Source of the DNA: Paraspadella gotoi
Lineage: Eukaryota > Animalia > Chaetognatha
Length of the DNA stretch: 64,000 nt
NCBI GenBank assembly: GCA_051294375.1
Contig: CM119271.1
Span: 5,118,724 to 5,182,723 of the forward strand
Direction of reading: 5' to 3'
Shown: positions 1-64,000 of the stretch, one piece after another
Layout of the letters: every line of letters starts with the position of its first letter
How positions within the stretch are numbered: position 1 is the first letter of the stretch
Program-made: the position numbers and the translations under genes
Notes under the pieces: model-generated
The model's database searches: none
Seen by the model: only the letters and a program-made list of their open reading frames with translations
What the model was told of the DNA's origin: nothing

Positions 1-320
1 TCTCTTGAATTACAGCAGGAAAAAGAGAATTATTTTTCACAATGGCTTTTATTCTTCTTTTTCATATACTAAGTTGGCTGAGGCGAGTGGAGGAAGGTTT
101 AGAAATGTTCTCAAAGCTCGCAGCTGAATTTTTTTAGATTTTTTCCCATTGGTAATCTGACTTAGTAACCCGGATCACACCTGAAAAGTCAAAATGGAAC
201 TCAAATATGGAAAGGACGAGTTGGAAGTTTGAAGCACTGATTTTAAGTAATTTTCTCTCAAAGTTTTTGAAAGTTTATTTAAGGCTACGATTTTGGATTT
301 AGCTTTATCAACTAAATGAT

Positions 321-366
<46 letters not shown>

Positions 367-449
367 ACAAATTTTATTTTCGCGATTAAAAATAGCAAAG
401 TCCATCCCTCCTTCCATTTTTTCCTCCGCGCTTCTGGCATTGTCCCAAA

Positions 450-3400
450 GAGCTTCTCAACACCCCCCAACGTCTCCCTTTCCCGCCGCAGCACTACTCT
501 CACACGCCCCGCCGCCGCCGCCGCCGACGCAGGCGAATATCGCTGCCGCGTTTTCAACGGCGACGATCCCGACGAAGACGTCGAACTCGAAGCCGTGTTC
601 GTCGAGGTGCGGCCCCGCCGCTCCGTCCGGCTGCTGCGGGAATGCGACGCCAATCCTCTGCGGGTTCTGGGCGGACGTGGAGGCAGCGGCGCGCAGTGGC
701 TGCGGCTCCGCTGCGTCGTTTCGCCGCCGCTGCCGCAGCCAAAGTTCGAGTGGAGGAAGGACGGAGCGGCGTTGGGCGGATTCGTCGGAGATAAGTTGGA
801 GCGAATCGTCGACGTGTCCTCGGTGGAGGGAGATTACGAGTGAGTTTTTGCGTGGGATTTTTATTTATGACAACTTGTATATTTTTAATGATCAGCTATT
901 TAAATATTGATGAGGCAATCATAAACTACATATAATGCTAATTATTAAATCATCGACAAAGACGTAGGAGCAAATGTAGAAAAACATACATCCCTGTGAG
1001 AAATTCAATCAAAAGATAAACAAGACCTCAGTTACTTGAAGAGTAGCGATCCATCCAATGTGTTGCGCCTCAGTGACTTTCTTTTCACGTCTATAATATT
1101 TATGTATAACAAACGTCTTATGGTTAGATCACTACTGTGCAAAGTTTTATTTCAAAACAACCAGACCATTTAAGTTATGCATTTACTTGTGATCATATGA
1201 CCATAGTTTGGCGTGACCACCTGACTATACAAGCATGAATCATATGTAAAAAACCTACATTTGAGGTTTTTTTTTCCTGTCCTAACAAATGAGCACTAAC
1301 TATAGGCTAATTATTGCATTTTGAACGTAAGTTGGACAGACAGACGACAGACGTACCGACCGACGAAAAGTGACTTCTAGTTATAGAGTCGCTGCGCGAG
1401 TACTCGCGGAAGCAACTAAAAACGGTTGATTCCAGCTCCACATTTTCTCACCTCCTCTCCTCCTCTTCCTCCCCCTCCTCCTCCAATATCCACCGCTATT
1501 CACTGGGATTTCCACTCCATTCGACTTTCGACTCTCTCTCCCGAGCTCAACGGGAAAAAAAAAATATTTAAACATAAAATTATAACGAATATAGAAATGA
1601 ATGGAATTAAAAAAAAAAAGGCTACGCAACCCGATTGAAACTTCATCTCATTCAGATGTCGCGTGACCTGGGATGACGGGACGACCCTCCAGTCGCCCGT
1701 CGAGTCCGTGGAGGTCAGGGTGGGCGATCCTCTTGCCGTTCTTCGGGAACCAGGGGACGTTACCGTCAGAGAAGGTTTGATCATATCGTTTGTAAGTATA
1801 AATGCCTATTTATTTCTTTTTTTGGCCGTTATTTTCCATTCGAAATTATTATTGTCCTCAACAGTAATAATCATTATCAGGAAGGAATTCTGCGCTGTAC
1901 CGATTTTGTTTCTGTTACTATTTTTAAAATGTTAAAAAAAAAAGGATTATCAGCGATAATTATCATGATTAAATGTTAAATGTTATCTACATCATCAATA
2001 TCAACATCAAATCATCATCATCAATTCATCATCGTCATCATCACCACCACCACCCCCGACCACCCCCAACCCCAACCTCCTCCCAGGCGCGCCCCTCCTC
2101 CTCGACTTCTCCCTCAACAGTTTCGTCGACGTCGAGTGTCGCTGGTTCTTCAACGGACGCCGCATCGACGACGCCTTCCTCCGCTCCTTTTGGCGGCGCG
2201 AGAATGTCGAGGGCGAGGCGTCGACGCGGCTGCGGATCCAAGGGGTGGGGAAGGCGCATCAAGGGGTGAGTCGAAAGAGGGAGAGTAAGGGGGTAAGTGG
2301 GTAAGGGGAGGACGGATTTTTTTTTTTTCTGATTGGAAATTGGTACAACCAATATAAAAAAATTATCCATTCATTTAATAAATAAGCTATCTTGTCCCTG
2401 ACTTTGGACAGGCTTTGGTGGTTTAAGGCCTCCATCACACTTACGAGATAATAACGTAGCAGGTTTCTGCAAGCTTTCAATGAATTTATTGACTGATTCA
2501 ATGTTTTATTAATTAATTAATCGATTGATTTAATTGATTGATTGATTTTAGTCGTGGTTTCATTGTTTTGATTGATATATATATTTCCCGATTTCTTCAT
2601 ATTTCATGGTAATTATCCTTTCTTTTTCGTTGTTTGAGAGATTAACAAAGTTTGATTTTATTTTGCAACGAATTTTATTTTAAAAGAGCAGACATATATA
2701 ACTCATGTGCGCTGATGAAGGCTCGTATTGTGAGCCGAAACATGTCTGCTCTTTTAAAATAAAATTCGTTGCAAAATAAAATCAAACTTTGTTAAAATTC
2801 ATATTTCATAAATATTATTCAGTCCTTCAATCTATAATTGTTATACTACTACCATTATCAGCTGATCATCCAAAGATTTATAAAAATATTTTTTTTCCCA
2901 TACAGCTTTACAACTGTTGCGTCACTGGAACAAGGGGGGAAATGTGTTTGACGAAGCAAGTCACTGTAAGTGTCTGTCTGTCTGTCAATCTATCTATCTT
3001 TCTATCCATCCTTACCCACCCCTTACCCCACCCAATCTTAAAAATTAGGTAACCGTGGACCGTCCGGCCAACTATCACGCCGCCCAAAAGATCGCCCTCC
3101 TCATCGGCAACGGTCGCTACCGGAACCTTCGCCAACTAACGACGCCGCCCCAAGACCTCGCCCGCCTCGGCGAGGAGTTGGAGGCGCTGGAGTTCCGCGT
3201 GATGAGCTTCAACGACGTGGGGCGGACGACGACGTTGAAGGCGATGAAGATGCTCGTCGACGTGATCCGCCCTGGAGGATACGTCTTCTTCTTCTTCACG
3301 GTCACGGATTTCAAGAGGGAAACGACGTCACTTGATGCCCACCGAAGAGGACGGGGGTGAGGGGTGGTTTTGGGGGGGGTTTTGGGGGCTGTGGTGTGTA

Positions 3401-6400
3401 GAGGTGGTTAGGTGGTGCGTCGATTGACTTATATGAATTTAAAGTTTTATCGAGTCGAATCAAAATGATTGGAATTTACGGATTTTTTGGCGACTCGCAG
3501 TTTTAGACTCGCGTCAATCAGGATAACCTCAGTCACGACTTAATACTTTGTGACGACTGACGAGGGTCTCCAAAGATTGAAAAGTATAAATACGTAAACA
3601 AAGAAAAATTAAAATGTATAAATTAATTTAATTAAAATTAAGAACACTTCTTTTAACGTCTTCTCATGCACAGTTAATCTAATGATGAAAACGTTTATCC
3701 TCCCTTTTCCTACACCTGAAATTGCTCTCTCTCTCACATTCCCTGCTTCTCTCGCTCCCCTTTCCCTTCTTCTTCCTCCCTCCCTTCTCTCTTACTCTCC
3801 CTGTCTCCTTTCCCTCCAATTCCTGCCTTTCTTTCCCTTATCTCCCTCCCCCTTCCCTCCCTCTTTCCTTTCCTCCCTCTCCCTTCTGGCCCTCCCACTT
3901 TCCCTACATTCCTCCCTCCCTCTTTCATTCCTTCAGACGACGACGAACTCGGCATCAACTTCCAAGCTTTCGTCGACGCCGTCGAGTCAAAGTCTCCCGC
4001 GCTGACGGCTGCAGTGCTCGACACCTGCAGGGTGCCTTATCCGGGGAAGTTGAAGAAGGAGAGGAACTTCGTTCGTAAGAATCACAAGGTGTGTGACAGA
4101 GTTGTGGGCATTCGACTGGATGTTAAAGATATTCAGTAAAGAGTGCAATGTCGCTGAGACTACATTGCAACTTAGTTGATCTCAAACTTTCGGCCTCTTG
4201 CTTAGTTGGCAACGCAAGACCACGACAGTGGTAGGGGTCCAAAGTTCCAAACCCTGAGATGGCCCGCGCTCTGGGCTTCACAGTTAATCCCTCCCGTTGC
4301 TAAAATAATTTGCTTTTTTAGTAATTGTGTAATCTTTATACATAGTCGGAAGCGGGAATTAATTAAGTCTTAATGAATGTGACAGATTAGAATTAAGAAC
4401 AAAAGAATAAGATTTTTGAAAATATTTTTTTTTGGGGGGGAAAACCAGAGAAATAATAATCATGATCATCAATCACCACCATCATAACCACCACCTCTTC
4501 CACCACCCCCCCAACCCCCCCCAACGCAGGGCTCCACCATAATTCTCCACCCCACATCCTTCGGTCTTGAGTCCTACGAAGACCAGAATCGCGCCAACGG
4601 CCTCGTGGTGGAGTATCTCCTGGCGGACGGCATCCTGCGCAGCCCCGTCAGCGTTAGAGAGGTTTTCTCTCGAGTCATGGACAGGATGCGATCGGAGAAC
4701 CTCGTCGCCGCCCACGGGAAGGATCAGGTGAGGGGGAAGAAAGGAATGATGATGGGTTTATTGTGTGTTAATTGTCGTAGGGTGGATTTTTTTTGGGGTC
4801 GTCGTCATCTTCGTCTTGGTACTATCAAATAAAAAATATAATTATAAAATTATAAATACTATCCATTTATAACGTGAATAAGTTATCTCGCCTCGAATTT
4901 GGATAGGTTACGCTGTTGTAAAATTGTTGTATTTTTTCGGTTTTTCGAACCAGAGTTAAATTTTTCTTAAGAATTATTTGTATGAGCTGTGCGCTTTAAA
5001 AACTTCTGTCTTCCTCTGAGCAAATAATTCTTAAGAAAAATTTAACTCTTTTAAGAAAAACCGAAAAAATATAACAAATTTACCAAAAATTAGTCGTAAA
5101 AATGAAAAAAAAAAGACAAGTGATAACGACAAGGACAACAACAACAACCAACAACAAAACCCTTGAATCCACTTCTCCATCAGTTCCCCGAACTCAAACT
5201 CCAACTGAGCGAGGAGCGCAGCCTCCATGACCCCGTCGACGCCCGCGTCTCTCAATCGCAGCGGCGACTCTTCCAACGCCTCGACGCGGAGATGTTCTGC
5301 TGCGTAGATGGCGATCGTTATCGGCAGGTGAGGCAAAGGGTAGGGATTACTGGGAGTGAGGAAACTAATTTCTCCAGCATTAATTGATGTGCAGAGGTGG
5401 TTTCATTGAGGGGACCCCGTGATAAAAATGATATCATAAGCTTATTAAGCTTATTAAGCTTAAGCGTCTATCATTAAAGGAATTGGGGGGAAAAACTTGA
5501 CTATTACTGTATTATAAATATTCTAGCTCGAAAGGAAGAATTGCATAAAAATAAGTTTATATTTGTTGTACCAATTTCATAAAAATAAGTTTATACTCCC
5601 GCTGGCTTCAAAATAGTATTTCCTGGGCAGGCCCTTAAGCATCACTGGGGCATCGAGATCGGGCGGCCAATCACCAACGCGTTGAGAATCCGGGTCCCGG
5701 CCAAGACGCTTCGGACTCACGTGGTCACCTTCGGACCCGAGAGGTTAAATCGAGAGGACACAGTCTTCGCCGATTTGAACAAGATCGAAGATACAAATGA
5801 TATCGATCTCGTTGTATTTAATCAGGTGAGAGAGCGGCCTCTTATCTTTAGGATAGTCTTTTGTTAGTTTTTAATAAAATTTGTTTAATAGAGCATAAAT
5901 ACTGTGGAAGGTTGACAAATATTTACTGTTTAATATTCGAGAAAAGAAACTTAATATATGTCGATACCTCCCATCCCGATGGTTCCAGGAATTAAGGTTT
6001 TTGAAGAGACAATAATGATTGTTGTGTGTTAGTGACAGAACCGTTCAATATAAGCAATCCCTGATCTTCGGATCAGGCTGTAACACCGTATTACAGTCGG
6101 GTTAAGCGCCTCATTCCTCTTAACTGCTAGGTGACCACTAGGCTAGAACCCCGAACCTTTGGGTTGGGAGGCGAATGACTTGCCTCTGGCACCAATGGCT
6201 GCTGATGAACGGTTGGTGGATTTTAGTCCACCATACATCCCCCCCTCCCGTAGGGAGAAGTGAATTGTTGTTGGTGGAAAGTTCGTCACCAAGTTGAGGC
6301 ATGTTGCCTGAAAGTGTTGTTGTTGCTGTTGTGTTCGGAAGTCGGGCTCACCAATGAAGAGACAATGATGATTGTTATGTGTCAGTGACAGAACCATTCA

Positions 6401-7937
6401 ATATAAGCAGTCCCTGAGCTTCGGATCAGGCTGTAACACAGTGTTACAGGCGGGTTAAGCGCCCCGTCCCTCTTAACTGCTAGGCGACCACCAGGCTAGA
6501 ATCCCGGACCTTTGAGTTGGGAGGCGAATGACTTGCCTTTGGCACCAATGGCCCCTGATGAACGGTTGGTGGATTTTAGTCCACCATATTTTTTTCGATA
6601 CAGTGACCGGTTAAAATTCGCCCCACCCGACAGGGAAGACCAATGTATCTGACGTAAGCCGCATACGTTGGTTCTTTGTCATTCTTCTCTTTATATTTTA
6701 TCGGAAATTTTATAAATTTATTCAGAATACGAAATTCAAAACGAGACTGCGAATTTATGACCGGCTCAACACTTTTATCAGGTTAGGGGAAATATTTGAT
6801 CAGTTGGAAGGTGAACTTTCGTGTCATTAAATAATAATTTATAAAAATTCAAAAAATATGACACACAAGCATTAAACATGAAAATCTGAAGTACATTTTT
6901 TTTTCTTATAATTTCAAACTGAGATGCTTCATTGATAGGCCAAAATAGTTAAATTTTATTAATAGTTTTATTTCACTATCAAAAATGCCACCGACTTTGG
7001 CCAGGCTTTGGTGAGTTAAAGCCTCCATCACTCTTACAAGATTTAATAACATTTGAATCAAGACTCGCAGTCACATATCATTGTTTTCTGTAACAGATCT
7101 TACACGTTACCCAAAGACTTTCTCTCCACCGACGAATCTTCCACGAGTTCAAACGCTTGGACGGCGAATCTGGAGGAAGATTTGCCGCATCCCACGGAAC
7201 AGGAGGCGGACGACGCATCGTGGAGGTTAGTTTCAACAGAAAATTGTACCTGAAACAAAAGCATAGCTCAATAATTATTTGTTTCTTTTTAGTAGTTCGT
7301 CTTCTACCACATATTCTGCAACGCACAACGAGCTGAAACGCTTATCTTCCTCCACTTATCAGTGAGTAGAGAGAAATTAGAATTAACTAAGAAAGATCTC
7401 TCTCTCTCTCGGCTTTAAAATATTATCCTGCAAAAATATAAAATTAAAGAGAGATTTTATATTTTTTTTACTGTAAATTTTCTAGAAATAATTTACAATT
7501 ATCATAAGTAAAATAATAAAACTGTCATAAATCTATGATTTCTCTCTTGATCCAGCTCGACAAAGATGGCTGAAGAGGATGTCGACCAATGGACTTCCTT
7601 CCCGCCGCCGCAAATTCCTCGTTGCCCTCGTCATCAGCGTCCGGCTTCCTCTTCATCCCTCGGCGCCGGCGCGCCTTGCGATTGCCGGTATACGCCGACG
7701 CAGAACCCGATTGACTGCCGGTACACGGGATCTCAACATTCCGCCGATAATCGGTACAGTCATTTGAGAGAGCCAGAAGATTTCGGCGACGAGGAGCGTC
7801 CGGTCGACGAAGATTCGTCGGGACTTTTACCGGATTTTCGAATGCTTCGGGTGCCGGAAGAAGACGAGTTGGAACCAGATGAAACTTTGCAAGAAGAAGA
7901 AGAACTCTGGAAATTGGGAAAAGTCGTTCTCGTGTAA
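450..7937 (+). CDS. MALT1: MALT1-like paracaspase (Ig domains + caspase-like C14 domain), multi-exon; 5' end probably outside the window or unresolved
   Basis: GT-AG exons at approx. 450-839, 1656-1774, 2087-2265, 2906-2965, 3049-3355, 3936-4089, 4530-4727, 5183-5327, 5631-5825, 7097-7225, 7555-7937. Ig motifs DAGEYRC, FEWRKDG, EGDYECRV, CRWFFNG, GLYNC. Paracaspase motifs KIALLIGNGRY, FFFF-GHG (His, needs a 1-nt indel fix near 3300), VLDTCR (Cys), ESYE..ANG, ELKLQLSEERSLHDP (cf. MALT1 EIRSSLSEKRALTDP). Confidence 0.88.
1330..1422 (+). mobile_element. Helitron/Helentron-type non-autonomous element 3' end in an intron
   Basis: GACA microsatellite followed by hairpin (gcgagtactcgc) and aactaaaaa. 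Confidence 0.4.
2360..2462. repeat. Dispersed repeat; related copies at ~6990-7050, ~60780-60905 and inverted ~63120-63240
   Basis: Shared ctgactttggacaggctttggtg..ttaaggcctccatcac.cttac.agataataac. Confidence 0.75.
2642..2795 (+). ncRNA. Minimal hammerhead ribozyme within a 54-bp inverted repeat (Penelope-like element remnant)
   Basis: CTGATGA(2712)-a-ggctc/gagcc stem II-GAAAC-ATGTC; arms 2642-2695 and 2742-2795 are reverse complements. Confidence 0.7.
6003..6586. repeat. Two ~235-bp direct repeats (6003-6234, 6355-6586) in a paracaspase intron
   Basis: Near-identical units starting gaagagacaat and ending ttttagtccaccat. Confidence 0.85.
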
Positions 7938-9339
7938 GAATTGACGCCGTGGTTGTGGTTGTCATTTTAAAGAGTTGTCAGGGTGTCCACTGTCTATTAG
8001 AATTTACAATGTTCTTATGAAAGCCTATTTAGACAGTGTCATAAGGACTTTCATAAGGACATTGCAAATTCTGTGCTACCTTTTCATCCTGTTACGAATT
8101 TTTCTGTATTTTAATATTCATTATTTTTTTAGAATTAGCTGAAATTGTTAAGAAAGCGTCTGCAAGCAATCCGGTTGAACCAAATGTGGTCAATAAATAG
8201 TTCTTGTTGGTTTAAAAGGGGATTTTCAATCGGTTCGCGAAGCCGATCTTTTTTACAATCACCTTCATCACTTTTGTACGAGGCAGCTGTTTAAGGGAAA
8301 GCTATTGGAACCCAAATCGACCTTGTATAAATGTGAAGTCGCCTTTCCAAACTTACCAATTGACGTCAGAAACGAGAGTCAGTCTTGTTGTGTGAAGTGA
8401 AGATGCCCTCATTGCAAAATGAGGGCATCTTTTCTCCAGTTAACATCCTAATGCCTTGAAGATAATCTTCCATGATAGTTGGATAGAAATCATCATTCTT
8501 AAACTTTGCTAAATCCAAAACGTTTATTGGACCATCCTGCCCTTCACATTTTATTTCCCAAAGTTGCTGGTTTTGCTCCCATTTAAACTATCTTGTGCAA
8601 AGTGTTAGGATTCAGTCTGTTCATGGCTTTGTAAAGGCCGTGGACAGGGTTGTAAAAAAGAAAAAGGTAATTAAGAAAATGGAAAAGGAACAGGAAAAAT
8701 CCCAAAGGTGAACAGAGATGTATAAAAGTAACTTTGGGAGCCTTACTTCTGGTCACACATTCCAATCTGATGATGTCATATCCGGTCACTTCCCTTTTCA
8801 GTCATTTCTGATTCTAATTATAGTTGTCATTGCCAACATCTTATTGACACGCACCGTGCATGCGTGCGAAAAATTAACAGAATAACATCCTGCTGCAGAA
8901 TCCGATTTCTTTTAATTCTTTCTCGCTATCTCTATCTCTCTTTTAATTTTCTCTCACTATCTCTCTCTCTCTGATTAAAGTTCGATCTTTGAGTGTAATC
9001 GCAGGTGTTTTATTCACCTGGTTTTGTAAATATTATTCTTTGGGTAAACACGATTGACAAACAGCTCCACAATTAAATTTAACAATTATTTACAAAGATT
9101 TAAATTTTATTTTTATTTAAATTTTAACAACATATAATTGATAAGTAAGGGAAGCGTCCATTATCGCAAATATTCCCCCCCTCATCACCTTCTCCATCAA
9201 ATGATTCTCCCATTTCCGCAATTTCTTCCTCCACCAACACCGTCTTCAATTGCATCACACCTTCCCGGACGGATCTTTTCCGGTTCTCTTTTCAATTCTT
9301 GTTTCCCTGATGTGATGTAAATGATTTTGTTTTCCCACA

Positions 9340-9485
9340 AGAGTAATAATAAACGGGGTCTGCAGCTTGATCTAGAACCCGGGCGGGACTGGAGCAATTT
9401 CTTTAATTTTCCATCGCTATCTCTATCTCTCTTTTAATTTTCTCTCGCTATCCCTCTCTCTCTGATTAAAGTTCGATCTTGAGTC
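9340..9485 (+). mobile_element. Polinton-like terminus (TIR type A); partial copy at 8905-9030
   Basis: agagtaataataaacggggtctgcagcttgat...tcgctatctct...gattaaagttcgatcttgag, same as 37853, 39576, 40135, 41689, 43427, 43974. Confidence 0.75.
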
Positions 9486-9489
9486 TTGA

Positions 9490-10765
9490 TATTTCACACC
9501 CTATTTCAAATACGAGAGAAAACAATACTTTCTTTGGTTGAGCTTGATTATTATCATAATTATAAGTCCTAATCGCCTGATTAATAAAATCCATGTCAAC
9601 GGTCAAAACGGGTTCGAGCATATCCAAACAAGTTAACAACTCTCAAATGATTAACGTCTAATTCTTTCAAAATCAAAAATGGTAAAAAAGTCTTTCTTAT
9701 AGGTTTTAATTAGTTTTTTTCCTTTCGTAAGCCACTTCCTCCTCATTTCCTGGAATCGCCGTGAGTTCTTTCAGGTCGTCAATTTCGCTATAACGCCAAT
9801 GCCTTTGCATAGTGTACTGACGAACTTGCATGTCTGTCACACATCCACGATTGTTAATCTTTTCATCGTGAACCAATATCCCCCGTTCCTAAAGAGTCTC
9901 GACATGGGAAGGAAAGTCTTTACGAAAATTCGGTTCACGTGTACTAAAAGTTCTAGTACTTGAAACATTTTTATTGTTAAAAAGTTTATTTCGATCCGTT
10001 CGTGACTAACGGAAAATCCACCGTTCGCAATTGCACCATTTTTGGCCATGTTTATGGTTTAATTCTAAAAAATTATAATGAATTTCATTGATCAAAAAAT
10101 ATAATTCAATTTTAATCAAACTCATAATTTATGATATTAAAGAAGTTAAATAATATAGCTAATGTTTAATTTATAATTAAAAAATTATTAATAATCAATA
10201 TTCCCAATAATCAATATTCCCAATACAAAAAATCAATGTATTTAATAATTAAGCTTTTTGTCTAATCAATATTTTTCCCAAATAACAAAAAGATTGCTAC
10301 GAAGCAATTTCATTTAACTCCTTTCACATTCTTTTTACAGTTCGCAACGATTAACTCGTCTTTGGTCAGAGACAAACCGAAACAGACAGGCGAACAAAAG
10401 AACAAAGAGCTAGAATGGGTCTCATAAACGTATGGTTTTATCTGCATGGTCGCCTTCGCGATGGCCGAGGTTTGCGGATGAAAGACGCTGATGGCATAAG
10501 CTAAATGACTCGAAATCGGGAGTTTCATGCCGGATAAACTGTCCATGTTATGAGCTAAACTTTCTTTCTTGTCAAAGTTGGATTTTAAATCCCCTTCGTC
10601 CCACATTTCAATCAACTTGCGGGCTTCTTCGTAAGATATAAACAGCTTCAATGGACCAGAAGCCTTCTCCACGCGCTCGCTAGAACCCGCCCCGACAAAA
10701 CGTTCTTTAGACACTTTAAAATATCCCTCGCCTCCTTTCAAAAAAGAATGTGTAATGTAATGCAA
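9490..10765 (-). pseudogene. Decayed copies of the element's right-arm genes (homologues of 22572-23150 and 21779-22240)
   Basis: NFLTIKMFQVLELLV vs NYLTIKMFQVVELLI; GYFKVSKERFVGAGSSERV..SPVCFGLSLTK vs GYFKVTKERFVGSGSSERV..SPVCYGLSLTK. Confidence 0.85.
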
Positions 10766-11099
10766 ACTCGAGCGGTCGATCTGAGATTATAAAGATTGGA
10801 CTTTGATCTTTTGTTTGAAAATACGTAACCATTTTTGAAATTGAATTATTTATAATACTTAAGTACAAACGACGAATTTTTACCCTGAGAATTTTCCATA
10901 TGATGAACTAGGATTTCGATTTACATTTACAGTAGATACTGTTTGTAATGAATTAAACACCTTTGTTACGACTATAAGAAATATATAATTATTGATATTT
11001 ATACAATTAATATAAAAAAACAAAAACATGCAATTACCCAAAAAATTGGCCACCATAAAAAACTATAGATTAAGTTAAAAATAAATTTGGGTTAAAGGT

Positions 11100-12582
11100 A
11101 CAATATAAAATTTATGGATTTATCCGAAGAATTAAATGAAGAAGATGACAATTTTTAAAATGTCGTGATGTCAAAAAGGACATTATCGTCATCTTCATTT
11201 TCATTTAATTCTTGGGATATATTTGAAAATTCTATATTGTTCCTTTGTTGAACCAAATTTATTTGGCTCAACAATTTATACGGCGGGAGGGTATTGTTTC
11301 ACTTTGGTCTTCTTCGGCATCTTCTTCTTCTATTGATATATTTTTTTATTTTAGTTTTTTTTCCTTACTTGAATTAACATTTTTAACATTTTTGAAAATA
11401 ATAATAACAAAAGTTAAAATAAAAACTAAAATCAACAAATTTGCTAATCCGATTGTTGTCATGATCCAATTTGAGCTATGAAAAAGAATAAAAAAAACCG
11501 AATTAAGAAAAACAGAAATATATAATAATGATGATGATGATAACATTTAACAATATAAAATATTCATATTAATTTTTTACTTGTTTTGTTGACTCGTGGT
11601 TGGGTCTGCCGATCTTGTAATTGAATTGGAAGTCGAACTGTGAAATAAAAAAAACGAAAAAAAAAACAACTAAAGATGTACACTTTTAAAAAATGAATAT
11701 AAACAATAAAAAATATGAGAACAACTTTAAATTCATTACTTGTTATTGTACGATATTGTAGACTCCGCCGTCGAAGCCATGGACGCCGCTGACGTCACCA
11801 GTGTTGAGGGCGCCTCTGGTGACGTCATCGGCATGGACGGCGTCGTCTTTGACGCCGGTGACGTCGCCGAGGTAGATGGCATTGACATCGGCGACGTCAC
11901 AGACGTCGATGGCACCGCCGATGGATTCTTAGGGGAGACGGAGATGAGATGAGACCGGGTTCATGGACGAGGAGGAGAAAGGCGGGTTTATGGACGACGA
12001 GACGGAGGACGGGAGGACGTTCGGGGTCGCCGGTGACATCGTTGCCAACGAAGGAAAAATGGTCCATGACGTCACCGACGTGGGATTTACGGACGAAATG
12101 GAGGATGGTGTAGCCGATGACGTCCTTGCCCATGGATGAAAGGTCACTGGCGTATTTGTTGTCACTTTATTCGTCCGTGTAGTTGACGTGCACGTCGCCA
12201 TCGTCGTCGTCCATTTTCCTTTTTAGTTCATCGGTTCAAATGGATTGATAGCGACATGATGGTGGGGTTGAGGGTTTATAAAGGAGGGGAAGATTATTTG
12301 TTGGGCGATGTGGAGGGGTAATAAATGGGAGTTAATTTGAATTAAATGGGGAGGGAAGGTAATGGTTAAAACAGTGGGGGTAAATAAATCATGATAATAT
12401 GCAGTATTATTTAAATGTACAAAGGTGATGGAGAAGCGACGACGACGTCTAGAGGGATGTCTTCCATCTCCATCTCCAATGTACAAGATTTGAGTGGCGG
12501 TGGTGGTGTCGGCCAACTCAAATATTGTGGGTTCTATGATAGAGCTTGATTTGTTGCTTGCGTTGTTGTTGTCGTGTCTCAT
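11100..12582 (-). pseudogene. Mucin-like TM gene copy plus upstream His/Pro-rich ORF
   Basis: S/T/P-rich exon, TM NWIMTTIGLANLLILVFILTFVIIIFK, and LNNTAYYHDLFTPT..HHHVAINPFEPMN. Confidence 0.65.
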
Positions 12583-12661
12583 CGGGAAATTGTGTTACCA
12601 GATTTTAAATTCAAATAACAATCAAAACGCTTAACGCGTTTTGAATGTTGTTATTAATCAT

Positions 12662-13920
12662 TTATAGCGTCATTCCTGACGAAGCAGTCAGGTAGGCGGG
12701 CGTCCCAGGTGGTAAACTTGGCATAGTGACCCAAGTGACCAGTGGTAGGGGAGACTCGGGGAGGTTTGGAGAATCATGTGTGGAATGAAAGATGCTGGTG
12801 GGTGGAACCTCTTGATTCATTATGGTGTTGGAGGAAGCAGTGATTGATTGGGTGTCTAGAAGGGGAGGTTCAATTCTACCATTAAGACTTTGCCAGTACC
12901 ATAGCTGAGGAGGTATTCCATAGTCATTTAACCACTTTGCTGGAAATTCATCATCATAGTATTCTTTAATAGTATCCAAATCAAACAATGACCTGATATT
13001 TGTATACATTTCATCTCTTAGCATATAACTGGTAGGGCACTTATGAAAAGTTAAAGGGACATTAATACAGATAGTAGCTCCTTGTTCTTTGTGAATGCTT
13101 AATAGGGCCTGTTTGCTGTCTCTAAGCACATCATCTGCAACTTTTATAGCGCTAGCATAGTTTTTTTCATCTGCATAAATCATGGTCATCAATCGAACTT
13201 TCGCACTCAAGAAGACAATTTTCTCTAAGTCAAAATGTTTAGCTGGTATGAACTCATAATAAGGGATGCAAATTTTTAGCCTTCTGGCTCTTAAACTCTG
13301 TGATGTCACTTAAACAGCTGAACTGACAATAATCTCCTCTTCATTATTTGACTTCCATTTGTATGCTCTGGTTGTGTAGTATTTTTTAAGCTCCTTAAGT
13401 GTCCGTGTCAGTTCTTTTTCAGTGTTATCAGCCCCCTTCCCTTCTACCCATTCTGTTATCCACTGGATTCTACTTTGTCTAATTTCTGGTAAAGTTAATA
13501 ATGACAAGTATACAGATACCACATCAGCACTTTCCTTGTGGAATCTCATCTTTTCCTCTGGTTTTGCCAAATTGACTGCTTCTTCTAGCTGATTCAATAT
13601 TGGGTTTTCATTTAATATATCAATCATTGACCCATCACTCAAAAATATTTCTGCTGTTCTAGCATTTTTCCCTGAGGTTTCAGTGTCCCTTGCTTGGCTG
13701 AGGTGATCATCGGGACCCTGCTCACCTCTTAGCGAAAACCCGATGGCTGAGCTGGAAGTGAAGTGTTGATCGATGGGAGTGGAGGCTGTGGAGTTTGGGC
13801 TCGAGATGTTTCAACCTGGGTGGCCTGAAGTGGAGCTTGTTGGTGCTGGGCACCTTGAGGAGGAGGTTGTGGCTGGTGCTGGGTGTTTTGAAGTGGAGGC
13901 TGTGGGTTGCCCTGTGCCGT
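12662..13920 (-). pseudogene. Intronless foreign ORF fragment (~400 aa, one in-frame stop at 13310, Q/P-rich N-terminal part), unidentified
   Basis: ORFs 13310-13642 and 12662-13309 are in the same frame; CpG-poor and compositionally unlike both flanks. Confidence 0.5.
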
Positions 13921-14874
13921 TGCAAAAAAAATGTCACAACCGTTACAAACGGATAATTCTGAGGACAAAGTAAAAAAGGAAAAATTGGATATATTAAATA
14001 TGAATGTTAGTAAGAATTTTAAAAAGCTTGTAATTTTTTTCGCCGAAAAAAATGCGTAATAAAAAATGCCAAAAAACGCCAAAAAAGACATTTTTCATGG
14101 CCTTTTTTTCTTTGGAAAACATGTACCGTGGTAGTAAGTATGTTAAACGTATGGAATAATAATAATAACGAAAGAGGGCAGAAGTAAGGTCGTTTATACC
14201 GATCGACTGACCAACCGACGAAAATCTGAAAACCAAGGGGGGAAAAGGAAAAAAAACTCATGAGTGTTTGTTTTTTTTCGCTTTTCCCCCTTTTTTTTCG
14301 CCGTTTAAAAGAAAAGAGAGAGAGAGAGAAAGAGATAGTAACTAATATTACTACTACGAATAACTTAGCTTTTTTCGCCGGCACCGCGCATCGTGGTCGT
14401 CCACCCCACCCCGTCCCATCTTCTTCTTGGCTTCGGGGTCCATTTTCTTTGTTCGGACATGTATTATTCCAAGGGAGAGAGAGTCGCATTTTTATAGGCA
14501 AAATTTTTTTTTTATCTCTCACTGTGGTGGTGAAAAAGATTGGTTAACGAGAGTAGGTAAAAATGGTGGTTTTATTAAAAAATTAATGAAAAATTGTTAC
14601 GATTACCACCACCGAGTATCGATAAAAGTCAAGAAAATAATAGTTTTTTTCGTTCGCTTTTTGGATGGACAAAGAGAGAGAGGTCCCGCCACAGCGACAG
14701 CTGCGTCAGACGCTGCTAAAAAGTTACTTTCTGCTGGATCGTCGATCCCTCCTGGCTCCTCGTTGTCACGCTCCTCTTCTTCTTCCATTATTCGGAGGGG
14801 AGAGAGAGAGTTCCACGAGGGTGGATAAGTGTCATCGTCGTCGTCCTGCTGGGCCCTTCTCGTCATCCACGTCG

Positions 14875-17056
14875 TCATCGCCCCGTCTTTTCGTCGTCCC
14901 TCGTCGTCGTCGTCTCTCTCCTCCTCTCTTCGGCGTCCAAGATAGCCGCGGCTCGAAACGCCAGATGATGGTTCAAGGGGAGGGAATAATAAGGACTCAG
15001 CCAGAAGCGTTTGTCCTGTTAGTAATATATATAAATATATATAAATATCTATATATAAATATAAACAAAAAAAATTCAACTACTAACTTTGAAATTGCTG
15101 AGGGAAATTTTTTCCAATTCGACCTTGAACATGGAATATCCGACCGTTCTAAATTGAGTTAGTCTGTGTCGTCTGGGCCTGTCATGACTCAAGACGTCTT
15201 CGAACAAGTCTGTCGTTATAATAATAACAATGATATTTACATAGTACTACATAAATGTAAATCTCTCTCTCTCTCTAAAAACCGACCTGTATTCGTCAAA
15301 CGTTGAGCCACCAATCTCTTGGTTATTCCCTTACATCTGGCGCTTTTTTTGACGACGACGAGCCTCTTATCATCGTCATCAACTCCTCCTCAAAGGGCCA
15401 GGTCCTGGCGACGTATCCGTCGGGATCCCCAAAAGTGGCCAGAGTTTCCAAGGAATAACATTTTGGCTTGAGGGATACGCATTTGTACAAAAATCCGGCA
15501 CCGGACTCGTCTGTTATTTTAAAAAATGAAATGAAATAAAGTAAAAGGGAAAAAGGGTGAAAGAGAGAGAAAGAGAGTGAGAGAGAAAGAGAGAGAGTGA
15601 GAGAGAAAGAGAGAGAGAGAGAGAAAAAAAGATTTTTTTCTTTCTCGCACCTTTTAAACAACTGAGTCGATTCCTGTTATAATCCCTCCACAGACGTAAT
15701 AAAGGCATCCTGTCCTTATTTTCCAACCAATATGGATGAGTTTCTTTGGGACTATAAATGATATAATTATATATTGTACCAATTTCATAATATAAATAAT
15801 CTAATAATGATAATTCAATAATCAATTATTATTATTTATTAGTCTTTAACGTCCAAAATGAAACATAGATTGGCCCAATCGCACCAAAACGAAGCCAGTC
15901 GGCTCTCGTATCGAAAAGCCAATACAAACGAATCCTAAATTATTATTATTTATTAAGTAGAATATTAATCCCCAAAAAAATCGGCTCATCGTGTCATTTT
16001 ACTGTAATCTCACGATCACGTCGGTCCTTGCTTTGTTAAATACTCTTCTTAAATTCATTTGGAAAAATAAAATATTGTGAAATTTTGAATTTTCCAATAT
16101 GATACCTGGATAATTAATTAATTGATTAATTAATTGAATAATTAAATAATTTCTGCGGTAAATAAAATACCTCCGACCATTATCGGTTTGTTCAAATTTT
16201 GAGACATTGCTTTACCTATAATGATAATAATAATAATAATCCAAAATGAGTTTATCCTGCTGCCGCCGCATCGCAATAATCGTGACCCATCGACTCATCG
16301 AGTCGTCGGGTCTCTCGAGTCGCGACTATATACTTAGTAACTAAAGCCTACCCCCCTCTCCCTTCAAGGTGAGTACTATCGCAAATCGATCTCGGTACTC
16401 GAATAGTCGCGAACCGAGGGCGTCACTCGATGAGCCAAGGTGCCATGATTAAAGAATAAAGTTGGTAAACATATTATCACGATGATAAAAATACATAGAG
16501 ATTGGTAAAATCTTGATAAATTAAATGTGTGCTGCCATCGTCCTCAGACGATAAAGGATCGAAGCCCACTTCGCGATTATTGGCAACGGCGTAGCGCTCA
16601 GAAACTTCGCATATGCCTCCGCGAATCATGCGATTGTACGTTAAATACTGAAGGGAATCGGCTTTGCTAAATAATGGGATTTCCACCTTGGTCAAGGACA
16701 GAAAAATGTCGAGACTGATTCCTGCGAAACAGTAATAGTGGGTCGGCGAAATGCCGTGAAGTTTTATCGTGTTTTCTATAAAGTATTCGAAAACTGCTTC
16801 TAAGGTCAAAGTGTCTATCGTATTGTAAAATAGAATTATTTGACCAAAGTTGCTAAAGTTGAACATACGATAGATGGCGAGTGTTTTTTCGTAATCTTAT
16901 CGACTGCAAACTTCCTTGGACATATCGTCGGTAAATTCCTCGATGAACGGAAGGTTGGGATCGCTCAAACGGTCCAACGAAAATGCCGAATATGGCATTT
17001 TTATTTTTTGTAAAATTTGCATAAAATTTTGCCCTTTAGCTTCCCCATAAGTTTCC
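14875..17056 (-). pseudogene. Intron-containing protein-primed family B DNA polymerase (Polinton/Maverick/adintovirus type), copy 1, decayed
   Basis: Exons give KMPYSAF..DTLTLEAVF..PTHYY..IRGGICEVSERYAVANN..YQDFTNLY / GKAMSQ (internal deletion) LNKPIMVG / ..NDT / DSFVL..LDVKDY / PKETHPY..CLK / DESG..LKPKCYS..CKGITK / ..KISLSNFK / DKRF..LPLNH; stop at 14875. Confidence 0.9.
16283..16447. mobile_element. MITE-like imperfect hairpin inside a PolB intron
   Basis: ctcatcgag/ctcgatgag and tcgcgactat/atagtcgcga inverted pairs. Confidence 0.45.
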
Positions 17057-18119
17057 ACCTATGACCTATGACTACACGATTCTACGGCGATGTTCATCTG
17101 TACATCGGAATCTCCCAAAACCCTTTCTACACACTGGTGCCATCTATCGAAATTTTCCCCTAATAGTTCTACGCTAAATCTATTGAAGAATGATCTGTAA
17201 CCTAATAAATTTATTAGGAAATCTTCCCCCTCTTCCCAATTACTAAACTCTACCTTACTCAGAATTTTATATGATATAGTATACATTTCAAATATATCCC
17301 ACATAAGAGAGTAAGAAAAACCGGTAGAAAAATGTATCATGTTGAAAAACTGTTAGTCCGGTTAAGTCACATACTGTAGAAACGGGGTCCGATTCAAACA
17401 CACTTTGTCTTTTATTTCTTTCTCGCTATCTCTATCTCTCTTTTGATTTTCTCTCGCTATCTCTCTCTCTCTTTTATTTGAACTCGGCGAACTCGTTGAA
17501 GTCGAGATAAGAGATCTTGAGATCTTTTTTTGAGTTTGATCTTTTGTTTAAATTATTGAGTTACTTAAGTACATCTACAAACCAAGGTATAATTATATTA
17601 TCTTTTGTTTAAATTTTCTTTGACTCGAATTTTCTTTGACTCGAATAATCTTTTTAAGTACAATCTTTTAATTACTCTCTCTCTCTCCTCTCTTCTCTTT
17701 CTCTCTCTCTCTCTCTCTCTTTTCTCGATCTTTCTCTCTGTCCATTTTTGCACGTGAATCACACCTGATTTTTGAAAATGGATTTGAGGATTTGAGTAAA
17801 TACAAACATTAAACATTTTGATGTCAATCGTATCTAAAAGCTTTTTACAATGCTTATCAGGATTGTTTGATTTGAGATTTAACAGTAGTTACTTTTTTAG
17901 ATTTAAAAAAATTAAGATATAATATCGTTAAAATGAGTATATTAAATTATAAAAAAAAACAATGACACAAAAAATAAATGAATGATTAATTAAATATATC
18001 AATTATTTAAAAAATTAGCCAGCGTAAAAAACCCGTGATTTTATTTAAAAAATAAGAAAATTTTTAAAATTAAGGGAAATATTGAATTAAACGATTTAAG
18101 AGAAAGAATTAATTAAAGA

Positions 18120-19918
18120 GAGCTGGTGATGTCGAAAAGCACATCGTCATCACTTCGTTTAATTCTTCTCCAAATGTTTAACTCAATATTTCCTTTTAAA
18201 TTAATTTGGCTAATCGGGGGTTTTTGATGCTGGCTAATTTTTTGGGGGAAGGGATAAAAGATGAGAACATATTTACATTGTGGGTTGCAAGGGGGGGAAA
18301 TTTATTTCCTCTGGTTCTTCCTCTTCCTGTTCTTCAACCAAATATTTGACGATTTTAATTGTCTTTTTTCTTTTACATTTTTCTTTACCATTTTAAAATA
18401 ATAATAATGAAACTTAAATACATAATTTAAAATCATCAAATTACCCAGAGAAAGAGTTATTAACATCCAGTTTGTTGAAGACTTGGACACTGGGGATGGG
18501 TAGGATGAGCTGGAGGAGGAATTTGCAATCGAGGTCGCCTGTGACGCAGATGACGTCGCCGGGGTCGATGATATCGACATTGTTTTGTTTACCGGCGACG
18601 TCATAAACGTCGGCGGCCTAGACGAGGTCGGTGTAGTTGTATCCGTTTGCACCCTCGGGGACGACGCCGAGGGTGCTGAAGATGCCGGGTCTTTTGATGT
18701 GTTACTTGTAGATTTCGGCGACGCCGGAGCGGTGCTGCTCAACGGCGCCGACGAAGAACTTGGCGCCGACGAAGAACTTGGCGCCGGGTCTCTTGATGTC
18801 CTACTCGGCGACGCCGGAGCGGATGTGCTCAACAGCGCCGACGAAAAACTTGGCGACGCCGGAGCGGTGCTGCTCAACGGCGCCGACGAAGAACTTGGCG
18901 TTGGGTCTCTTGATGTCCTACTCGCCGACGCCGGAGCGGATGTGCTCAACGGCACCCACGAAGAACTTGGCGACGCCGGAGCGGATGTGCTCAACGGCGT
19001 CGCAGCTTTCGAGGTGGCGGACGAAGATCTTGGCGACGCCGGAGTGGTTGTCTTTATCGGCGCCGAAACCCTTGACACCGCAGACGAAGTATTTCCCAAC
19101 GCAGTTGTGCTTAACGGCGAGGTTGTTGTAGTTGAGGTGGTTGACGCCGGAGCGGGTGACGTGCTCAACGGCGTCCAAGGTGATGACGACAACGGCGCCG
19201 GAGCAGATGACGAGCTCAATGGCGCCTGTGTTCGGGACGTCGTCGTCGTCCATGACGACGTCGCCGATGATTCTTTTTTAATAATTCATTGTGGTAAAAA
19301 AGGGTTAATGGGGACGGAATGAGAATAGATTGAATAAACTGGGAGGGGAATTTGATTAGCAACGTTAAGAGGTAATAAATGGGGGTTAAGATGGACGAGG
19401 TGGGGTGGGAGGTGAATATGATAGATCGAGGGGATGAGTAATGTAAAATGGTAAGCTGTATTGTTAAGAACGGACAATATGGGGTGTTTTGGTTAAAAAT
19501 AATTATCGCTCGGGTTATGATTTGGGAATTGGATTTTGAATTTCATCATTGGATTCATAAGCGGAATCGGAGTCTGAATCCATGTTGAAGGTTATGAAAA
19601 AATTTTTTAGTTTAGAAAAATGAAATAACAAAAAAGTGAAAACGAGGAAGAGGAAGAGACAAAATAAAAACAATGAAAAGAGACTTTCATCTTGTTTTTT
19701 TTATGATAAAGAAAAAAAACATTTTTTGGTATTTCATTTTTTTATTTTATAAAAATAAAAACTGGGTATAATTATATTAACAATAATAATGAATGAACTT
19801 ACTTTTTGGAGTCGTAGTTTTTTTTGAATGCTGCGTAAAATGATGCACTTTTGACGGGTTTAATTGACCCGAAGTAAGAGAAAAGAAGAAGACAAAAAAG
19901 AACAAAAGTAAAATGCAT
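18120..19918 (-). pseudogene. Spliced type I membrane mucin-like glycoprotein gene of the element (left arm)
   Basis: Signal-peptide-like exon MHFTFVLFCLLLFSYFGSIKPVKSA (19918-19803, gtaag donor); S/T/P repeat exon; TM NWMLITLSLGNLMIL..; tail with KNPRLxQINL. Confidence 0.65.
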
Positions 19919-19937
19919 TTTAATAATGGGATGAAGA

Positions 19938-19980
<43 letters not shown>

Positions 19981-20789
19981 GAAAAAAAAGTTAGGTTAGG
20001 TTAGTTTTAAGTTAGGTGAAGAAAGAAAGGAAGGAAGGAAGAGACGCGAGGACAAAGTGCAAAGTAGAAAAATGAAATGAGATAAAAAGATTTCACAATG
20101 AATTGAAACTTAAAAATATTAAAAAAATTGGAAACTTCTTATCTATTTTTTTGTGTGATTTTAAGATATGACGAAAAGACTCTCTCAAAATTCATCTTGT
20201 TATTTTTAATAATAAAAAATAGAAAAGAAAAACTCTTTTTTAGTATTATACTTATGTTTAACAAAATAATTTTTAAATGTGTAAAACTGTATGAGAACAA
20301 ACTTACTTTTGATGACGTAAATGATTTTGTTTATTTTAAGCGAATGAAGCGGTGAAGTCGAAAAGGGTTTTACTTATTTTTTAATTAATTAATTAATATA
20401 AAAAGAAAAAAGAAAAGAAAAATTGAGTTTTATTTTTAGTTAGTATTAGAAATAAATAAGGAAAAATATGAGAGTGAAAGAAAAATGCAAAAAAAATAAA
20501 AAGAGACAAAAGACGCAAAGAAAAATGTAAAGCCTTTTTTATTTTTTTGTTATTTCAAGATCTTTACCGGGAAAAATTTTTGTCATTGTCGTTGTTGTTG
20601 TTAATGCACTTATCGATTAAATGGTAAAAAGATTTTTTGATTGATAAGGATTGTTCACAATTTGCCGGGTCTAACACTCCCCCCTAAGACCCCTAGCGCC
20701 CACTCTCATTTCATCCAGGTATAAATAAAATCAATTTTTCCAGACTTCTACTTTCGCGGGCAACAGAAAAAACTTTTTTTACCTTCAAA

Positions 20790-21300
20790 ATGAACGGAGA
20801 ACACATTTGCATTTGTAACATCTGCCATTTAGGTTTTAATAAGACTAATAAACGTTGCATTGGATGCGTTCAAGGTTTGAGTTAATTGATAAATATATAA
20901 AATTATTTTTTTTGAATAAATTTAAATTATATAACTGTTTTGCAGGACATTTATATTGTAAGGAATGCATTGATAAATTACAAAATTTATTCAACGGACC
21001 CATATCTCTTATGTCCACTTTGTAAAACACCTTTTGAAAAGGTGTGTAAAAACTGCGGCAGTTTTGTCTATCAACTACAAGTTTATAATCACGAAGTTGA
21101 GGATTGCTCAGAGTATATCGCCCAGTTAAAAAAAGAGAATAAAGATTTGAGGTAATTAAAACAAATTATTATATAATTGATAGGTTAAATATTTTTGTTA
21201 TATTTTTTTGAAATTATAATCTTTAAGAGAAAAATTGGAAAAGATTTTTCAACGACAAAAAGAAAAAAGAGACAATCGTTTGAAAAAACGCTATCGCCGA
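20790..21300 (+). pseudogene. Spliced RING-finger gene of the element
   Basis: TATAAA at ~20720; CNIC..CVQG|HLYCKEC..CPLCK across an intron at ~20875-20945; one frameshift. Confidence 0.65.
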
Positions 21301-21778
21301 GAAGAAAAAGAAAATGGCAACTCAAAGTTCTAACAAAAGGTAAGAAAAAAGTTATATGAAAAGGTTATGGTTAAAACTTTAAAAAATATCTTTTGTTGAT
21401 TTTATTTTTTATTTTTTTTATTATTTTATTTATTAATATTTAAAAAAAATAGCGATGAATATTATTAAAATATTTTTTTTTAAAAAAAGATGGGCCGAAG
21501 ACTTGGAGGAAGACGAGTTCGAGATCGTTCAAATGGGTTCGTCTTCTCCAATCTGTCGGAGCTCAACAACATCAACAGCATCAGCTTCGTCAGAGATATG
21601 CAAATAAGATAGGTTTTTATGTGTCTTTTAAAAAAAACAGATATGACAATGCTCCGTCGGGGAAACGAGTGATGATTTCTCACAAGCGCGAGGAATCAGG
21701 TATAATTTTAAAATGATATTGATTAAAATTAGTTATACGATAAGATAAGCTTTTTTTGTTTTTTGAATTTTTAGCTCG

Positions 21779-22240
21779 GTGATAAAACCATTATCACAAT
21801 ATTGCTTTGTTCATTACAAAAAATCCGAGGGATATTTCAAAGTTACCAAGGAACGTTTTGTGGGTCTGGTTCGTCTGAGCGCGTGCAAAAAGCTTCTGGT
21901 CCGCTTAAGCTTTTGGTCTCTCACGAAGAAGCGCGCAAACTCGTTGAGATGTGGGACGAGGGGGACTTAAAATCAAATTTTGAAAAAAAAACAATCTTTG
22001 GCCTTATCAGTAGATTCGCTTGCAGGAATTAAAATTCCAATTTCTGAGCATTTGGCTTACGCTATTAGCGTTTTTCGTCCTCAAACCTCGGCGGTTGCCA
22101 AGGCGACGATTCAACTAAAACCGTATATTTACGAGGCTCATAGTAGCACATTGTTTTTTTGTTCTCCGGTTTGCTATGGATTATCCTTGACTAAAGAAGA
22201 GCTGATTTCTCTTCTCGATTTTTTTCGTTTTGAATTATAA
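21779..22240 (+). pseudogene. Element gene with two internally similar domains (possibly PC4-like ssDNA-binding)
   Basis: Frameshifted; LKLLVSHEEARKL and GLSLTKEELISL helices after beta-rich segments. Confidence 0.45.
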
Positions 22241-22571
22241 AGGAGTTAAATGAAATTGCTTTAGCAATTTTCTTTTAAAAGAAAAATATTTTTTTTCTTG
22301 AGAGAAAAAATTTAATTATGAGAAATTGATTGATTGATTGATTGATTTTTTGGTTTTTTGGGAATATTTGATTATGGGAATATTTTATTATGGGAAATGT
22401 GATTATGGGATGTGATTAAATATGTATTAATTTTTTTAATTATAAAAAATGACAACTAATCATTAGCAATATTATTTAACTTCTTAAATAATTCTTAATT
22501 ACAAAAACTAATTAAATATTTTTTGATCAAATGAATTTTTATCATATTTTTTAGATTTAAACAAAAAAAAA

Positions 22572-23051
22572 ATGGCTGAAAGAGATCAAGCATTGGACGG
22601 AGGTTATTCGGTTAATCATCAACCGATTAAAAGGAACTATTTGACGATTAAGATGTTTCAAGTGGTTGAACTGTTGATTCTCGTAAACCGAATTTTTTCG
22701 AAAAAGTTCGTACCCATGAAAAAACATTTTAGAAATGTTCAAAATGACTTTAGCACCCTGATTCACGATGAAAAGATAAACAATAGGGGTTGCATAACGG
22801 ATATGCAAGTACGGCGATACACCCAACAGAGACACAGACGTTTTAGCGAAATTGAGGATTTAAAAGAACTAACCGTCACTTGTGGAAATGAAGAAGAAGT
22901 GGCGTATGAAAATAAAAGACTGATTATGGAACATCGAAAACAGTTTTTTAATGTGATTGACTTTGAAAACTTAAATATTAATTATTTAAAAAATCTTTTA
23001 AATTTATTAGAACCGGTTTTAATTACTGATTTAGAGTGTATAAAAAAATGA
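22572..23051 (+). CDS. Element hypothetical protein (159 aa)
   Basis: Intact ATG ORF; homologous decayed copies at 9560-10049 and 30128-30420 (-). Confidence 0.7.
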   Translation: MAERDQALDGGYSVNHQPIKRNYLTIKMFQVVELLILVNRIFSKKFVPMKKHFRNVQNDFSTLIHDEKINNRGCITDMQVRRYTQQRHRRFSEIEDLKELTVTCGNEEEVAYENKRLIMEHRKQFFNVIDFENLNINYLKNLLNLLEPVLITDLECIKK

Positions 23052-23584
23052 TTAGGACTTATAATTACGATGGTAAAGAAGAAGAAGCTCAATCAAAAAG
23101 AGCGTTATTTTCACTTTTACTCGAAATGGGTTGTGAAATAAATAGATTTTGCGATATTTTTGTCAAGTATATTATAGCTACTCCTTTTTATGTTGCGATT
23201 AAAACTACGCACACATTGAGTGAATATCAATTTAATTTACATCGATATTCCTCACTTTTTTCTATCGAAAATTATAATAAACTTTTAAGAATTAAATTAA
23301 ATTTTTCGAATGATATGGAAATGATTTGTAATTTTTGTTCTTTTTATAAATACGATGTAAGCACGAGAGAGAAATTGTGTGATTGCGTAGTTGGTGAGTC
23401 TGAGGTTCAAGACTATTTTGATTTAGTATGTGATTTAAAGGATGCCAAAATTTTACCGCTTGAGGAAGAAAATATTGTGTTTTTTGACCCTGAAACTTTA
23501 ATCGAATTTTATATACATCGTCGTCGTGAAAATGGTTTTTCTGAGATAGATACGGTAGATTATAATAACATTATATCAAACTAA
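23048..23584 (+). CDS. Element hypothetical protein (~178 aa), ATGA-overlapping the previous ORF
   Basis: Open frame MIRTYNYD..; N-terminus also present inverted at ~9490-9570. Confidence 0.6.
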   Translation: MIRTYNYDGKEEEAQSKRALFSLLLEMGCEINRFCDIFVKYIIATPFYVAIKTTHTLSEYQFNLHRYSSLFSIENYNKLLRIKLNFSNDMEMICNFCSFYKYDVSTREKLCDCVVGESEVQDYFDLVCDLKDAKILPLEEENIVFFDPETLIEFYIHRRRENGFSEIDTVDYNNIISN

Positions 23585-23727
23585 TATTTTTTTTATATGT
23601 AAATATGTATATATCTGTTTTAGTTTTATTAACTCAATTTAAAAAAAAAAATGAGTGACAAGAAAACAAAAAACAAAAAACTGATCAAAGCCTCCGTGAT
23701 GATGATGATGAGTGATGTGTAAATTTT

Positions 23728-24060
23728 TTGAGTTTAACTCAAAATGACGTGGACATGGACGACGCAATGGTGATTTCTAAATCGATGAATGGAGAAGAGG
23801 AAGAAGAGATGATCGTGGATGATTTAAAGGAGGGAGAAATGTGCGACAAGGCGGTTCGATCGGATGAATTAATAGATGAAACCAACATGGCAGTCATCGA
23901 AAAAAAACTCTTTTATTCGTATCGAAGGACTTGATAAAGTTGAAAGATTTCTTGATTTTTTGATTTATAACTATTGTGAAATTGCTGCATTATATCCTTG
24001 TTACTGTGAAAATTGCAGAGCCGTTTGCCAATCTTGTTATCCCCAAGAATAAAATTCAAA
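23728..24060 (+). pseudogene. TIR-adjacent gene with C-terminal CENCxAVCQSCxP
   Basis: Homologous to 38016-38285, 39780-40034, 41853-42122 (NxAVIEKKL..LDFxIY). Confidence 0.6.
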
Positions 24061-24933
24061 ATAAAAAACATGTAAATAAACCAACTCTAAAAATCCTTTT
24101 AACCCTAAACAAATGTAAAAGAAAGAGCCAGAAAAACTAAACAAACAAAAAGTAAGATAAGAGTTAGAGCAAAGGAAAATAAAGAGAGAGAGAGATAGCG
24201 AGAGAAAATCAAAGGAGAGAGAGAGATAGCGAGAGAGAAATAAAAAGACAAAGTGTGTTTGAATCGGACCCGTTTCTACAGTATGTGACTTAACCGGACG
24301 GGGGTAACAGTATTTCAAACATGATCCGTTTCTACCGGTTTTTCTTACTCTCTCACATAGAGTATAAATACTGTCCTATTTCATAAATTAAGTTACGAAT
24401 TTCATTCTTACTATGGTGATTACCTTCAACGTGCAAATACCTCATTGAAAAAGTGATGAATTTTAAAGGGTTTAAGACTAATTTTTTAAAGAATGAAAAG
24501 TTTATTTTTAGCTGGGCGATGTCGACATTCGGAAGACCGTGATTGAAAACAAAAAGTTCTTTCCTGTAGGAGGCGATTTCTGGGTCGTTCTCAGCCTCAA
24601 TCGCCAATCCTATCTTTTCTCGAATTCATGGAACCTTGAAACGATGATGGAGATGGTTTGATCCACCACTCGATATTCTCGATGGAAGAGTTGATGGGTT
24701 TCGATCAACGTCCGAAGAATGAATGCCATCTTTTGTAGAAAGCTTGAGTGGTGGGCCACGTCGACCGCCGTTGGAGTCGAGTAGACAAAAAATTGTTCCA
24801 TCTCCATCATCTGCGCCATGATTATTACCTTTTGTTTTTCTCAACAAACAAAATTTACAATTAAACCATTGATTAAAAATATTAAAAAGATTACAAAAAT
24901 TAATTATCATTAAAAAGTCATTTAAAAGTCATA

Positions 24934-25600
24934 TTAATCGTCTTTCTTTGCCCTCTTATTCGGGCTCGAATGCTCGTGATCCTCTTCGTCTTCATCATCA
25001 CCATCCTCCTCACTCCCTCTTTGACGCGTCCTTTCTTCCTTGGCCAAGCTCATCAAAGATTGTAACTCGACCAAGGATAAGTAAACCGTCCCGTGGCTCA
25101 TCCCCACGTTCTTTGTTTGACCGGTTGCGGGCGTAAAATGATACAATCTTTGGAAAATATATAATTTTTATTAATATTTTTTTATCAAGATAGACTAATA
25201 GATAACAGAAAAAAAAAGTACCTTAATTGTATCGTCGTGAAAGCGACAACGAACGGGAGATAAAAATTTTATCCCCCGTTACATTGTTATAACCCGACGT
25301 CTCGCACGTGCTATATGTAAATAATTTTTTAAAATTTTATATATTTTCCTTTGTTATAACCGCAAAATAAAAAAAATTCAACTTTGAAAATGATCGATGT
25401 CGGGACGTAGACTATCTAAGTACCGACGATACAATTATCTTCAAATTGTAGATGACCAAGAACAACCTTGGGGTGGCGCGGTAGAAGTGGAGCCTGACCC
25501 GCCTGAAGCTCTCCCCGAATCGTACTTTTCTTTTTTGATAATGTAATGAAACGGCTTACGGATGGCCACCGCGTAGCCGGATAATGGAATTGTCATTGAT
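24934..25600 (-). pseudogene. Spliced paralogue of the 21779 family; second copy 31330-31930
   Basis: MTIPLSxYAV..KYDSG..LTFEELDAL and YHFTxxTGQTK..GTVYL.L.E.QSLM in both copies, with gt..ag introns. Confidence 0.55.
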
Positions 25601-26274
25601 CTGGATAAAGGGGGAGGGGGAAAAGGTATAATGTGGGAATAAGAAAATTTGTGAATTCATTCATAATTCATTCATTCATTAATAATCTTACCAGATCATT
25701 TTGACGGCATCGTATTTTGAATTTTTTTCTTTAATGGCTTCCAAGGACAAACTAGTTAAAAAGAATAGATAAAAATGTATTACATTAAATGTCTAATGTC
25801 TCATGTAATAAGACGAGAAATAAAAATGAAATGACATATTTCCATATTTATTTATTTTACTTACTGAACTTCTTCATTTGCTCCAAAACGACTTCCTCCC
25901 CTCTTTTTTCCGAGAAAGTGGGCCATTTTTTTCTTAAAGGAACTTCTTCTCAATCGTTTTACCTTTTGTCTACAAAGAGGAAAAAAATTAAATTAAGTTC
26001 TAAGTTGTATAATACATTCAAAATTACCTTAAAATTATATTTTCTATTTTTAATGAATTAATCGCGTCTATCAGTTGAACGAGTTCAACATCCCTAGTTG
26101 TTCGATTAGATAGCGTATATACAAATTGAAATGATTTTACAATGAACTAGTGATGTCAAAATGATATCATCATCGTCTTCATATTCGTTTAATTCCTCTC
26201 CTAAGTTAGATAATTCTGTATTTTCTCTTGTGTCAAATTTATTTGGCTTAATCTAGGGTTTTTTACAGTCGCTA

Positions 26275-26525
26275 TTTTTGTTAGCAAAAACCTCAGCCAC
26301 TAATATATACAAAGGCATTGAGGGAGAATCTCCCTGCCTTAATCCTCTATTAACCATTATTTCTTCTGACCAATGACCATTAACTAAAATTCTACTATTC
26401 ACCTTCTTATGTTCGACCCAAAGCCATATTTTTCCAATGCCTTAAAAACAAAACTATGCTCAACCCTATCAAAACATTTTTCAAGATCTAAGAATATTAA
26501 GGCTCCCTCTTTATTATTCAATTCA
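26275..26525 (-). mobile_element. L1/Tx1-like LINE reverse transcriptase fragment
   Basis: GALIFLDLEKCFDRVEHSFVFKALEKYGFG and (other frame) SRILVNGHWSEEIMVNRGLRQGDSPSMPLYILVAEVFANKI. Confidence 0.88.
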
Positions 26526-28300
26526 AAGAGTGGATTGGCATATATCTGGTACATCCTCTCTATGTCCCATTTAAACTGTCCATCTTTGCACAATGATTGA
26601 AGGAACCAGCACTCCCACTGCTGGAAGCCTCGGGAGACACGAGTGTCCCAACCTGCGATATCTTCTGATATAAACTGCATTTGGCTTTTCCACAAACTCT
26701 CCCTTCCAGATCGAAATTTGGTTGAGAGAAAATCTCTATAGTCATACAATGGCAATCCAGATACACTGAATGGCATCATCTTAAGAAATCGTCCAACATC
26801 TCCAAAAATCCTACATTCCAACAACCTCATGGATGCTGACATGAACCAGATAAGGCGACTCCCTTTCTTCTGATGAGAAGTGCAGTCCATTTTTTTCTCT
26901 TTTTTCCCTGTCGTGTTGAAAACAGCTCCTTTCGGTACACCTGTCCTCATTCTCTTCTCCTTGTCTTGAACTATCTCAATCCAATCCTCTCTATCTAACA
27001 GGTCACCCATGTCCTTTCCATAATGAGCATCTTGCTTACCAAGAGCACCCCTACGGTTTGCTGCTATCTTCATCTCTTCCCATGGAGTCCTACCCAGAAC
27101 AAATCCTTTCTTTCGGCAATAGTTGCGCAAACCCTCATAGCATTTACCCACATACTTTCAATGGGGATGATTTTCACGCGGGAGTGTATCCACAGTGGAG
27201 GACAGAATTTTTAGAGATAAATAATTCGAGACCAAAGTAAAATGAATGTGAATTTATTTTAGCATAACATCGAGAATAAAATAACGACTTTTATATGAAC
27301 TACTTTGTTTACCAAAGTAGGAATGTGAAAGGGAATGGAATTTTAGGCCGAGAAATATTATTGACATTTTTGCAATTTACTGAATTCTTTCCCACAATCT
27401 TCACTCGGCCATGCTACTAAAATTTCAAAAAACAAAATAATATTTCATAATATGATACTATAAATTTTCTCATTGATAAAGAAATACAAAATCGTTTTGA
27501 ATTGTTTAATTAAAATGTGTGAAATAAAAATGATTAAAGCAGTAATTTGACGAATTAAGGAAAATGATGAATTGCGTCTTTTGTTTTTTTTGGCGATCAC
27601 ACGTGTGATACAACCTTCACTCCACCTTCTTCTTGAAGACATCATAAGTGCTTGTAAGTGGTTGTACTCGTAATCTTATAAAACTGAAATGACCTCAGAT
27701 GATTAGCCATAGAACCAATCAACGCCATGACATAACTATTCTTCACTCCACCTTCAGACCCCCTAGAAGCCACAAACCAGCGCTTAATCTCCTTCATAAA
27801 GTGAGTTATTCGCCTCGAAGGATGAACAACTTCACCATGCTCCTCTTCCTTGATACTCTCAGAGTAATCTGGTTGTTCAAGCACAGTTCCCCCTGCTTAG
27901 CTGGGACCACCGTTTGCCACTGTGGCTCCCCAACTTCTATCAGATCAGTCTTATTGTACTTTTGATATCAGCAGCAGTAACTTCAGCTGTAACCTCATGC
28001 AAAATGCCTTTACCGGTTGACAAAAAATACATCTCAAAATTCGAGTACTCACTGGTTTGCAACCTCACCAATATTCCTCGACCAGTTAATACCTGCCAAC
28101 TTTTAAGCAGAGCCAGGATTCCAAGGGCAGAGGATTTTCACAGCAAAATTAGCCGTAGGGATTTTCTCAAACCATGGTGTCAACTTTGACAGAAGTCGGA
28201 AATTTCTCTCACCCTTCCCCTTGAGAGTACGCTCAGATTCCCCACCATCAAATGCCAAAAAAGAAACGTACCTTGGTGAGTACTCAGAAAAATCACCTTC
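26526..28300 (-). other. Endogenous flavivirus-like element: NS5 methyltransferase through RdRp motif A
   Basis: FDGGES..FAVKILCPW..GILVRLQTSEYSNFEMYFLS (MTase); YDVFKKK|VDTLP; AANRRGALG; FNTTGKKEKK..KGSRLIWFM (motif F); DIAGWDTRVS (motif A). Confidence 0.93.
27194..27621. mobile_element. 428-bp insertion in the NS5 element (solo LTR or MITE)
   Basis: 4-bp TSD CCAC (27190-27193, 27622-27625); termini AGTGGAGG...CCTTCACT. Confidence 0.75.
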
Positions 28301-28599
28301 AAATCATTGTATTCTAGTTGAGTAAATAAATCAAACATTTTGATGTGAATCGTATCGAAAAGCTTTTTACAATGCTTATCAGGATTGTTTGATTTTACAT
28401 TTACAGTAGTTACTTTTTTAGAATTAATTAAAAACTAAGATATAATAACGATAAAAATGAGTATATTAAATTATAAAAACAATGAGACAAAAATCAATGA
28501 TTAATTAAATATATACAATTACCTAAAAAAATTAACCAACATAAAAAACCCTTGATTTTATTAAAAGAATAAGAAAATTTTTAAAATTAAGGGAAATAT

Positions 28600-30128
28600 T
28601 TAATTAAACGATTTAAGAGAAGAATTAATTAAAGAGAGCTAGTGATGTCAAAAAGGACATCATCATCATCTTCATTTAATTCTTCTACTAAATCGCTTAA
28701 TTCAATATTTCCCTTTAAATTAATTTGACTTAATCTGGGGTTTTTTTTACGCTGGCTAATTTTTTTGGTGTAGGAATAAAAGAAAAAAACATGTTTATTT
28801 TATGGGACGCTAGGGGTGGGGAAATTATCTTTTCTGGTTCTTCTTCTTTGTCTTCAATTACAATATTTGATGATTTTAATTGTTTTATTTCTTTTACATT
28901 TTTTTTGACCGTTTTAAAAATAATAATAATAAAAGTTCAAATAACAATTAAAATCATCAAATTACCTAGGCAAAGAGTCCCTATGATCCAATTTGAAGTG
29001 TTTATTGGATGTCTTGCCACGGAGCTTGAAATGTTTGAGAGTTTTTGCGACATTGAAGACGAGACCTCTATTGCCGCTGTCGTGGAATAGGATGTTGAGG
29101 ATAAATTGGAGCAATGAAAAATAAAAAAATAAAAAATAAGAATCCAAAATCTACATTGAATAAAAAAATACATATAATAGAAAATATGAGATCATTTGTA
29201 AATTCATTACTTGATTGTAGAAGACGAGACTGCTGCCGCCGTCGTAGAATAGGATGCCGAGGATAAATTGGAGCTATGAAAATAAAAAAAATATAAAATA
29301 AGAATCCAAAATCTATATTGAACAAAAAAAATACATATAATAGAAAATAGGAGATCATTTGTAAATTCATTACTTGATTGTAGAAGACGAGACTGCTACC
29401 GCCAGTCGTAGAATCGGACGCCGGGGACGGGGTAGATGAGGAGGAACTCGCCTTTGAGGCCGCCTTTGACGCCGATGACGTCGCCGGGGTCGACGTTATC
29501 GAGATTGTTTTGTTTACCGGCGATGTCATAAACGTCAGTGGCACGGACGAGATGGGTGAGATGGACGTCATTGTCCAAGGAAAACGGGTCCTTGACGTCA
29601 CTGGAGTACTTTTATCCTTTTGCACCCCCGGGGACGATGCCGAGGGTGCTGAGGATGTTAAAGTAGATGACACAGGTTTAGAGGATGTTGGAGTAGATAA
29701 GGAGCTCGGCGCCGGAGCGATTGACGTGCTCAACGGTGCCGGAGCGGTTGACGACGGAGTAGATGAGGAGCTCGGCGCCGGAGCGATTGACGTGCTCAAC
29801 GGCGCTGGAGCGGTTGACGTGCTCAACGGCGCCGGAGTGGTTGACGTGCTCAACGGCGCCGGAGCGGTTGACGACGTTGGAGTAGATGAGGAGCTTGGCG
29901 CCGGAGCTGATGACGACAACAGCGCCGGAGCGGATGATGAGCTCAACGGCGCCAGTTCGGGACGTCGTCGTCCATGACGACGTCACCGTTGATTCTTTTC
30001 ATTTTTTCATTGGGGTAAAAAGGGATTAATGGGGACGGAGTGAGAATAAATAGAGTATACTGGGAGGGGAATTTGGTTAACTACGTTAACAGGCAATAAA
30101 TGAGGGTTAAGATGGACTAGGTGGGGTG
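28600..30128 (-). pseudogene. Mucin-like TM gene copy with tandemly repeated small exon/intron units
   Basis: ORF 29068-29946 S/T/P repeats; TM NWIIGTLCLGNLMILIVI; ~170-bp unit repeated within 29060-29400. Confidence 0.65.
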
Positions 30129-30496
30129 GAAAAAATGCTGTCAATCACAGTAAAAAACTGTTTCCTATGGTCCATGATTAGTCTTTTATTTTTATACGCC
30201 ACTTCTTCTTTGTTTCCAGAGCTGACAGTTAGTTCTTTCAAATCTTTAATTTCACTAAAACGCCTGTCTTTGTTGCGTATATCGCCGAACTTGTATATCG
30301 GATATGCAACCCTTATTGTTTATCTTTTCATCATAGATCAACGTGCTAAATTCGTTTTGCACATTTCGAAAATGTTTCATCATTGGCACAAAGTTTTTAG
30401 AAAAAATTTGGTTTACGAGAAAAAACTAGCTGCTGATTATTTTTTTGCTTAGCTGACTGCTTGGATGACTGGCCATTGATAAAAAAAAGTATCATT

Positions 30497-31189
30497 TTAA
30501 GAATTGCCATTTATTCCTCCAGTCCAATTATTCAATAATAGTTGGAAGAAATTCTCAACGCTTGTTCCTAAACCAATATTCATTAGATCATATCCATTTT
30601 TGATATCCTCAAAATTGCCATACATATAAAAAGGGATTCTATTGTCATACGACGGTTGAAGAATTTGATTTATAAATGTCGCTCCAGCTGCTACATATGA
30701 TACAGTTCCGACTGTTGCTGCTCCAGTAGGCGTTAAATCACCAACGACATCTGTCCTACTCTCATCATAATAATCAACCGTACAAATGGCACCTCCAGCA
30801 GCCACAGGAGCACGCAATTGTACTGTTGGTCTTTTATTATCATACAAAATCGTACCAGCTGGAGTTAGTGTTATATTAAATGGTATAGGCGTTCTATCCT
30901 GTACGTCGTATGGCGCATTGAAATTAGTTGTTCCTAAATTGGTTAAATAATTATCCAATGTTGATCTTCCATTCAATAAAAACAATTGTAGAACATCAAC
31001 CAAATATGACAAAATCGATGAAGTATTCTTATCATCAAGACCATCTGGCCAAATTAATTTATCTCCTCTAGCTGTTTCAAATCTTGACGGAGTCTGAATC
31101 GTACTCGTCGCCATTATGATAGCATTATCAATTAGCGCTAAATTCTTTAAAGTAAAATAAGACTTTGGTATCACAGAAGTATAATCCAT
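30497..31189 (-). CDS. Intact intronless 230-aa ORF of unknown, possibly DNA-virus structural, origin
   Basis: ATG to stop without disruption; T/G/N-rich; tightly abutting neighbouring frames; single copy in the window. Confidence 0.55.
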   Translation of the reverse strand: MDYTSVIPKSYFTLKNLALIDNAIIMATSTIQTPSRFETARGDKLIWPDGLDDKNTSSILSYLVDVLQLFLLNGRSTLDNYLTNLGTTNFNAPYDVQDRTPIPFNITLTPAGTILYDNKRPTVQLRAPVAAGGAICTVDYYDESRTDVVGDLTPTGAATVGTVSYVAAGATFINQILQPSYDNRIPFYMYGNFEDIKNGYDLMNIGLGTSVENFFQLLLNNWTGGINGNS

Positions 31190-31929
31190 GGTTTATAGAT
31201 GTAGATACAAAGAATACATTTTTTACAATTATTTTTACAACCGTTGCGAAATCCTTCTGAATAGAAGTAGAATTAAAAAGAGAAGTTAATTCCTTGAAGT
31301 TTTTTTTATTTTTAGCAAATAGACAACAAAAAAAATTATCCATCAAGGATTGGAATTCGCTTAGAAAGAGGTATACCGTCCCCAAGTTCAACATGACGGT
31401 CTTTGTTTGTCCAGTGGTTGACGTGAAATGGTACAAACTTTGGAAAATATATAATTTTTTATTAATATTTTTTATAAAGATAGACTAATAAATAACAAAA
31501 CTAAAGTACTGCAATTGGATGCTGGTTCTGGCCACTGGCGAAACTTGGTTCGGCGCCTTCCAATACGATAGAGCCATTGACAGAAAGCGGGAGATAAAAA
31601 TTATATCTCTCGTCACATTGTTGTAGCCCGATGTCTCTCAGATACTAATATATGTATAAATAATTTTTTATTTTATATATTATCCCTTGTTCTAACCACA
31701 AAATAAAAAGCTCACCTTTGAAAATTATCGATGTTGGTACGTAGATGATCTACATACCGATGGTACAGCGCGTCCAGCTCTTCAAATGTGAGATTAAGCT
31801 TATAGACAGTGATCGGAGAAGGGGCCGATGATGAAGAGGCGCCCGACCCGGAATCGTATTTGTCTTTCTTAATCACCAGATGCATCGGCTTACGCGTAAC
31901 CACCGCATATGGTGATAGTGGAATCGTCA

Positions 31930-34900
31930 TGGATCTAATTAAAGGGCAAAGGAATAAGAAAATTGATAAATTCATTCATTCATTCATTCGTTCATTAATA
32001 AACTTACTAGGACAAACTAATAAAAAAAATACATAAAAATGCATTATATTAAATGTCTCGTGTCTCGTGCAATAAAATGATGGGAAATGAATTGACAATT
32101 TTCTATTTTTACTTACTGAATTTCTTTGTTTCCGGCAGAATGGTTCGTTCCGCGCTTCATTCCCAAAAACGTGCGATTTTTTCTCTCTTAAATGTCGCCT
32201 GATGCAAATGTTTGACCTTTTTTCTAAAAAGACGAAAAATTAAATTAAGTTCTTATTTGTGTAATACATTCAAAATTACCTTAAATTTATATTATCTTTT
32301 TTAAGGTTTTATTCGCATCTATTGGTTGCACAAGTTCAACATCCCGAGTTGTACCATTAATTTTATTAGATTTACACCCTCGGCAAAAGGTAAATAATTA
32401 ATCCTACAAATCAGGCACAGAGTCGTCTTTGTCGTCATTAACAATTTTTTGTAACAAAAAACACACGTCGGGTGACCCTCGCGACAAACGATTAAACGTC
32501 TTTTGGTAGAGAAATCGTTGTAGCAAATGAGACAACGTGTGGACATGATGTTGGTCTGTAAAATGGATGGAAAAAAAGTCTATTTATACCCATATTCAAA
32601 ACTCTTGAAATGTAAAAAAACAAGAATATATATATTTAATGTTAATATATATATTATATAACAATAAGAAATAAAAACAAACATAACTTACTTTCTCTCA
32701 TCATTGTTTTTAGACGCTATTGCTCCTCTTTTAATTCCAAAGTATTGCGCCATTATTTTTTTTTAGCACAATCCAGTGCGAAGTCTTGAATTTTGTTTCC
32801 TTCAAATAAATATGAATATAAATTTTTATTAATTACTTATTATAATAACAGATATATAATTAAATCACCTCAATTTTAAATTTTAAGACTTAAGTTTTTT
32901 ATTTCTACGTGGACGGCTGGACTATGGATGACGAGACGGAGGAGGACGGGAGGTCGTTTGGGGTCGCCGGTGACATCGTTGCCAATAATGAAAAAAAAAT
33001 GGTCTGTGACGTCACCAACGCAGGATTCACGGACGAGATTGAGGATGTAGCCGCTGACGTCGTTGGATGGAAGGAGGTTTGCGACGTCACCGGCGTATTC
33101 GTTGAAGCTTTATTCGTCCGTGTAGAGGTCCACGTCGCCGTCGTCGTTGTCCATTTTGCTTATCAATTCATGGGTTCAAATGGATTGATAGCGACATGGT
33201 GGTGGGGTTGAGGGTTTACAAAATATGGGAAAATTATTTGTTGGGCAATGTGGAATTGGAGTAAATGAGAGTTAATTTGAATTAAATGGGGAGGGAAGGA
33301 TATGGGTAAAACGGTGGGGGTAAATAAATTGTGGTAGTATGCAGTGTTATTTAATCTTACAATATACCACGAATGGTTATACACTATAAGGGCGCGAGTT
33401 GGGTTAGGGTTAATGTTAAGGTTAAGGTTGAGGTTATTTTCGTTATTATCGTCGGAGCCATAATCGCTATCTGATGGGGAATCCATTTTTGCCGGTTATG
33501 AATTTTTATTTTAGTTTAGTTATCCCTAGGATCCCTCTTCCATTCGATCATTGGCTATAAAAGCGAATGGAATTTTTCGCGCGCGACCAAAAAAGAGAAA
33601 TCTGTTTCGCATAATGAACGCCGACTATATCGTGATATGTAACGTGTGTAAAAATAAATTTAATAAGACATTGGTTGTGTTTTAGGTTAGTTTATTCTTA
33701 CAAAAAATTATATTTTATCTCTGTAGTGATGTCAAAAATGACATCATCATCATTTTCGTTTAATTCTTCTAAATTGTTTAATTCAATATTTCTCTTTAAA
33801 TTAATTTGACTTAATCTCGGGTTTTTTACGCTGGCTAATTTTTTTGGTGTGGGAATAAAGGACGAAAACATATTTATTCTATGGGTAGGGAAATTAGTTC
33901 TTCTGGTTCTTCTTCGTCTTTGATTGGAATATTTGATGATTTTAGTTGTTTAATTTCTTTCACATTTTTTTTGACTGTTTTAAAAATAATAATAATAAAA
34001 GTTAAAATAACAATTAAAAATAACAAATAATAATTAGAGAAGGGGCCGATGACAAAGAGGCGCCCGACCCGGAAGCACCGGAATTGTATTTGTCTTTCAT
34101 GGATCTAATTTAAGGGCAAAGGAATAAGAAAATTGATAAATTCATTCATTCATTCATTCGTTCATTAATAACCTTACGGGATCATTTTGACGGCGTCGTA
34201 TTTCTCATTTTCCGCCTTGATGGCTTTCAAGGACAAACTAATAAAAAAATACATAAAAATGTATTATATTAAATGTCTTGAGTCTCGTGCAATAAAATGA
34301 TGGGAAATTAATTGACAATTTTCTATTTTTACTTACTGAATTTCTTTGTTTCCGGCAGAATGGTTCGTTCCGCGCTTCATTCCCAAAAAATGTGCCATTT
34401 TTTCTCTTGAATGTCGCCTGATGCAAATGTTTGACCTTTTTTCTCAAAAGACAAAAAATTAAATTAAGTTCTTATTTTTACATTCAAAATTACCTTAAAT
34501 TTATATTATCTTTTTTAAGGTTTTATTCGCATCTATTGGTTGCAGAAGTTCAACATCCCGAGTTGTACGATTAATTTTATTAGATTTACACCCTCGGCAA
34601 AAGGTAAATAAATTAATCCTACAAATCAGGCACAGAGTCGTCTTTGTCGTCAATTAACAATTTTTCATAGCAAAAAACACACGTTGGGTGACCCTCGCAA
34701 CAAACAAACGTCTTTTGGTAGAGAAATCATTATAGCAAACGGGACAACGTGTGGACATGATGTTGGTCTGTAAAATGGATGAAAAAAAAAGTCTATTTAT
34801 ACCCATATTCAAAACTCTTGAAATGTTAAAAAACAAGAATATTATATATTTAATATTTAATGTTAATATATATATTATATAACAATAAGAAATAAAAACA

Positions 34901-35125
34901 AACATAACTTACTTTCTCTCATCGTTGTTTTTAGACGCTATTGCTCCTCTTTTAATTCCAAAGTATTGCGCCATTATTTTTTTTAGCACAATCCAGTGCG
35001 AAGTCTTAAATTTTGTTTCCTTCCAATAAATATGAATATAAATTTATATTAATTACTTATTATAATAACAAATATATCATTAAATCACCTCAATTTTAAA
35101 TCTTAAGTTTTTTATTTATTTCTAC
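31930..35125. repeat. ~1-kb segment duplicated (31930-32910 and 34095-35125)
   Basis: Near-identical sequence from catggatctaatt to tttctac. Confidence 0.85.
32319..32546 (-). CDS. C3HC4 RING-finger protein; frameshifted duplicate at ~34530-34758
   Basis: CLIC..CREGHPTCVFC..CLICR. Confidence 0.75.
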   Translation of the reverse strand: MSTRCLICYNDFSTKRRLIVCREGHPTCVFCYKKLLMTTKTTLCLICRINYLPFAEGVNLIKLMVQLGMLNLCNQ

Positions 35126-36120
35126 ATGTTGAACTATTTCAACATTGTGAAAGTAAAATCCTATTAAATTGCGTTTGCAACCTTGACAAAGTTTGTAATA
35201 GTTTGTTCTACAAATAGAACAATGTGGGATTTTCTTTTTTTCTTATCACATTCTTTAATTTTTAGAAAACAAAGCACGTTATGTGCCCGTATTCATTTGT
35301 TGAACCAAATTTATTTGGCTCAACCTACGGTTTTTTACGGTGGCCAGTTTTTTGGGTTGGGGGGAAAAAAGGGGAAAACATATTTATACGGCGGGAGGAA
35401 GGGGGTATTGATTCACTTTGGTCTTCTTCGGCATCTTCTTCTTCTATTGATATATTTGTTGATTTTAGTTTTTTTCCTTACTTCAATTAACATTTTTAAC
35501 CTTTTTGAAAATAACAATAACAAAAGTTAAAATAAAAACTAATCCGATTGTTGTCATGATCCAATTTGAGCTATGAAAAAGAATGAAAAAAACAAATTAA
35601 GAAAAACATAAATATATAATAATGATGATGATGATGATAACATTTAACAATATAAGATATTCATATTAATTTTTTACTTGTTTTGTTGACTCGTGGTTGG
35701 GTTTGCCGATCTTGTATCTATATATCTATATAGTATTATAAAATTCGAAGAGAACAAAGTAAATACAATTTCAGAATCGTCTGGACCTCAACTTTCCAAA
35801 TCCAAGCTTTGTTTCATTTGGCTTTGGCGACTGATCCCTGGCCTTAAAGACGGTGGACTAGAAGTGGTCAGTTCTTTTACGAGGCTGATGTTGTTGACCT
35901 CCTCCGGATTGGGATTGGAATTGAGACGACCCTATTTGGAAGATCTTGAAGTCATTTTTGGCCCATTTTTTTAAAAAATAAACATTTTGTTTTATTTATT
36001 TTTCAAAAAAAAAAATACTTAGATTGATAAAAAAAAACTAAAACAAAAACTTACTTTAAAGTTTTATTACAATATTTTTATAACTTTTCTTACCTTTTGT
36101 TGACACAAGGAGCAGACATC

Positions 36121-37609
36121 AGAGAGTACTAAAAGCCGGGAGAAACGGGGTCCGATTCAAACACACTTTGTCTTTTTATTTCTTTCTCGCTATCTCTATC
36201 TCTCTTTTGATTTTCTCTTGCTCTCTCTTTTATTTGAACTCAGCGAACTCGTTGAAGTCGAGATAAGAGATCTTGAGATCTTTTGTTTAAAATTATTGAG
36301 GTTACTTAAGTACATCTACGAACCAAGGTATAATTATATTATCTTTTGTTTTTCGTTTTCTTTGACTCGAATTATCTTTTTAAGTACAATCTTTTAATTA
36401 CTCTCTCTCTTTCTCTCTCTCTCTCTCTTTTTCTCGATCTTTCTCCCTGTTAATTTTGCACGTGAATCACACCCGGATTTTTGAAAATGGAANNNNNNNN
36501 NNNNNNNNNNNNNNNNNTTGAGGATTTGAGTAAATACAAACATTAAACATTTTGATGTGAATCGTATCTAAAAGCTTTTTACAATGCTTATCAGGATTGT
36601 TTGATTTGACATTTACAGTAGTTACTTTTTTAGATTTAATTAAAAACTAAGATATAATAACGTTAAAAATGAGTATATTAAATTATAAAAACAACGACAC
36701 AAAAATCAATGATTAATTAAATATATACAATTATTTAAAAAATTAGCCAGCGTAAAAAACCCTTGATTTTATTAAAAGAATAAGAAAATTAGGGAAATAT
36801 TTAATTAAACGATTTAAGAGAAGAATTAATTAAAGAGAGCTGGTGATGTCAAAAAGCACATCATCATCATCTTCATTTAATTCTTCTCCTAAATCGTTTA
36901 ATTCAATATTTCCCTTTAAATTAATTTGACTTAATCGGGGGTTTTTGGACGCTGGCTAATTTTTTGGGGTAGGTATAAAAGATGAAAACATGTTGACTTT
37001 GTGGGATGCTAGGGGTGGGAAAACTATCTCCTCCGGTTCTTCTTCCTCTTTGTCTTCATTTAAAATATTTGACGATTTTAATTGTTTTATTTCTTTACAT
37101 TTTCTTTACCATTTTAAAAATAATAATAATAATAAAACTTAAAATAACAATTAAAATCATCAAATTACCTAGAGAAAGAGTTAGTATTATCCAATTTGAA
37201 GTAGAGTTGGACGCTGGAATGGGGTAGATGAGAAGGAGGAGGAACTCGCCTCTGAGGTCGCCTTTGACGCCAAAGACGTCGCTGGGGTCGATGTTATTGA
37301 GATTGTTTTGTTTACCGGCGACGTCATAAACGTCGGCGGCCTGGACGAGATAGATGGGATGGAAGATTCCGGTGACGTCAAGGACCCGTTTTCCTTGACA
37401 ATGACGTCACCGGAGTAGTTTTATCCTTTTGCACCCTCGGGGACGACGCCGAGGGTGCTGAGGATGTAGATAAGGAACTTGCCGCCGGAGCATTTGTGCT
37501 CAACGGCGCAGGAGCCTTTGACGTTGTACTCGACGAAGATCTTGGCGCTGGAGCGCTTGTGCTCAACGGCGCCGGAGCCTTTGATGTTGTAGACAAAGAG
37601 CTCGGCGCC
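36121..37609 (+). mobile_element. Left half of another element copy (TIR type B + mucin gene 3' part on -)
   Basis: agagagtactaaaagccggg.gaaacggggtccgattcaaacacac; colinear with 17380-18750. Confidence 0.8.
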
Positions 37610-37852
37610 AATCCTTGGATTCGGCCCAAGCTTCATTGGTCAAGTCATCCTTCCCAGGTGCTGCCGACATGCTCATCTTGGCAAATATTTCATCCACAGT
37701 TCGACAAGGCATGTACTTCACAATCCTACTCAATCCCGATCTATAAGAAACGGGAACATACTGCTGGGAACAAAATTCAACATCCTCCAAGTGATAATGG
37801 ATCACACTAGGAGCATCCAATGGCATATCCTTACGGACAAACCCATGTCATT
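37610..37852 (-). other. Flavivirus-like NS5 RdRp fragment (motifs D-E/thumb)
   Basis: NDMGFVRKD..EDVEFCS..MPCRTVDEIFAK..EAWARIQG (cf. dengue NDMGKVRKD..QVPFCSH..VPCRNQDELIGR). Confidence 0.85.
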
Positions 37853-38010
37853 AGAGAGATAATAATAAACGGGATTGGAGCTTGATCCAGAACCCGAGGC
37901 GGGGACTGGATCACTTTCTTTAATTTTCCGTCGCTATCTCTATCTCTCTTTTAATTCTCTGTCTCTATCCCTCTCTCTCTGATTAAAGTTCGATCTTGAG
38001 TTTAATTGCA
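37853..38010 (+). mobile_element. Polinton-like terminus (further copies start at 39576, 40135, 41689, 43427, 43974)
   Basis: AGAGA(GA)TAATAA.AAACGGG start; each abuts a sharply truncated ORF. Confidence 0.8.
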
Positions 38011-38015
38011 GGTGT

Positions 38016-38566
38016 TTATTTCACATGAATGTTATTTTTTAGGTAAACATGATTGACAAACAGCACCACAATTTTCACAATGATTGGGATACAAAGCAGC
38101 AATATTGTAAAATTGATAAATGATAAAATCAAGAAATTTTTGATGTTAGTTAGTCCTTGGATTTGAATAAAAGAAAGTTTTTTTTCAATGACTGCATTGT
38201 TGGATTCATTCATTAATTCTGCGGGTGGATAATATCCGTATGGTTTGATGATTAACTCGGTTTCATCTTCTAACGTCAGGTCCATGGTAAGTTTGATTTC
38301 AAAGTATTTTCTTCATAGACAAAAGTGTCTTCTGCTTCGAAGGTTGTGCAATCGAAGTTATCAGGATCACAGAAGAACTCGTACAGTTTATCGAAAGGTC
38401 CATTTTTAACTAAATGCTTTAGTTCTCTGAATGGTATTTGAATCGAGCACATAGCAAAGATTGGTTCTCTCTGATGAATTTGCACGAACTTGACTTTCTT
38501 GTTATTCATTGCACAGAAATAAACGTCTTCGCAAATCTCGAAGGCCTTTCCCTTTTTAATTTCCAT
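38016..38566 (-). pseudogene. TIR-adjacent element gene (frameshifted); copy at 41853-42403
   Basis: MEIKKGKAFEICED..DLTLEDETELIIKPYGYYPP..; Cys-rich tail shared with 23728-24060. Confidence 0.6.
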
Positions 38567-41445
38567 TTTACTTTAATTAAGAAACAAAATTGAAAAATCA
38601 TATAATTAAACAAATCAAAAACGCAAATCAATACAATTATTTACAATGATTTTACTATTCTAAATCTAAATCAATACATATTTATAATTGAACAATAAGG
38701 GGGAGCATCCATGATGGCAAAAACTCCCCCCTCTTTGTCACTCGAGTCTACCTCCTCACCCATCCTCACCAACTCCTCATCATCTTCAATCAACACTCTC
38801 CTCAACTCCATCACTCCTTCCCTCACCCTAATCTTCTCGGGCTCTCGGGTACATCGTTCTCCCCGATGTGATGCAGGTGTTTGGGTTTACCCACATCACA
38901 CGATGAGAGATCCGTCTCGTAGAGGCTGATGAAAATATAGAGAAAAAGTTAGTTTGAATTGTAAGTTTTAAAAATAAAGTTTTATAATCTTACATGGAGA
39001 TTAGACCTTCTACATATAGTAGGTCTTGCGCGTTTGCCCGGTCGGTCTTGTTGACCGGGCGCCCCATGAAGAATGATGCCCTTAGGAGGCACCATTGGGT
39101 TGGGGGATCATGGGGCCGCAGGAGTAGGGGAAATTTTTTTCCTCCTCCCCGATTACGTAATCTTCCATCCTCTCAAAAACATACATCTTCTCAGAGATGT
39201 ATGTTTTAAGTCTTTAAGTCTTTAACGCTTTCTAGGCAAACCATGTCTGGGACATGGTTTGCCATAGCTTCTTCATGAAGCTTTTTCCAATCGATATCTG
39301 CCATCTGTTAATATAAATTTTTACATTCAATCAGATTCATAGAGTTCGAGAATCTTATTACAATGATCAATAAAAAAATTAAGAAAAACGCTAATGTTGA
39401 TAAAACTTTTAACTACGAAATTTAAACAAGAATATTCTGGGTCTGGTCCTCCAAGAAACAAGATATCAAAATCTTTAGCATCGTCTTTAATCCATAGTGT
39501 TGCCGTTAGTCCTTCGCATAGTTTACACTCGAATTTTTAGAAGTTGGGAGATCGATTTGGGTTGAAAAGAAAATCAGAGATAATAAAAAACGGGGTCTGC
39601 AGCTTGATGTAGAACCGGGGCGGGGACTGGAGCAATTTCTTTAATTTTCCATCGCTATCTCTCTCTTTTAATTTTCTCTCGCTATCCCTCTCTGATTAAA
39701 GTTCGATCTTGAGTTTAATCGCAGGTGTTTATTTCACATGGTTTTTTACAAAGTAAACAAAAGTAAACACATCACAATATTATTTTTTAGGTAAACAAGA
39801 TTGACAAACAGCACCACAATTTTCACAATGATTGGGATACAAAGCAGCAATATTGTAAAATTGATAAATGATAAAATCAAGAAATTTTTCAACATTGGTT
39901 AATCCTTGGATTTGAATTAAAGAAAGTTTTTTTTCAATGACTGCATTGTTGGATTCATTCATTAATTCTGCGGGTGGATAATATCCATATGGTTTGATGA
40001 TTAACACGGTTTCATCTTCCAACGTCAGGTCCATGGTAAGTTTGATTCAAAGTATTTTCCTTCATAGACAAAAGTGTCTTCCGCTTCGAAGCTTGTACAA
40101 TCGAAGTTATCGGGATCACAGAAGAACTCATACAAGAGATAATAAAAAACGGGGTCTGCAGCTTGACCTAGAATTCGGACGGGGACTGCAGCTTGATCCA
40201 AAACCTGACACGGGGACTAGATCACTTTCCTTTTTAATTCCCTTTAATTTCCTATCGCTATCTCTATCTCTCTTTTAATTCTCCGTCGCTATCCCTCTCT
40301 GATTTTAAACTCGAGTGGTCGATCTGAAAATACGTAACCGTTTTTGAATTCGAATTATTGATAATACTTAAGTACAAATGACGAATTTTTACCCTGAGAA
40401 TTTTCCATATGATGAACTAGGATTTCGATTACATTTACAGTAGATACTGTTTACAATGAATTAAACACCTTTGTTATGACTACGAGAAATAATATAATTA
40501 TTAACATTTATACAGTGAACATAAAAAAAACAGAACAAGAACATACAATTACCCAAAAAATTGACCACCGTAAAAAACCATAGATTAACCTAAAAATAAA
40601 TTTGGTTCAACAAAGGGAAAATATAATATTTTCAAATATGATTTAAGAGAAGAATTAATTAAAGAGAGCTGGTGATGTCAAAAAGCACATCATCATCATC
40701 TTCATTTAATTCTTCTCCTAAATCGTTTAATTCAATATTTCCCTTTAAATTAATTTGACTTAATCGGGGGTTTTTGGACGCTGGCTAATTTTTTGGGGGT
40801 AGGTATAAAAGATGAAAACATGTTGACTTTGTGGGATGCTAGGGGTGGGAAAACTATCTCCTCCGGTTCTTCTTCCTCTTTGTCTTCATTTAAAATATTT
40901 GACGATTTTAATTGTTTTATTTCTTTTACATTTTTCTTTACCATTTTAAAAATAATAATAATAATAAAACTTAAAATAACAATTAAAATCATCAAATTAC
41001 CTAGAGAAAGAGTTAGTATTATCCAATTTGAAGTAGAGTTGGACGCTGGGAATGGGGTAGATGAGAAGGAGGAGGAACTCGCCTCTGAGGTCGCCTTTGA
41101 CGCCAATGACGTCGCTGGGGTCGATGTTATTGAGATTGTTTTGTTTACCGGCGACGTCATAAACGTCGGCGGCCTGGACGAGATAGATGGGATGGAAGAT
41201 TCCGGTGACGTCAAGGACCCGTTTTCCTTGGACAATGACGTCACCGGAGTAGTTTTATCCTTTTGCACCCTCGGGGACGACGCCGAGGGTGCTGAGGATG
41301 TAGATAAGGAACTTGCCGCCGGAGCATTTGTGCTCAACGGCGCAGGAGCCTTTGACGTTGTACTCGACGAAGATCTTGGCGCTGGAGCGCTTGTGCTCAA
41401 CGGCGCCGGAGCCTTTGATGTTGTAGACAAAGAGCTCGGCGCCAA

Positions 41446-41688
41446 TCCTTGGATTCGGGCCCAAGCTTCATTGGTCAAGTCATCCTTCCCAGGTGCTGCC
41501 GACATGCTCATCTTGGCAAATATTTCATCCACAGTTCGACAAGGCATGTACTTCACAATCCTACTCAATCCCGATCTATAAGAAACGGGAACATACTGCT
41601 GGGAACAAAATTCAACATCCTCCAAGTGATAATGGATCACACTAGGAGCATCCAATGGCATATCCTTACGGACAAACCCCATGTCATT
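41446..41688 (-). other. Flavivirus-like NS5 fragment (duplicate of 37610-37852), in frame with the mucin-TM ORF 40750-41751
   Basis: Same motifs; ..EAWARIQG|LAPSSLSTTSKAP.. Confidence 0.85.
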
Positions 41689-44446
41689 AGAGAGATAATA
41701 ATAAACGGGGATTGGAGCTTGATCCAGAACCCGAGGCGGGGACTGGATCACTTTCTTTAATTTTCCGTCGCTATCTCTATCTCTCTTTTAATTCTCTGTC
41801 TCTATCCCTCTCTCTCTGATTAAAGTTCGATCTTGAGTTTAATTGCAGGTGTTTATTTCACATGAATGTTATTTTTTAGGTAAACATGATTGACAAACAG
41901 CACCACAATTTTCACAATGATTGGGATACAAAGCAGCAATATTGTAAAATTGATAAATGATAAAATCAAGAAATTTTTGATGTTAGTTAGTCCTTGGATT
42001 TGAATAAAAGAAAGTTTTTTTTCAATGACTGCATTGTTGGATTCATTCATTAATTCTGCGGGTGGATAATATCCGTATGGTTTGATGATTAACTCGGTTT
42101 CATCTTCTAACGTCAGGTCCATGGTAAGTTTGATTTCAAAGTATTTTCTTCATAGACAAAAGTGTCTTCTGCTTCGAAGGTTGTGCAATCGAAGTTATCA
42201 GGATCACAGAAGAACTCGTACAGTTTATCGAAAGGTCCATTTTTAACTAAATGCTTTAGTTCTCTGAATGGTATTTGAATCGAGCACATAGCAAAGATTG
42301 GTTCTCTCTGATGAATTTGCACGAACTTGACTTTCTTGTTATTCATTGCACAGAAATAAACGTCTTCGCAAATCTCGAAGGCCTTTCCCTTTTTAATTTC
42401 CATTTTACTTTAATTAAGAAACAAAATTGAAAAATCATATAATTAAACAAATCAAAAACGCAAATCAATACAATTATTTACAATGATTTTACTATTCTAA
42501 ATCTAAATCAATACATATTTATAATTGAACAATAAGGGGGAGCATCCATGATGGCAAAAACTCCCCCCTCTTTGTCACTCGAGTCTACCTCCTCACCCAT
42601 CCTCACCAACTCCTCATCATCTTCAATCAACACTCTCCTCAACTCCATCACTCCTTCCCTCACCCTAATCTTCTCGGGCTCTCGGGTACATCGTTCCTCC
42701 CCGATGTGATGCAGGTGTTTGGGTTTACCCACATCACACGATGAGAGATCCGTCTCGTAGAGGCTGATGAAAATATAGAGAAAAAGTTAGTTTGAATTGT
42801 AAGTTTTAAAAATAAAGTTTTATAATCTTACATGGAGATTAGACCTTCTACATATAGTAGAAGGTCTTGCGCGTTTGCCCGGTCGGTCTTGTTGACCGGG
42901 CGCCCCATGAAGAATGATGCCCTTAGGAGGCACCATTGGGGTTGGGGGATCATGGGGCCGCAGGAGTAGGGGAAATTTTTTTCCTCCTCCCCGATTACGT
43001 AATCTTCCATCCTCTCAAAAACATACATCTTCTCAGAGATGTATGTTTTTAAGTCTTTAAGTCTTTAAGTCTTTAACGCTTTCTAGGCAAACCATGTCTG
43101 GGACATGGTTTGCCATAGCTTCTTCATGAAGCTTTTTCCAATCGATATCTGCCATCTGTTAATATAAATTTTTACATTCAATCAGATTCATAGAGTTCGA
43201 GAATCTTATTACAATGATCAATAAAAAAATTAAGAAAAACGCTAATGTTGATAAAACTTTTAACTACGAAATTTAAACAAGAATATTCTGGGTCTGGTCC
43301 TCCAAGAAACAAGATATCAAAATCTTTAGCATCGTCTTTAATCCATAGTGTTGCCGTTAGTCCTTCGCATAGTTTACACTCGAATTTTTAGAAGTTGGGA
43401 GATCGATTTGGGTTGAAAAGAAAATCAGAGATAATAAAAAACGGGGTCTGCAGCTTGATGTAGAACCCGGGGCGGGGACTGGAGCAATTTCTTTAATTTT
43501 CCATCGCTATCTCTCTCTTTTAATTTTCTCTCGCTATCCCTCTCTGATTAAAGTTCGATCTTGAGTTTAATCGCAGGTGTTTATTTCACATGGTTTTTTA
43601 CAAAGTAAACAAAAGTAAACACATCACAATATTATTTTTTAGGTAAACAAGATTGACAAACAGCACCACAATTTTCACAATGATTGGGATACAAAGCAGC
43701 AATATTGTAAAATTGATAAATGATAAAATCAAGAAATTTTTCAACATTGGTTAATCCTTGGATTTGAATTAAAGAAAGTTTTTTTTCAATGACTGCTTGG
43801 ATTCATTCATTAATTCTGCGGGTGGATAATATCCATATGGTTTGATGATTAACACGGTTTCATCTTCCAACGTCAGGTCCATGGTAAGTTGTATTTTCCT
43901 TCATAGACAAAAGTGTCTTCCGCTTCGAAGCTTGTACAATCGAAGTTATCGGGATCACAGAAGAACTCATACAAGAGATAATAAAAAACGGGGTCTGCAG
44001 CTTGACCTAGAACTTCGGACGGGGACTGCAGCTTGATCCAAAACCTGACACGGGGACTAGATCACTTTCCTTTTTAATTCCCTTTAATTTCCTATCGCTA
44101 TCTCTATCTCTCTTTTAATTCTCCGTCGCTATCCCTCTCTGATTTTAAACTCGAGTGGTCGATCTGAAAATACGTAACCGTTTTTGAATTCGAATTATTG
44201 ATAATACTTAAGTACAAATGACGAATTTTTACCCTGAGAATTTTCCATATGATGAACTAGGATTTCGATTACATTTACAGTAGATACTGTTTACAATGAA
44301 TTAAACACCTTTGTTATGACTACGAGAAATAATATAATTATTAACATTTATACAGTGAACATAAAAAAAACAGAACAAGAACATACAATTACCCAAAAAA
44401 TTGACCACCGTAAAAAACCATAGATTAACCTAAAAATAAATTTGGT

Positions 44447-46460
44447 TCAACAAAGGGAAAATATAATATTTTCAAATATATCCCAAGAATTAAATGAAAA
44501 AGAAGATGACGATAATGTACTTTTTGATATCAAAATGTTGTGATGATCAAAAAGTACATTATCGTCATCTTCATTTTCATTTAATTCTTGGGAAAGATTT
44601 GAAAATTCAATATTTTCTCTTGGTTGAACCAAATTGATTTGGCTTAACCTAGGGTTTTTAACCGTGGCCAATTTTTTGGGTTGGGGAAAAATGGGGAGAA
44701 CATATTTACACGGGGGGAGGCTTCGGCATCTTCTTCTTCTTCTTCTATCCTATGTAATGTTTGTTTGACTTTAGTTTTTTTCTCTCATTTGAATTTTGAA
44801 TTTACACTTTTAACTTTTTTAAAAATAACGATAACGAAAATTAAAATAAAAACTAAAATTAACAAATTTCTCCCAGTCCAATTGTCATCAAAATCCAATT
44901 TGAACTATGAAAAGAATAAAAAAACCTGAATTAAGAAAAACGGAAATATGATGATAACATTTAACAATATAAAATATTCACATTAATTTTTTTACTTGTT
45001 CTTGATCACTTGATTTGGATCCTGCCAACGCCGTGACGTCACCGCAGTTTTTGGCGCCCTCTGGTGACGTCATGGCCATGGACGGCGTCGTCTTTGATCC
45101 CGGTGACGTCGCCGATGTAAGATGGCATTGACATCCGGCGACGTCTCAAACGTTGATATGACGATGATGATTGATGACCTCGCTGAAGAATTTTTAGGGG
45201 AGGAGATGAGGGGCCGCCGGTGACGTCGTCGCCCATGGAATAAGGTCCGTGTGACGTCACCGACGCGATGGAGGAGGAGGGAAGGGAATTTGTAGACGAC
45301 AGGACGGATGACGGCCGTGGAGGAGTAGGAGACAGGAGGGCATTGAGGATGACGGACGGAGGATGGAATGGAGGGCATTGAGGGATGACGACCCGGAGGA
45401 TGGAACGGAGGGCATTGAGGATGCGGGACGGAGGGAGGGCGGACCGGAGGATGAGACGGAAGTGGCTTACCGGTGACGTCGTTGCCCATTGAGAAAAGGT
45501 CTGTGACGTCACCGGCGTGATGGAGGAGGGTTGCGAGACCGCGTTCGGGCGATTGCGGCGGACGTATTACGGACGACGTAGACGGGAGGACGGGATGTTG
45601 TTTGGGGTGGTCGGTGACGTCGTTGCCACTGATGAAATAAAAATGGTCCGTGACGTCACCGACGCCGTATTCACGGACGAAAATGAGAATTTAGCCGGTG
45701 ACGTTGTTGTTGGATGGAAGGTGGTTTGCGCCATCACTGGCGTATTCCTTGATGCTTCATTCGTCCGTGAAGATGTCCATGTCGCCGTCGTCGCCCATTT
45801 TGCTAATCAAACCATTGGTTCAAATGGGTTGATAGCGATATGGTGGTGGGGTTGAGGGTTTACGTAAGATGGGAAAATTACTTGTTGGGCGATGTTAAAT
45901 GGGAGTAAATGGGAATTAATTTGGACTAAATGGGCTGGGAAGGTTATAGGTAAAATGGTGGGGGTAAATAGATCGTGGTAATAGGCGGTGGGTTCTATAT
46001 ACTACAAGGCGCGGGTTGGGTTCAATGTTAACGAATCGTCCTAGGGTTGGAGTGTTATTTTGGTTATTGTCGTCCGCGAGCCATAATGCGCTATCGGGAT
46101 GGGGAATTACCATTTTATACCCGCGGTATGAATTTTTTTTTTAGTTTAGTTATCAAGAAAGAGTAGTATGAGGTAAGATGGAAGAGGAAAAAGAAGAAAG
46201 TAAAAACAAGTGGGAATAGACTTTCATCTTGGTTATTTTACACGATAAAAAAAAGAAAAAAATTTTAGGGTATTTCTCGTACATTTTGCGGGAAAATCAT
46301 AAAAGAGTAATACTGTATGAGTAATAACAATCTGTTTCGAACTTTACTTCTCAGCGGCGTTGTTCCAGTGAATGAACGCCGTCGCGGTTTAATTGCGATT
46401 TAGTAATTACAAGAATAGAAAGAGAAGAAACAAAGAAAGTTATTTAAAAGACATTTTTTG
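44447..46460 (-). pseudogene. Mucin-like TM gene copy (second subtype, like 11100-12582)
   Basis: S/T/P exon, TM remnant, ATVKNPRLSQINL tail, upstream HHHIAINPFEP ORF remnant. Confidence 0.6.
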
Positions 46461-47183
46461 AAAGAAAGATAGAGAGAGAGCGAAGAAAGAGAAGGTAAGG
46501 TAAAGGAACGAAGGCGCTCTCGGAACGCCGTTCCTCCCGAGTGATACAGGTGTTTGGCTTTCCTGTATCACACGATGAGTGATCTGTCTCGTAGAGGCTG
46601 ATGAAAAATATAGAGAAAAGTTAGTTTGAATTGTAAAATTGTAAAAAAATAAGTTTTATAATTCTTACATGGAGATTAGACCTTCTACATATAATAGAAG
46701 GTCTTGTGCGTTTGCCGGTCGGTCTTGTATGACCGGGCGCCCATGAAAAATATGCCCTTAGAGGCACCATTGAGAACACGGCATCATGGGGCCGCACGAG
46801 TAGGGGAAATTTTCTTTCCTCCTCTTCTACCAGATGATTCTCCATCTCTTAAATCATACATCTCCTCAGAGATGTATTGATTTAATTGAGTTTTCACACT
46901 TTCCAGGGCAAACCANNNNNNNNNNNNNNNNNNNNNNNNNNNNNNNNNNNNNNNNNNNNNNNNNNNNNNNNNNNNNNNNNNNNNNNNNNNNNNNNNNNNN
47001 NNNNNNNNNNNNNNNNNNNNNNNNNNNNNNNNNNNNNNNNNNNNNNNNNNNNNNNNNNNNNNNNNNNNNNNNNNNNNNNNNNNNNNNNNNNNNNNNNNNN
47101 TGTCTGGGACATGGTTTGCCATAGCTTCCTCGTGAAGCTTCTTCCAATCTATGTCATTCATCTGTTAATATAAATTTTTACAT

Positions 47184-47615
47184 TCAATCAAATTCATAGA
47201 GTTCGAGAATCTCATTACAATGATCGATAAAAAAAATAAGAAAAACGCTAATGTTGATAAAACTTTTAACCACAAAATTTGAACAAGAATATTCTGGGTC
47301 TGGTCCTCCAAGAAACAAGATGTCAAAATCTTTAGCATCGTCTTTAACCCATAGTGTTGCCATTAGTCCTTTGCATAGTTTACACTCGAATTTTTGGAAG
47401 TTGGGAGATCGATTTGGGTTGAAAAGAAAATCCCTCAAGGATTTTAATCCTACAATGTTTGCCTTTAGATTTTCGACCGTCCACATGAAACTCTTGACAA
47501 TTTTCATTCGATTGTCTTTTTTAACATATTTGATGTTAATGACCGCATCCTTGTTAAAGGAAATGGTCATTCCATGAAAAAGTTTAACAACGTCTCCAAC
47601 TTTTAGTTTATCCAT
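47184..47615 (-). CDS. Element hypothetical protein (143 aa); truncated copies at 39330-39575 and 43175-43426
   Basis: Intact ATG ORF; the other copies are cut by a TIR at gaaaagaaaatc. Confidence 0.7.
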   Translation of the reverse strand: MDKLKVGDVVKLFHGMTISFNKDAVINIKYVKKDNRMKIVKSFMWTVENLKANIVGLKSLRDFLFNPNRSPNFQKFECKLCKGLMATLWVKDDAKDFDILFLGGPDPEYSCSNFVVKSFINISVFLIFFIDHCNEILELYEFD

Positions 47616-47846
47616 TACTTAATTTGATAAAAAAATTTAAAAATTGTAAACACAACCCATTGATGACGATGATCATAATTAAAATATAACAAAGACTACT
47701 ACATTAACATTGAAGATGATCAAATATAACAAAGACTACTACATTACATTTTTGATAAAAATTGTTTCTTTAAATTTCACACGCGAATTTATTAAATTTT
47801 TTAAAAACTAAAAATCCCCTTTTTAACACTAATAAATAAAAAAATC

Positions 47847-48407
47847 TTAATTCAAAACATTCCCCCTTACCCAAATCTTACTCCTATTAAACATCTTAAA
47901 CCCACTCATCCCACCCCCAAAAGAGTTTTTCGATGTAAAAATCGTCATCGTCAGCGTCGTTGTCGTAGTATTGGCACTTGAAGATGGCCGTTTTCGACTA
48001 GCCATCTCCAAGGCCTCCACCGTCGCCCTCGTCGCCTCCGCAGCCACCACCGCCGATCCTACCGCCCTCGCTGCCCGCGCCACCGCTTTTGCGGTTTTGC
48101 AGGAGCGAGGGGGTCTAATCGGCGGAGATGCTGCTTCCGCCGCCGCCACTGCCGCATCCTCGATGACGGCGTCTACCGTGAAGGTCGTCGCCGCCACCGC
48201 CTCCGAAGTCACATCGGAGATTCCATCGCCGACGTCTCCTCGAACCTCCCAGAGGCCGTCTTCAGATGCGTTATGGAGGGGGGTAAGCGAGAGAGGGAAA
48301 ACTCCCTCACCCCCCTCCAGCGCATCCTCAGACCGAAGTCGTCGCCTCCGTCTCCGCTGCTTGGCGCTCCAACGCCGAACGCTGATGAAGGCGATGACGA
48401 CGACGAT
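47847..48407 (-). pseudogene. GC-rich TM + cytoplasmic-tail fragment of unknown gene
   Basis: IIVVVIAFISVRRWSAKQRRRRRR stop-transfer pattern. Confidence 0.4.
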
Positions 48408-48556
48408 GATGTACAATCCATTTTATTTTCCTTCTTACCCGTGGTATTGAAAACAGCCCCCTTGGGGACACCCAACCTCATTCTCTTCTCCTTTTCCTGC
48501 ACAATCTCTATCCAATCTTCTCGGTCCAGCAAGTCACCCATATCTTTCCCATATCT
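48408..48556 (-). other. Second, divergent flavivirus-like NS5 fragment
   Basis: YGKDMGDLLDREDWIEIVQEKEKRMRLGVPKGAVFNTTGKKENKMDCT; protein almost identical to 26880-27022 but third codon positions largely differ. Confidence 0.9.
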
Positions 48557-48747
48557 TTCCTTTGGACCATTCGGCCCACTATTGGCAAATAATATCTAAA
48601 ATAGGAGTCGAGAAAAGAGATATAGTCAAACATTACTATTTTTGTTATTCTGATAATTTGTACTATTATTAAATTTAGAAATATTTTTCGTGTATATATT
48701 TAATCAGTTTTATCTTTTTTTAAATTAATAAAAGAGAGATAGAATAA

Positions 48748-48968
48748 GGTAACTTTGGGAGCCAACTTCCGGTTATGCTGATGACGTCATCCACATTCCA
48801 ATATGATGACGTCATCATTCTATTTATAGATTGGTGACTTCCGGTTCCGGTCACTTCCGGTTCCGGTCACTTCTGGTTCCGGTCACTTCCGGTTCCGGTC
48901 ACTTCCGGTTCCAGTCACTTCCGGTTCCAGTTACTTCCGGTTACGCTGATGACGTCACACATTCCAAT
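48748..48968. promoter_or_regulatory. Virus-like enhancer/origin array of ACTTCCGG (ETS-type) and TGACGTCA (CRE-type) motifs; related stretch 8728-8795
   Basis: 16-bp unit ccggttccggtcactt repeated about six times, flanked by tgatgacgtca. Confidence 0.55.
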
Positions 48969-50563
48969 TCTCGCATAAACGCCAAGCTCCTACAATGAAG
49001 TCGGGATGAGGGTCGAACATTAACGGTTTGGTCCAATCCTGCGGTCTGTAAAATAAAAACAATTTAAATGATTAAACTATATAAAAAGAGTAATAATATT
49101 AATATTATTTTTAATTTTGACATTATTTTTAATTGTGACAATATATAAAAACCAATATAATTATTACCCCTCGCTCTCGTCCAGTAACCTCCACGCTTTT
49201 TCAAGCGTCTTCCTAGGCTCGTCCATGACGTCCCACTCCCCCGGCAGGACGACATCATCCCAAACCCAAGAGTCCCCCTGCTCTATTGGTGGGGTGAGGA
49301 ACGCTACAGTAGTCGACTCCCAATCCTCGTCCAATATCACCCCGAAAAGTTTTGTGGGCCAATAAGAGACGACATCAGAGAAATATGTTTACACCTTCTA
49401 GCCATCGGTGATAAGGATAAGCGAAGCGAACTCGAGTGTTTTAATCGAAATCCTGTGATTTTTAATCTGAATCTTGTGATTAAATTGACGAGGATACTTG
49501 AGAATAAAGATTTTGATTGATAGTCTGTTTTTTGCTGAATTAGTAGAGAAACTGAATAATCGACTGTTTTTATTTGAATAATAAACAAATGAACTTTGAT
49601 TGATAGTCTTACTGTTTTTACTGAATTAGTAAAGAAACTGAATAATTGACTATGTCTTTATTCAATAATAAACAAAATGAACGAACGATGAAACTAAAAA
49701 AAACAAAAAGATCAAATAGTATTATATAATTTTCTATCAAAAATCGTTTCCTCTTCTTCTCCTTCCTCCCTTTCACTTTCTTCAATTTTTCTAATTTCAT
49801 TGACCCATTCCCCCAATCTTATGCTCCTCCCTCTTCTTTCTTCTCCTCTTTCGTCCTCCTCCACGATGAAAACGTTTGTTTCTTCTATTTTGCCGTAGAT
49901 AATAGATAGAGATAGATAGATATGAGTGTTTTAATCGGAATCCTATGATTAAATCTGTTTTTAATCTTAATCTTGTGATTAAATTGACGGAGATACTTGA
50001 GAATAAAGATTTCGACTGTTAGTATTACTGTTTTTTGTTGAATTAGTAAAGATACTGAACAAATCGCTCGATAGTCTTATTGTTTTCGCTAAATTAGTAG
50101 AGATGCTCAATAATAGACAACTATGATGAAATAAAAGTTAGCGATTGGTAAACAATAAACAGTCTCGAACCGAGTCTCGCCGATTGCCGACTTAAACAAT
50201 CAGATTGCCAAAAAAAACTCGCTAGTTTTTCTAATCGGTTCATAACAGCTGGGCTGATTCCACGACTCAAACCTTTTTCGCTCGTAACCTCCGGGTCCTA
50301 ATTCCTATCTAAGTTCAACGGGCAAAAAAAATAGCGATTTCATGGGCAGGTCTTCACGTGAAATTGTTACGTGGAAAATACTTAGCCGGCTTTTTGTGAC
50401 CGTTGAAACCATTGAACCTTTTTACCTTTGTCAGATGATAAATATGCACAGTGTTTTAAATTAGTTTTCTAGTTATATTTTCACCATTGTTAAAAAAAAT
50501 TTTATATTTATCAATCATTAAAACGAATTATATCAATTTAATTCCCATAATTTGTTTTTTTTT

Positions 50564-51330
50564 TTACTCAAACAAATTAGATTCCGCATTAGGATTTTTG
50601 ATTAAAAATGGAACATTGGCTAAAATTATAGGTGAAAGTGAAACCGGATTTTTTTTTGTTTCCTCTTTTTGATTTTCGATATTTATTTCATCAAAGTTAA
50701 GGATTTCAACCCTAGTTTCATCCCTTTTTTTTTTCATTTGACTTTTTGCCGAATGATTGCAAAGTTGGCGGCGTCGATCCATCTTCCGCATCGTGTAGTT
50801 CGATGAAAGCTGTCTCTTCAAAAAATTGTTCTTCTTCAGACGAGGATGACGATTCCTCATTGTTGTAACCTTCGTTTGTTATTTGATATCTTTTTTTATT
50901 TCTTTTTAGTAACGATGCGAAAGCTTTTTTTTTTTCTCTTTGGGATTTCATTTTCTATTTTTATCTCTTCTTCATCATTCGGTTCCTCGTTACTTTTATT
51001 TTCAAACTTTCTAATGTTGTTCCTTTGTTTAACTCTTTTTTCAATTGATGAAGTGCGTTTTGGCGGATAAGGTCGATTTTTTCTATTCACATTACGAATG
51101 TAGTTACTCATCTTTTTTAAAATTATTAAGACCATTATGAAAATTCCTATATTTAATCCCGAATTAAAAATGTCAGAAAAAATTTCCATCGTTGATTTAC
51201 TTTTATCATTTATTCTTTCCGCTCGTCTGCTTTGCGCCGGTTTTAACGAAATAGTCATGGTTTCAATTGAGGTAGGTATAGTCGACAGAAGCGAAAGGAT
51301 GATGGGTATAGTCGGCGGTTAAGAAGTTTA
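50564..51330 (-). pseudogene. Divergent TM + tail gene; related tail at ~53200-53690
   Basis: GLNIGIFIMVLIILKK TM; SPIILANVPFLIKNP vs SPIVLTNVPF/LIRNP. Confidence 0.5.
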
Positions 51331-51348
51331 AACCCTTTTTTTTTTTAC

Positions 51349-53057
51349 CTTTCATCCTTCCTATCACGGATCTGTTGTGGTCCCTCCATCGTTTCAATAC
51401 GTCCAAACGGTCCAAATTTTCTTTCCAATAGGGGTGAGTATCTTCGGGACTGAAAAAAAAAAAGATGGATGATGGTAGGCTGGTATAGACTTTTTCTTTT
51501 TTACGCAAATAATAGTCATTCTTACTAATCTTTCACGTCTAGTATGAAGCAAAGATGAGCCCAATCTCGCCAAAATGAAGCCAACGGACTTTTGTAACGA
51601 AACGCCAATACGAAAGAATCCTAATTCCCATAATAAATTTTAATTAATTTCTAATAATTTTACATTAATAAAAATTATTATTTTTTTTTTTTTTTTGCGC
51701 TTCTAACCGTATCGTTTTGATGCACGCGCGCGCTAACGTCCGTTCGAGCTTCGTTAAATACTCGTCTCACGTTGAAATGATAGAAAGAAATATTGCAAAA
51801 TTTCGCGTTTTCCAAGACGATCGCTTAATTAATTAATTAATTAATTAATTAAAATTTTTTTAACAAAAAAAAAAAAAATTTTGTAAATTTTTTTTTAATT
51901 TTTTTTTGTTAATTAATTAATTAATTAATTAATTAAAAGTAAATTTTTTTTTTATTTTTCTAACCTCCCATAATTATAGGTTTATTGAGCGTACAGACGT
52001 TTTTTTCAAACTTGATGAAGATCAAAGAATCGCTCAAAATCTTGCAAGAATGAAAATCGGCTCGGTGCATGGCTCGTTGAGCGAGGGGTTTGTCAAAGTA
52101 TAAGCGCACATTGTGTTTACCACGAACATTTTCGATACTCTGTACATAAATAATTTTATTATTAAAATTTGTTATATTATTTTAATATATTACTATACTC
52201 CCCTTTCCGTACAAGGAATTTATCAAAAGCTTGAAATGATTTTTCAAGTAGTCCGATTGGGCTTCGTTTCTCTTCCGAGTAAAATGATCCACGAAAGGTT
52301 CGATATATTTCCTTTGTTGATAGCGAAATCCCATGCTTATTTTTCGAACCTCGTATCCCAAATCGAGACACAACTTCAAAACCATATAATTAATAACGTA
52401 ATCCTTTTTTTCCCCCACGCAACATATCAATTTAGGGTAAATGCCTAATTTTATCCCATATTTTTTAGCCAATTTAACGGTGCGCGGACTCAATTCGTTT
52501 TCGGGAACTGCTCGTTTATCGGCGATGGGAGGGTAACCGCTCATAGAAGAATGCAAATGATCCGGTAAATATGTCGCATTCGACTATGAAACCGATATCC
52601 GCTTCATGGGTCCAATTTTTGTAACGACCGTCTTGGGTCATTACAAAAATTTCCGCGAGTTCCTCCGGAGAAAGACTTTTAAAATCTTTCCAGGGTACAG
52701 GGATATTTCATGGCGCGACCGTACAAATTCTAAAATAATTAAAAAATAGCTAAGAATGATAGAAAGATGAAAAGAGAAAAAAGCGACGACTACTATTATT
52801 ACCGTAAAGTCTTGATACATCAAGAAGCAACTACCGTCGTCCTCCTCGCCCCCCTCCTCTGAGGAATCGAAACCGACTTCGCGATTGTTGGCCCGAGCGT
52901 GACGTTCGGAAACGGTACAAACGCCTCCTCGTATCATTCTTTCATATGTTAAATATTGGAGGGATTCCGATTCGCTGAACAAGGGAATCTCGACTTTGGT
53001 CATCGAGAGAAAAATATCTAGTCCGATACCCGCAAAGCCGTAATAGTGGGTGGGCTT
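51349..53057 (-). pseudogene. Intron-containing protein-primed PolB, copy 2 (divergent relative of copy 1)
   Basis: IRGGVCTVSERHARANN..YQDFT^NLYG..KLLINSLYGK^SIENVR..LNKPIIMG^A..NDT^DS..DY^PEDTHPY..IGRMK^; introns 52730-52802, 52140-52202 (GG donor), 51824-51964, 51621-51707, 51450-51525. Confidence 0.92.
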
Positions 53058-54224
53058 ATCCTTATCACTGATGGCCAGAAGGTGTAAACTTATATCTCTG
53101 ACATCTCTTAATTGACGTTGAGAAGGGAGTCTGTAATGATGAACTCGATTTGTATCGAGTTCATGTGAATTTTGGTCGGCTTCATGGACGAGCCCGAAGT
53201 CAACGTTTTAGGTAAAAAAAAACTCCTCCTAGTTTGCTCATAAGTAAATGCCCCAGGATTTCTAATTAAAAAATGGGACGTTTGTTAGTACTATTGGGGA
53301 CATTTCAATGGTACTTTGCTCGTTTTCGTATTCATTGGTCAGTGGTCAATGGTCACGTTTGAATATTCGTGAGCCACCACCACCTCCTTAACACGAGTTT
53401 CGTCGTCGTCGTTGTTGTTGTCTTGACATCTTGGAATTAAATTCGAATATATTGGACCATCGTGGTCAGTTTCTCTCTCATTTGTACGATGCACTTCGAA
53501 AAACGTTGTCTCCTCTTCATTGTTGTTTGCGTTTCTAAATTCATTGTCCCACAAATACTCCCCCCTTCGTTTTCATCTTCAGAAAACGTTGATTCCCAAT
53601 CATTGTTTGAATAATAAATATTCTGACGGGTTATCTGATAATTGGTTTTTTTTTTAATTTTTATCAAGTTAGTCAAATTTTTTTTATCGTGATTGTTGAT
53701 CAGATAGTTCTTTAGTTTTTATATTGCGCCGTGAATGTGTACTGATAACAGGATTTGGCGAGAATGTGTACTGATAACACAATTTGGCGAGAATATCAAT
53801 GTCTATATCTCTATGGTTTTTTCCTATTTTTGAAAGCAGTTTCGAATTCCTCATGAAAAGTTGATAAAAGGAAATATTACTCTTTTTAGAAAATTATTTC
53901 ATTAAGTGGATCAAAATCCTAAAAAACTATTATCATTAACTTATGATTAAATTTTAGTATAAAAAATATAGTTCTTGGAATTTTTGGCTAACTTAATGAA
54001 ATAATTTTTGATTAAGACTTATATTTTTTTTGATGAGGAATTCAAATCTGCTTTCAAAACTAAAAAAAAAATATTTTAAAATTTTGACAATGTATAAATA
54101 TGGGCGTATGCGAAAATTGTAAAATTTCAAAATAATAATAATAATATAATTTAATGTTCTTTGGTCCAAGACTTCATGATTAACTATTCGAATTTTGATT
54201 TGCAACTTTCACTACGCCTTACTA

Positions 54225-54319
54225 ATCAGCGAGAGATCGAGATCGATTAAAAGTAATTGTGACTCAATCGGTCCCCGATTTTACCACTGCAGTTTTGATC
54301 GGCTTTATATTATCTCTCT
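54225..54319 (-). mobile_element. Diverged Polinton-like terminus facing left, near the right edge of the cluster
   Basis: Reverse complement agagagataatataaagccg..ctgcag..ggggaccgatt..ctctcgct resembles TIR types A/B. Confidence 0.5.
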
Positions 54320-55164
54320 CCTCTCCATCTTTCCCCCATCGGATCCGCCTCTCTCCGGAATTCAAATGGGAGTGAAATGAAAAGAATTGTTATAACTCTT
54401 AACTGACTGACTGTGATTAATATTTGTTCACTTCATTAGTTGGAAAAGTCCCTTACGTTTATGTTCCCATAAAGCAAATTGATAATACTTCACATCATAG
54501 CAACTGGTGCGCTTGCCTTCCAGCAGCTTTTTTTGCGACATTTTATCCCTCTTATTTGATAATTCAATTTTAAACTCATTGTGAAAAAAATTGAGACAAT
54601 TATTTTAAATATTTTTACATTTATTAGTTAGTATAATGTCTTGGGAGCATGACAAAAAAATCTTATTAATATAATTCAAGGTTTAGTTAGGCAATAGGCT
54701 CTTGCCAGATCATTGTTCTTTTGTAATTTTTTTTCACGCTGAAATTTATTTTTTATAAGTTTTAACTAAAAAACTATAAAATGAAAAAGGCTGTCATTGT
54801 GCTTGTGAATAAGTTTTTGACATTCAGATTGCTCAGGCACATACTCCTAGGTCTATACCTGAAAGATAAAACGAAATTTTTCAAACATTTTATTTTTTTA
54901 TAAAAATATATGTCATAACAGGAAGGTACTATTCAAATGCAAAAATTTTTTTTTTAATTCTAACATGCCATTGATGAGCACATAACTCAGAAAATAAGCG
55001 AGCTGGACTACTCCCATTTGAAATCCGTGTAAAAACATTTTTTTCTTTCCTAAATATTGCTTGCAGACGCTTTTTTTAAAATTGTTTTTAGATGCTGTGA
55101 TAATAAAAACCATGTTTTCCATGTAATAAAATAATTCCTTTGTAATTTATTCTCTTTTGTGTAC

Positions 55165-55204
<40 letters not shown>

Positions 55205-55539
55205 TTAATGAATGCGTTGATAGTTATGTATCAGCCAAATCTTTTGTCGGCCGATGGTTTAAATGTAGAATATTTAGAATATGTAGATTTTTTAAACTTT
55301 CTATTAGCAGGCTTTTCTATTTGCGAGCTGAAGACCCTTCCAAATGGTCTTGTTGTTCGGAATGCAGTGTTAAAGTAAAGTAGTTACAATAATAATAGTA
55401 ATTATGTAAACAAAATGGCGAAACAAAAGGCTAATTCAAAACGAGCGCCAGCGCCTCTAGCGACGGAGAAACCAAAACATCCAATTTTCGTCAATGATGA
55501 TGGAAAAAAGTAAACAATGAAAATAAGCCCGGAAAAAAA

Positions 55540-55584
<45 letters not shown>

Positions 55585-55907
55585 TTCAGCCTTCATCTCT
55601 TCATCTGCCCTCTCCCCTTAAAAGAAAACCTCTCTCCGTTCCTCTTCCCTATTCCGTCTTTTCTCTTAATTGTTTCTCACAATCCCGTGTTCCAGGCGAT
55701 GAGAGTCTCGTCCCTCGACGTCACGAGTCAACGACGAAAAGCGTTCCCATTGGTCGAATATCTTTCGACGACGACATCCTTCTGGACCAATCGGGGAAAG
55801 GCGACGAAATCATGATTCGAGGAAAAGAGAAGAAAAAGAAAAAGAGAAAAAAAAAAATTCCGTTTTCCTTTGGAACTTCCTGAATCACGAACTCGAGGGC
55901 GGAAACG

Positions 55908-55947
<40 letters not shown>

Positions 55948-56859
55948 AGAAGAGAGAGAGACGAGAGAGTGTTGGATATTCCGAACGGCCGCGTCGGAGG
56001 TGAAAGCCTTCCCAGCCAAAGGTCATAAAATTAGAAAACACAGAGAGTCGTAAAATCATGGCGCACGCCATACAGCGTCTCAGCCCATGAAATCTTGGCT
56101 CGGGCCTCTCTCTCTCTCTCTCTCTCGTCTCTCTCATCTCTCTTCTCTCTCTCTCTCCTCTCTCTTTACTTTAGAAAGCGAGTTTTTGAAACGGCCATGA
56201 TACTGCGGTTCTGTCTCTGTGACTGTCACCGCTCTCTCTCCTCTCTCTCCAGTCCGTCTCTCTCTCTCTCTGCTCTCTCTCTCTCTCTCATCCTCTCTCG
56301 TCTCTTCCGCGTCAACGGCCGCCGGATTTCGGGGGGGATGAGTTGACTTTTTGACACGGACAGGCAGGCGAATAGCAAATAATGCTCAGCAAGAGAGAAG
56401 GACCGATGAATGGACCTTGGGGAGGACGCCGAACCACGCCGACCTGACTCTGACACAGCGAAGGATCGTATGCAGCGCCGACCTCGTCCTCATACCCGTC
56501 CTGGCGCTGCTTTCACTGGCCCGCAGTTGAACATCGAAATGGACAACCACATTCACGACGCGCGCCTGCACGGTAAGCTGCGACTAGCCTATCTCAGCCA
56601 GCAGCTGACTCTTGTGCGGCAGGTCTGCGTCTTCGCATCGGTCGATCGCTTAGATCGTCCGGGATCTCTCCTCGTCTCCTCTCTCTTCTCTTCTCTCCCC
56701 TCTCTCTCCGTCTCGGGTCTCTGCTCCCCACCTCTCCTCTCTCTCGTCGATCCGCCCTTTCCTCCGCCTCCTTTCACATCGTTTCCTTTGGCCTGGCAGG
56801 TGACCGAGAGACCGTTGCGCAGAGACGGAAGAAACGAAGAAGGAGGAAGGGGAGGGGGA

Positions 56860-58260
56860 GAACTATGTGGAGGAGGAAGGGAAGGAATCAAGAGAAGATG
56901 TGAGGGAGGAAGGGGAGGAATTAAGAGAAGATGTGAGGGAGGCAAGGGAGGAATTAAGAGAAGATGTGAGGGAGGAAGGGAGGAAATCAAGAGACAGATG
57001 TGACGGGAGGAAAGGGAGGACATTAAGAGACAGATGCTGAGGGAGGAAGGAGGAATTAAGAGAAAGATGTGAGGGAGGAAGGGAGGAATTAAAGAGAAGA
57101 TGTGAGGGAGAAAGGAGGAATTAAGAGAAGATGTGAGGGAGGAAGGGAGGAATTAAGAGAAGATTGTGAGGGAGTGAAAGGAATCAAGAGAAGATGTGAG
57201 GGAGGTAAGGAGCGAATTGAAGAGAAGATGTGAGGGAGGAAGGGAGGAATTAAGAGAAGATGTGAGGGAGGGAAGGGAGGAATCTAAGCAAGAAGATGTG
57301 AGGGAGGACAGGAGAATTAAGAGAAAGATGTGAGGGAGTGAAGGGAGGAATAAGAGAAGATGTGAGGAGAAGGGAGGAATTAAGAGAAGATGTGACGGGA
57401 GGAAGGAGGAATTAAGAGAAGATTTGAGGAGGCAAGGCGAGGAATAAGAGAATTAGTGAGGGAGAAAGGAGGGAATTAAGAAGAAGATGTGAGGGAGGAA
57501 GGGAGGAATTTAAGAGAAGATGTGAGGAGGAAGGGAGGAATTTAAGAGAAGATGTGAGGGAAGGAAGGGAGGGAATTAAGAGGATGTGAGGGAAGGAAGG
57601 GAGGGAATTAAGAGAACGATGTGAGGGAGGAAGGGAGGAATTAAGAGAAGATGTGAGGGAGAAGGAGAATTAAGAGAGATCGTGAGGGAGGAAGGGAGGA
57701 CATTAAGAGAAGATGTGACGGAGAAGGGAGGAATTAAGAGAAGATGTGAGGGAGGAAGGGGGATTAAGAGAAGATGTGAGGGAGGAAGGGAGGAATTAAG
57801 AGAAGATGTGAGGGAGGAACGGGAGGACATTACAGAGAAGATGTGAGGAGGAGGAGGACTTAAGAAGAGATGTGAGGGAGGAAGGGACAGGAATTAGAGA
57901 AACGATGTGAGGGAGGAAGGAGGATAGAGATGTGAGGGGAGAAGGGGGAGGAGTGGAGAAGATGTAGGGAGGGAGAATGGTAGGATAAGGAGAGAAGATG
58001 TGAGGGGAGGAAGGGAGGAATTAAGTTGAGAAGATTGTGTGAGGGAGGAAGGGAGGAATTAAGAGAAGATGTGAGGAGGAAGGGGGAATTAAGAGGATGT
58101 GAGGGAGGAAGGAGGAATTAAGAGAAGAATGTGAGGGAAGGAGGAGGAATAAGAGAAAGCATGTGAGGGAAGGGAGGAATTAAAGAAGATGTGAGGGAGG
58201 AGGAATTTAATGAGAAGATGTGAGGGAGGCAGGGAGGAATTAAGACGAAGGTGAGGAGAG
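56860..58260. repeat. Purine-rich ~32-bp minisatellite
   Basis: gagggaggaagggaggaattaagagaagatgt repeated roughly 40 times, noisy. Confidence 0.95.
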
Positions 58261-59979
58261 GAAGATAGGATAGAGCATATCTACATGTAGAGTTAAACAG
58301 GCAGGTTTTCTGGAAACGAAAGCACAAAGTAACATAATTAAGGCGGCGGTCAAAATTGAACACTTTTTATAACTTTTAATTCTCTCAAAAAAATTCCTTT
58401 TTTCCTTATTATCTACTAATCGATTTTCACTGTAACTTTTTGAATTGTTCATTGGGTTGTTGCACTGAAGCTTTTAAATATTTATTAATATATAACAAAT
58501 GACAAAAAAATTTTTTTTAAAAATTAGTTTTTTAAAGAACGGATTCCTTAGAGCTTGAAAAGTTAAATGAAAGTTAGTACTACATTTTTTTTTTAACAAT
58601 TTTGACAAGAAAATTGGGTTTAAAAACAGAAAAAACGTTAAAAAATCAATCATCATCATCATATCATTGCTGAATTTTATAGTTTTTTTTAAATTTTTAT
58701 CAAATAAATCAAAAAAATTTTTACAAATTTGTATTAATAACCTTCATCTAACTTTTAAAGCTCTATCAGAAATCCATTAAAAAACAATTGAAAAAATTAA
58801 AAAAATTTTAATTTATATAGTAATAAAATATCTTTAAATGCTTCCGTGCTTATTAATAAGATAATTTTTTTAAATTATTTTTTATTTCATATTCTCTAAC
58901 AGTCACTTTATCATTATTTATTTGATCGAGAACTTCTAAGTTTTCAACCTGTTCCGGCCTACGTAACTAATGACATACATAGCAAGAGATCGACACATAA
59001 GGAAAAGATATATATTTACATTACAGTGATTGTTAGGAAATCAATTAAGTCGCAGGCGATACAGCAAGAGAACAACAAAGTAACATGTTATAGCAGTGAG
59101 ATGTTTTTATCGGAATTGTGTTATCTTTTCTTTTTTTTGTGGGTAATTTTTTTATTATCTATAGTAGGCATTGCTTTATTTTTGTTCAGTTCATTTTAGC
59201 ATAATAGTAAATCTATAAAGTTTTTTGGTTTTTTTGGATTGTGGGTCATTCGCTGCTCGGGTTCTTGTTCGTACATTTTCCGTGTTTAGAAGTCATATGC
59301 ATGTTTTAGATAAGCTATCAATCTATCACACGAATGAAGGCATTTCCCGAAAAAACCCTGACTCAGACAGAACCTTCTTCTGTCGTGTAACAACCTCGAC
59401 CGCGACTTTTCAGGGAGAAAATAAAGATTTTGAGAAATCAAATTTGTGGCGGGAAAAAGTCGATCCTTCGATTCTGAGGTTAAAGAACCCAGGCATCTTG
59501 GAGGGAAGAAAAGTGGAGACGAAAAGAAAGGTCGAGGAGCCTATCTATTCGGTATAAAGTGAAGGGGGGAGGTAGATAGGGAAGAAAAAGAAAGTTAAGG
59601 TGTCGATGCGCAATAAAGAGAAGAGAAGAGAGAAGTGGAGAAGAAAAGAAAGGTCGAGGAGCCAATTCATTCGGTATAAAGTGAAGGGGGGGTAGAAAGG
59701 GAAGAAAAAGAAAGTTAAGGTGTCGATGCGCAATAAAGAGAAGAGAAGAGAAAGGAAGGAAGGAAGGAAGGAAAAATGAGAAAGGAGGTAGGGAAAAGAG
59801 AAGAGAAAAAGGTGAGTGACCGAGAAAAATCATTAAATGAAGAAGAGAAAAAGTATAATAGGAAAGTAATAAATAGTAATAAATAGTAAAGCCTTTATAA
59901 AATATAAGAATAGAAAATAGCGAAACAAGTAATTTTTGCAAATTTTCATAANNNNNNNNNNNNNNNNNNNNNNNNNAAA

Positions 59980-60905
59980 GGAGAGAGATGTCGTCGTCAT
60001 CGTCATCCTTCCACGATCGTACTCATGCGATCGTCATTGTCGTAGTCCTCCATCTCGTCTTGGCATTGGCCATCGTTTTTGGACATCATCTACGTCGTCT
60101 TTATCGTACGTGCGTCGTCAGTCGTCGTCGACTTCGGCCATCGTCGTCCGCAGGAGGTCGGAACCCTCTCTAATTTCATAATCGCGACGATGTTTTTCGG
60201 GCAGACCATTGTCTGTCAAAATTTCTGCTTCGCGAGCGATTCCACTGGCCTCCTGTTCTTTTCCTTCTCCTTTTCCTTTCCTTTTCCTGTCTTTCTTTCC
60301 TTTTCTTTTTCCTTTCCTTTTTCTCTTTCTTTCCTTTTTTTTCTTTTTATTCTTTTCTTTCCTTTTTTTGCCTTTCTTACTTCATGCTTTGTTCCTTTCC
60401 TTTCCCTCTTCTTTCTTTCTTTTTCCCTTTGCCTTTTACGATCTTTCTTTTCTTTCGTTTTTTTCTTTTCTTTCGCTTTTTTCTTGTCCTTCCATTTCAT
60501 TTTCTTTTCCCTGTTCCTTTCTTTCTGTTCTTTGTTTTCTTTCTTTCTTTTCGCCTTGTTCTTTTATTTCTTTCTCTTTCTTTCTTTCTTTTTTCTTTAT
60601 CCTTTCCTTGCCTAATTATTCTTCTCCTCTCTCTCTCTTCTAGGAACGCATTTTTTTTGGCCCTCTCGTTTAATTCTTTTCCACCGCGTCTTTTTTTTTT
60701 CATTCAAAAAAATTAAAATCTATATCTTTTCCACAATATTCTATTTTAAACCATAATAATTATGAAATCGTTCAAGCCAATATAAAAATTATCCGATTCA
60801 CTTCAAATGAAAGGAACTCCTGGCCCCTGATACTTTGGACAGGTCTTTTGGTGTGTTAATAGGGTCTCCAATATCATCTTTAACAAGATAATGAACATAA
60901 GCAGT
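59980..60905. repeat. Dispersed repeat with CT-rich core; inverted partial copies at ~61340-61730 and ~63120-63510
   Basis: Shared ctctctaattcataat..ttctgcttcgcgagcgattcc and ttccttgcctaattattcttctcc segments. Confidence 0.75.
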
Positions 60906-62364
60906 ACCGCTGAACTGTGTCAAGATATAAGACCGTTCTCACAGCTTAGTCTATTCAAGGGTCCAAATCCTCCATTATCAGTAATGTTATTCCTCATGGA
61001 CTTTCATCAAGCAGGAATATTATTTTGCTTTTAAATTTTCAATTTATTTTCTATTCTTCAATGCTTTTTCTTAGTTTTGTAATTTTCCAATTTTTTATTT
61101 GAATTCTTCGACTTTCAAGAAAGCAAAAGACAGAAGTAGTCCACGACGGGCTATCTCAGGCTCGTCTCCTCTCTCTAGACTCTCTCTCGTACTCTCTCAG
61201 TGAAACAGTCTCTCTCTCCTCCAATCGGTCTCTCCTCTATGTCTTCTCTCGATGAACTAACTCTCCTCTTCAAATAATCCAATTCCAATTCTAAAATAGA
61301 CGATGCAGTGAGAGAAGAGGAATAATGTTCATCGTTCGTGACATCGCAGTTTCATTTCGATAGGAAAGAAAAGAAAAAAGAAAAAAGGAAAGAAAGAAGA
61401 AAAAGGAAAGGAAAAAGAAAAGGAAAGAAAGAAGGAAAAGGAAAGGAAAAGGAGAAGGAAAAGAAAGGAGGCAGGGAATCGCTCGCGAAGCAGAAATTGA
61501 AGAATGGCTGCCGAAAAACTCGTGGGATTATGAATTAGAGAGGGTCGACCTCCTGGGACGACGATGGCGAAGTCGACGACGACGACGACGACGACGATAA
61601 AGACGACGAAGATGATGACAAAAACGATGGCAATGCCCAAGAGAGATGAGGACTACGACAATGACGACGATGAGTACGACGTGGAAGATGACGATGACGA
61701 CGACGAAGAAGACGATGAAGCCCAAAAACTGTGACATTTAGTTGTTAAAGTGAAAGTGAATTTCGTAAAAATGAATTAGATCAGAATTTGAGGAATAAAT
61801 TTATAGACGACAGGAGAGAAATCTTCCTATATCCAAATGATTAAGTCTGAACTGCNNNNNNNNNNNNNNNNNNNNNNNNNNNNNNNNNNNNNNNNNNNNN
61901 NNNNNNNNNNNNNNNNNNNNNNNNNNNNNNNNNNNNNNNNNNNNNNNNNNNNNNNNNNNNNNNNNNNNNNNNNNNNNNNNNNNNNNNNNNNNNNNNNNNN
62001 NNNNNNNNNNNNNNNNNNNNNNNNNNNNNNNNNNNNNNNNNNNNNNNNNNNNNNNNNNNNNNNNNNNNNNNNNNNNNNNNNNNNNNNNNNNNNNNNNNNN
62101 NNNNNNNNNNNNNNNNNNNNNNNNGACCTCATAGGGTGAGAATGAGGGAGACAGAGAGAGAGTGGGGAAAAAGGAGATAAATAAGGAAAGAAAGAGAAAA
62201 AAAGAGATAGATAAGAAAAGAAAGAGAAGAAAAGAGATAGATAAGGAAAGAAAGAGAAAAGGGAAAGAACGAAAAGTGACGAAAAAAATAAAAAAGGTAC
62301 GAATTAAATATCAGATGTGAAATGTTTGGAGAAAGACTGATAGAGAGAGAGACGAAAAAAGAAT

Positions 62365-62461
<97 letters not shown>

Positions 62462-64000
62462 CGTGACTATGGCGAAAAATGCAGAAAACTATTAGAAAGT
62501 ATAAAAACACATAAAAAAAGATTACACCAAATTTAACTAAGTTTAGTACATTTACTGCATGTAAATCAACTCTTTCAACAACGCCGCACAGTATGCAGTC
62601 CTACCTTTCCAAAGGTTTCAGCCCGGCGATGATTGCAAAGGCTAAACAGCCTAAACCCTGGAGGAAACGAAGAGAGGTCCCCTTGCATAAAGATGGAGGC
62701 CTTCGCGACCAAAGTCAACGAGAAACTAATAAATTCGTATCGGGTTGTCACCAGTCCGGGCAGCCGCTGCCGCAGACGAACGCCGCAGCCGCCGACCCAG
62801 CCGCTGCGTCAGCCGCCGACGCCGCGGCCGCCGACGCCGCTCACGGTGCTTATAATTTTCTGGGCGTAAAATTCGGGGACTGGAGACCTTGGATCAAAAA
62901 AGTGGGATCAAGGTCTCGCGGAGGAGTTTCCCGCCGCTGCTTTTTTTTCTCGCAGCTGCTGCTGCTGCTGTTAGGATTCAGCAGTTGTCGACGTCGTTGT
63001 TGTTGTTATTATCGTTTTGGTTGTTGTTGCTGTTTTTCNNNNNNNNNNGTGATGAAATGTCATAGGAACTCTTGGAGTGAATAGACTAGCTGTGAGAAGG
63101 TTTTAATTGACAGTTCGAAGGGTACTGCTATGTTATTATCTTGTAAGAGATATGGAGACTTTAACACACCAAAGCCTGTCCAAAGTCAGGGGCGAGGAGC
63201 TTCTTTATTGAATGAATGGATAATTTTTATATTGGTTGAACCGATTTCATAATTTTAGGTTTCAAAATAGAATATGTGGAAAAGATATAGTTTAATTTTT
63301 TGAAGAAAAAAAAAAAGAGCGGAAAAGAATTAAAGAGAGGGCCAAAAAAATGGGTCCTAGAGAGAGAGAGAGGAGAAGAATAATTAGGCAAGGAAAGAAA
63401 AGAAAAAAGAAAGAAAGAAAGAAAGAAGGAAATAAAAGAACAAGAAAAGAAAGAAAGAAACAAAGAAAGAAGAAAAAGGAAAGGAAAAAGAAAAGGAAAG
63501 GAAACTCAGAGACGCGCGCGGTCTCTTGCACGAGAGCCAGTCAACGAGACCTAATATTCGTATACAGTAGGATATATACACATTTACATGGCGCAGTCCG
63601 CCTGCCCGGCCGACGAACAGCGCCGCAGCGCATTCGACCCTCAAACTGCTGCGCTTATGCGCGGGCGCGACAACAGATAATAAGCTTATAATAGTCCGCC
63701 TGACGTCCAGCCGCCGACACGCCCCGGGCCGCCGACGCCCGGCTCACAAACAGGATTGATAATAAATTTATCCCTAGGCGTAAAAAATTCGGGGACTCGC
63801 GAGGTACCTTGCATTGTAGATTCAAGTATAAGATGTGTGGATTCAAGGTCCTCCCTGGGACGTGGAGTTTCCCCTGCCTTGCTGCTTTTTTTTTCTCGCA
63901 GCTGCTAGCTGCTGCTGTTTACAGGTATTCAGCCAGCTTGGTCCCGACGTCTTTGTTTATGGTAGTTGTGCTCATTTACTCGTTTTGGTTGTTGTTTGCC

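Follow-up and report, generated by a model that had tools for sequence, protein, structure and literature searches.

Directly downstream of a host paracaspase gene in Paraspadella gotoi, 46 kb of DNA carry foreign fragments, almost all of them on the minus strand, that are transcribed wherever this was tested, and this stretch is probably a source of antisense small RNAs, similar to a piRNA cluster, that is fed by read-through from the gene. A first-pass annotation of the same DNA had proposed a piRNA-cluster-like locus, and that interpretation is partly supported by our analysis. The window (the whole stretch that we analysed, 64,000 nucleotides of contig CM119271.1) contains an archive in which NS5 of two jingmenvirus-like strains, one of them fused to a LINE reverse-transcriptase (RT) stub, lies beside two Polinton polymerases, numerous genes of Polinton-type arms and three ORFs without a recognised family (Table 1).

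Table 1. Features of the window, in order of position
Feature	Coordinates	Strand	Remarks
Host paracaspase (MALT1-like) gene	554..7937	+	Pfam Peptidase_C14 E 2.8e-8; best PDB match MALT1 E 4.5e-4
Spliced RNA contig stretch	7557..8952	+	X1 record 1: 1,887 nt, depth 18
Decayed ORF-like piece, CpG-poor	8200..8640	-	CpG o/e 0.63
Reversed diverged copy of right-arm genes	9490..10765	-	Preceded by terminal-repeat pieces at 8905, 9340
Mucin-like membrane gene	11270..12420	-	Two GT-AG introns (11638-11739, 11476-11580)
Foreign ORF A	12665..13900	-	Single copy, one internal stop; RNA-virus-like composition, CpG o/e 0.26
PolB1, decayed Polinton-type DNA polymerase	16480..17305	-	Split by 7-kb element, resumes near 24354-24928
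Intact non-autonomous Polinton-type element	17306..24353	.	7,048 bp; left-arm genes minus, right-arm genes plus
LINE reverse-transcriptase stub	26283..26519	-	Pfam RVT_1 E 6e-4 and 4.5e-5; fused in frame downstream of NS5
Jingmenvirus-like segment-1 capture	26519..28348	-	Methyltransferase to RdRp palm, profile positions 166-647, 440-bp interruption
Left-arm (mucin-like) copy	28318..30129	-	
Reversed right-arm copy	30140..30421	-	84% identical
Foreign ORF B	30500..31185	-	228 codons from ATG
RING-gene module and local duplicate	31341..35128	-	Pfam zf-RING
Exception piece	33530..33700	+	ATG-start / 5' start of RING-like gene beside divergent promoter region
Reversed right-arm copy	35886..36101	-	67% identical
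Near-identical 3.8-kb tandem pair	36810..44480	-	NS5 thumb piece (37617-37847, 41443-41700), mucin-like, terminal-repeat and other ORF pieces
ORF module	46516..47618	-	Partial copies 38841-39575, 42678-43426
Second jingmen-like RdRp piece	48401..48541	-	Different virus strain; 94% aa identity to first
PolB2, decayed Polinton-type DNA polymerase	51963..53207	-	Pfam DNA_pol_B_2 E 1.4e-8; PHROG 1907 E 7.6e-6
Right-hand Polinton-type terminal repeat	54200..54320	.	Archive's right edge

Minus-strand polarity of the archive

The minus-strand polarity of the fragments across the 46 kb is real, and the first-pass annotation, which had described it, was borne out by an NS5 profile, Pfam, blastn and an open-frame test. 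The profile of 12 NS5 relatives matched the window in 12/12 rows (7 distinct stretches), all on the minus strand and none on the plus strand. A Pfam scan of 134 minus-strand ORFs identified Flavi_NS5 (E 3e-8), Flavi_NS5_thumb (E 5e-9 and 8e-7), RVT_1 (E 6e-4), DNA_pol_B_2 (1e-8) and zf-RING (3e-4), and the same scan of 83 plus-strand ORFs returned nothing with E < 0.003. The right-arm copies outside the intact element had likewise been assigned to minus, and all 9 of their blastn matches were reversed (including 9490-10730, 30140-30421, 35886-36101 and 38000-38219); one of the nine (11380-11439) is probably low-complexity. Outside the right arm, an annotation-free test placed the most open frame on minus in 57 test windows and on plus in 27, with 10 tied (p=0.0014, the test windows not being independent).

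Counted as separately acquired pieces, the minus strand holds approximately 16 and the plus strand one of 170 bp, so that the binomial test of fragment orientation suggested earlier gave 16/17 units (p=2.7e-4), with unit limits of our own delimitation, the strand of ORF-only pieces judged from ORF openness, and the intact element's right arm, which is forced to plus, left out. Pieces other than arm copies were on minus in 8/8 cases (p=0.008). The intact right arm and a piece of ~190 bp near 33530 had been named as the only exceptions, which agrees with the plus-strand RING-like start found there. The intact element places 3.3 kb in sense orientation, which counts against reading the locus as an antisense archive. 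Splice motifs in the window did not favour minus: the donor GTAAG was counted 21 times on plus and 36 times on minus (p=0.06), and the pyrimidine-rich acceptor motif 98 and 52 times, a difference that is probably compositional. AATAAA was not depleted on the plus strand (103 vs 86).

Polinton-type and jingmen-like cargo

The intact element has terminal inverted repeats of 174 bp with 90.6% identity, within the Polinton range of 100-1500 bp, a 6-bp target duplication and (AG)3//(CT)3 ends, an end motif that the available part of PMC8097293 gives for Polintons. What had earlier been labelled a DNA virus is a Polinton/Maverick-type element; its arms are transcribed in opposite directions, as had been stated. 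Because PolB, integrase, ATPase, protease and capsids were all absent from inside the element, we regard it as a non-autonomous derivative and not as a full Polinton/Maverick member. Looking through the window for motifs of an integrase, an ATPase or a protease gave no convincing result, and capsid was likewise not found there. Compared with Polintons/Mavericks, as far as they are covered by the available text of PMC8097293 and 10.1101/2023.08.22.554363, the inverted repeats, the 6-bp duplication and the ends are common to both, as is the protein-primed Pfam family PolB, here near the element, whereas the 7-kb element itself has no polymerase and its cargo genes have spliceosomal introns. Relatives of the mucin-like gene were located at 32915-33524, 35296-35716 and 44165-46154. 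Both PolBs in the window are broken and share 70% identity over 92 aa; the PolB pieces had no useful match in PDB, and PolB2 had none among 61 viral-contig candidates.

The NS5, LINE, PolB and RING identities in the earlier fragment list held, but its NS5 pieces between 26519 and 28348 belong to a single collinear capture. Against PDB, this NS5 matched jingmen NSP1 with E 1e-32 to 9e-31 and other flavivirus chains with 2e-6 or weaker, and it contains a flavi methyltransferase match (E 2.6e-5); judged by sequence, the protein is closest to jingmen segment-1 NSP1. The nearest database proteins are only 35-43% identical, 10 of the 12 relatives are 928-1072 aa long on contigs of 3.1-3.6 kb, and viral contigs gave 0/2 candidates. 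NS5 is broken in the window. Because 27 of 32 differences from the first piece lie at third codon positions, at 94% amino acid identity, we assign the second RdRp piece to a different virus strain.

The piece at 8200-8640 had no match in Pfam or PHROG. Relatives of ORF A were absent among 1,998 candidates, in PDB (0) and in viral contigs (0/3), neither of its halves had a usable match in Atlas, and its fold prediction reached pLDDT 34. ORF B (fold prediction pLDDT 29) had 0 matches in PDB and 0/7 candidates in viral contigs; two matches from a representatives search were rejected as repeat-rich, and a metagenome match (L001) was rejected as a 41-residue chance match on a bacterial-type contig. 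Rfam returned 0 matches for the window at gathering score, and its one match to a 350-nt repeat was rejected as chance-level.

This cargo bears on the reading of the locus as a Polinton graveyard under passive read-through, with no role in defence, in which sense inserts were lost only because their poly(A) or splice signals interfered with the host transcript, or recombination joined the element ends in one direction. We consider this unlikely, even though the sequence is mostly Polinton-type, local duplicates are present and 7/9 aligned terminal repeats face the same way; because both element arms point outwards, end fragments would yield minus-strand genes automatically. However, the orientation is shared by sequences that do not come from element ends, namely the two-strain NS5, the LINE, both PolBs and the foreign ORFs, the right-hand repeat at 54320 also adjoins minus-strand genes, and all archive pieces sit downstream of the host stop codon.

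RNA across the gene end and into the archive

The stop codon of the paracaspase gene lies at 7935-7937 and the first foreign piece at approximately 8200, and the archive thus begins directly 3' of this gene, which is the likely driver of the read-through transcript. The first-pass annotation had overlooked the gene in this role. A paracaspase exon had no match among 343 candidates, and the idea that the gene is missing from insects was dropped, as PMC5978004 gave it no support. The RNA evidence comes from one public run (X1) of unstranded contigs, from which alone strand was inferred and which may be the very sample behind the genome assembly; runs X2 and X3 held only 4 and 1 short records and were left out. 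Because X1 removes 6 paracaspase introns (all 6 within range) and bins with unique introns show exon-only depth (6.98 vs 6.7 expected; 14.7 vs 14.7), we took it to be RNA. Cover was checked at 7.8-14.25 kb and 24.4-34 kb of the archive. X1 covers 20/20 bins of 7820-14250 gap-free at depth 8.5-48, in which paralogs are summed in repeated parts, compared to 18-20 on host exons, and it contains 0.92 of 1,003 sampled words from 24400-34000.

Record 1 extends 1,015 nt beyond the host stop into the archive, past the first AATAAA (8192), and its other 489 letters fit upstream exon lengths, so a single contig bridges gene and archive, although a contig spanning two genes does not prove one molecule. 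A further X1 contig of 1,914 nt spans ORF A and its flanks (12330-14243) with 0 mismatches. Both introns of the mucin-like gene are phase-consistent, and they are covered and unspliced in X1, neither being skipped by any of the 15 joints listed of 16. Because a spliced contig enters the archive and the minus-strand introns stay unspliced, the data fit a plus-strand read-through RNA antisense to the fragments; the long plus-strand transcript proposed earlier is thus supported by cover, by the join to the spliced gene and by the two retained introns, with its strand taken from unstranded contigs. In the proposed mechanism, the polymerase would run beyond the end of the paracaspase gene and produce one long plus-strand RNA that would be antisense to the messages of Polintons, of the jingmen-like virus and of the LINE. 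This RNA would be cut into piRNAs, or into siRNAs should the host lack Piwi, and of new inserts the antisense ones would be kept and the sense ones lost or trimmed. The piRNA pathway is absent from some invertebrates, according to the available parts of PMC5805368 and PMC8191739. In a bolder version, the paracaspase, as an innate-immune signalling gene, would power an inherited archive of antisense sequence that targets Polintons, a LINE and a jingmen-like RNA virus in an invertebrate other than a mosquito, and immune induction of the gene would raise the small-RNA output; this is conceivable but unlikely.

The same antisense small-RNA locus could have a plus-strand promoter of its own, as in flamenco, the contig join then reflecting overlapping transcripts, which are inseparable in contigs. 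A promoter-like motif block at 8720-8800 and a depth at 12-14 kb (27-35) somewhat above that of host exons (18) speak for such a promoter, but between the last exon and 8952, before and through the motif block, cover has no gap and stays at spliced-exon depth, and we regard this arrangement as quite unlikely. It is very improbable that the RNA comes from the minus strand and thus expresses element genes or virus fragments in sense, perhaps as domesticated proteins, despite long ORFs (ORF B with 228 codons, mucin-like with 327), as the two intact minus-strand introns remain unspliced in X1, in which each of the 6 host introns within range is removed, the parts between ORFs are covered as well as the ORFs, and NS5 and PolB are broken.

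Local amplification of a single ancestral fragment, which the first-pass annotation had named as a refutation, fails for five divergent pairs: these copies differ mainly at third codon positions (NS5 27/32; PolB1/PolB2 48/71; right-arm genes 74/129, 81/154 and 30/45), which argues against it. In four other divergent pairs this excess is slight or absent (38019 ORF vs intact arm 19/49; mucin 18/50; 33166 ORF vs 45810 19/42; 33166 ORF vs 19289 56/116). The stretches at 36.8-40.6 and 40.65-44.5 kb are the single tandem pair, the core of which contains 1 substitution and mostly one-base indels and which is a recent duplication or an assembly artefact. That tandem amplification or assembly error produced the polarity is scarcely credible and, for the archive as a whole, largely refuted already: the near-identical tandem beside an N gap, some pairs at 95% identity that differ evenly across codon positions and the poorly assembled right flank of the window would suit it, whereas the fragment families are unrelated to each other, the five pairs carry a coding-selection signature, and the fragment junctions within 7557-8952 and 12330-14243 recur in RNA contigs.

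Relation to known antisense loci

The closest known system is the read-through piRNA clusters of mosquitoes. In the available text of 10.1101/2022.08.22.504762, the core clusters of Aedes, Culex and Anopheles lie directly after a co-directional expressed gene, on one strand, with antisense flavi-like fragments, rare sense exceptions and RNA continuous with the upstream gene. The arrangement of gene and fragments is shared here, and the contigs of one run suggest a similar continuity of RNA. In contrast, most of the cargo here is made up of Polinton-type genes with introns, accompanied by jingmen-like NS5, the gene in front of it encodes a paracaspase, and the locus is known from sequence and RNA contigs. 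Drosophila flamenco has its own promoter and gypsy LTR elements; unlike in flamenco, no LTR elements were found in the window. A long single-strand cluster of antisense fragments is common to both, as far as flamenco is covered in the available text of 10.1101/2022.08.22.504762.

Parvo-like and rhabdo-like elements that are expressed in antisense yield 5'U small RNAs in starfish, anemone and whelk (PMC6085071, available part), and here, too, we propose that the host drives antisense RNA of virus fragments in an animal that is not an insect. Those elements were contigs without genomic context for which small RNAs were seen, whereas the present evidence consists of the genomic locus itself and a candidate driver gene. 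The available part of PMC9752770 describes endogenous elements of the jingmenvirus-derived and X2 kinds, which are insertions of NS5 origin in invertebrates, as in our locus, and a copepod element with duplications described as piRNA-cluster-typical; here, two strains occur in one locus, one of them fused in frame to a LINE RT.

An undescribed lineage of jingmen-like viruses survives in the locus in the form of fragments, as do three genes without a recognised family. The concept of read-through clusters is already established in mosquitoes, and the surprise is limited accordingly. If the bolder version is true, such clusters would extend beyond mosquitoes and Polintons would be recorded like infecting viruses. 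If confirmed, this would be a single testable locus in which a DNA element, an RNA virus and a retrotransposon are all recorded by the same host transcript. It would then serve to test whether antiviral small-RNA clusters arise generally by read-through and whether Polintons are kept in check in this way.

Strand polarity of the archive

The archive, a mosaic of repeated and foreign pieces, extends from ~8.2 kb to the terminal repeat at 54320. The first-pass annotation had claimed that the fragments of this archive are polarised on the minus strand, and NS5 rows, Pfam matches, unit counts and an open-frame test all agree on this, confirming the claim. The NS5 profile, which was built from 12 database relatives and run against the window, gave 12 rows, all on the minus strand, and every Pfam match to a virus or element family (E < 0.001) lay within the 134 minus ORFs, with none in the 83 plus ORFs. 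With anchors oriented by our own judgement, 17,405 bases mapped to the minus strand versus 3,470 to the plus strand, the latter comprising 3,311 in the right arm of the intact element and 159 in two low-complexity matches. Because the intact element leaves one arm per strand in either orientation, we excluded it from the unit count, which gave 16 minus units and 1 plus unit (p = 2.7e-4) after we had merged duplicates and possible single captures. Pieces other than arm copies were all on the minus strand (8/8, p = 0.008), and the annotation-free test favoured open minus frames in 57 windows and plus frames in 27, with 10 ties. Polarity was not visible in counts of splice and poly(A) motifs.

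Transcription and rival explanations

We compared the window with one public run, X1 (unstranded contigs), using words from 24400-34000 and contigs along 4600-14250, stretches that together take in about one third of the archive. Because all 6 host introns in the latter range were spliced out and bins with unique introns had the depth expected from exons only, X1 is RNA with negligible DNA. It contained 0.92 of 1,003 words sampled from 24400-34000 and covered 20/20 bins of 7820-14250 at a depth of 8.5-48, which sums paralogs in repeated parts. A 1,887-nt contig runs through spliced paracaspase exons and on to 8952, passing the first AATAAA and reaching 1,015 nt beyond the stop. Another contig, 1,914 nt long, covers ORF A, which is single-copy, together with its flanks at 0 mismatches and therefore derives from the locus, not from free virus.

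Most likely, the paracaspase transcript would read through into the downstream archive, the region would trap and keep antisense inserts, and the read-through RNA would feed a putative small-RNA pathway. One rival is transcription of the archive from its own promoter; another is a passive Polinton graveyard.

A third rival is amplification or artefact. Pairs at ~95% look like local duplicates, and a 3.8-kb tandem (36810-44480), which adjoins an N gap and differs by one core substitution and mainly one-base indels, may be a recent duplication or a false one created by assembly. We scored the differences in 18 pairs of copies by codon position. Third positions accounted for 27/32 differences in the divergent NS5 pair, 48/71 in the PolB pair and 74/129, 81/154 and 30/45 in right-arm pairs; in four other divergent pairs the excess was slight or absent. 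This concentration indicates that those five pairs diverged as working genes prior to capture. Amplification of one ancestral fragment fails for them, and local duplication adds to the bulk of the archive without accounting for its polarity.

The fourth rival is sense expression. A sense message of the mucin-like gene at 11.3-12.4 kb, whose last exon matches intron-less copies, should lose both of its phase-keeping GT-AG minus-strand introns, yet both are covered in X1 and are skipped by 0/15 of the joints listed (16 in all). This intron retention in unstranded contigs makes plus-strand archive RNA more likely, and support for the proposed reading extends as far as the putative precursor. Such a transcript would carry right-arm sequence in both orientations (9490-10730 and 30140-30421 versus 21826-23140, 67-84% alike) as well as several palindromes (11036-11264, 44391-44681), and it could therefore also form double-stranded RNA.

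Cargo of the archive

Features of the window
Feature	Position	Strand	Basis
Paracaspase gene	end at 7937	+	Pfam Peptidase_C14, E 2.8e-8; MALT1 best PDB match
NS5 main capture, one collinear piece (profile positions 166-647, 440-bp interruption)	26519-28348	-	NS5 profile
NS5 thumb piece (tandem copy at 41443-41700)	37617-37847	-	NS5 profile
Second RdRp piece	48401-48541	-	NS5 profile
Right flank: 32-nt satellite, error-rich inverted duplicates (59990-60363/61362-61704, 60490-60957/63078-63503)	56839-64000		

The intact element (17306-24353) interrupts PolB1. Its inverted repeats are 174 bp long, its ends read (AG)3//(CT)3 and its target duplication measures 6 bp, features which excerpts of two papers give as Maverick hallmarks (PMC8097293; 10.1101/2023.08.22.554363). 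No core gene lies inside it, and it is therefore a non-autonomous derivative. The two broken PolBs are members of the protein-primed Pfam family or are linked to it via each other. Spliceosomal introns were seen in Polinton-type genes at 11476-11739, 29100-29373, near 16480 and at 52700-52800, and at the last two sites both PolBs seem, by eye, to be split near the first polymerase motif. Related motif blocks at 8720-8800 and 48750-48980, the latter with seven 16-nt repeats, are rich in ACTTCCGG and TGACGTCA and resemble ETS/CRE-type viral promoters.

An NS5 RdRp is encoded by the ORF at 26402-27157. Among solved structures, its best relatives are jingmen tick virus NSP1 and two chains labelled just 'RNA polymerase' (E 1e-32 to 9e-31); no other flavivirus chain scored better than E 2e-6. 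The 12 database relatives of the RdRp are 35-43% identical to it, and 10 of them are 928-1072 aa long and encoded on 3.1-3.6-kb contigs, the size of jingmen segment 1. A separate search confirmed the methyltransferase part of the main capture. Directly downstream of the RdRp, in frame and on the same strand, lies a LINE RT stub (junction 26519-26520); this fusion would fit capture by template switching and may be a trace left by a LINE that mediated the capture.

Three further pieces, namely ORF A, ORF B and a stretch at 8.2-8.6 kb, are candidate foreign genes that gave no usable match in the searches run. CpG o/e is 0.26-0.67 in NS5 pieces, ORF A and the 8.2-kb piece and 0.95 in ORF B, whereas host exons and most element genes reach 1.2-1.6.

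Host gene and known systems

In the animal DNA of the window, exons are GC-rich and introns AT-rich. A frame shift right at the expected His-Gly motif of a paracaspase exon near 3300, seen by eye, is probably a one-base assembly error, and the right flank is poorly assembled. A 350-nt repeat that occurs twice in tandem within a host intron (6002-6588) has numerous small hairpins (fold z -1.8), RNA contig depth of up to ~43,000 and a contig joint that jumps back 349 nt; it matched no Rfam family, and an abundant RNA of the retrozyme-like or SINE-like kind is one possible identity. Short palindromic MITE-like inserts lie at 2642-2795, 4918-5083 and 53817-54070.

Mosquito core piRNA clusters, as excerpted from 10.1101/2022.08.22.504762, share the layout of the paracaspase archive, starting right after expressed genes and holding mainly antisense virus fragments. 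Antisense-expressed virus fragments yield 5'U small RNAs in starfish, anemone and whelk (PMC6085071, in part). Because piRNAs are absent in some invertebrates (PMC5805368, PMC8191739, both in part), we do not narrow the small-RNA class of the archive to piRNA. Unlike known loci, the archive carries mostly intron-bearing Polinton-type genes and two jingmen-like strains, with a paracaspase as probable driver, a combination not found described in titles and abstract openings, supplements aside, of a limited collection. The kind of locus is already known; its cargo and its probable paracaspase driver set this one apart.

Follow-up and report, generated by a model that had tools for sequence, protein, structure and literature searches.

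Core genes of Maverick elements are reported to be intronless in vertebrates (PMC8097293) and in nematodes, where only host-derived cargo genes carry introns (10.1101/2022.07.12.499685; PMC10748475). An earlier note on the DNA analysed here took long uninterrupted ORFs to be the usual state of Polinton pPolBs, a premise that PMC8097293 and 10.1101/2022.07.12.499685 bear out; the former reads Genewise 'introns' in Polintons as decay. In mirusviruses, introns have been taken as a sign of nuclear reproduction, and some of these introns encode homing endonucleases that direct them to key genes (PMC12768974). The earlier note also called an intron-rich, splicing-dependent lineage of Polinton-like viruses uncommon, which holds in part: our literature search, confined to main texts, found no description of spliceosomal introns in an animal Polinton polymerase (supplements may hold intron-bearing models), but introner-made introns have been published for dinoflagellate eupolintoviruses (PMC12166617).

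The window, meaning the whole 64,000-nucleotide stretch of chaetognath DNA that was analysed, contains two minus-strand pPolB copies, located where the earlier note had placed them. We read them, with a probability of roughly 0.7, as two decayed polymerase genes of a Polinton-like, self-replicating animal element whose polymerase domain carries short introns removable by the spliceosome. The two genes are as follows.

14878..17304, minus strand: pPolB copy 1, pseudogene, profile columns 556-743 and 953-1144
17304-16495, 16215-16171, 16105-15990, 15934-15840, minus strand: copy 1 exons 1-4
15751-15651, 15510-15287, 15209-15088, 15015-14878, minus strand: copy 1 exons 5-8
51349..53054, minus strand: pPolB copy 2, pseudogene, PF03175 E=1.4e-8, profile columns 657-1040
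53054-52803, 52729-52203, 52139-51965, minus strand: copy 2 exons 1-3
51823-51708, 51620-51526, 51449-51349, minus strand: copy 2 exons 4-6

Judged by sequence, the pPolB of both copies is a Polinton-type, protein-primed DNA polymerase, in agreement with the Polinton/adintovirus-like identity first proposed for it. One copy-2 exon matches PF03175 in Pfam (E=1.4e-8), copy 2 read through with X aligns as one domain to a profile built from 39 full-length homologs (E=2e-88), and polymerase motifs A, B and C are all present. The 5′ half of the gene, where adintovirus PolB has an N-terminal OTU-like domain, is missing in both copies. Copy 1 has moreover three in-frame stops, a frameshift near 15346 and a deletion of about 200 codons within its second exon, while copy 2 has two frameshifts and lacks both ends. 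Both copies are dead and neither is able to give a full protein. Short-read contigs of three samples, one of them possibly the window's source, cover pieces of copy 1 with 0 differences, so the decay of this copy is not an assembly error.

Among 1.84 billion representatives, 2287 match pPolB at E<=0.001, with a best identity of 38-39% and no relative above 39%. The homologs inspected have Polinton-type architecture throughout (5 of 150 in full), and three of the four tested score weakly against PF03175. Copy 1 and copy 2 are identical at 116 of 171 residues, compared with about 32% identity to the best homolog, and in the tree they form a clade (support 1.0) on a stem of 1.3 substitutions/site; one short copy-1 piece is absent from the columns used for the tree and from the selection test described below. 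Word-index protein searches with a copy-2 exon and a host caspase exon gave no matches. Two IMG/VR loci were rejected as relatives, being phage-like chance matches, as was a metagenome locus at 34% that had no match to the polymerase profile; another metagenome scan gave none. The repeat pattern of the units described below was not found in viral contigs.

Nine intron sites are distributed across the two genes, with seven introns in copy 1 and six in copy 2, the latter consisting of five complete introns and a lone donor of f at 51348. Copy 1 and copy 2 have sites c, d, e and f in common (after LNKP..G, NDT^DS, DY^P and K-D^E). This exon-intron map confirms the four shared positions and the minimum of seven copy-1 introns that the earlier note had reported.

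16494-16216, minus strand: intron a', copy 1, 279 nt, GT..AG, after NLY (motif A), not in copy 2
16170-16106, minus strand: intron c, copy 1, 65 nt, phase 1, GT..AG, after LNKPIMVG, shared
15989-15935, minus strand: intron d, copy 1, 55 nt, phase 0, inside NDT^DS (motif C), donor decayed, shared
15839-15752, minus strand: intron e, copy 1, 88 nt, phase 2, inside DY^P, donor decayed, shared
15650-15511, minus strand: intron f, copy 1, 140 nt, phase 1, GT..AG, in K-D^E, shared
15286-15210, minus strand: intron g, copy 1, 77 nt, phase 1, GT..AG
15087-15016, minus strand: intron h, copy 1, 72 nt, phase 0, GT..AG, before DKR
52802-52730, minus strand: intron a, copy 2, 73 nt, phase 0, GT..AG, at DFT^N (motif A), not in copy 1
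52202-52140, minus strand: intron b, copy 2, 63 nt, phase 0, after LYGK (motif B), donor decayed
51964-51824, minus strand: intron c, copy 2, 141 nt, phase 1, GT..AG, shared
51707-51621, minus strand: intron d, copy 2, 87 nt, phase 0, GT..AG, inside NDT^DS, shared
51525-51450, minus strand: intron e, copy 2, 76 nt, phase 2, GT..AG, inside DY^P, shared

The exons between shared sites measure exactly 116, 95 and 101 nt in both copies, and the shared introns differ in length between copy 1 and copy 2 (c, 65/141; d, 55/87; e, 88/76). At motif A each lineage has a private intron, with sites a and a' lying three codons apart and being mutually exclusive. Across the map, introns are found preferentially at conserved columns (P about 2e-4).

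Each of the 12 complete introns ends in AG (intron-internal frequency 0.047; binomial P 1e-16) and nine start with GT (intron-internal frequency 0.033; binomial P 9e-12). The three donors without GT belong to copy 1 d, copy 1 e and copy 2 b; d and e have GT in copy 2. Intron GC is 0.05-0.43 (at most 0.34 in 11 of the 12), against 0.42-0.43 in exons. Junctions fall on consecutive columns of the 39-homolog profile for all five introns of copy 2 and all six from c to h of copy 1. The earlier note's statement that splicing restores the motifs in phase holds for 11 of the 12 introns but not for a' of copy 1, which has an out-of-phase junction. When the 12 introns were compared by BLAST with one another and with the whole window, the comparison recovered only short AT-rich matches, and hence nothing resembling the sequence families that introners form. 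The interruptions thus behave as U2-type spliceosomal introns and are likely to be excised from RNA.

Between the two copies, pS is 0.825 and pN 0.16 over 164 codons (Fisher P=5e-37), and silent sites are saturated. Because this saturation is accompanied by low pN, the shared introns are likely to be older than the split of two long-selected lineages. A further line of evidence comes from contigs of two other samples, which contain a relative, 82-86% identical, at a depth roughly 8-20 times that seen for the copy in the window. Its depth is 435 and 481 in X3 (21-37 for window-identical records), 81 and 102 in X7 (9-11) and 13.7 in X1 (11-13). Contig depth does not equate to copy number, and a co-sequenced organism could be the source of the high-depth contigs. 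The relative has loose ends at two intron borders, at 16493 (a') and, in run X3, at 15213 (g), and an X7 contig has additional sequence where copy 1 is deleted. No spliced joint occurs among these contigs. In some samples, amplification or replication of a related family seems to be under way. The saturated silent sites with pN at 0.16, together with the departure of this relative from the window at two intron borders, support the view that the introns characterise a lineage and are not peculiar to one dead copy, as the earlier note had suggested.

Both copies lie within units arranged in tandem and delimited by imperfect inverted repeats, which agrees with a link between polymerase and inverted repeats; on the minus strand, each has a repeat arm and a mucin-like gene to its left. 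The bounds and their further copies are:

11036..11272: imperfect palindrome, left bound of the copy-1 unit, read as two element ends joined together
18009..18261: imperfect palindrome, right bound of the copy-1 unit, DNA fold z=-10.5
44391..44690: near-perfect palindrome, left bound of the copy-2 unit, arms 91% complementary and 17 nt apart
28581-28790, 36737-36989, 40551-40819: further palindrome copies, with single arms at 26149 and 33725

Repeat arms are 110-150 nt long, facing arms are 68-91% alike, and some arms start with AG, a feature of Polinton ends. The units span 3.8-10.5 kb between junctions and are all internally deleted (a full-length Polinton has 15-25 kb). Most ends abut another end with no host DNA between them, and the window contains no intact insertion flanked by host DNA on both sides, at which the 6-bp target-site duplication of Polintons would be expected. 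The window also includes N gaps and a duplication at 36.7-44.9 kb, and pieces of captured jingmenvirus-like sequence (NS5) occur inside tandem units. The neighbouring genes are:

18305..19285, minus strand: Ser/Thr/Pro/Ala-rich (mucin-like) ORF with a hydrophobic C-terminal stretch, adjoining a repeat arm in every unit
near 11300-12200, 29071-29982, 37100-37600, 44900-45700: further copies of the mucin-like ORF
20790..24050, plus strand: small accessory gene cluster, a Cys-rich RING-like gene (introns of 71 and 76 nt, GT..AG) followed by orphan genes
9484-10790 and 38000-40200: divergent copies of orphan genes of this cluster
31380..32752, minus strand: RING-finger gene with four GT..AG introns (136, 182, 71 and 72 nt)
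25051-26108 and 34097-35128: copies of the RING-finger gene

The accessory genes show pS of 0.87 against pN of 0.13-0.17 in two blocks, indicating purifying selection, and all seven junctions read by eye in neighbouring genes are of the same short GT..AG intron type. The mucin-like ORF matches no Pfam family, and the RING-finger gene scored below cut-off against zf-RING_2 (E=2.8e-4). A PC4-like identity seen by eye in several orphan ORFs found no support in Pfam, solved structures or the Atlas, and single-sequence folds of two orphan ORFs were of low confidence (pLDDT 37 and 30). The beta-rich ORF at 30500-31192 gained no support as a capsid candidate, with no PDB match and a low-confidence single-sequence fold.

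Membership of the element in the Polintons is probable from these features. A Pfam scan of 171 ORF pieces (mostly of at least 58 residues, with one copy of the 36.7-44.9 kb duplication left out) gave no match to the rve integrase, packaging ATPase, protease or capsid families, a scan weakened by short exons and by the deletions within units; the viral nature that the earlier note gave the element is accordingly tentative. With pPolB the sole Polinton core gene recognised, the introns could be real and the element not a Polinton proper, being instead a linear replicon lacking a capsid or an integrase, or another hairpin-ended pPolB virus, that integrates as concatemers. The palindromic ends, which fold as long hairpins (z=-10.5) and abut without host DNA, would suit such a replicon, as would the long branch of the polymerase and its orphan neighbours. 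However, missing genes prove little where every unit is internally deleted (3.8-10.5 kb), and the closest polymerases are Polinton-type and some arms begin with AG, so that we regard this alternative as unlikely, if serious.

Strong purifying selection and many introns are also typical of host genes, and a captured pPolB could have gained its introns as a domesticated host gene family before being duplicated into the cluster. This origin is quite improbable: both copies have the same orientation inside repeat-bounded units, and the depth of the relative is about 1-, 8- or 20-fold depending on the sample. Moreover, an Ig-plus-caspase, MALT1-like host gene lies a few kb from the start of the cluster, with no gap between, and six of its introns measure 303-816 nt, compared with 55-182 nt (one of 279) for those of the element. 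The same adjacency bears on whether the high-depth relative, perhaps with the whole cluster, came from a parasite, a symbiont or another organism's virus mixed into the assembly. The strong variation of depth between runs and the N gaps of the window are what such mixing would produce, but the gapless approach to the host gene and the presence of the stretch in nine runs of one organism label from three studies make it very improbable. Finally, the reading of the segments as insertions (introners or AT-rich junk) that entered dead copies after integration and were never needed for replication is largely refuted even though both window copies are dead and about 90% of tested dinoflagellate element-introner pairs fit secondary insertion (PMC12166617), since four identical sites in silent-saturated copies cannot be independent junk, exon lengths are identical, selection acted on the exons, and the 12 introns have no sequence family beyond short AT-rich matches.

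In the preferred reading, that of a Polinton-like element with spliceosomal introns, the element would rely on nuclear transcription by host RNA polymerase II, and since the catalytic DTDS motif is split by an intron, production of the polymerase would require splicing. At least four introns would have been gained before the lineages split, the elements continuing to replicate with them, and at least one more would have been gained, lost or shifted afterwards (sites a/a'). The window would then hold the dead remains of head-to-tail units with internal deletions, in some of which fragments of RNA viruses have been captured. A more tentative and on balance doubtful extension is that animal Polinton-like viruses of this kind still replicate in dependence on the spliceosome, with introns placed preferentially in the catalytic motifs A/B/C of the polymerase, possibly as emptied remnants of homing introns of the mirusvirus kind, turning their introns over and carrying RNA-virus fragments (jingmenvirus-like NS5) as cargo. 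Inteins occupy the motif A, B and C regions in other family B polymerases.

Surveys for Polintons and screens for viruses seek long uninterrupted ORFs and take interruptions for decay; a lineage that is old, under selection and rich in introns would escape them or be dismissed as a fossil. The absence of a relative above 39% identity among 1.84 billion representatives fits such a blind spot, and a still-replicating, spliceosome-dependent lineage, if it exists, would be invisible to ORF-based virus screens. Moreover, the lineage pair, for which uninterrupted outgroups exist, is a compact case in which to follow the gain and turnover of introns, and the bias towards conserved columns makes site choice by new introns testable in a fast-evolving element.

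Adenoviruses are pPolB viruses that rely on host splicing and have ETS/ATF-type enhancers and membrane-protein accessory genes, but their introns are mostly found in leaders and between ORFs and do not interrupt polymerase motifs. The Polintons of vertebrates and nematodes share with this element the order of pPolB motifs and the degradation of most genomic copies, and their terminal inverted repeats may correspond to the repeat arms here, while differing in their intronless core genes, as against nine intron sites in the polymerase domain here. Adintoviruses are likewise animal-associated pPolB elements, known as integrated copies and, in whole-genome data, also as high-coverage DNA that is apparently free, and their divergent 'Beta' class gives weak scores against PF03175, which also holds for three of the four homologs tested here; PMC8502044, by contrast, mentions no spliced genes. 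Mirusviruses resemble the element in having short GT-AG introns, with a peak at about 80 nt, in viral core genes (PMC12768974), but they form an unrelated virus phylum of protists, and the 55-279 nt introns described here are too short for an endonuclease ORF. Dinoflagellate eupolintoviruses are Polinton-like elements that bear spliceosomal introns, and these are reported to be young transposon families that arrived mostly after integration and lie mostly outside coding regions (PMC12166617). The introns of the present element, in contrast, are unrelated in sequence, appear to be old, and interrupt a core gene under selection in an animal element.

Two copies of a family B DNA polymerase of the protein-primed kind (pPolB) were found on the minus strand, where the earlier note had placed them. 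That note had credited copy 1 with at least seven introns, and seven were identified; copy 2 carries five and one lone donor, giving nine distinct intron sites across the copies (^ marks the junction).

17304-14878, minus strand: copy 1, pseudogene
53054-51349, minus strand: copy 2, pseudogene
Site a, DFT^N: copy 2 only; copy 1 uninterrupted there
Site a', after NLY: copy 1 only; copy 2 uninterrupted there
Site b, after LYGK: copy 2; copy 1 deleted across this position
Site c, after LNKP..G: common to both copies
Site d, NDT^DS: common to both copies
Site e, DY^P: common to both copies
Site f, K-D^E: common to both copies
Sites g and h: copy 1; past the end of copy 2

The four introns previously proposed as common to the copies correspond to sites c-f, and the exons separating these sites measure 116, 95 and 101 nt in both. 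AG closes every one of the 12 complete introns (P 1e-16), and GT opens nine of them (P 9e-12; both from intron dinucleotide frequencies). The introns are AT-rich and 55-141 nt long, with one of 279 nt. Every junction tested (5/5 in copy 2, 6/6 in copy 1) falls on consecutive columns of a profile of full-length uninterrupted homologs. The intron-rich polymerase is a real feature, and what the earlier note observed was right. Within the long intron a' (16216-16494, minus strand) lies an inverted-repeat insert of higher GC content (RNA fold z=-2.6), present once in the window and perhaps a small transposon.

One exon matched PF03175 (E=1.4e-8). Searching the long copy-1 exon against 1.84 billion representatives gave 2287 matches at E<=0.001, with identities of at most 39%; the 20 whose names were checked were uncharacterized aphid-relative, wasp and mite proteins, one 'DNA polymerase' from a MAG and 'hypothetical' entries, most being nameless. 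The profile, built from the 39 of 150 matches with at least 1000 residues and DTDS present, aligns with the exons in their order; run on 2577 six-frame pieces from the window, it detected these two copies and no others. Copy 2, with X at every break, aligns as one domain (columns 657-1040, E=2e-88). The copies share 116/171 residues, compared to ~32% identity with the best homolog, and form one clade (support 1.0, stem 1.3; FastTree, 182 columns, 41 sequences, midpoint root). The nearest neighbours of this clade are poorly supported, and therefore no donor or host clade was inferred.

Over 164 codons in four blocks, the copies differ at 82.5% of silent sites compared to 16% of replacement sites (P=5e-37). 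They therefore represent two lineages long under selection with introns c-f in place, and the intron-rich lineage proposed earlier holds. On this sequence comparison, such a history largely excludes junk inserted into dead copies as the origin of c-f. Introners form sequence families, whereas no family was found among the introns here. The 270 codons upstream of motif A contain no introns and the following 395 codons contain nine. Mean conservation at the nine sites is 0.68, compared to 0.51 over all columns in range (P about 2e-4; 7e-4 leaving out a'), the highest values falling in motif C (top percentile) and in motifs A and B. Targeting of introns to conserved motifs is one reading of this pattern; since proto-splice sequences may be common in such motifs and the test carries no control for them, codon context is another.

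Both copies are dead genes. Copy 1 lacks its 5' half and has a ~200-codon deletion, and what remains carries three in-frame stops, one frameshift, two decayed donors and one out-of-phase junction. Copy 2 lacks both ends and shows two frameshifts and one decayed donor. The copy-1 decay is real, because contigs from sequencing runs X1, X3 and X7 show 0 differences from the parts of copy 1 that they cover. The segment with copy 2 lies between the arms of an inverted repeat (49371-49422/53054-53105; 36 nt, 94%, in BLAST and ~50 nt when read by eye); this repeat forms its 5' break point.

Around the copies, the window contains:

316-5870, plus strand: host MALT1-like paracaspase gene (Pfam, PDB matches)
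26402-28430, 37566-37847, ~41440-41690 and 48408-48553, minus strand: flavivirus-type NS5 fragments inside element units (Pfam)
12665-13810, 30500-31484 and 8369-8801, minus strand: intronless orphan ORFs of unlike codon habits, inserted between element genes

Immunoglobulin exons and a caspase-like exon, whose sole PDB matches are MALT1, occupy the first 5.9 kb, and the host is therefore an animal. Near 3300 this caspase exon apparently changes frame, perhaps through an assembly indel. Repeats form a tangle between ~8.9 and 55 kb of the window. One repeat, 110-150 nt long, occurs as six imperfect palindromes, one folding into a long hairpin (z=-10.5), and as two single arms. We infer that element ends meet head to tail at these junctions, which lie 3.8-10.5 kb apart, and that the units are tandem deleted derivatives. 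The two polymerase copies share one orientation within such repeat-bounded units, and a mucin-like ORF adjoins a repeat arm in every unit. Other unit genes also have short GT..AG introns (71-182 nt; seven junctions, by eye), compared to 303-816 nt for six measured introns of the MALT1-like gene, and are under purifying selection between copies (pS 0.48-0.87, pN 0.11-0.18; four blocks). A 4.3 kb tandem duplication (36725-40998 and 40543-44868, 94.7% identity) adjoins an N gap and is either real or an assembly duplicate; a tandem repeat of ~33 nt units with many small indels lies at 56837-58152.

Pfam searches of 171 ORF pieces matched RING fingers and flavivirus-type NS5, and gave no match for integrase, ATPase, protease or capsid, a weak test in deleted, spliced DNA. 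The proteins closest to the longest NS5 piece have 35-42% identity with it; most are 930-1070 residues long and come from contigs of 3.1-3.6 kb, a length that fits the first segment of a jingmenvirus. RNA-virus pieces appear to have been captured into the DNA element more than once. The intronless orphan ORFs, which gave no Pfam or PDB match where tested, are possibly further captured virus fragments. A PC4-like identity for small orphan unit genes (10313-10786, 38279-38572, 47187-47615, minus strand) was a by-eye likeness that no tool supported, and was rejected. In an enhancer-like block (48780-48980, minus strand), a TATA box is accompanied by three TGACGTCA motifs and by six of the seven CCGGAAGT motifs of the window; these motifs correspond to ETS and ATF/CREB sites, which adenovirus enhancers also have.

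The stretch was found in nine runs (one organism label, three studies, none recorded as RNA), of which four were compared over 14500-18300; values for X1 and X2 are nearly equal, and the two may be a single data set. A relative, 82-86% identical, is present besides the window's own copy. Its contig depth, which is not a copy number, was 435-481 against 21-37 for the window's copy in X3, 81-102 against 9-11 in X7 and 13.7 against 11-13 in X1. These between-sample differences suggest amplification or free replication, something reported of adintoviruses from whole-genome data (PMC8502044). At the borders of introns a' and g the relative diverges from the window's sequence, a pattern expected of an intron that differs in sequence but occupies an unchanged position, and a contig from X7 carries additional letters spanning the copy-1 deletion.

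Judged by its polymerase and imperfect repeats, the element is probably a Polinton, and it most likely works as one. Host machinery would transcribe it in the nucleus, and the spliceosome would remove six or more introns, one in a catalytic motif, before a polymerase could form. The polymerase of this putatively viral element would then copy it starting at its ends, and deleted concatemers would accumulate in clusters such as that of the window.

In the main texts of the open-access papers searched, no animal Polinton was described as having an intron-rich polymerase. The accessible portions of a nematode polymerase survey (PMC10748475) and of the adintovirus paper (PMC8502044) leave spliced genes unmentioned. 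Among other systems, as described in the available text of each source, dinoflagellate eupolintoviruses carry young introners (PMC12166617), cryptophyte elements group I introns (PMC12220804) and Oxyrrhis elements no GT-AG borders (PMC12721341), while mirusviruses are intron-rich (PMC12768974). According to the parts consulted, intact vertebrate Mavericks are intron-free (PMC8097293) and nematode Mavericks have intronless core genes, with introns in cargo genes (10.1101/2022.07.12.499685); in contrast, the polymerase described here has nine intron sites.

Follow-up and report, generated by a model that had tools for sequence, protein, structure and literature searches.

The viral DNA of the bornavirus EBLN elements and of other viral mRNAs trans-mobilised by L1 is attributed to a LINE enzyme. 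Insertions of the EBLN type carry poly(A) and target duplications and are not known to have LINE sequence at the joint. Which host reverse transcriptase (RT) copies a non-retroviral RNA virus into DNA is usually deduced from the neighbourhood of the insert, and in the case of bornaviruses the part played by the LINE has been inferred from the poly(A) and the duplications. The locus described here, found in a 64-kb stretch of genomic DNA (the window), may likewise implicate a LINE enzyme and differs from EBLN in having LINE sequence at the joint itself.

Endogenous viral elements (EVEs) that stem from the polymerase of jingmenviruses are known from Ixodes ricinus, Chironomus and Gerris (PMC9501327, PMC9752770). 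As far as the available portions of these papers go, our locus is similar in that segment-1 (NSP1) DNA resides in an animal genome in more than one viral variant, but its viral lineage is distant, with 35-42% identity to the nearest proteins found. The accessible text of the Ixodes paper suggests a role for LINEs, citing Russo et al., and presents no virus/LINE joint (PMC9501327); the available parts of two further papers contain nothing on LINE joints (PMC10675110, PMC9962485).

In insects, the virus-retroelement hybrids seen experimentally involve LTR elements, i.e. Ty3/gypsy, Pao/Bel, Diver and others in the accessible sections of the reports (PMC6797480, PMC5857290, bioRxiv 10.1101/127498), whereas the partner here is a non-LTR element. 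Like the insect nrEVE clusters, as depicted in those sections, the present locus joins RNA-virus sequence to a retroelement and holds viral fragments on one strand of a repeat-rich region. In contrast to them, its array is composed of unidentified repeats, and pPolB-type fragments lie nearby.

The 5' RNA/LINE-1 chimeras, including U6/LINE-1, are explained by template switching or by RNA ligation before copying; they were catalogued for cellular RNAs, and the words "viral" and "virus" occur 0 times in the text of the paper (PMC11838501). Compared with the chimeras as described there, our locus also has the non-LINE part 5' of, and in the same sense as, a 5'-truncated LINE, but the partner is an RNA virus gene and the window allele is devoid of poly(A), target duplication and endonuclease motif. 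No report of a germline RNA-virus/LINE joint was found in the open-access, term-matched literature, which is weak evidence of absence.

Identity and extent of the viral sequences

The original prediction named the viral part flavivirus NS5. The polymerase does belong to the Flavi_NS5 family, but it is not that of an orthoflavivirus; it is a jingmenvirus-like segment-1 NSP1. The best PDB matches were Jingmen tick virus NSP1 and its kin (E 1e-32 to 9e-31), with orthoflavivirus NS5 at E 2e-06 or weaker. A 37-row tree set 16 monopartite 10-11 kb genomes apart as a clade (100/100) that excluded the window sequence, as would not be the case for an orthoflavivirus NS5 EVE, closest by definition to the monopartite 10-11 kb flaviviruses. 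The window sequence was placed inside the 3-kb segment-type group (support 93/93), and such a grouping of NSP1 with single-ORF 3-kb segments marks a jingmenvirus-like segment-1 EVE. It sits on a long branch, and its exact place within this group is unsure. Twelve database homologs shared 35-42% identity with the window virus, and ten of them are proteins of 928-1072 aa encoded on 3.1-3.6 kb contigs and containing FtsJ, Flavi_NS5 and thumb domains.

These sequence relationships identify the insert as a segment-1 EVE that records a jingmenvirus-like lineage not yet sampled. Assignment to a jingmenvirus species or genus requires at least four segments and the application of identity cut-offs (PMC13155725). 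In the window, only segment-1 viral pieces were found, and no helicase family appeared in a Pfam scan of 300 of the 600 ORFs of at least 45 aa (the others being low-complexity or beyond the first 300). No close relative of the virus was found either: protein searches for closer or additional viral copies were empty, a metagenome scan using the ORF gave no match, and alignment-based scans returned distant viruses only.

The viral bounds originally predicted proved too short, as the insert occupies positions 26526 to about 28317 and additionally contains the methyltransferase and linker. This portion of NSP1 (approximately homolog residues 186-445), located on the minus strand at 27626-28317 by tblastn with the 12 homologs, carries four frameshifts (near 28115, 27950, 27895 and 27656) and a stop at 28304-28306. 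The frameshift positions were taken from a frameshift-aware alignment to six homologs, five of which gave all four. The sequence of 27626-28317 is identical in contigs of runs X1, X3 and X7. The second portion (26526-27193, minus strand) comprises the RdRp from the fingers to just beyond motif A, with one stop at 27158-27160; it ends about 40 residues past motif A, and motifs B-C are absent. The whole viral insert thus bears four frameshifts and two stops.

The two portions are separated by a MITE-like, AT-rich insertion of 428 bp (27194-27621), whose terminal inverted repeats (8 bp) are imperfect and which is flanked by a 4-bp target duplication (27190-27193 and 27622-27625). It is a high-copy element, the contig depth over 27215-27416 being 10-100 times that of the flanks, and it entered later than the viral insertion.

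Further fragments of NSP1, all on the minus strand, are present in the window. A thumb fragment (homolog residues ~758-858; Flavi_NS5_thumb, E 8e-07) at 41443-41690 has host repeat at both ends and no LINE; it corresponds to the NSP1 region 3' of the virus/LINE junction, from which it lies 11-15 kb away. Its tandem-duplicate copy is found at 37610-37858, in a region that is 99% identical. A second RdRp fragment (48408-48590, right end approximate), also without LINE at its ends, is 78% identical to the main copy at the nucleotide level, with pS of 0.98 and pN of 0.036 over 48 codons. By these two values it came from a different viral lineage, copied on a separate occasion without leaving a LINE trace. 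Jingmenvirus-like viruses were captured at least twice in this host. When the duplicated thumb is counted once, five of the six virus-host junctions are without LINE.

The virus/LINE joint and the alleles of the LINE

The fusion of NS5 to a LINE RT is bona fide, and the ORF that contains it (26399-27157, minus strand, 252 aa from stop to stop) is as it was earlier described. The first 210 residues are flavivirid RdRp (Flavi_NS5 at residues 54-176, E 3.4e-08 in the domain search) and are bounded on the viral side by the stop at 27158-27160. Residues 214-248 match RVT_1, weakly and under the curated cut-off (E 6e-04). The LINE RT carries on in a second frame, 26253-26441, to which 17 of the 19 proteins matched in the ORF search align as RT-type by tblastn, several of them spanning both frames; within the LINE part, the ORF stops at the place where 25 letters of the LINE family are missing from the window copy. 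The predicted in-frame passage was indeed seen, but it has no evidential weight, being a one-in-three chance given the same strand, and in the thumb fragment at 41443-41690, too, the reading frame continues into a host repeat ORF.

We considered and rejected a functional NS5-RT fusion protein, as the viral motif A precedes the RT motif A, with no like-for-like swap, and as stops are found at both bounds. The virus-LINE fusion is a dead fossil and not a working fusion protein.

The junction, expected near 26525, was confirmed there, and the exact joint was set at 26526/26525, within a Phe codon of the minus strand, because the LINE-family contigs match through 26525 and then diverge. No additional letters are visible on the LINE side, and all seven runs examined (see below) contain a contig that crosses the joint with 0 differences.

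The stretch is contained in nine public runs from three studies, of which seven, representing six listed samples, were examined. In X1 and X2 a single contig spans 26132-27260 with 0 differences, which amounts to formal bridging in two runs under a rule of 31 or more letters on each side. These two runs seem to be duplicate filings of a single data set, from which the assembly may have been made. In X3, X5, X7, X8 and X9 (samples S3-S6) the contig starts at 26496 and joins 30 LINE letters to 345-697 viral letters with 0 differences, one letter short of the rule; such an overhang of 30 LINE letters is expected in a 31-mer graph when a genuine joint adjoins a multi-copy repeat. No contig takes the viral sequence past 26526, and no unfused viral allele was observed in the seven runs of the six listed samples. 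The depth over 26555-27115 equals that of the sole junction-bearing contig in four of four runs, and among the listed loose ends (24 of 32) not one falls on the viral side of the joint. The junction is found in the reads of several samples, which speaks against its being either a later deletion between alleles or unsupported by reads.

In X1 and X2, the methyltransferase contig (27417-28481) is covered about 1.7 times as deeply as the RdRp-LINE contig (21 versus 12.7) and forks into two versions at 28366-28481. Depth and fork together hint at a second haplotype or copy without the RdRp-LINE side.

The LINE part is a 244-bp piece of an L1/Tx1-like RT (26282-26525, minus strand), reaching approximately from RT motif A to the RQG motif and differing from the family contig (269 letters) by 5-6 substitutions and a 25-letter deletion. 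The family contigs match 26282-26525 and then extend both ways into non-window sequence, and the window piece is therefore an internal LINE fragment. Their depth is 2.1-3.4 times that of the viral contigs. The long homologs of the LINE frame are ORF2 proteins with endonuclease, RT and zf-RVT domains (e.g. P0029 and P0014), and the RT is closest to such proteins over the 244-bp piece to which the comparison is confined. The L1/Tx1-like clade name is presumed from this domain architecture and not from a clade tree. Protein searches found no ORF2 of the LINE itself, and no further part of it was detected in the window, whether by means of 19 RT-type proteins, of which one is full length, or in the Pfam scan of 300 of 600 ORFs. 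The LINE of the window allele is cut at both ends, without poly(A), LINE 3' end or target duplication.

Contigs of X1 and X2 cross 26282-26525 unbroken, and those of S3-S6 break there; close sister copies of the LINE seem to be present in some samples only, and the family seems to have been recently mobile. Several more distant LINE subfamilies also map onto 26282-26525.

The same family takes a longer form in other samples. In X7, X8 and X9 (S4-S6) its contig begins at 26525 and extends unbroken for 1390, 1390 and 2135 letters, respectively, past 26282, whereas in X5, which bears the LINE/repeat joint of the window (26279/26282), it is exactly 269 letters long. This joint is present in X1, X2, X3 and X5 and absent from the listed contigs of X7, X8 and X9 (all but 1 of 9, all but 2 of 10, and 7 of 7 contigs, respectively). 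X7 has no contig cover over 25700-26406, a gap that was not weighed alone as the records are filtered. In X9 the depths of the viral (8.3) and native-upstream (19.3) contigs together account for that of the family contig (27.9). The depth-sum ratio for a full LINE run-on is 1.07 in X9, 0.30 in X7 and 0.44 in X8, so that only X9 agrees. By computation, the ORF2 sequence left 3' of the junction would amount to about 2040 nt. From these contig breaks, as opposed to reads, we infer that the virus-linked LINE of X7-X9 keeps its 3' part. As these runs are without the LINE/repeat joint and the contig runs on, the short LINE of the window allele is probably the result of later trimming at 26279/26282. 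Because the virus is joined to one specific LINE family that is apparently still polymorphic, and because some alleles seemingly keep the 3' half, the question of the RT becomes testable.

A run of five T, of the kind that precedes 1.2% of the positions in the array, lies at the LINE 3' joint. It was considered as a sign of target priming and rejected, since X7-X9 do not have this joint, which probably arose by a later deletion.

Possible origins of the joined virus and LINE

The junction, its presence in several samples, both identities and the later decay are demonstrated; we infer further that the ancestral allele carried the LINE 3' half and that both parts came in one event. The joint was originally interpreted as the template-switch footprint of the LINE. 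Its geometry (virus 5', 5'-truncated LINE 3', same strand) fits a LINE-made chimera, but the hallmarks of a single event are absent from the window and sequential insertion gives the same geometry. In a single event, the LINE RT would copy its own RNA from the 3' end and would then pass onto broken viral RNA, either by template switch or after RNA ligation preceding reverse transcription, which are indistinguishable here (PMC11838501). The chimeric cDNA would integrate as one unit, later to acquire the MITE, frameshifts and stops, and the LINE of the window allele would be trimmed at 26279/26282. We give roughly an even chance to this proposal, that virus and LINE were inserted together as one cDNA by the RT of that LINE; the weights attached to the explanations are our judgement and not a computed posterior.

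Decay appears to be of similar age in virus and LINE, as the estimates overlap, with wide intervals. Divergence of the LINE piece amounts to 5-6 substitutions in 244 positions (0.7-5.3%) and that of the viral part to about 2.5%, calculated from its two stops (limits 0.3-9%), with 2.9 and 3.7 indel lesions per kb in the two parts. Chance abutment should be uncommon, because no second LINE RT piece was found in the 64 kb. No TT/AAAA-like endonuclease site occurs among the last 30 viral letters ahead of the joint, a mild point against insertion of the LINE into the virus. Against a single insertion, the same-strand order has a chance of 1 in 2, an interrupted insert could have had the thumb fragment as its displaced part, the window offers no poly(A), 3' end or duplication, the array is heavily rearranged, five of six junctions are LINE-free, the depth sums agree in X9 alone, and the experimentally seen hybrids of insects have LTR partners (PMC6797480, PMC5857290).

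The flanks of the insert are different repeat modules. The cut 3' end of the LINE meets a module (26144-26279) paralogous to 28636-28766 (~74% identical), and the cut 5' end of the virus meets another (28318-28999) with paralogs at 17792-18474 and 36526-37202. No target duplication surrounds the virus+LINE unit in the trimmed window allele, to which this test was confined; the longest word common to the flanks has 5 letters and lies away from the joints. As in a U6/L1-type chimera, non-LINE sequence precedes a 5'-truncated LINE in the same orientation, but the window allele has no target duplication round the unit and no poly(A), and the contigs of X7-X9 run on for 1390-2135 letters without reaching the end. 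Since the duplication is missing and the 3' end is not seen, the locus cannot be filed as a chimera of this type.

Less likely, though possible, is a sequence of two insertions, in which viral cDNA was integrated first by means of some RT and a 5'-truncated LINE later entered it at 26526. Deletions would then have taken away what else there was of the virus and also, from the window allele, the 3' part of the LINE. This would produce an identical junction. The viral insert did take a later transposon (the MITE with its 4-bp duplication), the LINE family was seemingly mobile in recent times, and the part of the virus that was displaced may survive as the thumb fragment at 41443-41690. On the other hand, two insertions require that the single LINE RT piece detected in the 64 kb hit about 2 kb of viral DNA, and in the sense orientation. 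Moreover, no unfused allele was seen in the seven runs, the two parts are similarly decayed, and the joint shows neither an A-rich endonuclease site nor a duplication, although the site preference of this family may differ.

We consider it unlikely that separate viral and LINE pieces were joined at a DNA break, by patch repair or deletion, the LINE enzyme being unrelated to the virus. Rearrangement joints are dense in this region, the main insert has a different module on each side, and two other NSP1 pieces lie between host modules without duplication or LINE, one of them in frame with a host ORF. However, LINE DNA is scarce in the window, and the long stretch of LINE that apparently continues 3' in S4-S6 suits a 5'-truncated retrocopy better than a short filler. 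Least of all can we credit an assembly chimera: contigs with at least 31 letters on both sides come only from X1 and X2, possibly the source of the assembly, but X3, X5, X7, X8 and X9 have contigs of 30 LINE and 345-697 viral letters with 0 differences.

Returning to co-insertion by the LINE enzyme, we tentatively suggest, at somewhat less than even chances, that the locus holds a heritable, population-wide RNA-virus/LINE chimeric fossil, in a region that repeatedly captured this virus group on one strand and is possibly an antiviral small-RNA cluster. If true, it would directly show a non-LTR RT capturing a segmented flavi-like virus, as U6/L1 does for cellular RNAs.

The surrounding repeat array

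The region 8900-48400 consists of scrambled, AT-rich modular repeats with RING-finger and Ser/Ala/Pro-repeat ORFs. We counted 134 clustered alignment ends in 39.5 kb, 61% of which is internally repeated. The viral pieces and the LINE piece are all on the minus strand, a pattern resembling that of a candidate one-strand piRNA cluster. A tandem duplication of about 3.8 kb (36725-44868; 94.7% identity with gaps, 99% near the thumb fragment) is either recent or a doubling by the assembly.

Two diverged copies of a broken DNA polymerase B (51522-53207 and 15836-16896; DNA_pol_B_2, E 1.4e-08 at 52185-52583) point to the remains of a Polinton-like element or another of pPolB type. They have no relative among the viral contigs. 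A unique 231-aa open frame (30500-31192, minus strand) amid the repeat modules could be a further captured gene; it had no Pfam, NCBIfam, PDB or viral-contig match, and its single-sequence fold was unusable (pLDDT 29.5). At 12665-13810 (minus strand) two unique open frames of 215 and 166 aa adjoin each other without a credible family match, the one at 12665-13309 having none in Pfam, PDB or NCBIfam.

To the left of the array, immunoglobulin-domain and caspase-domain fragments on the plus strand (316-840 and 3049-3357) fit animal host genes. On the far side of the second viral fragment, a short tandem array of a 14-bp unit (48835-48945) is bracketed by a 38-bp direct repeat (48765-48802 and 48933-48968).

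Follow-up and report, generated by a model that had tools for sequence, protein, structure and literature searches.

Pieces of jingmenviruses have already been described from arthropod genomes. In the tick Haemaphysalis longicornis, two EVEs (endogenous viral elements) that stem from jingmenvirus segment 2 share 79.0% nucleotide identity (PMC13155725). In Ixodes ricinus, the jingmenvirus polymerase gene was found integrated, repeated integration of viral variants was weighed, and non-LTR elements were regarded as the likely providers of reverse transcriptase (PMC9501327). The occurrence of multiple jingmenvirus insertions per host genome is in print for ticks. Endogenous jingmenvirus polymerase fragments of arthropods include EJP-Jingmen.1-Chironomus and EJP-Jingmen.2-Gerris (248 and 45, respectively, in the table of the relevant paper), and multiple loci were assumed there to reflect genome amplification rather than separate captures (PMC9752770). 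EVE clusters of Aedes are large, repeat-rich loci in which viral pieces share the polarity of adjoining retroelements and which give antisense piRNAs, and template switching has been proposed for them (PMC5497376, 10.1101/127498). Several flavivirus integration events per genome have been reported for Aedes as well (PMC8235865).

Here we compare with these systems a locus of the chaetognath Paraspadella gotoi, contained in a window of 64,000 nucleotides (GenBank assembly GCA_051294375.1, contig CM119271.1). It contains one 49-codon stretch of a jingmen-like NSP1 in two copies, a short one designated by us copy B and one that is a part of a long insertion and is designated copy A (Table 1). Like the EVEs of H. 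longicornis, these are two insertions of one segment that share a host genome and are about 78-79% identical, but here the segment is segment 1 instead of segment 2, the source is an undescribed lineage and not the tick jingmenviruses, and the insertions are 21.5 kb apart on one strand. The presence of the segment-1 polymerase as host DNA is a feature shared with I. ricinus, the variants of which are 3-6% apart and occur among individuals, whereas the copies described here are 22% apart, have saturated silent sites, lie in one haplotype and are accompanied by a virus-LINE junction. EJP-Jingmen.1-Chironomus and EJP-Jingmen.2-Gerris are endogenous polymerase fragments of similar size, and the pair of copies A and B is a case in which the assumption of amplification made in that paper fails. 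Similarly to the Aedes clusters, viral scraps lie here in a repeat-rich locus with the same polarity as the neighbouring retroelement. The Aedes captures are mostly tied to LTR elements (Ty3/gypsy, Pao Bel), while the neighbours here are a non-LTR element and polB-bearing debris. A search of a mostly open-access literature by title or abstract start revealed no paper on this host-virus pair. What is new is the virus lineage, the junction of virus and LINE, and the finding within one locus of an almost purely synonymous signature.

Table 1. Positions of viral pieces, junctions, flanks and mobile-element remains in the window.
Feature	Position	Strand	Characteristics
Three diverged unnamed coding copies	9715-10726; 21829-22961; 30140-30426	-; +; -	one inverted; third-position excess
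Second, diverged polB copy	16558-16746	-	73% identical to the copy at 52185-53207
LINE (non-LTR) reverse transcriptase fragment	26282..26525	-	244 bases, internal; shares the sense and the frame of the viral piece
Long insertion, whole	about 26526-28317	-	NSP1 parts in gene order: methyltransferase, linker, palm
Long insertion, RdRp fingers/palm	26526..27244	-	JMTV NSP1 residues ~389-619; in-frame stop at 27160; Pfam, PDB, tblastn
Copy A of the 49 codons	26876..27022	-	inside the long insertion
AT-rich high-copy host repeat inside the viral piece	27245..27626	.	roughly 400 bases; repeat match begins near 27219
Long insertion, methyltransferase/linker	27627..28317	-	stops at 27644 and 27899; spread over three reading frames
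Duplicate of the thumb piece	37584..37900	-	inside the 3.8 kb tandem duplication
Third viral piece, NSP1 thumb domain	41443..41751	-	profile positions 742-826; Pfam Flavi_NS5_thumb E 8e-7
GC-rich flank of copy B	48118..48406	.	91% identical paralogue elsewhere stops matching exactly at 48406
Copy B	48407..48553	-	jingmen-like NSP1 (49 codons), RdRp fingers; neither start nor stop; the last codon may be part of the flank
Junction, 5' of copy B	48554..48560	-	7 bases, a short tandem duplication of the beginning of copy B
High-copy host repeats beside copy B (two)	48560..48990	.	loose ends at 48560 in each of four runs; depth 230-1128
Protein-primed DNA polymerase B fragment	52185..53207	-	Pfam DNA_pol_B_2 E 1e-8

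Identity of the viral pieces

Copy B matches a profile of 30 NSP1 relatives at profile positions 488-536 (E 2e-9) and reaches up to what we take to be motif F of the RdRp. The frame around copy A matches Pfam Flavi_NS5 (E 3e-8), and the long insertion matches the solved structures of JMTV NSP1 in the PDB with E values of 6e-31 and 2e-30, as compared to 1.5e-6 for the best orthoflavivirus polymerase. The nearest database proteins are 900-1090 aa long and are encoded by contigs of 3.0-3.9 kb, which is the size of jingmenvirus segment 1. The best database matches are 45-48% identical (at most 48%), and within the shared 49-residue overlap any database protein is identical at no more than 21 of the 49 positions.

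Phylogenetic trees were constructed after 17 of 94 proteins had been left out (10 with a matched stretch of less than 170 residues and 7 cluster members), and the IQ-TREE tree took 39 of the 79 rows used in the FastTree tree. Copies A and B are sisters on a long stem, with the support of 100 (IQ-TREE, 39 rows) and 0.999 (FastTree, 79 rows), and the group that encloses them, which is devoid of any protein of at least 1200 aa, has the support of 87 and 0.94, respectively. Which jingmen-like branch lies closest to them depends on the tree; identity to JMTV and YGTV is 33-35%, and the position relative to JMTV, ALSV and YGTV, the tick-associated clade of the genus Jingmenvirus, varies with the tree as well. 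The structures, the database matches and both trees place this NSP1 nearer to jingmenviruses than to orthoflaviviruses or tamanaviruses. The gene and its domain order are the same as in the NSP1 of Jingmen tick virus, Yanggou tick virus and Hainan jingmen-like virus, to which the palm piece is 33-46% identical. These comparisons indicate that A and B are endogenous pieces of NSP1 of one undescribed jingmen-like lineage. The original prediction had spoken of an NS5 region; the NS5-like polymerase stands, with the correction that the virus belongs to the jingmen-like ones and not to the orthoflaviviruses, and the phylogeny of both pieces proposed at that time locates them as sisters inside the jingmen-like group.

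In searches of the window with 142 proteins, including monopartite polyproteins, and with the NSP1 profile, no flavi-like pieces were detected beyond those of NSP1. As concerns close relatives, 2 pattern matches in viral_contigs and 63 in metagenome_contigs were obtained, none of which was confirmed, and with the 49 residues of copy B as a query none of 7 candidates scored. According to PMC13155725, naming a jingmenvirus species needs at least four segments; the pieces found here are those of NSP1 alone.

Synonymous divergence of the two copies

In a blastn comparison of the region 48201-48800 with the window, one second strong match was found, namely an ungapped, same-strand alignment of 26877-27022 with 48408-48553 (114/146 identical, 78%; E 2e-29). 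Read in register on the minus strand, 48553-48407 and 27022-26876 comprise 49 codons (147 bases), at the nucleotide identity of 77.6% (95% interval 70-84% for 147 bases) and the amino acid identity of 94%. Homology between the copies, which are 21.5 kb apart in the same orientation, breaks off sharply at both ends, and their flanks have no homology to each other. The match had previously been drawn as extending from 48408 to 48556; the match itself is real, but its end is not, as homology stops at 48553 and the codon at 48556 differs at all three bases.

In the 49-codon register the copies differ by 3 residues (D/E, T/L, K/N), exactly those listed in the original prediction, while 30 codons are unlike and 27 of them differ in a purely synonymous manner; the statement that most codon changes are synonymous is thus correct, and all four codon examples quoted in its support are real. 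The 33 base differences in 147 bases are divided between codon positions 1, 2 and 3 as 4/1/28 (binomial P 1.5e-9), and the even spread over codon positions that had been named in advance as the contrary outcome was not seen. By the Nei-Gojobori method there are 28.8 synonymous differences per 29.3 sites and 4.2 non-synonymous differences per 117.7 sites (pN 0.035; Fisher P ~1e-26), and dS is not estimable because of saturation. Silent differences occur in 27 of the 42 residue-keeping codons that have synonyms, at the random expectation of 24.9 for local codon use and 26.6 for even use. Silent sites between A and B are saturated, neither above nor below random; a surplus of synonymous change in this overlap is not supported (27 observed vs. 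24.9 expected, P 0.30), and saturation hides any surplus.

Neutral decay was simulated by placing 33 random changes on copy A (3 x 200,000 runs). The mean number of residue changes was 20-22, the minimum was 10, and 0 of 600,000 outcomes had three or fewer. The T/L difference involves a change of all three codon bases, unlike point decay. Among 174 ungapped tblastx pairs of at least 40 codons in the region of 7-56 kb, the strongest third-position excess is that of the A/B pair. Both the codon split and the simulations bear out the earlier view that this pattern reflects purifying selection in exogenous viruses rather than neutral decay. Since the divergence arose under purifying selection in replicating viruses, A and B come from two different viral templates. 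The non-synonymous distance of 0.035 (interval 0.01-0.085) caps the decay of both copies since their capture, so neither can be very old relative to host mutation. A codon test of this kind may serve as a simple way to count true captures.

Rank of the source viruses

The rank of the difference was calibrated with published thresholds and at the protein level, for which 43 NSP1 sequences from named jingmenviruses of ticks were compared in 903 pairs (many of these share sequences and are not independent). Three differences in the 49 residues concerned were seen in 20 pairs, all of them within species and at the whole-protein identity of 88.7-99.1%, while pairs between species had at least 5 differences in these residues. 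The published lines for segment 1 are 76% nt and 88% aa for species and 83% nt for genotype, and they refer to whole segments (PMC13155725). The value of 77.6% nt for A and B falls between the genotype and species lines, although whole-segment lines are here set against only 147 bases. The best label for the sources of A and B would be two genotypes of one species, with sister species also possible given an overlap of 147 bases, and this agrees with the rank of strains originally proposed. As only 147 bases overlap, both the rank and the timing of the captures are loose. The locus likely preserves a fossil record of within-species diversity in a virus lineage that is absent from the databases searched.

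Thumb duplicate and host DNA

The NSP1 pieces follow each other along the locus out of gene order: B, thumb, thumb, and then A. Between the two thumb pieces there is no substitution and there are three single-base gaps. They are associated with a tandem duplication (36725-40998 and 40543-44868) that has a period of 3.8 kb and comprises many 300-base stretches of 100% identity, its differences being mostly gaps. The second thumb piece is a recent duplicate or an assembly artefact. The thumb pair shows what a host duplicate looks like, unlike the A/B pair.

Contigs bridge copy B and both its flanks in three samples (S2, S4, and S6), deviating in 0-2 letters over 436-513 bases. In contigs of four runs (645-1129 bases) the palm part of A has 0 differences, and the joining of A to its LINE flank is bridged by a contig in one sample (S2). 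These bridging contigs come from runs presumed to be DNA. The long copy is carried by 9 of the 11 listed runs (6 sample codes, 3 studies, one organism; two of these runs seem to be a single data set), and the 2 runs of other organisms contain next to no words of it. A and B are host DNA, i.e., non-retroviral EVEs, and the insertions are heritable, being found in several samples. No contig spanning A to B was found among public contigs, and the 21.5 kb linkage rests on one assembly.

Junctions and flanks

The long insertion is broken, with three in-frame stops, two frame changes (one near 28115-28119 and one between 27905 and 27980, both in the methyltransferase/linker part), and one repeat insertion. 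Contigs over 27388-28395 show 0-3 differences and no gaps, so the breaks in A are not assembly errors. Depth is 236-31775 on the inserted repeat vs. 7-163 on the viral parts. As the NSP1 coordinates are continuous across this repeat, it presumably arrived after the virus.

At the junction 26525/26526 the virus passes in sense and in frame into the LINE fragment. The fragment matches Pfam RVT_1 with E values of 8e-5 to 6e-4, which is below the curated cut-off, and is devoid of 25 bases that other copies have. Multi-copy contigs match 26282-26525 and then diverge exactly at 26525. A LINE 3' end and a target-site duplication were looked for at the long copy and were not found. The long copy may have arisen by a template switch, in which a LINE reverse transcriptase passed from the RNA of the element to the viral segment-1 RNA; this would leave the virus 5' and the LINE 3' in the same sense, and such an order at the junction would be expected from the established direction of reverse transcription. 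The junction could instead be a later rearrangement, as the LINE piece is an internal fragment of 244 bases without a 3' end and with a Pfam score below the cut-off. The LINE fragment at 26282-26525 fused to the viral palm piece could in itself tell something about how RNA viruses get captured, and it may constitute a further instance of capture by the enzyme of a non-LTR element.

Copy B is surrounded differently, by two other repeats, A having the LINE and one repeat at its ends. The 7-base repeat at its 5' junction likely results from slippage or templated insertion. Other copies of the first of the two flanking repeats continue as a different sequence at 48560, and the second repeat (48735-48990) contains a 16-bp tandem unit in 6.9 copies and three TGACGTCA words. 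On the other side, a paralogous contig jumps from 48406 to 49689, which fits a 1282-base insert beginning with B, although the far side comprises only 21 letters. Seven bases repeated directly at 48403 and 49685 were considered as a target-site duplication of such an insert, but they are a lead only, the same word occurring 5 times in 46500-50000. The different flanks and junctions of copy B suggest that its origin was separate from that of A.

Origin of the two copies

The explanation that we consider probable, judging from the sequence features described above, is that A and B result from two separate events of reverse transcription and integration, from two genotypes and at least one of them by a LINE enzyme, in a candidate piRNA-cluster-type locus. 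The two genotypes would have reached silent-site saturation before either capture, and the short copy B would have arisen in an event of its own, separate from that of A. Small RNAs made from a plus-strand transcript of the locus would be antisense to the virus; a protein product of A or B is unlikely. The host would then have been in contact with this virus over a time sufficient for the entry into its germline of two genotypes with saturated silent sites. The original prediction had spoken of independent captures into one locus in the same orientation. Of this, the orientation is confirmed, and the independence and the capture in one locus are not established, as co-infection or relocation could give the same picture.

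Relocation would mean that the two captures took place elsewhere and that one piece was later moved or copied here by a repeat-driven rearrangement, the locus collecting viral pieces instead of being a primary capture site. The shuffled duplications that fill the window, the NSP1 pieces lying out of gene order, the nature of B as a 147-base scrap between repeats, and the contig skipping from 48406 to 49689 are all in line with such a history, and the fragmentation and shuffling of long integrations has been proposed for Aedes (PMC8235865). No further copy of either viral piece at 80-85% likeness was present among the records listed, which argues weakly against it, and on the whole we regard relocation as unlikely, though worth keeping in mind.

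Co-infection of one host, with cDNAs of both genotypes integrated together or close in time, would account for the same strand of A and B at the distance of 21.5 kb and for the near invariance of both across runs (0-2 letters in B, 0 in A). Against it stand the different flanking repeats and junction types of the two copies. They also differ in damage, as the three stops, two frame changes and repeat insertion of A have no counterpart in B, but by our estimate the density of such lesions in A predicts no more than about 0.5 for a stretch of 147 bases, so this difference gives no dating. A common entry of this kind has, in our opinion, a slim chance.

One capture followed by host duplication, with both copies under purifying selection as host genes or neutrally diverged, is hardly credible despite the proximity and shared orientation that are typical of tandem duplication and are seen in the thumb piece, because neutral divergence is excluded by the simulation, selection at the host level would need two genes whereas A is broken by stops, frame changes and an insertion and B has 49 codons and no start, the flanks share no homology, and the true duplicate, the thumb, has no substitution at all. 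An assembly artefact or contamination with viral RNA, which the noisy repeats and the near-identical 3.8 kb tandem duplication of the window might bring to mind, is just as improbable in the face of independent contigs that bridge B (S2, S4, S6) and A with its LINE flank (S2) and reproduce the breaks in A without gaps.

Two separate captures, the reading preferred here, might be given a functional sense if the locus were a heritable antiviral archive, in which the second capture renewed the memory after silent-site drift, like a CRISPR array taking a new spacer. Every 26-base window of the A/B overlap contains at least 3 mismatches, and the longest exact run is 18, so under such an archive the new genotype would not be silenced any more with the older copy as guide. 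The surplus of silent change that active escape predicts was not seen (P 0.30), but saturation would mask it. We consider the archive doubtful; if the locus makes piRNAs, it would permit asking whether archives refresh as the virus drifts.

Surroundings of the locus

The window is AT-rich and contains microsatellites and many shuffled repeats. The locus was compared with Pfam ORF by ORF (47 + 122 stretches) and in 9 short read-throughs, and in the ORF scans most of the repeated ORFs of the window had no named family. PHROGs applied to 30 ORFs named the DNA polymerase alone, and Rfam gave 0 matches. The differences between the two polB fragments are divided by codon position as 11/2/38, and the fragments likely come from separately evolved Polinton-like elements, a family label that we infer. 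The other coding pairs, unnamed, differ by 18/8/46 and 8/8/28, and all these pairs have the excess at third positions seen in the A/B pair, which fits the view that the locus collected copies that had evolved separately; the regions 9715-10726, 21829-22961 and 30140-30426 have no Pfam or PHROG match.

In the region of 7-56 kb the coding strand can be read for 9 pieces, and for 8 of them it is the minus strand (a hand tally; two-sided P 0.04, the pieces being possibly dependent on each other), and the single plus-strand mobile-element piece is that at 21829-22961. Such a composition has been described for EVE-rich piRNA loci of Aedes (PMC5497376, 10.1101/127498), and the present locus, a repeat graveyard with a strand bias, is by analogy a candidate piRNA-cluster-type locus.

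Several smaller features were also recorded. A RING-finger fragment (32322-32579, minus strand), which is below the Pfam cut-off, probably belongs to the same mobile-element debris, and an open frame of 231 codons without a Pfam or PHROG match (30500-31192, minus strand) lies beside the unnamed repeated genes. Imperfect palindromes at 28581-28769, 36737-36968, 40551-40797 and 44391-44681 recur in many repeat units. A purine-rich 32-bp tandem array occupies 56865-58264 in 43.5 noisy copies, and an Ig-domain exon at 316-843 on the plus strand probably belongs to a host gene.
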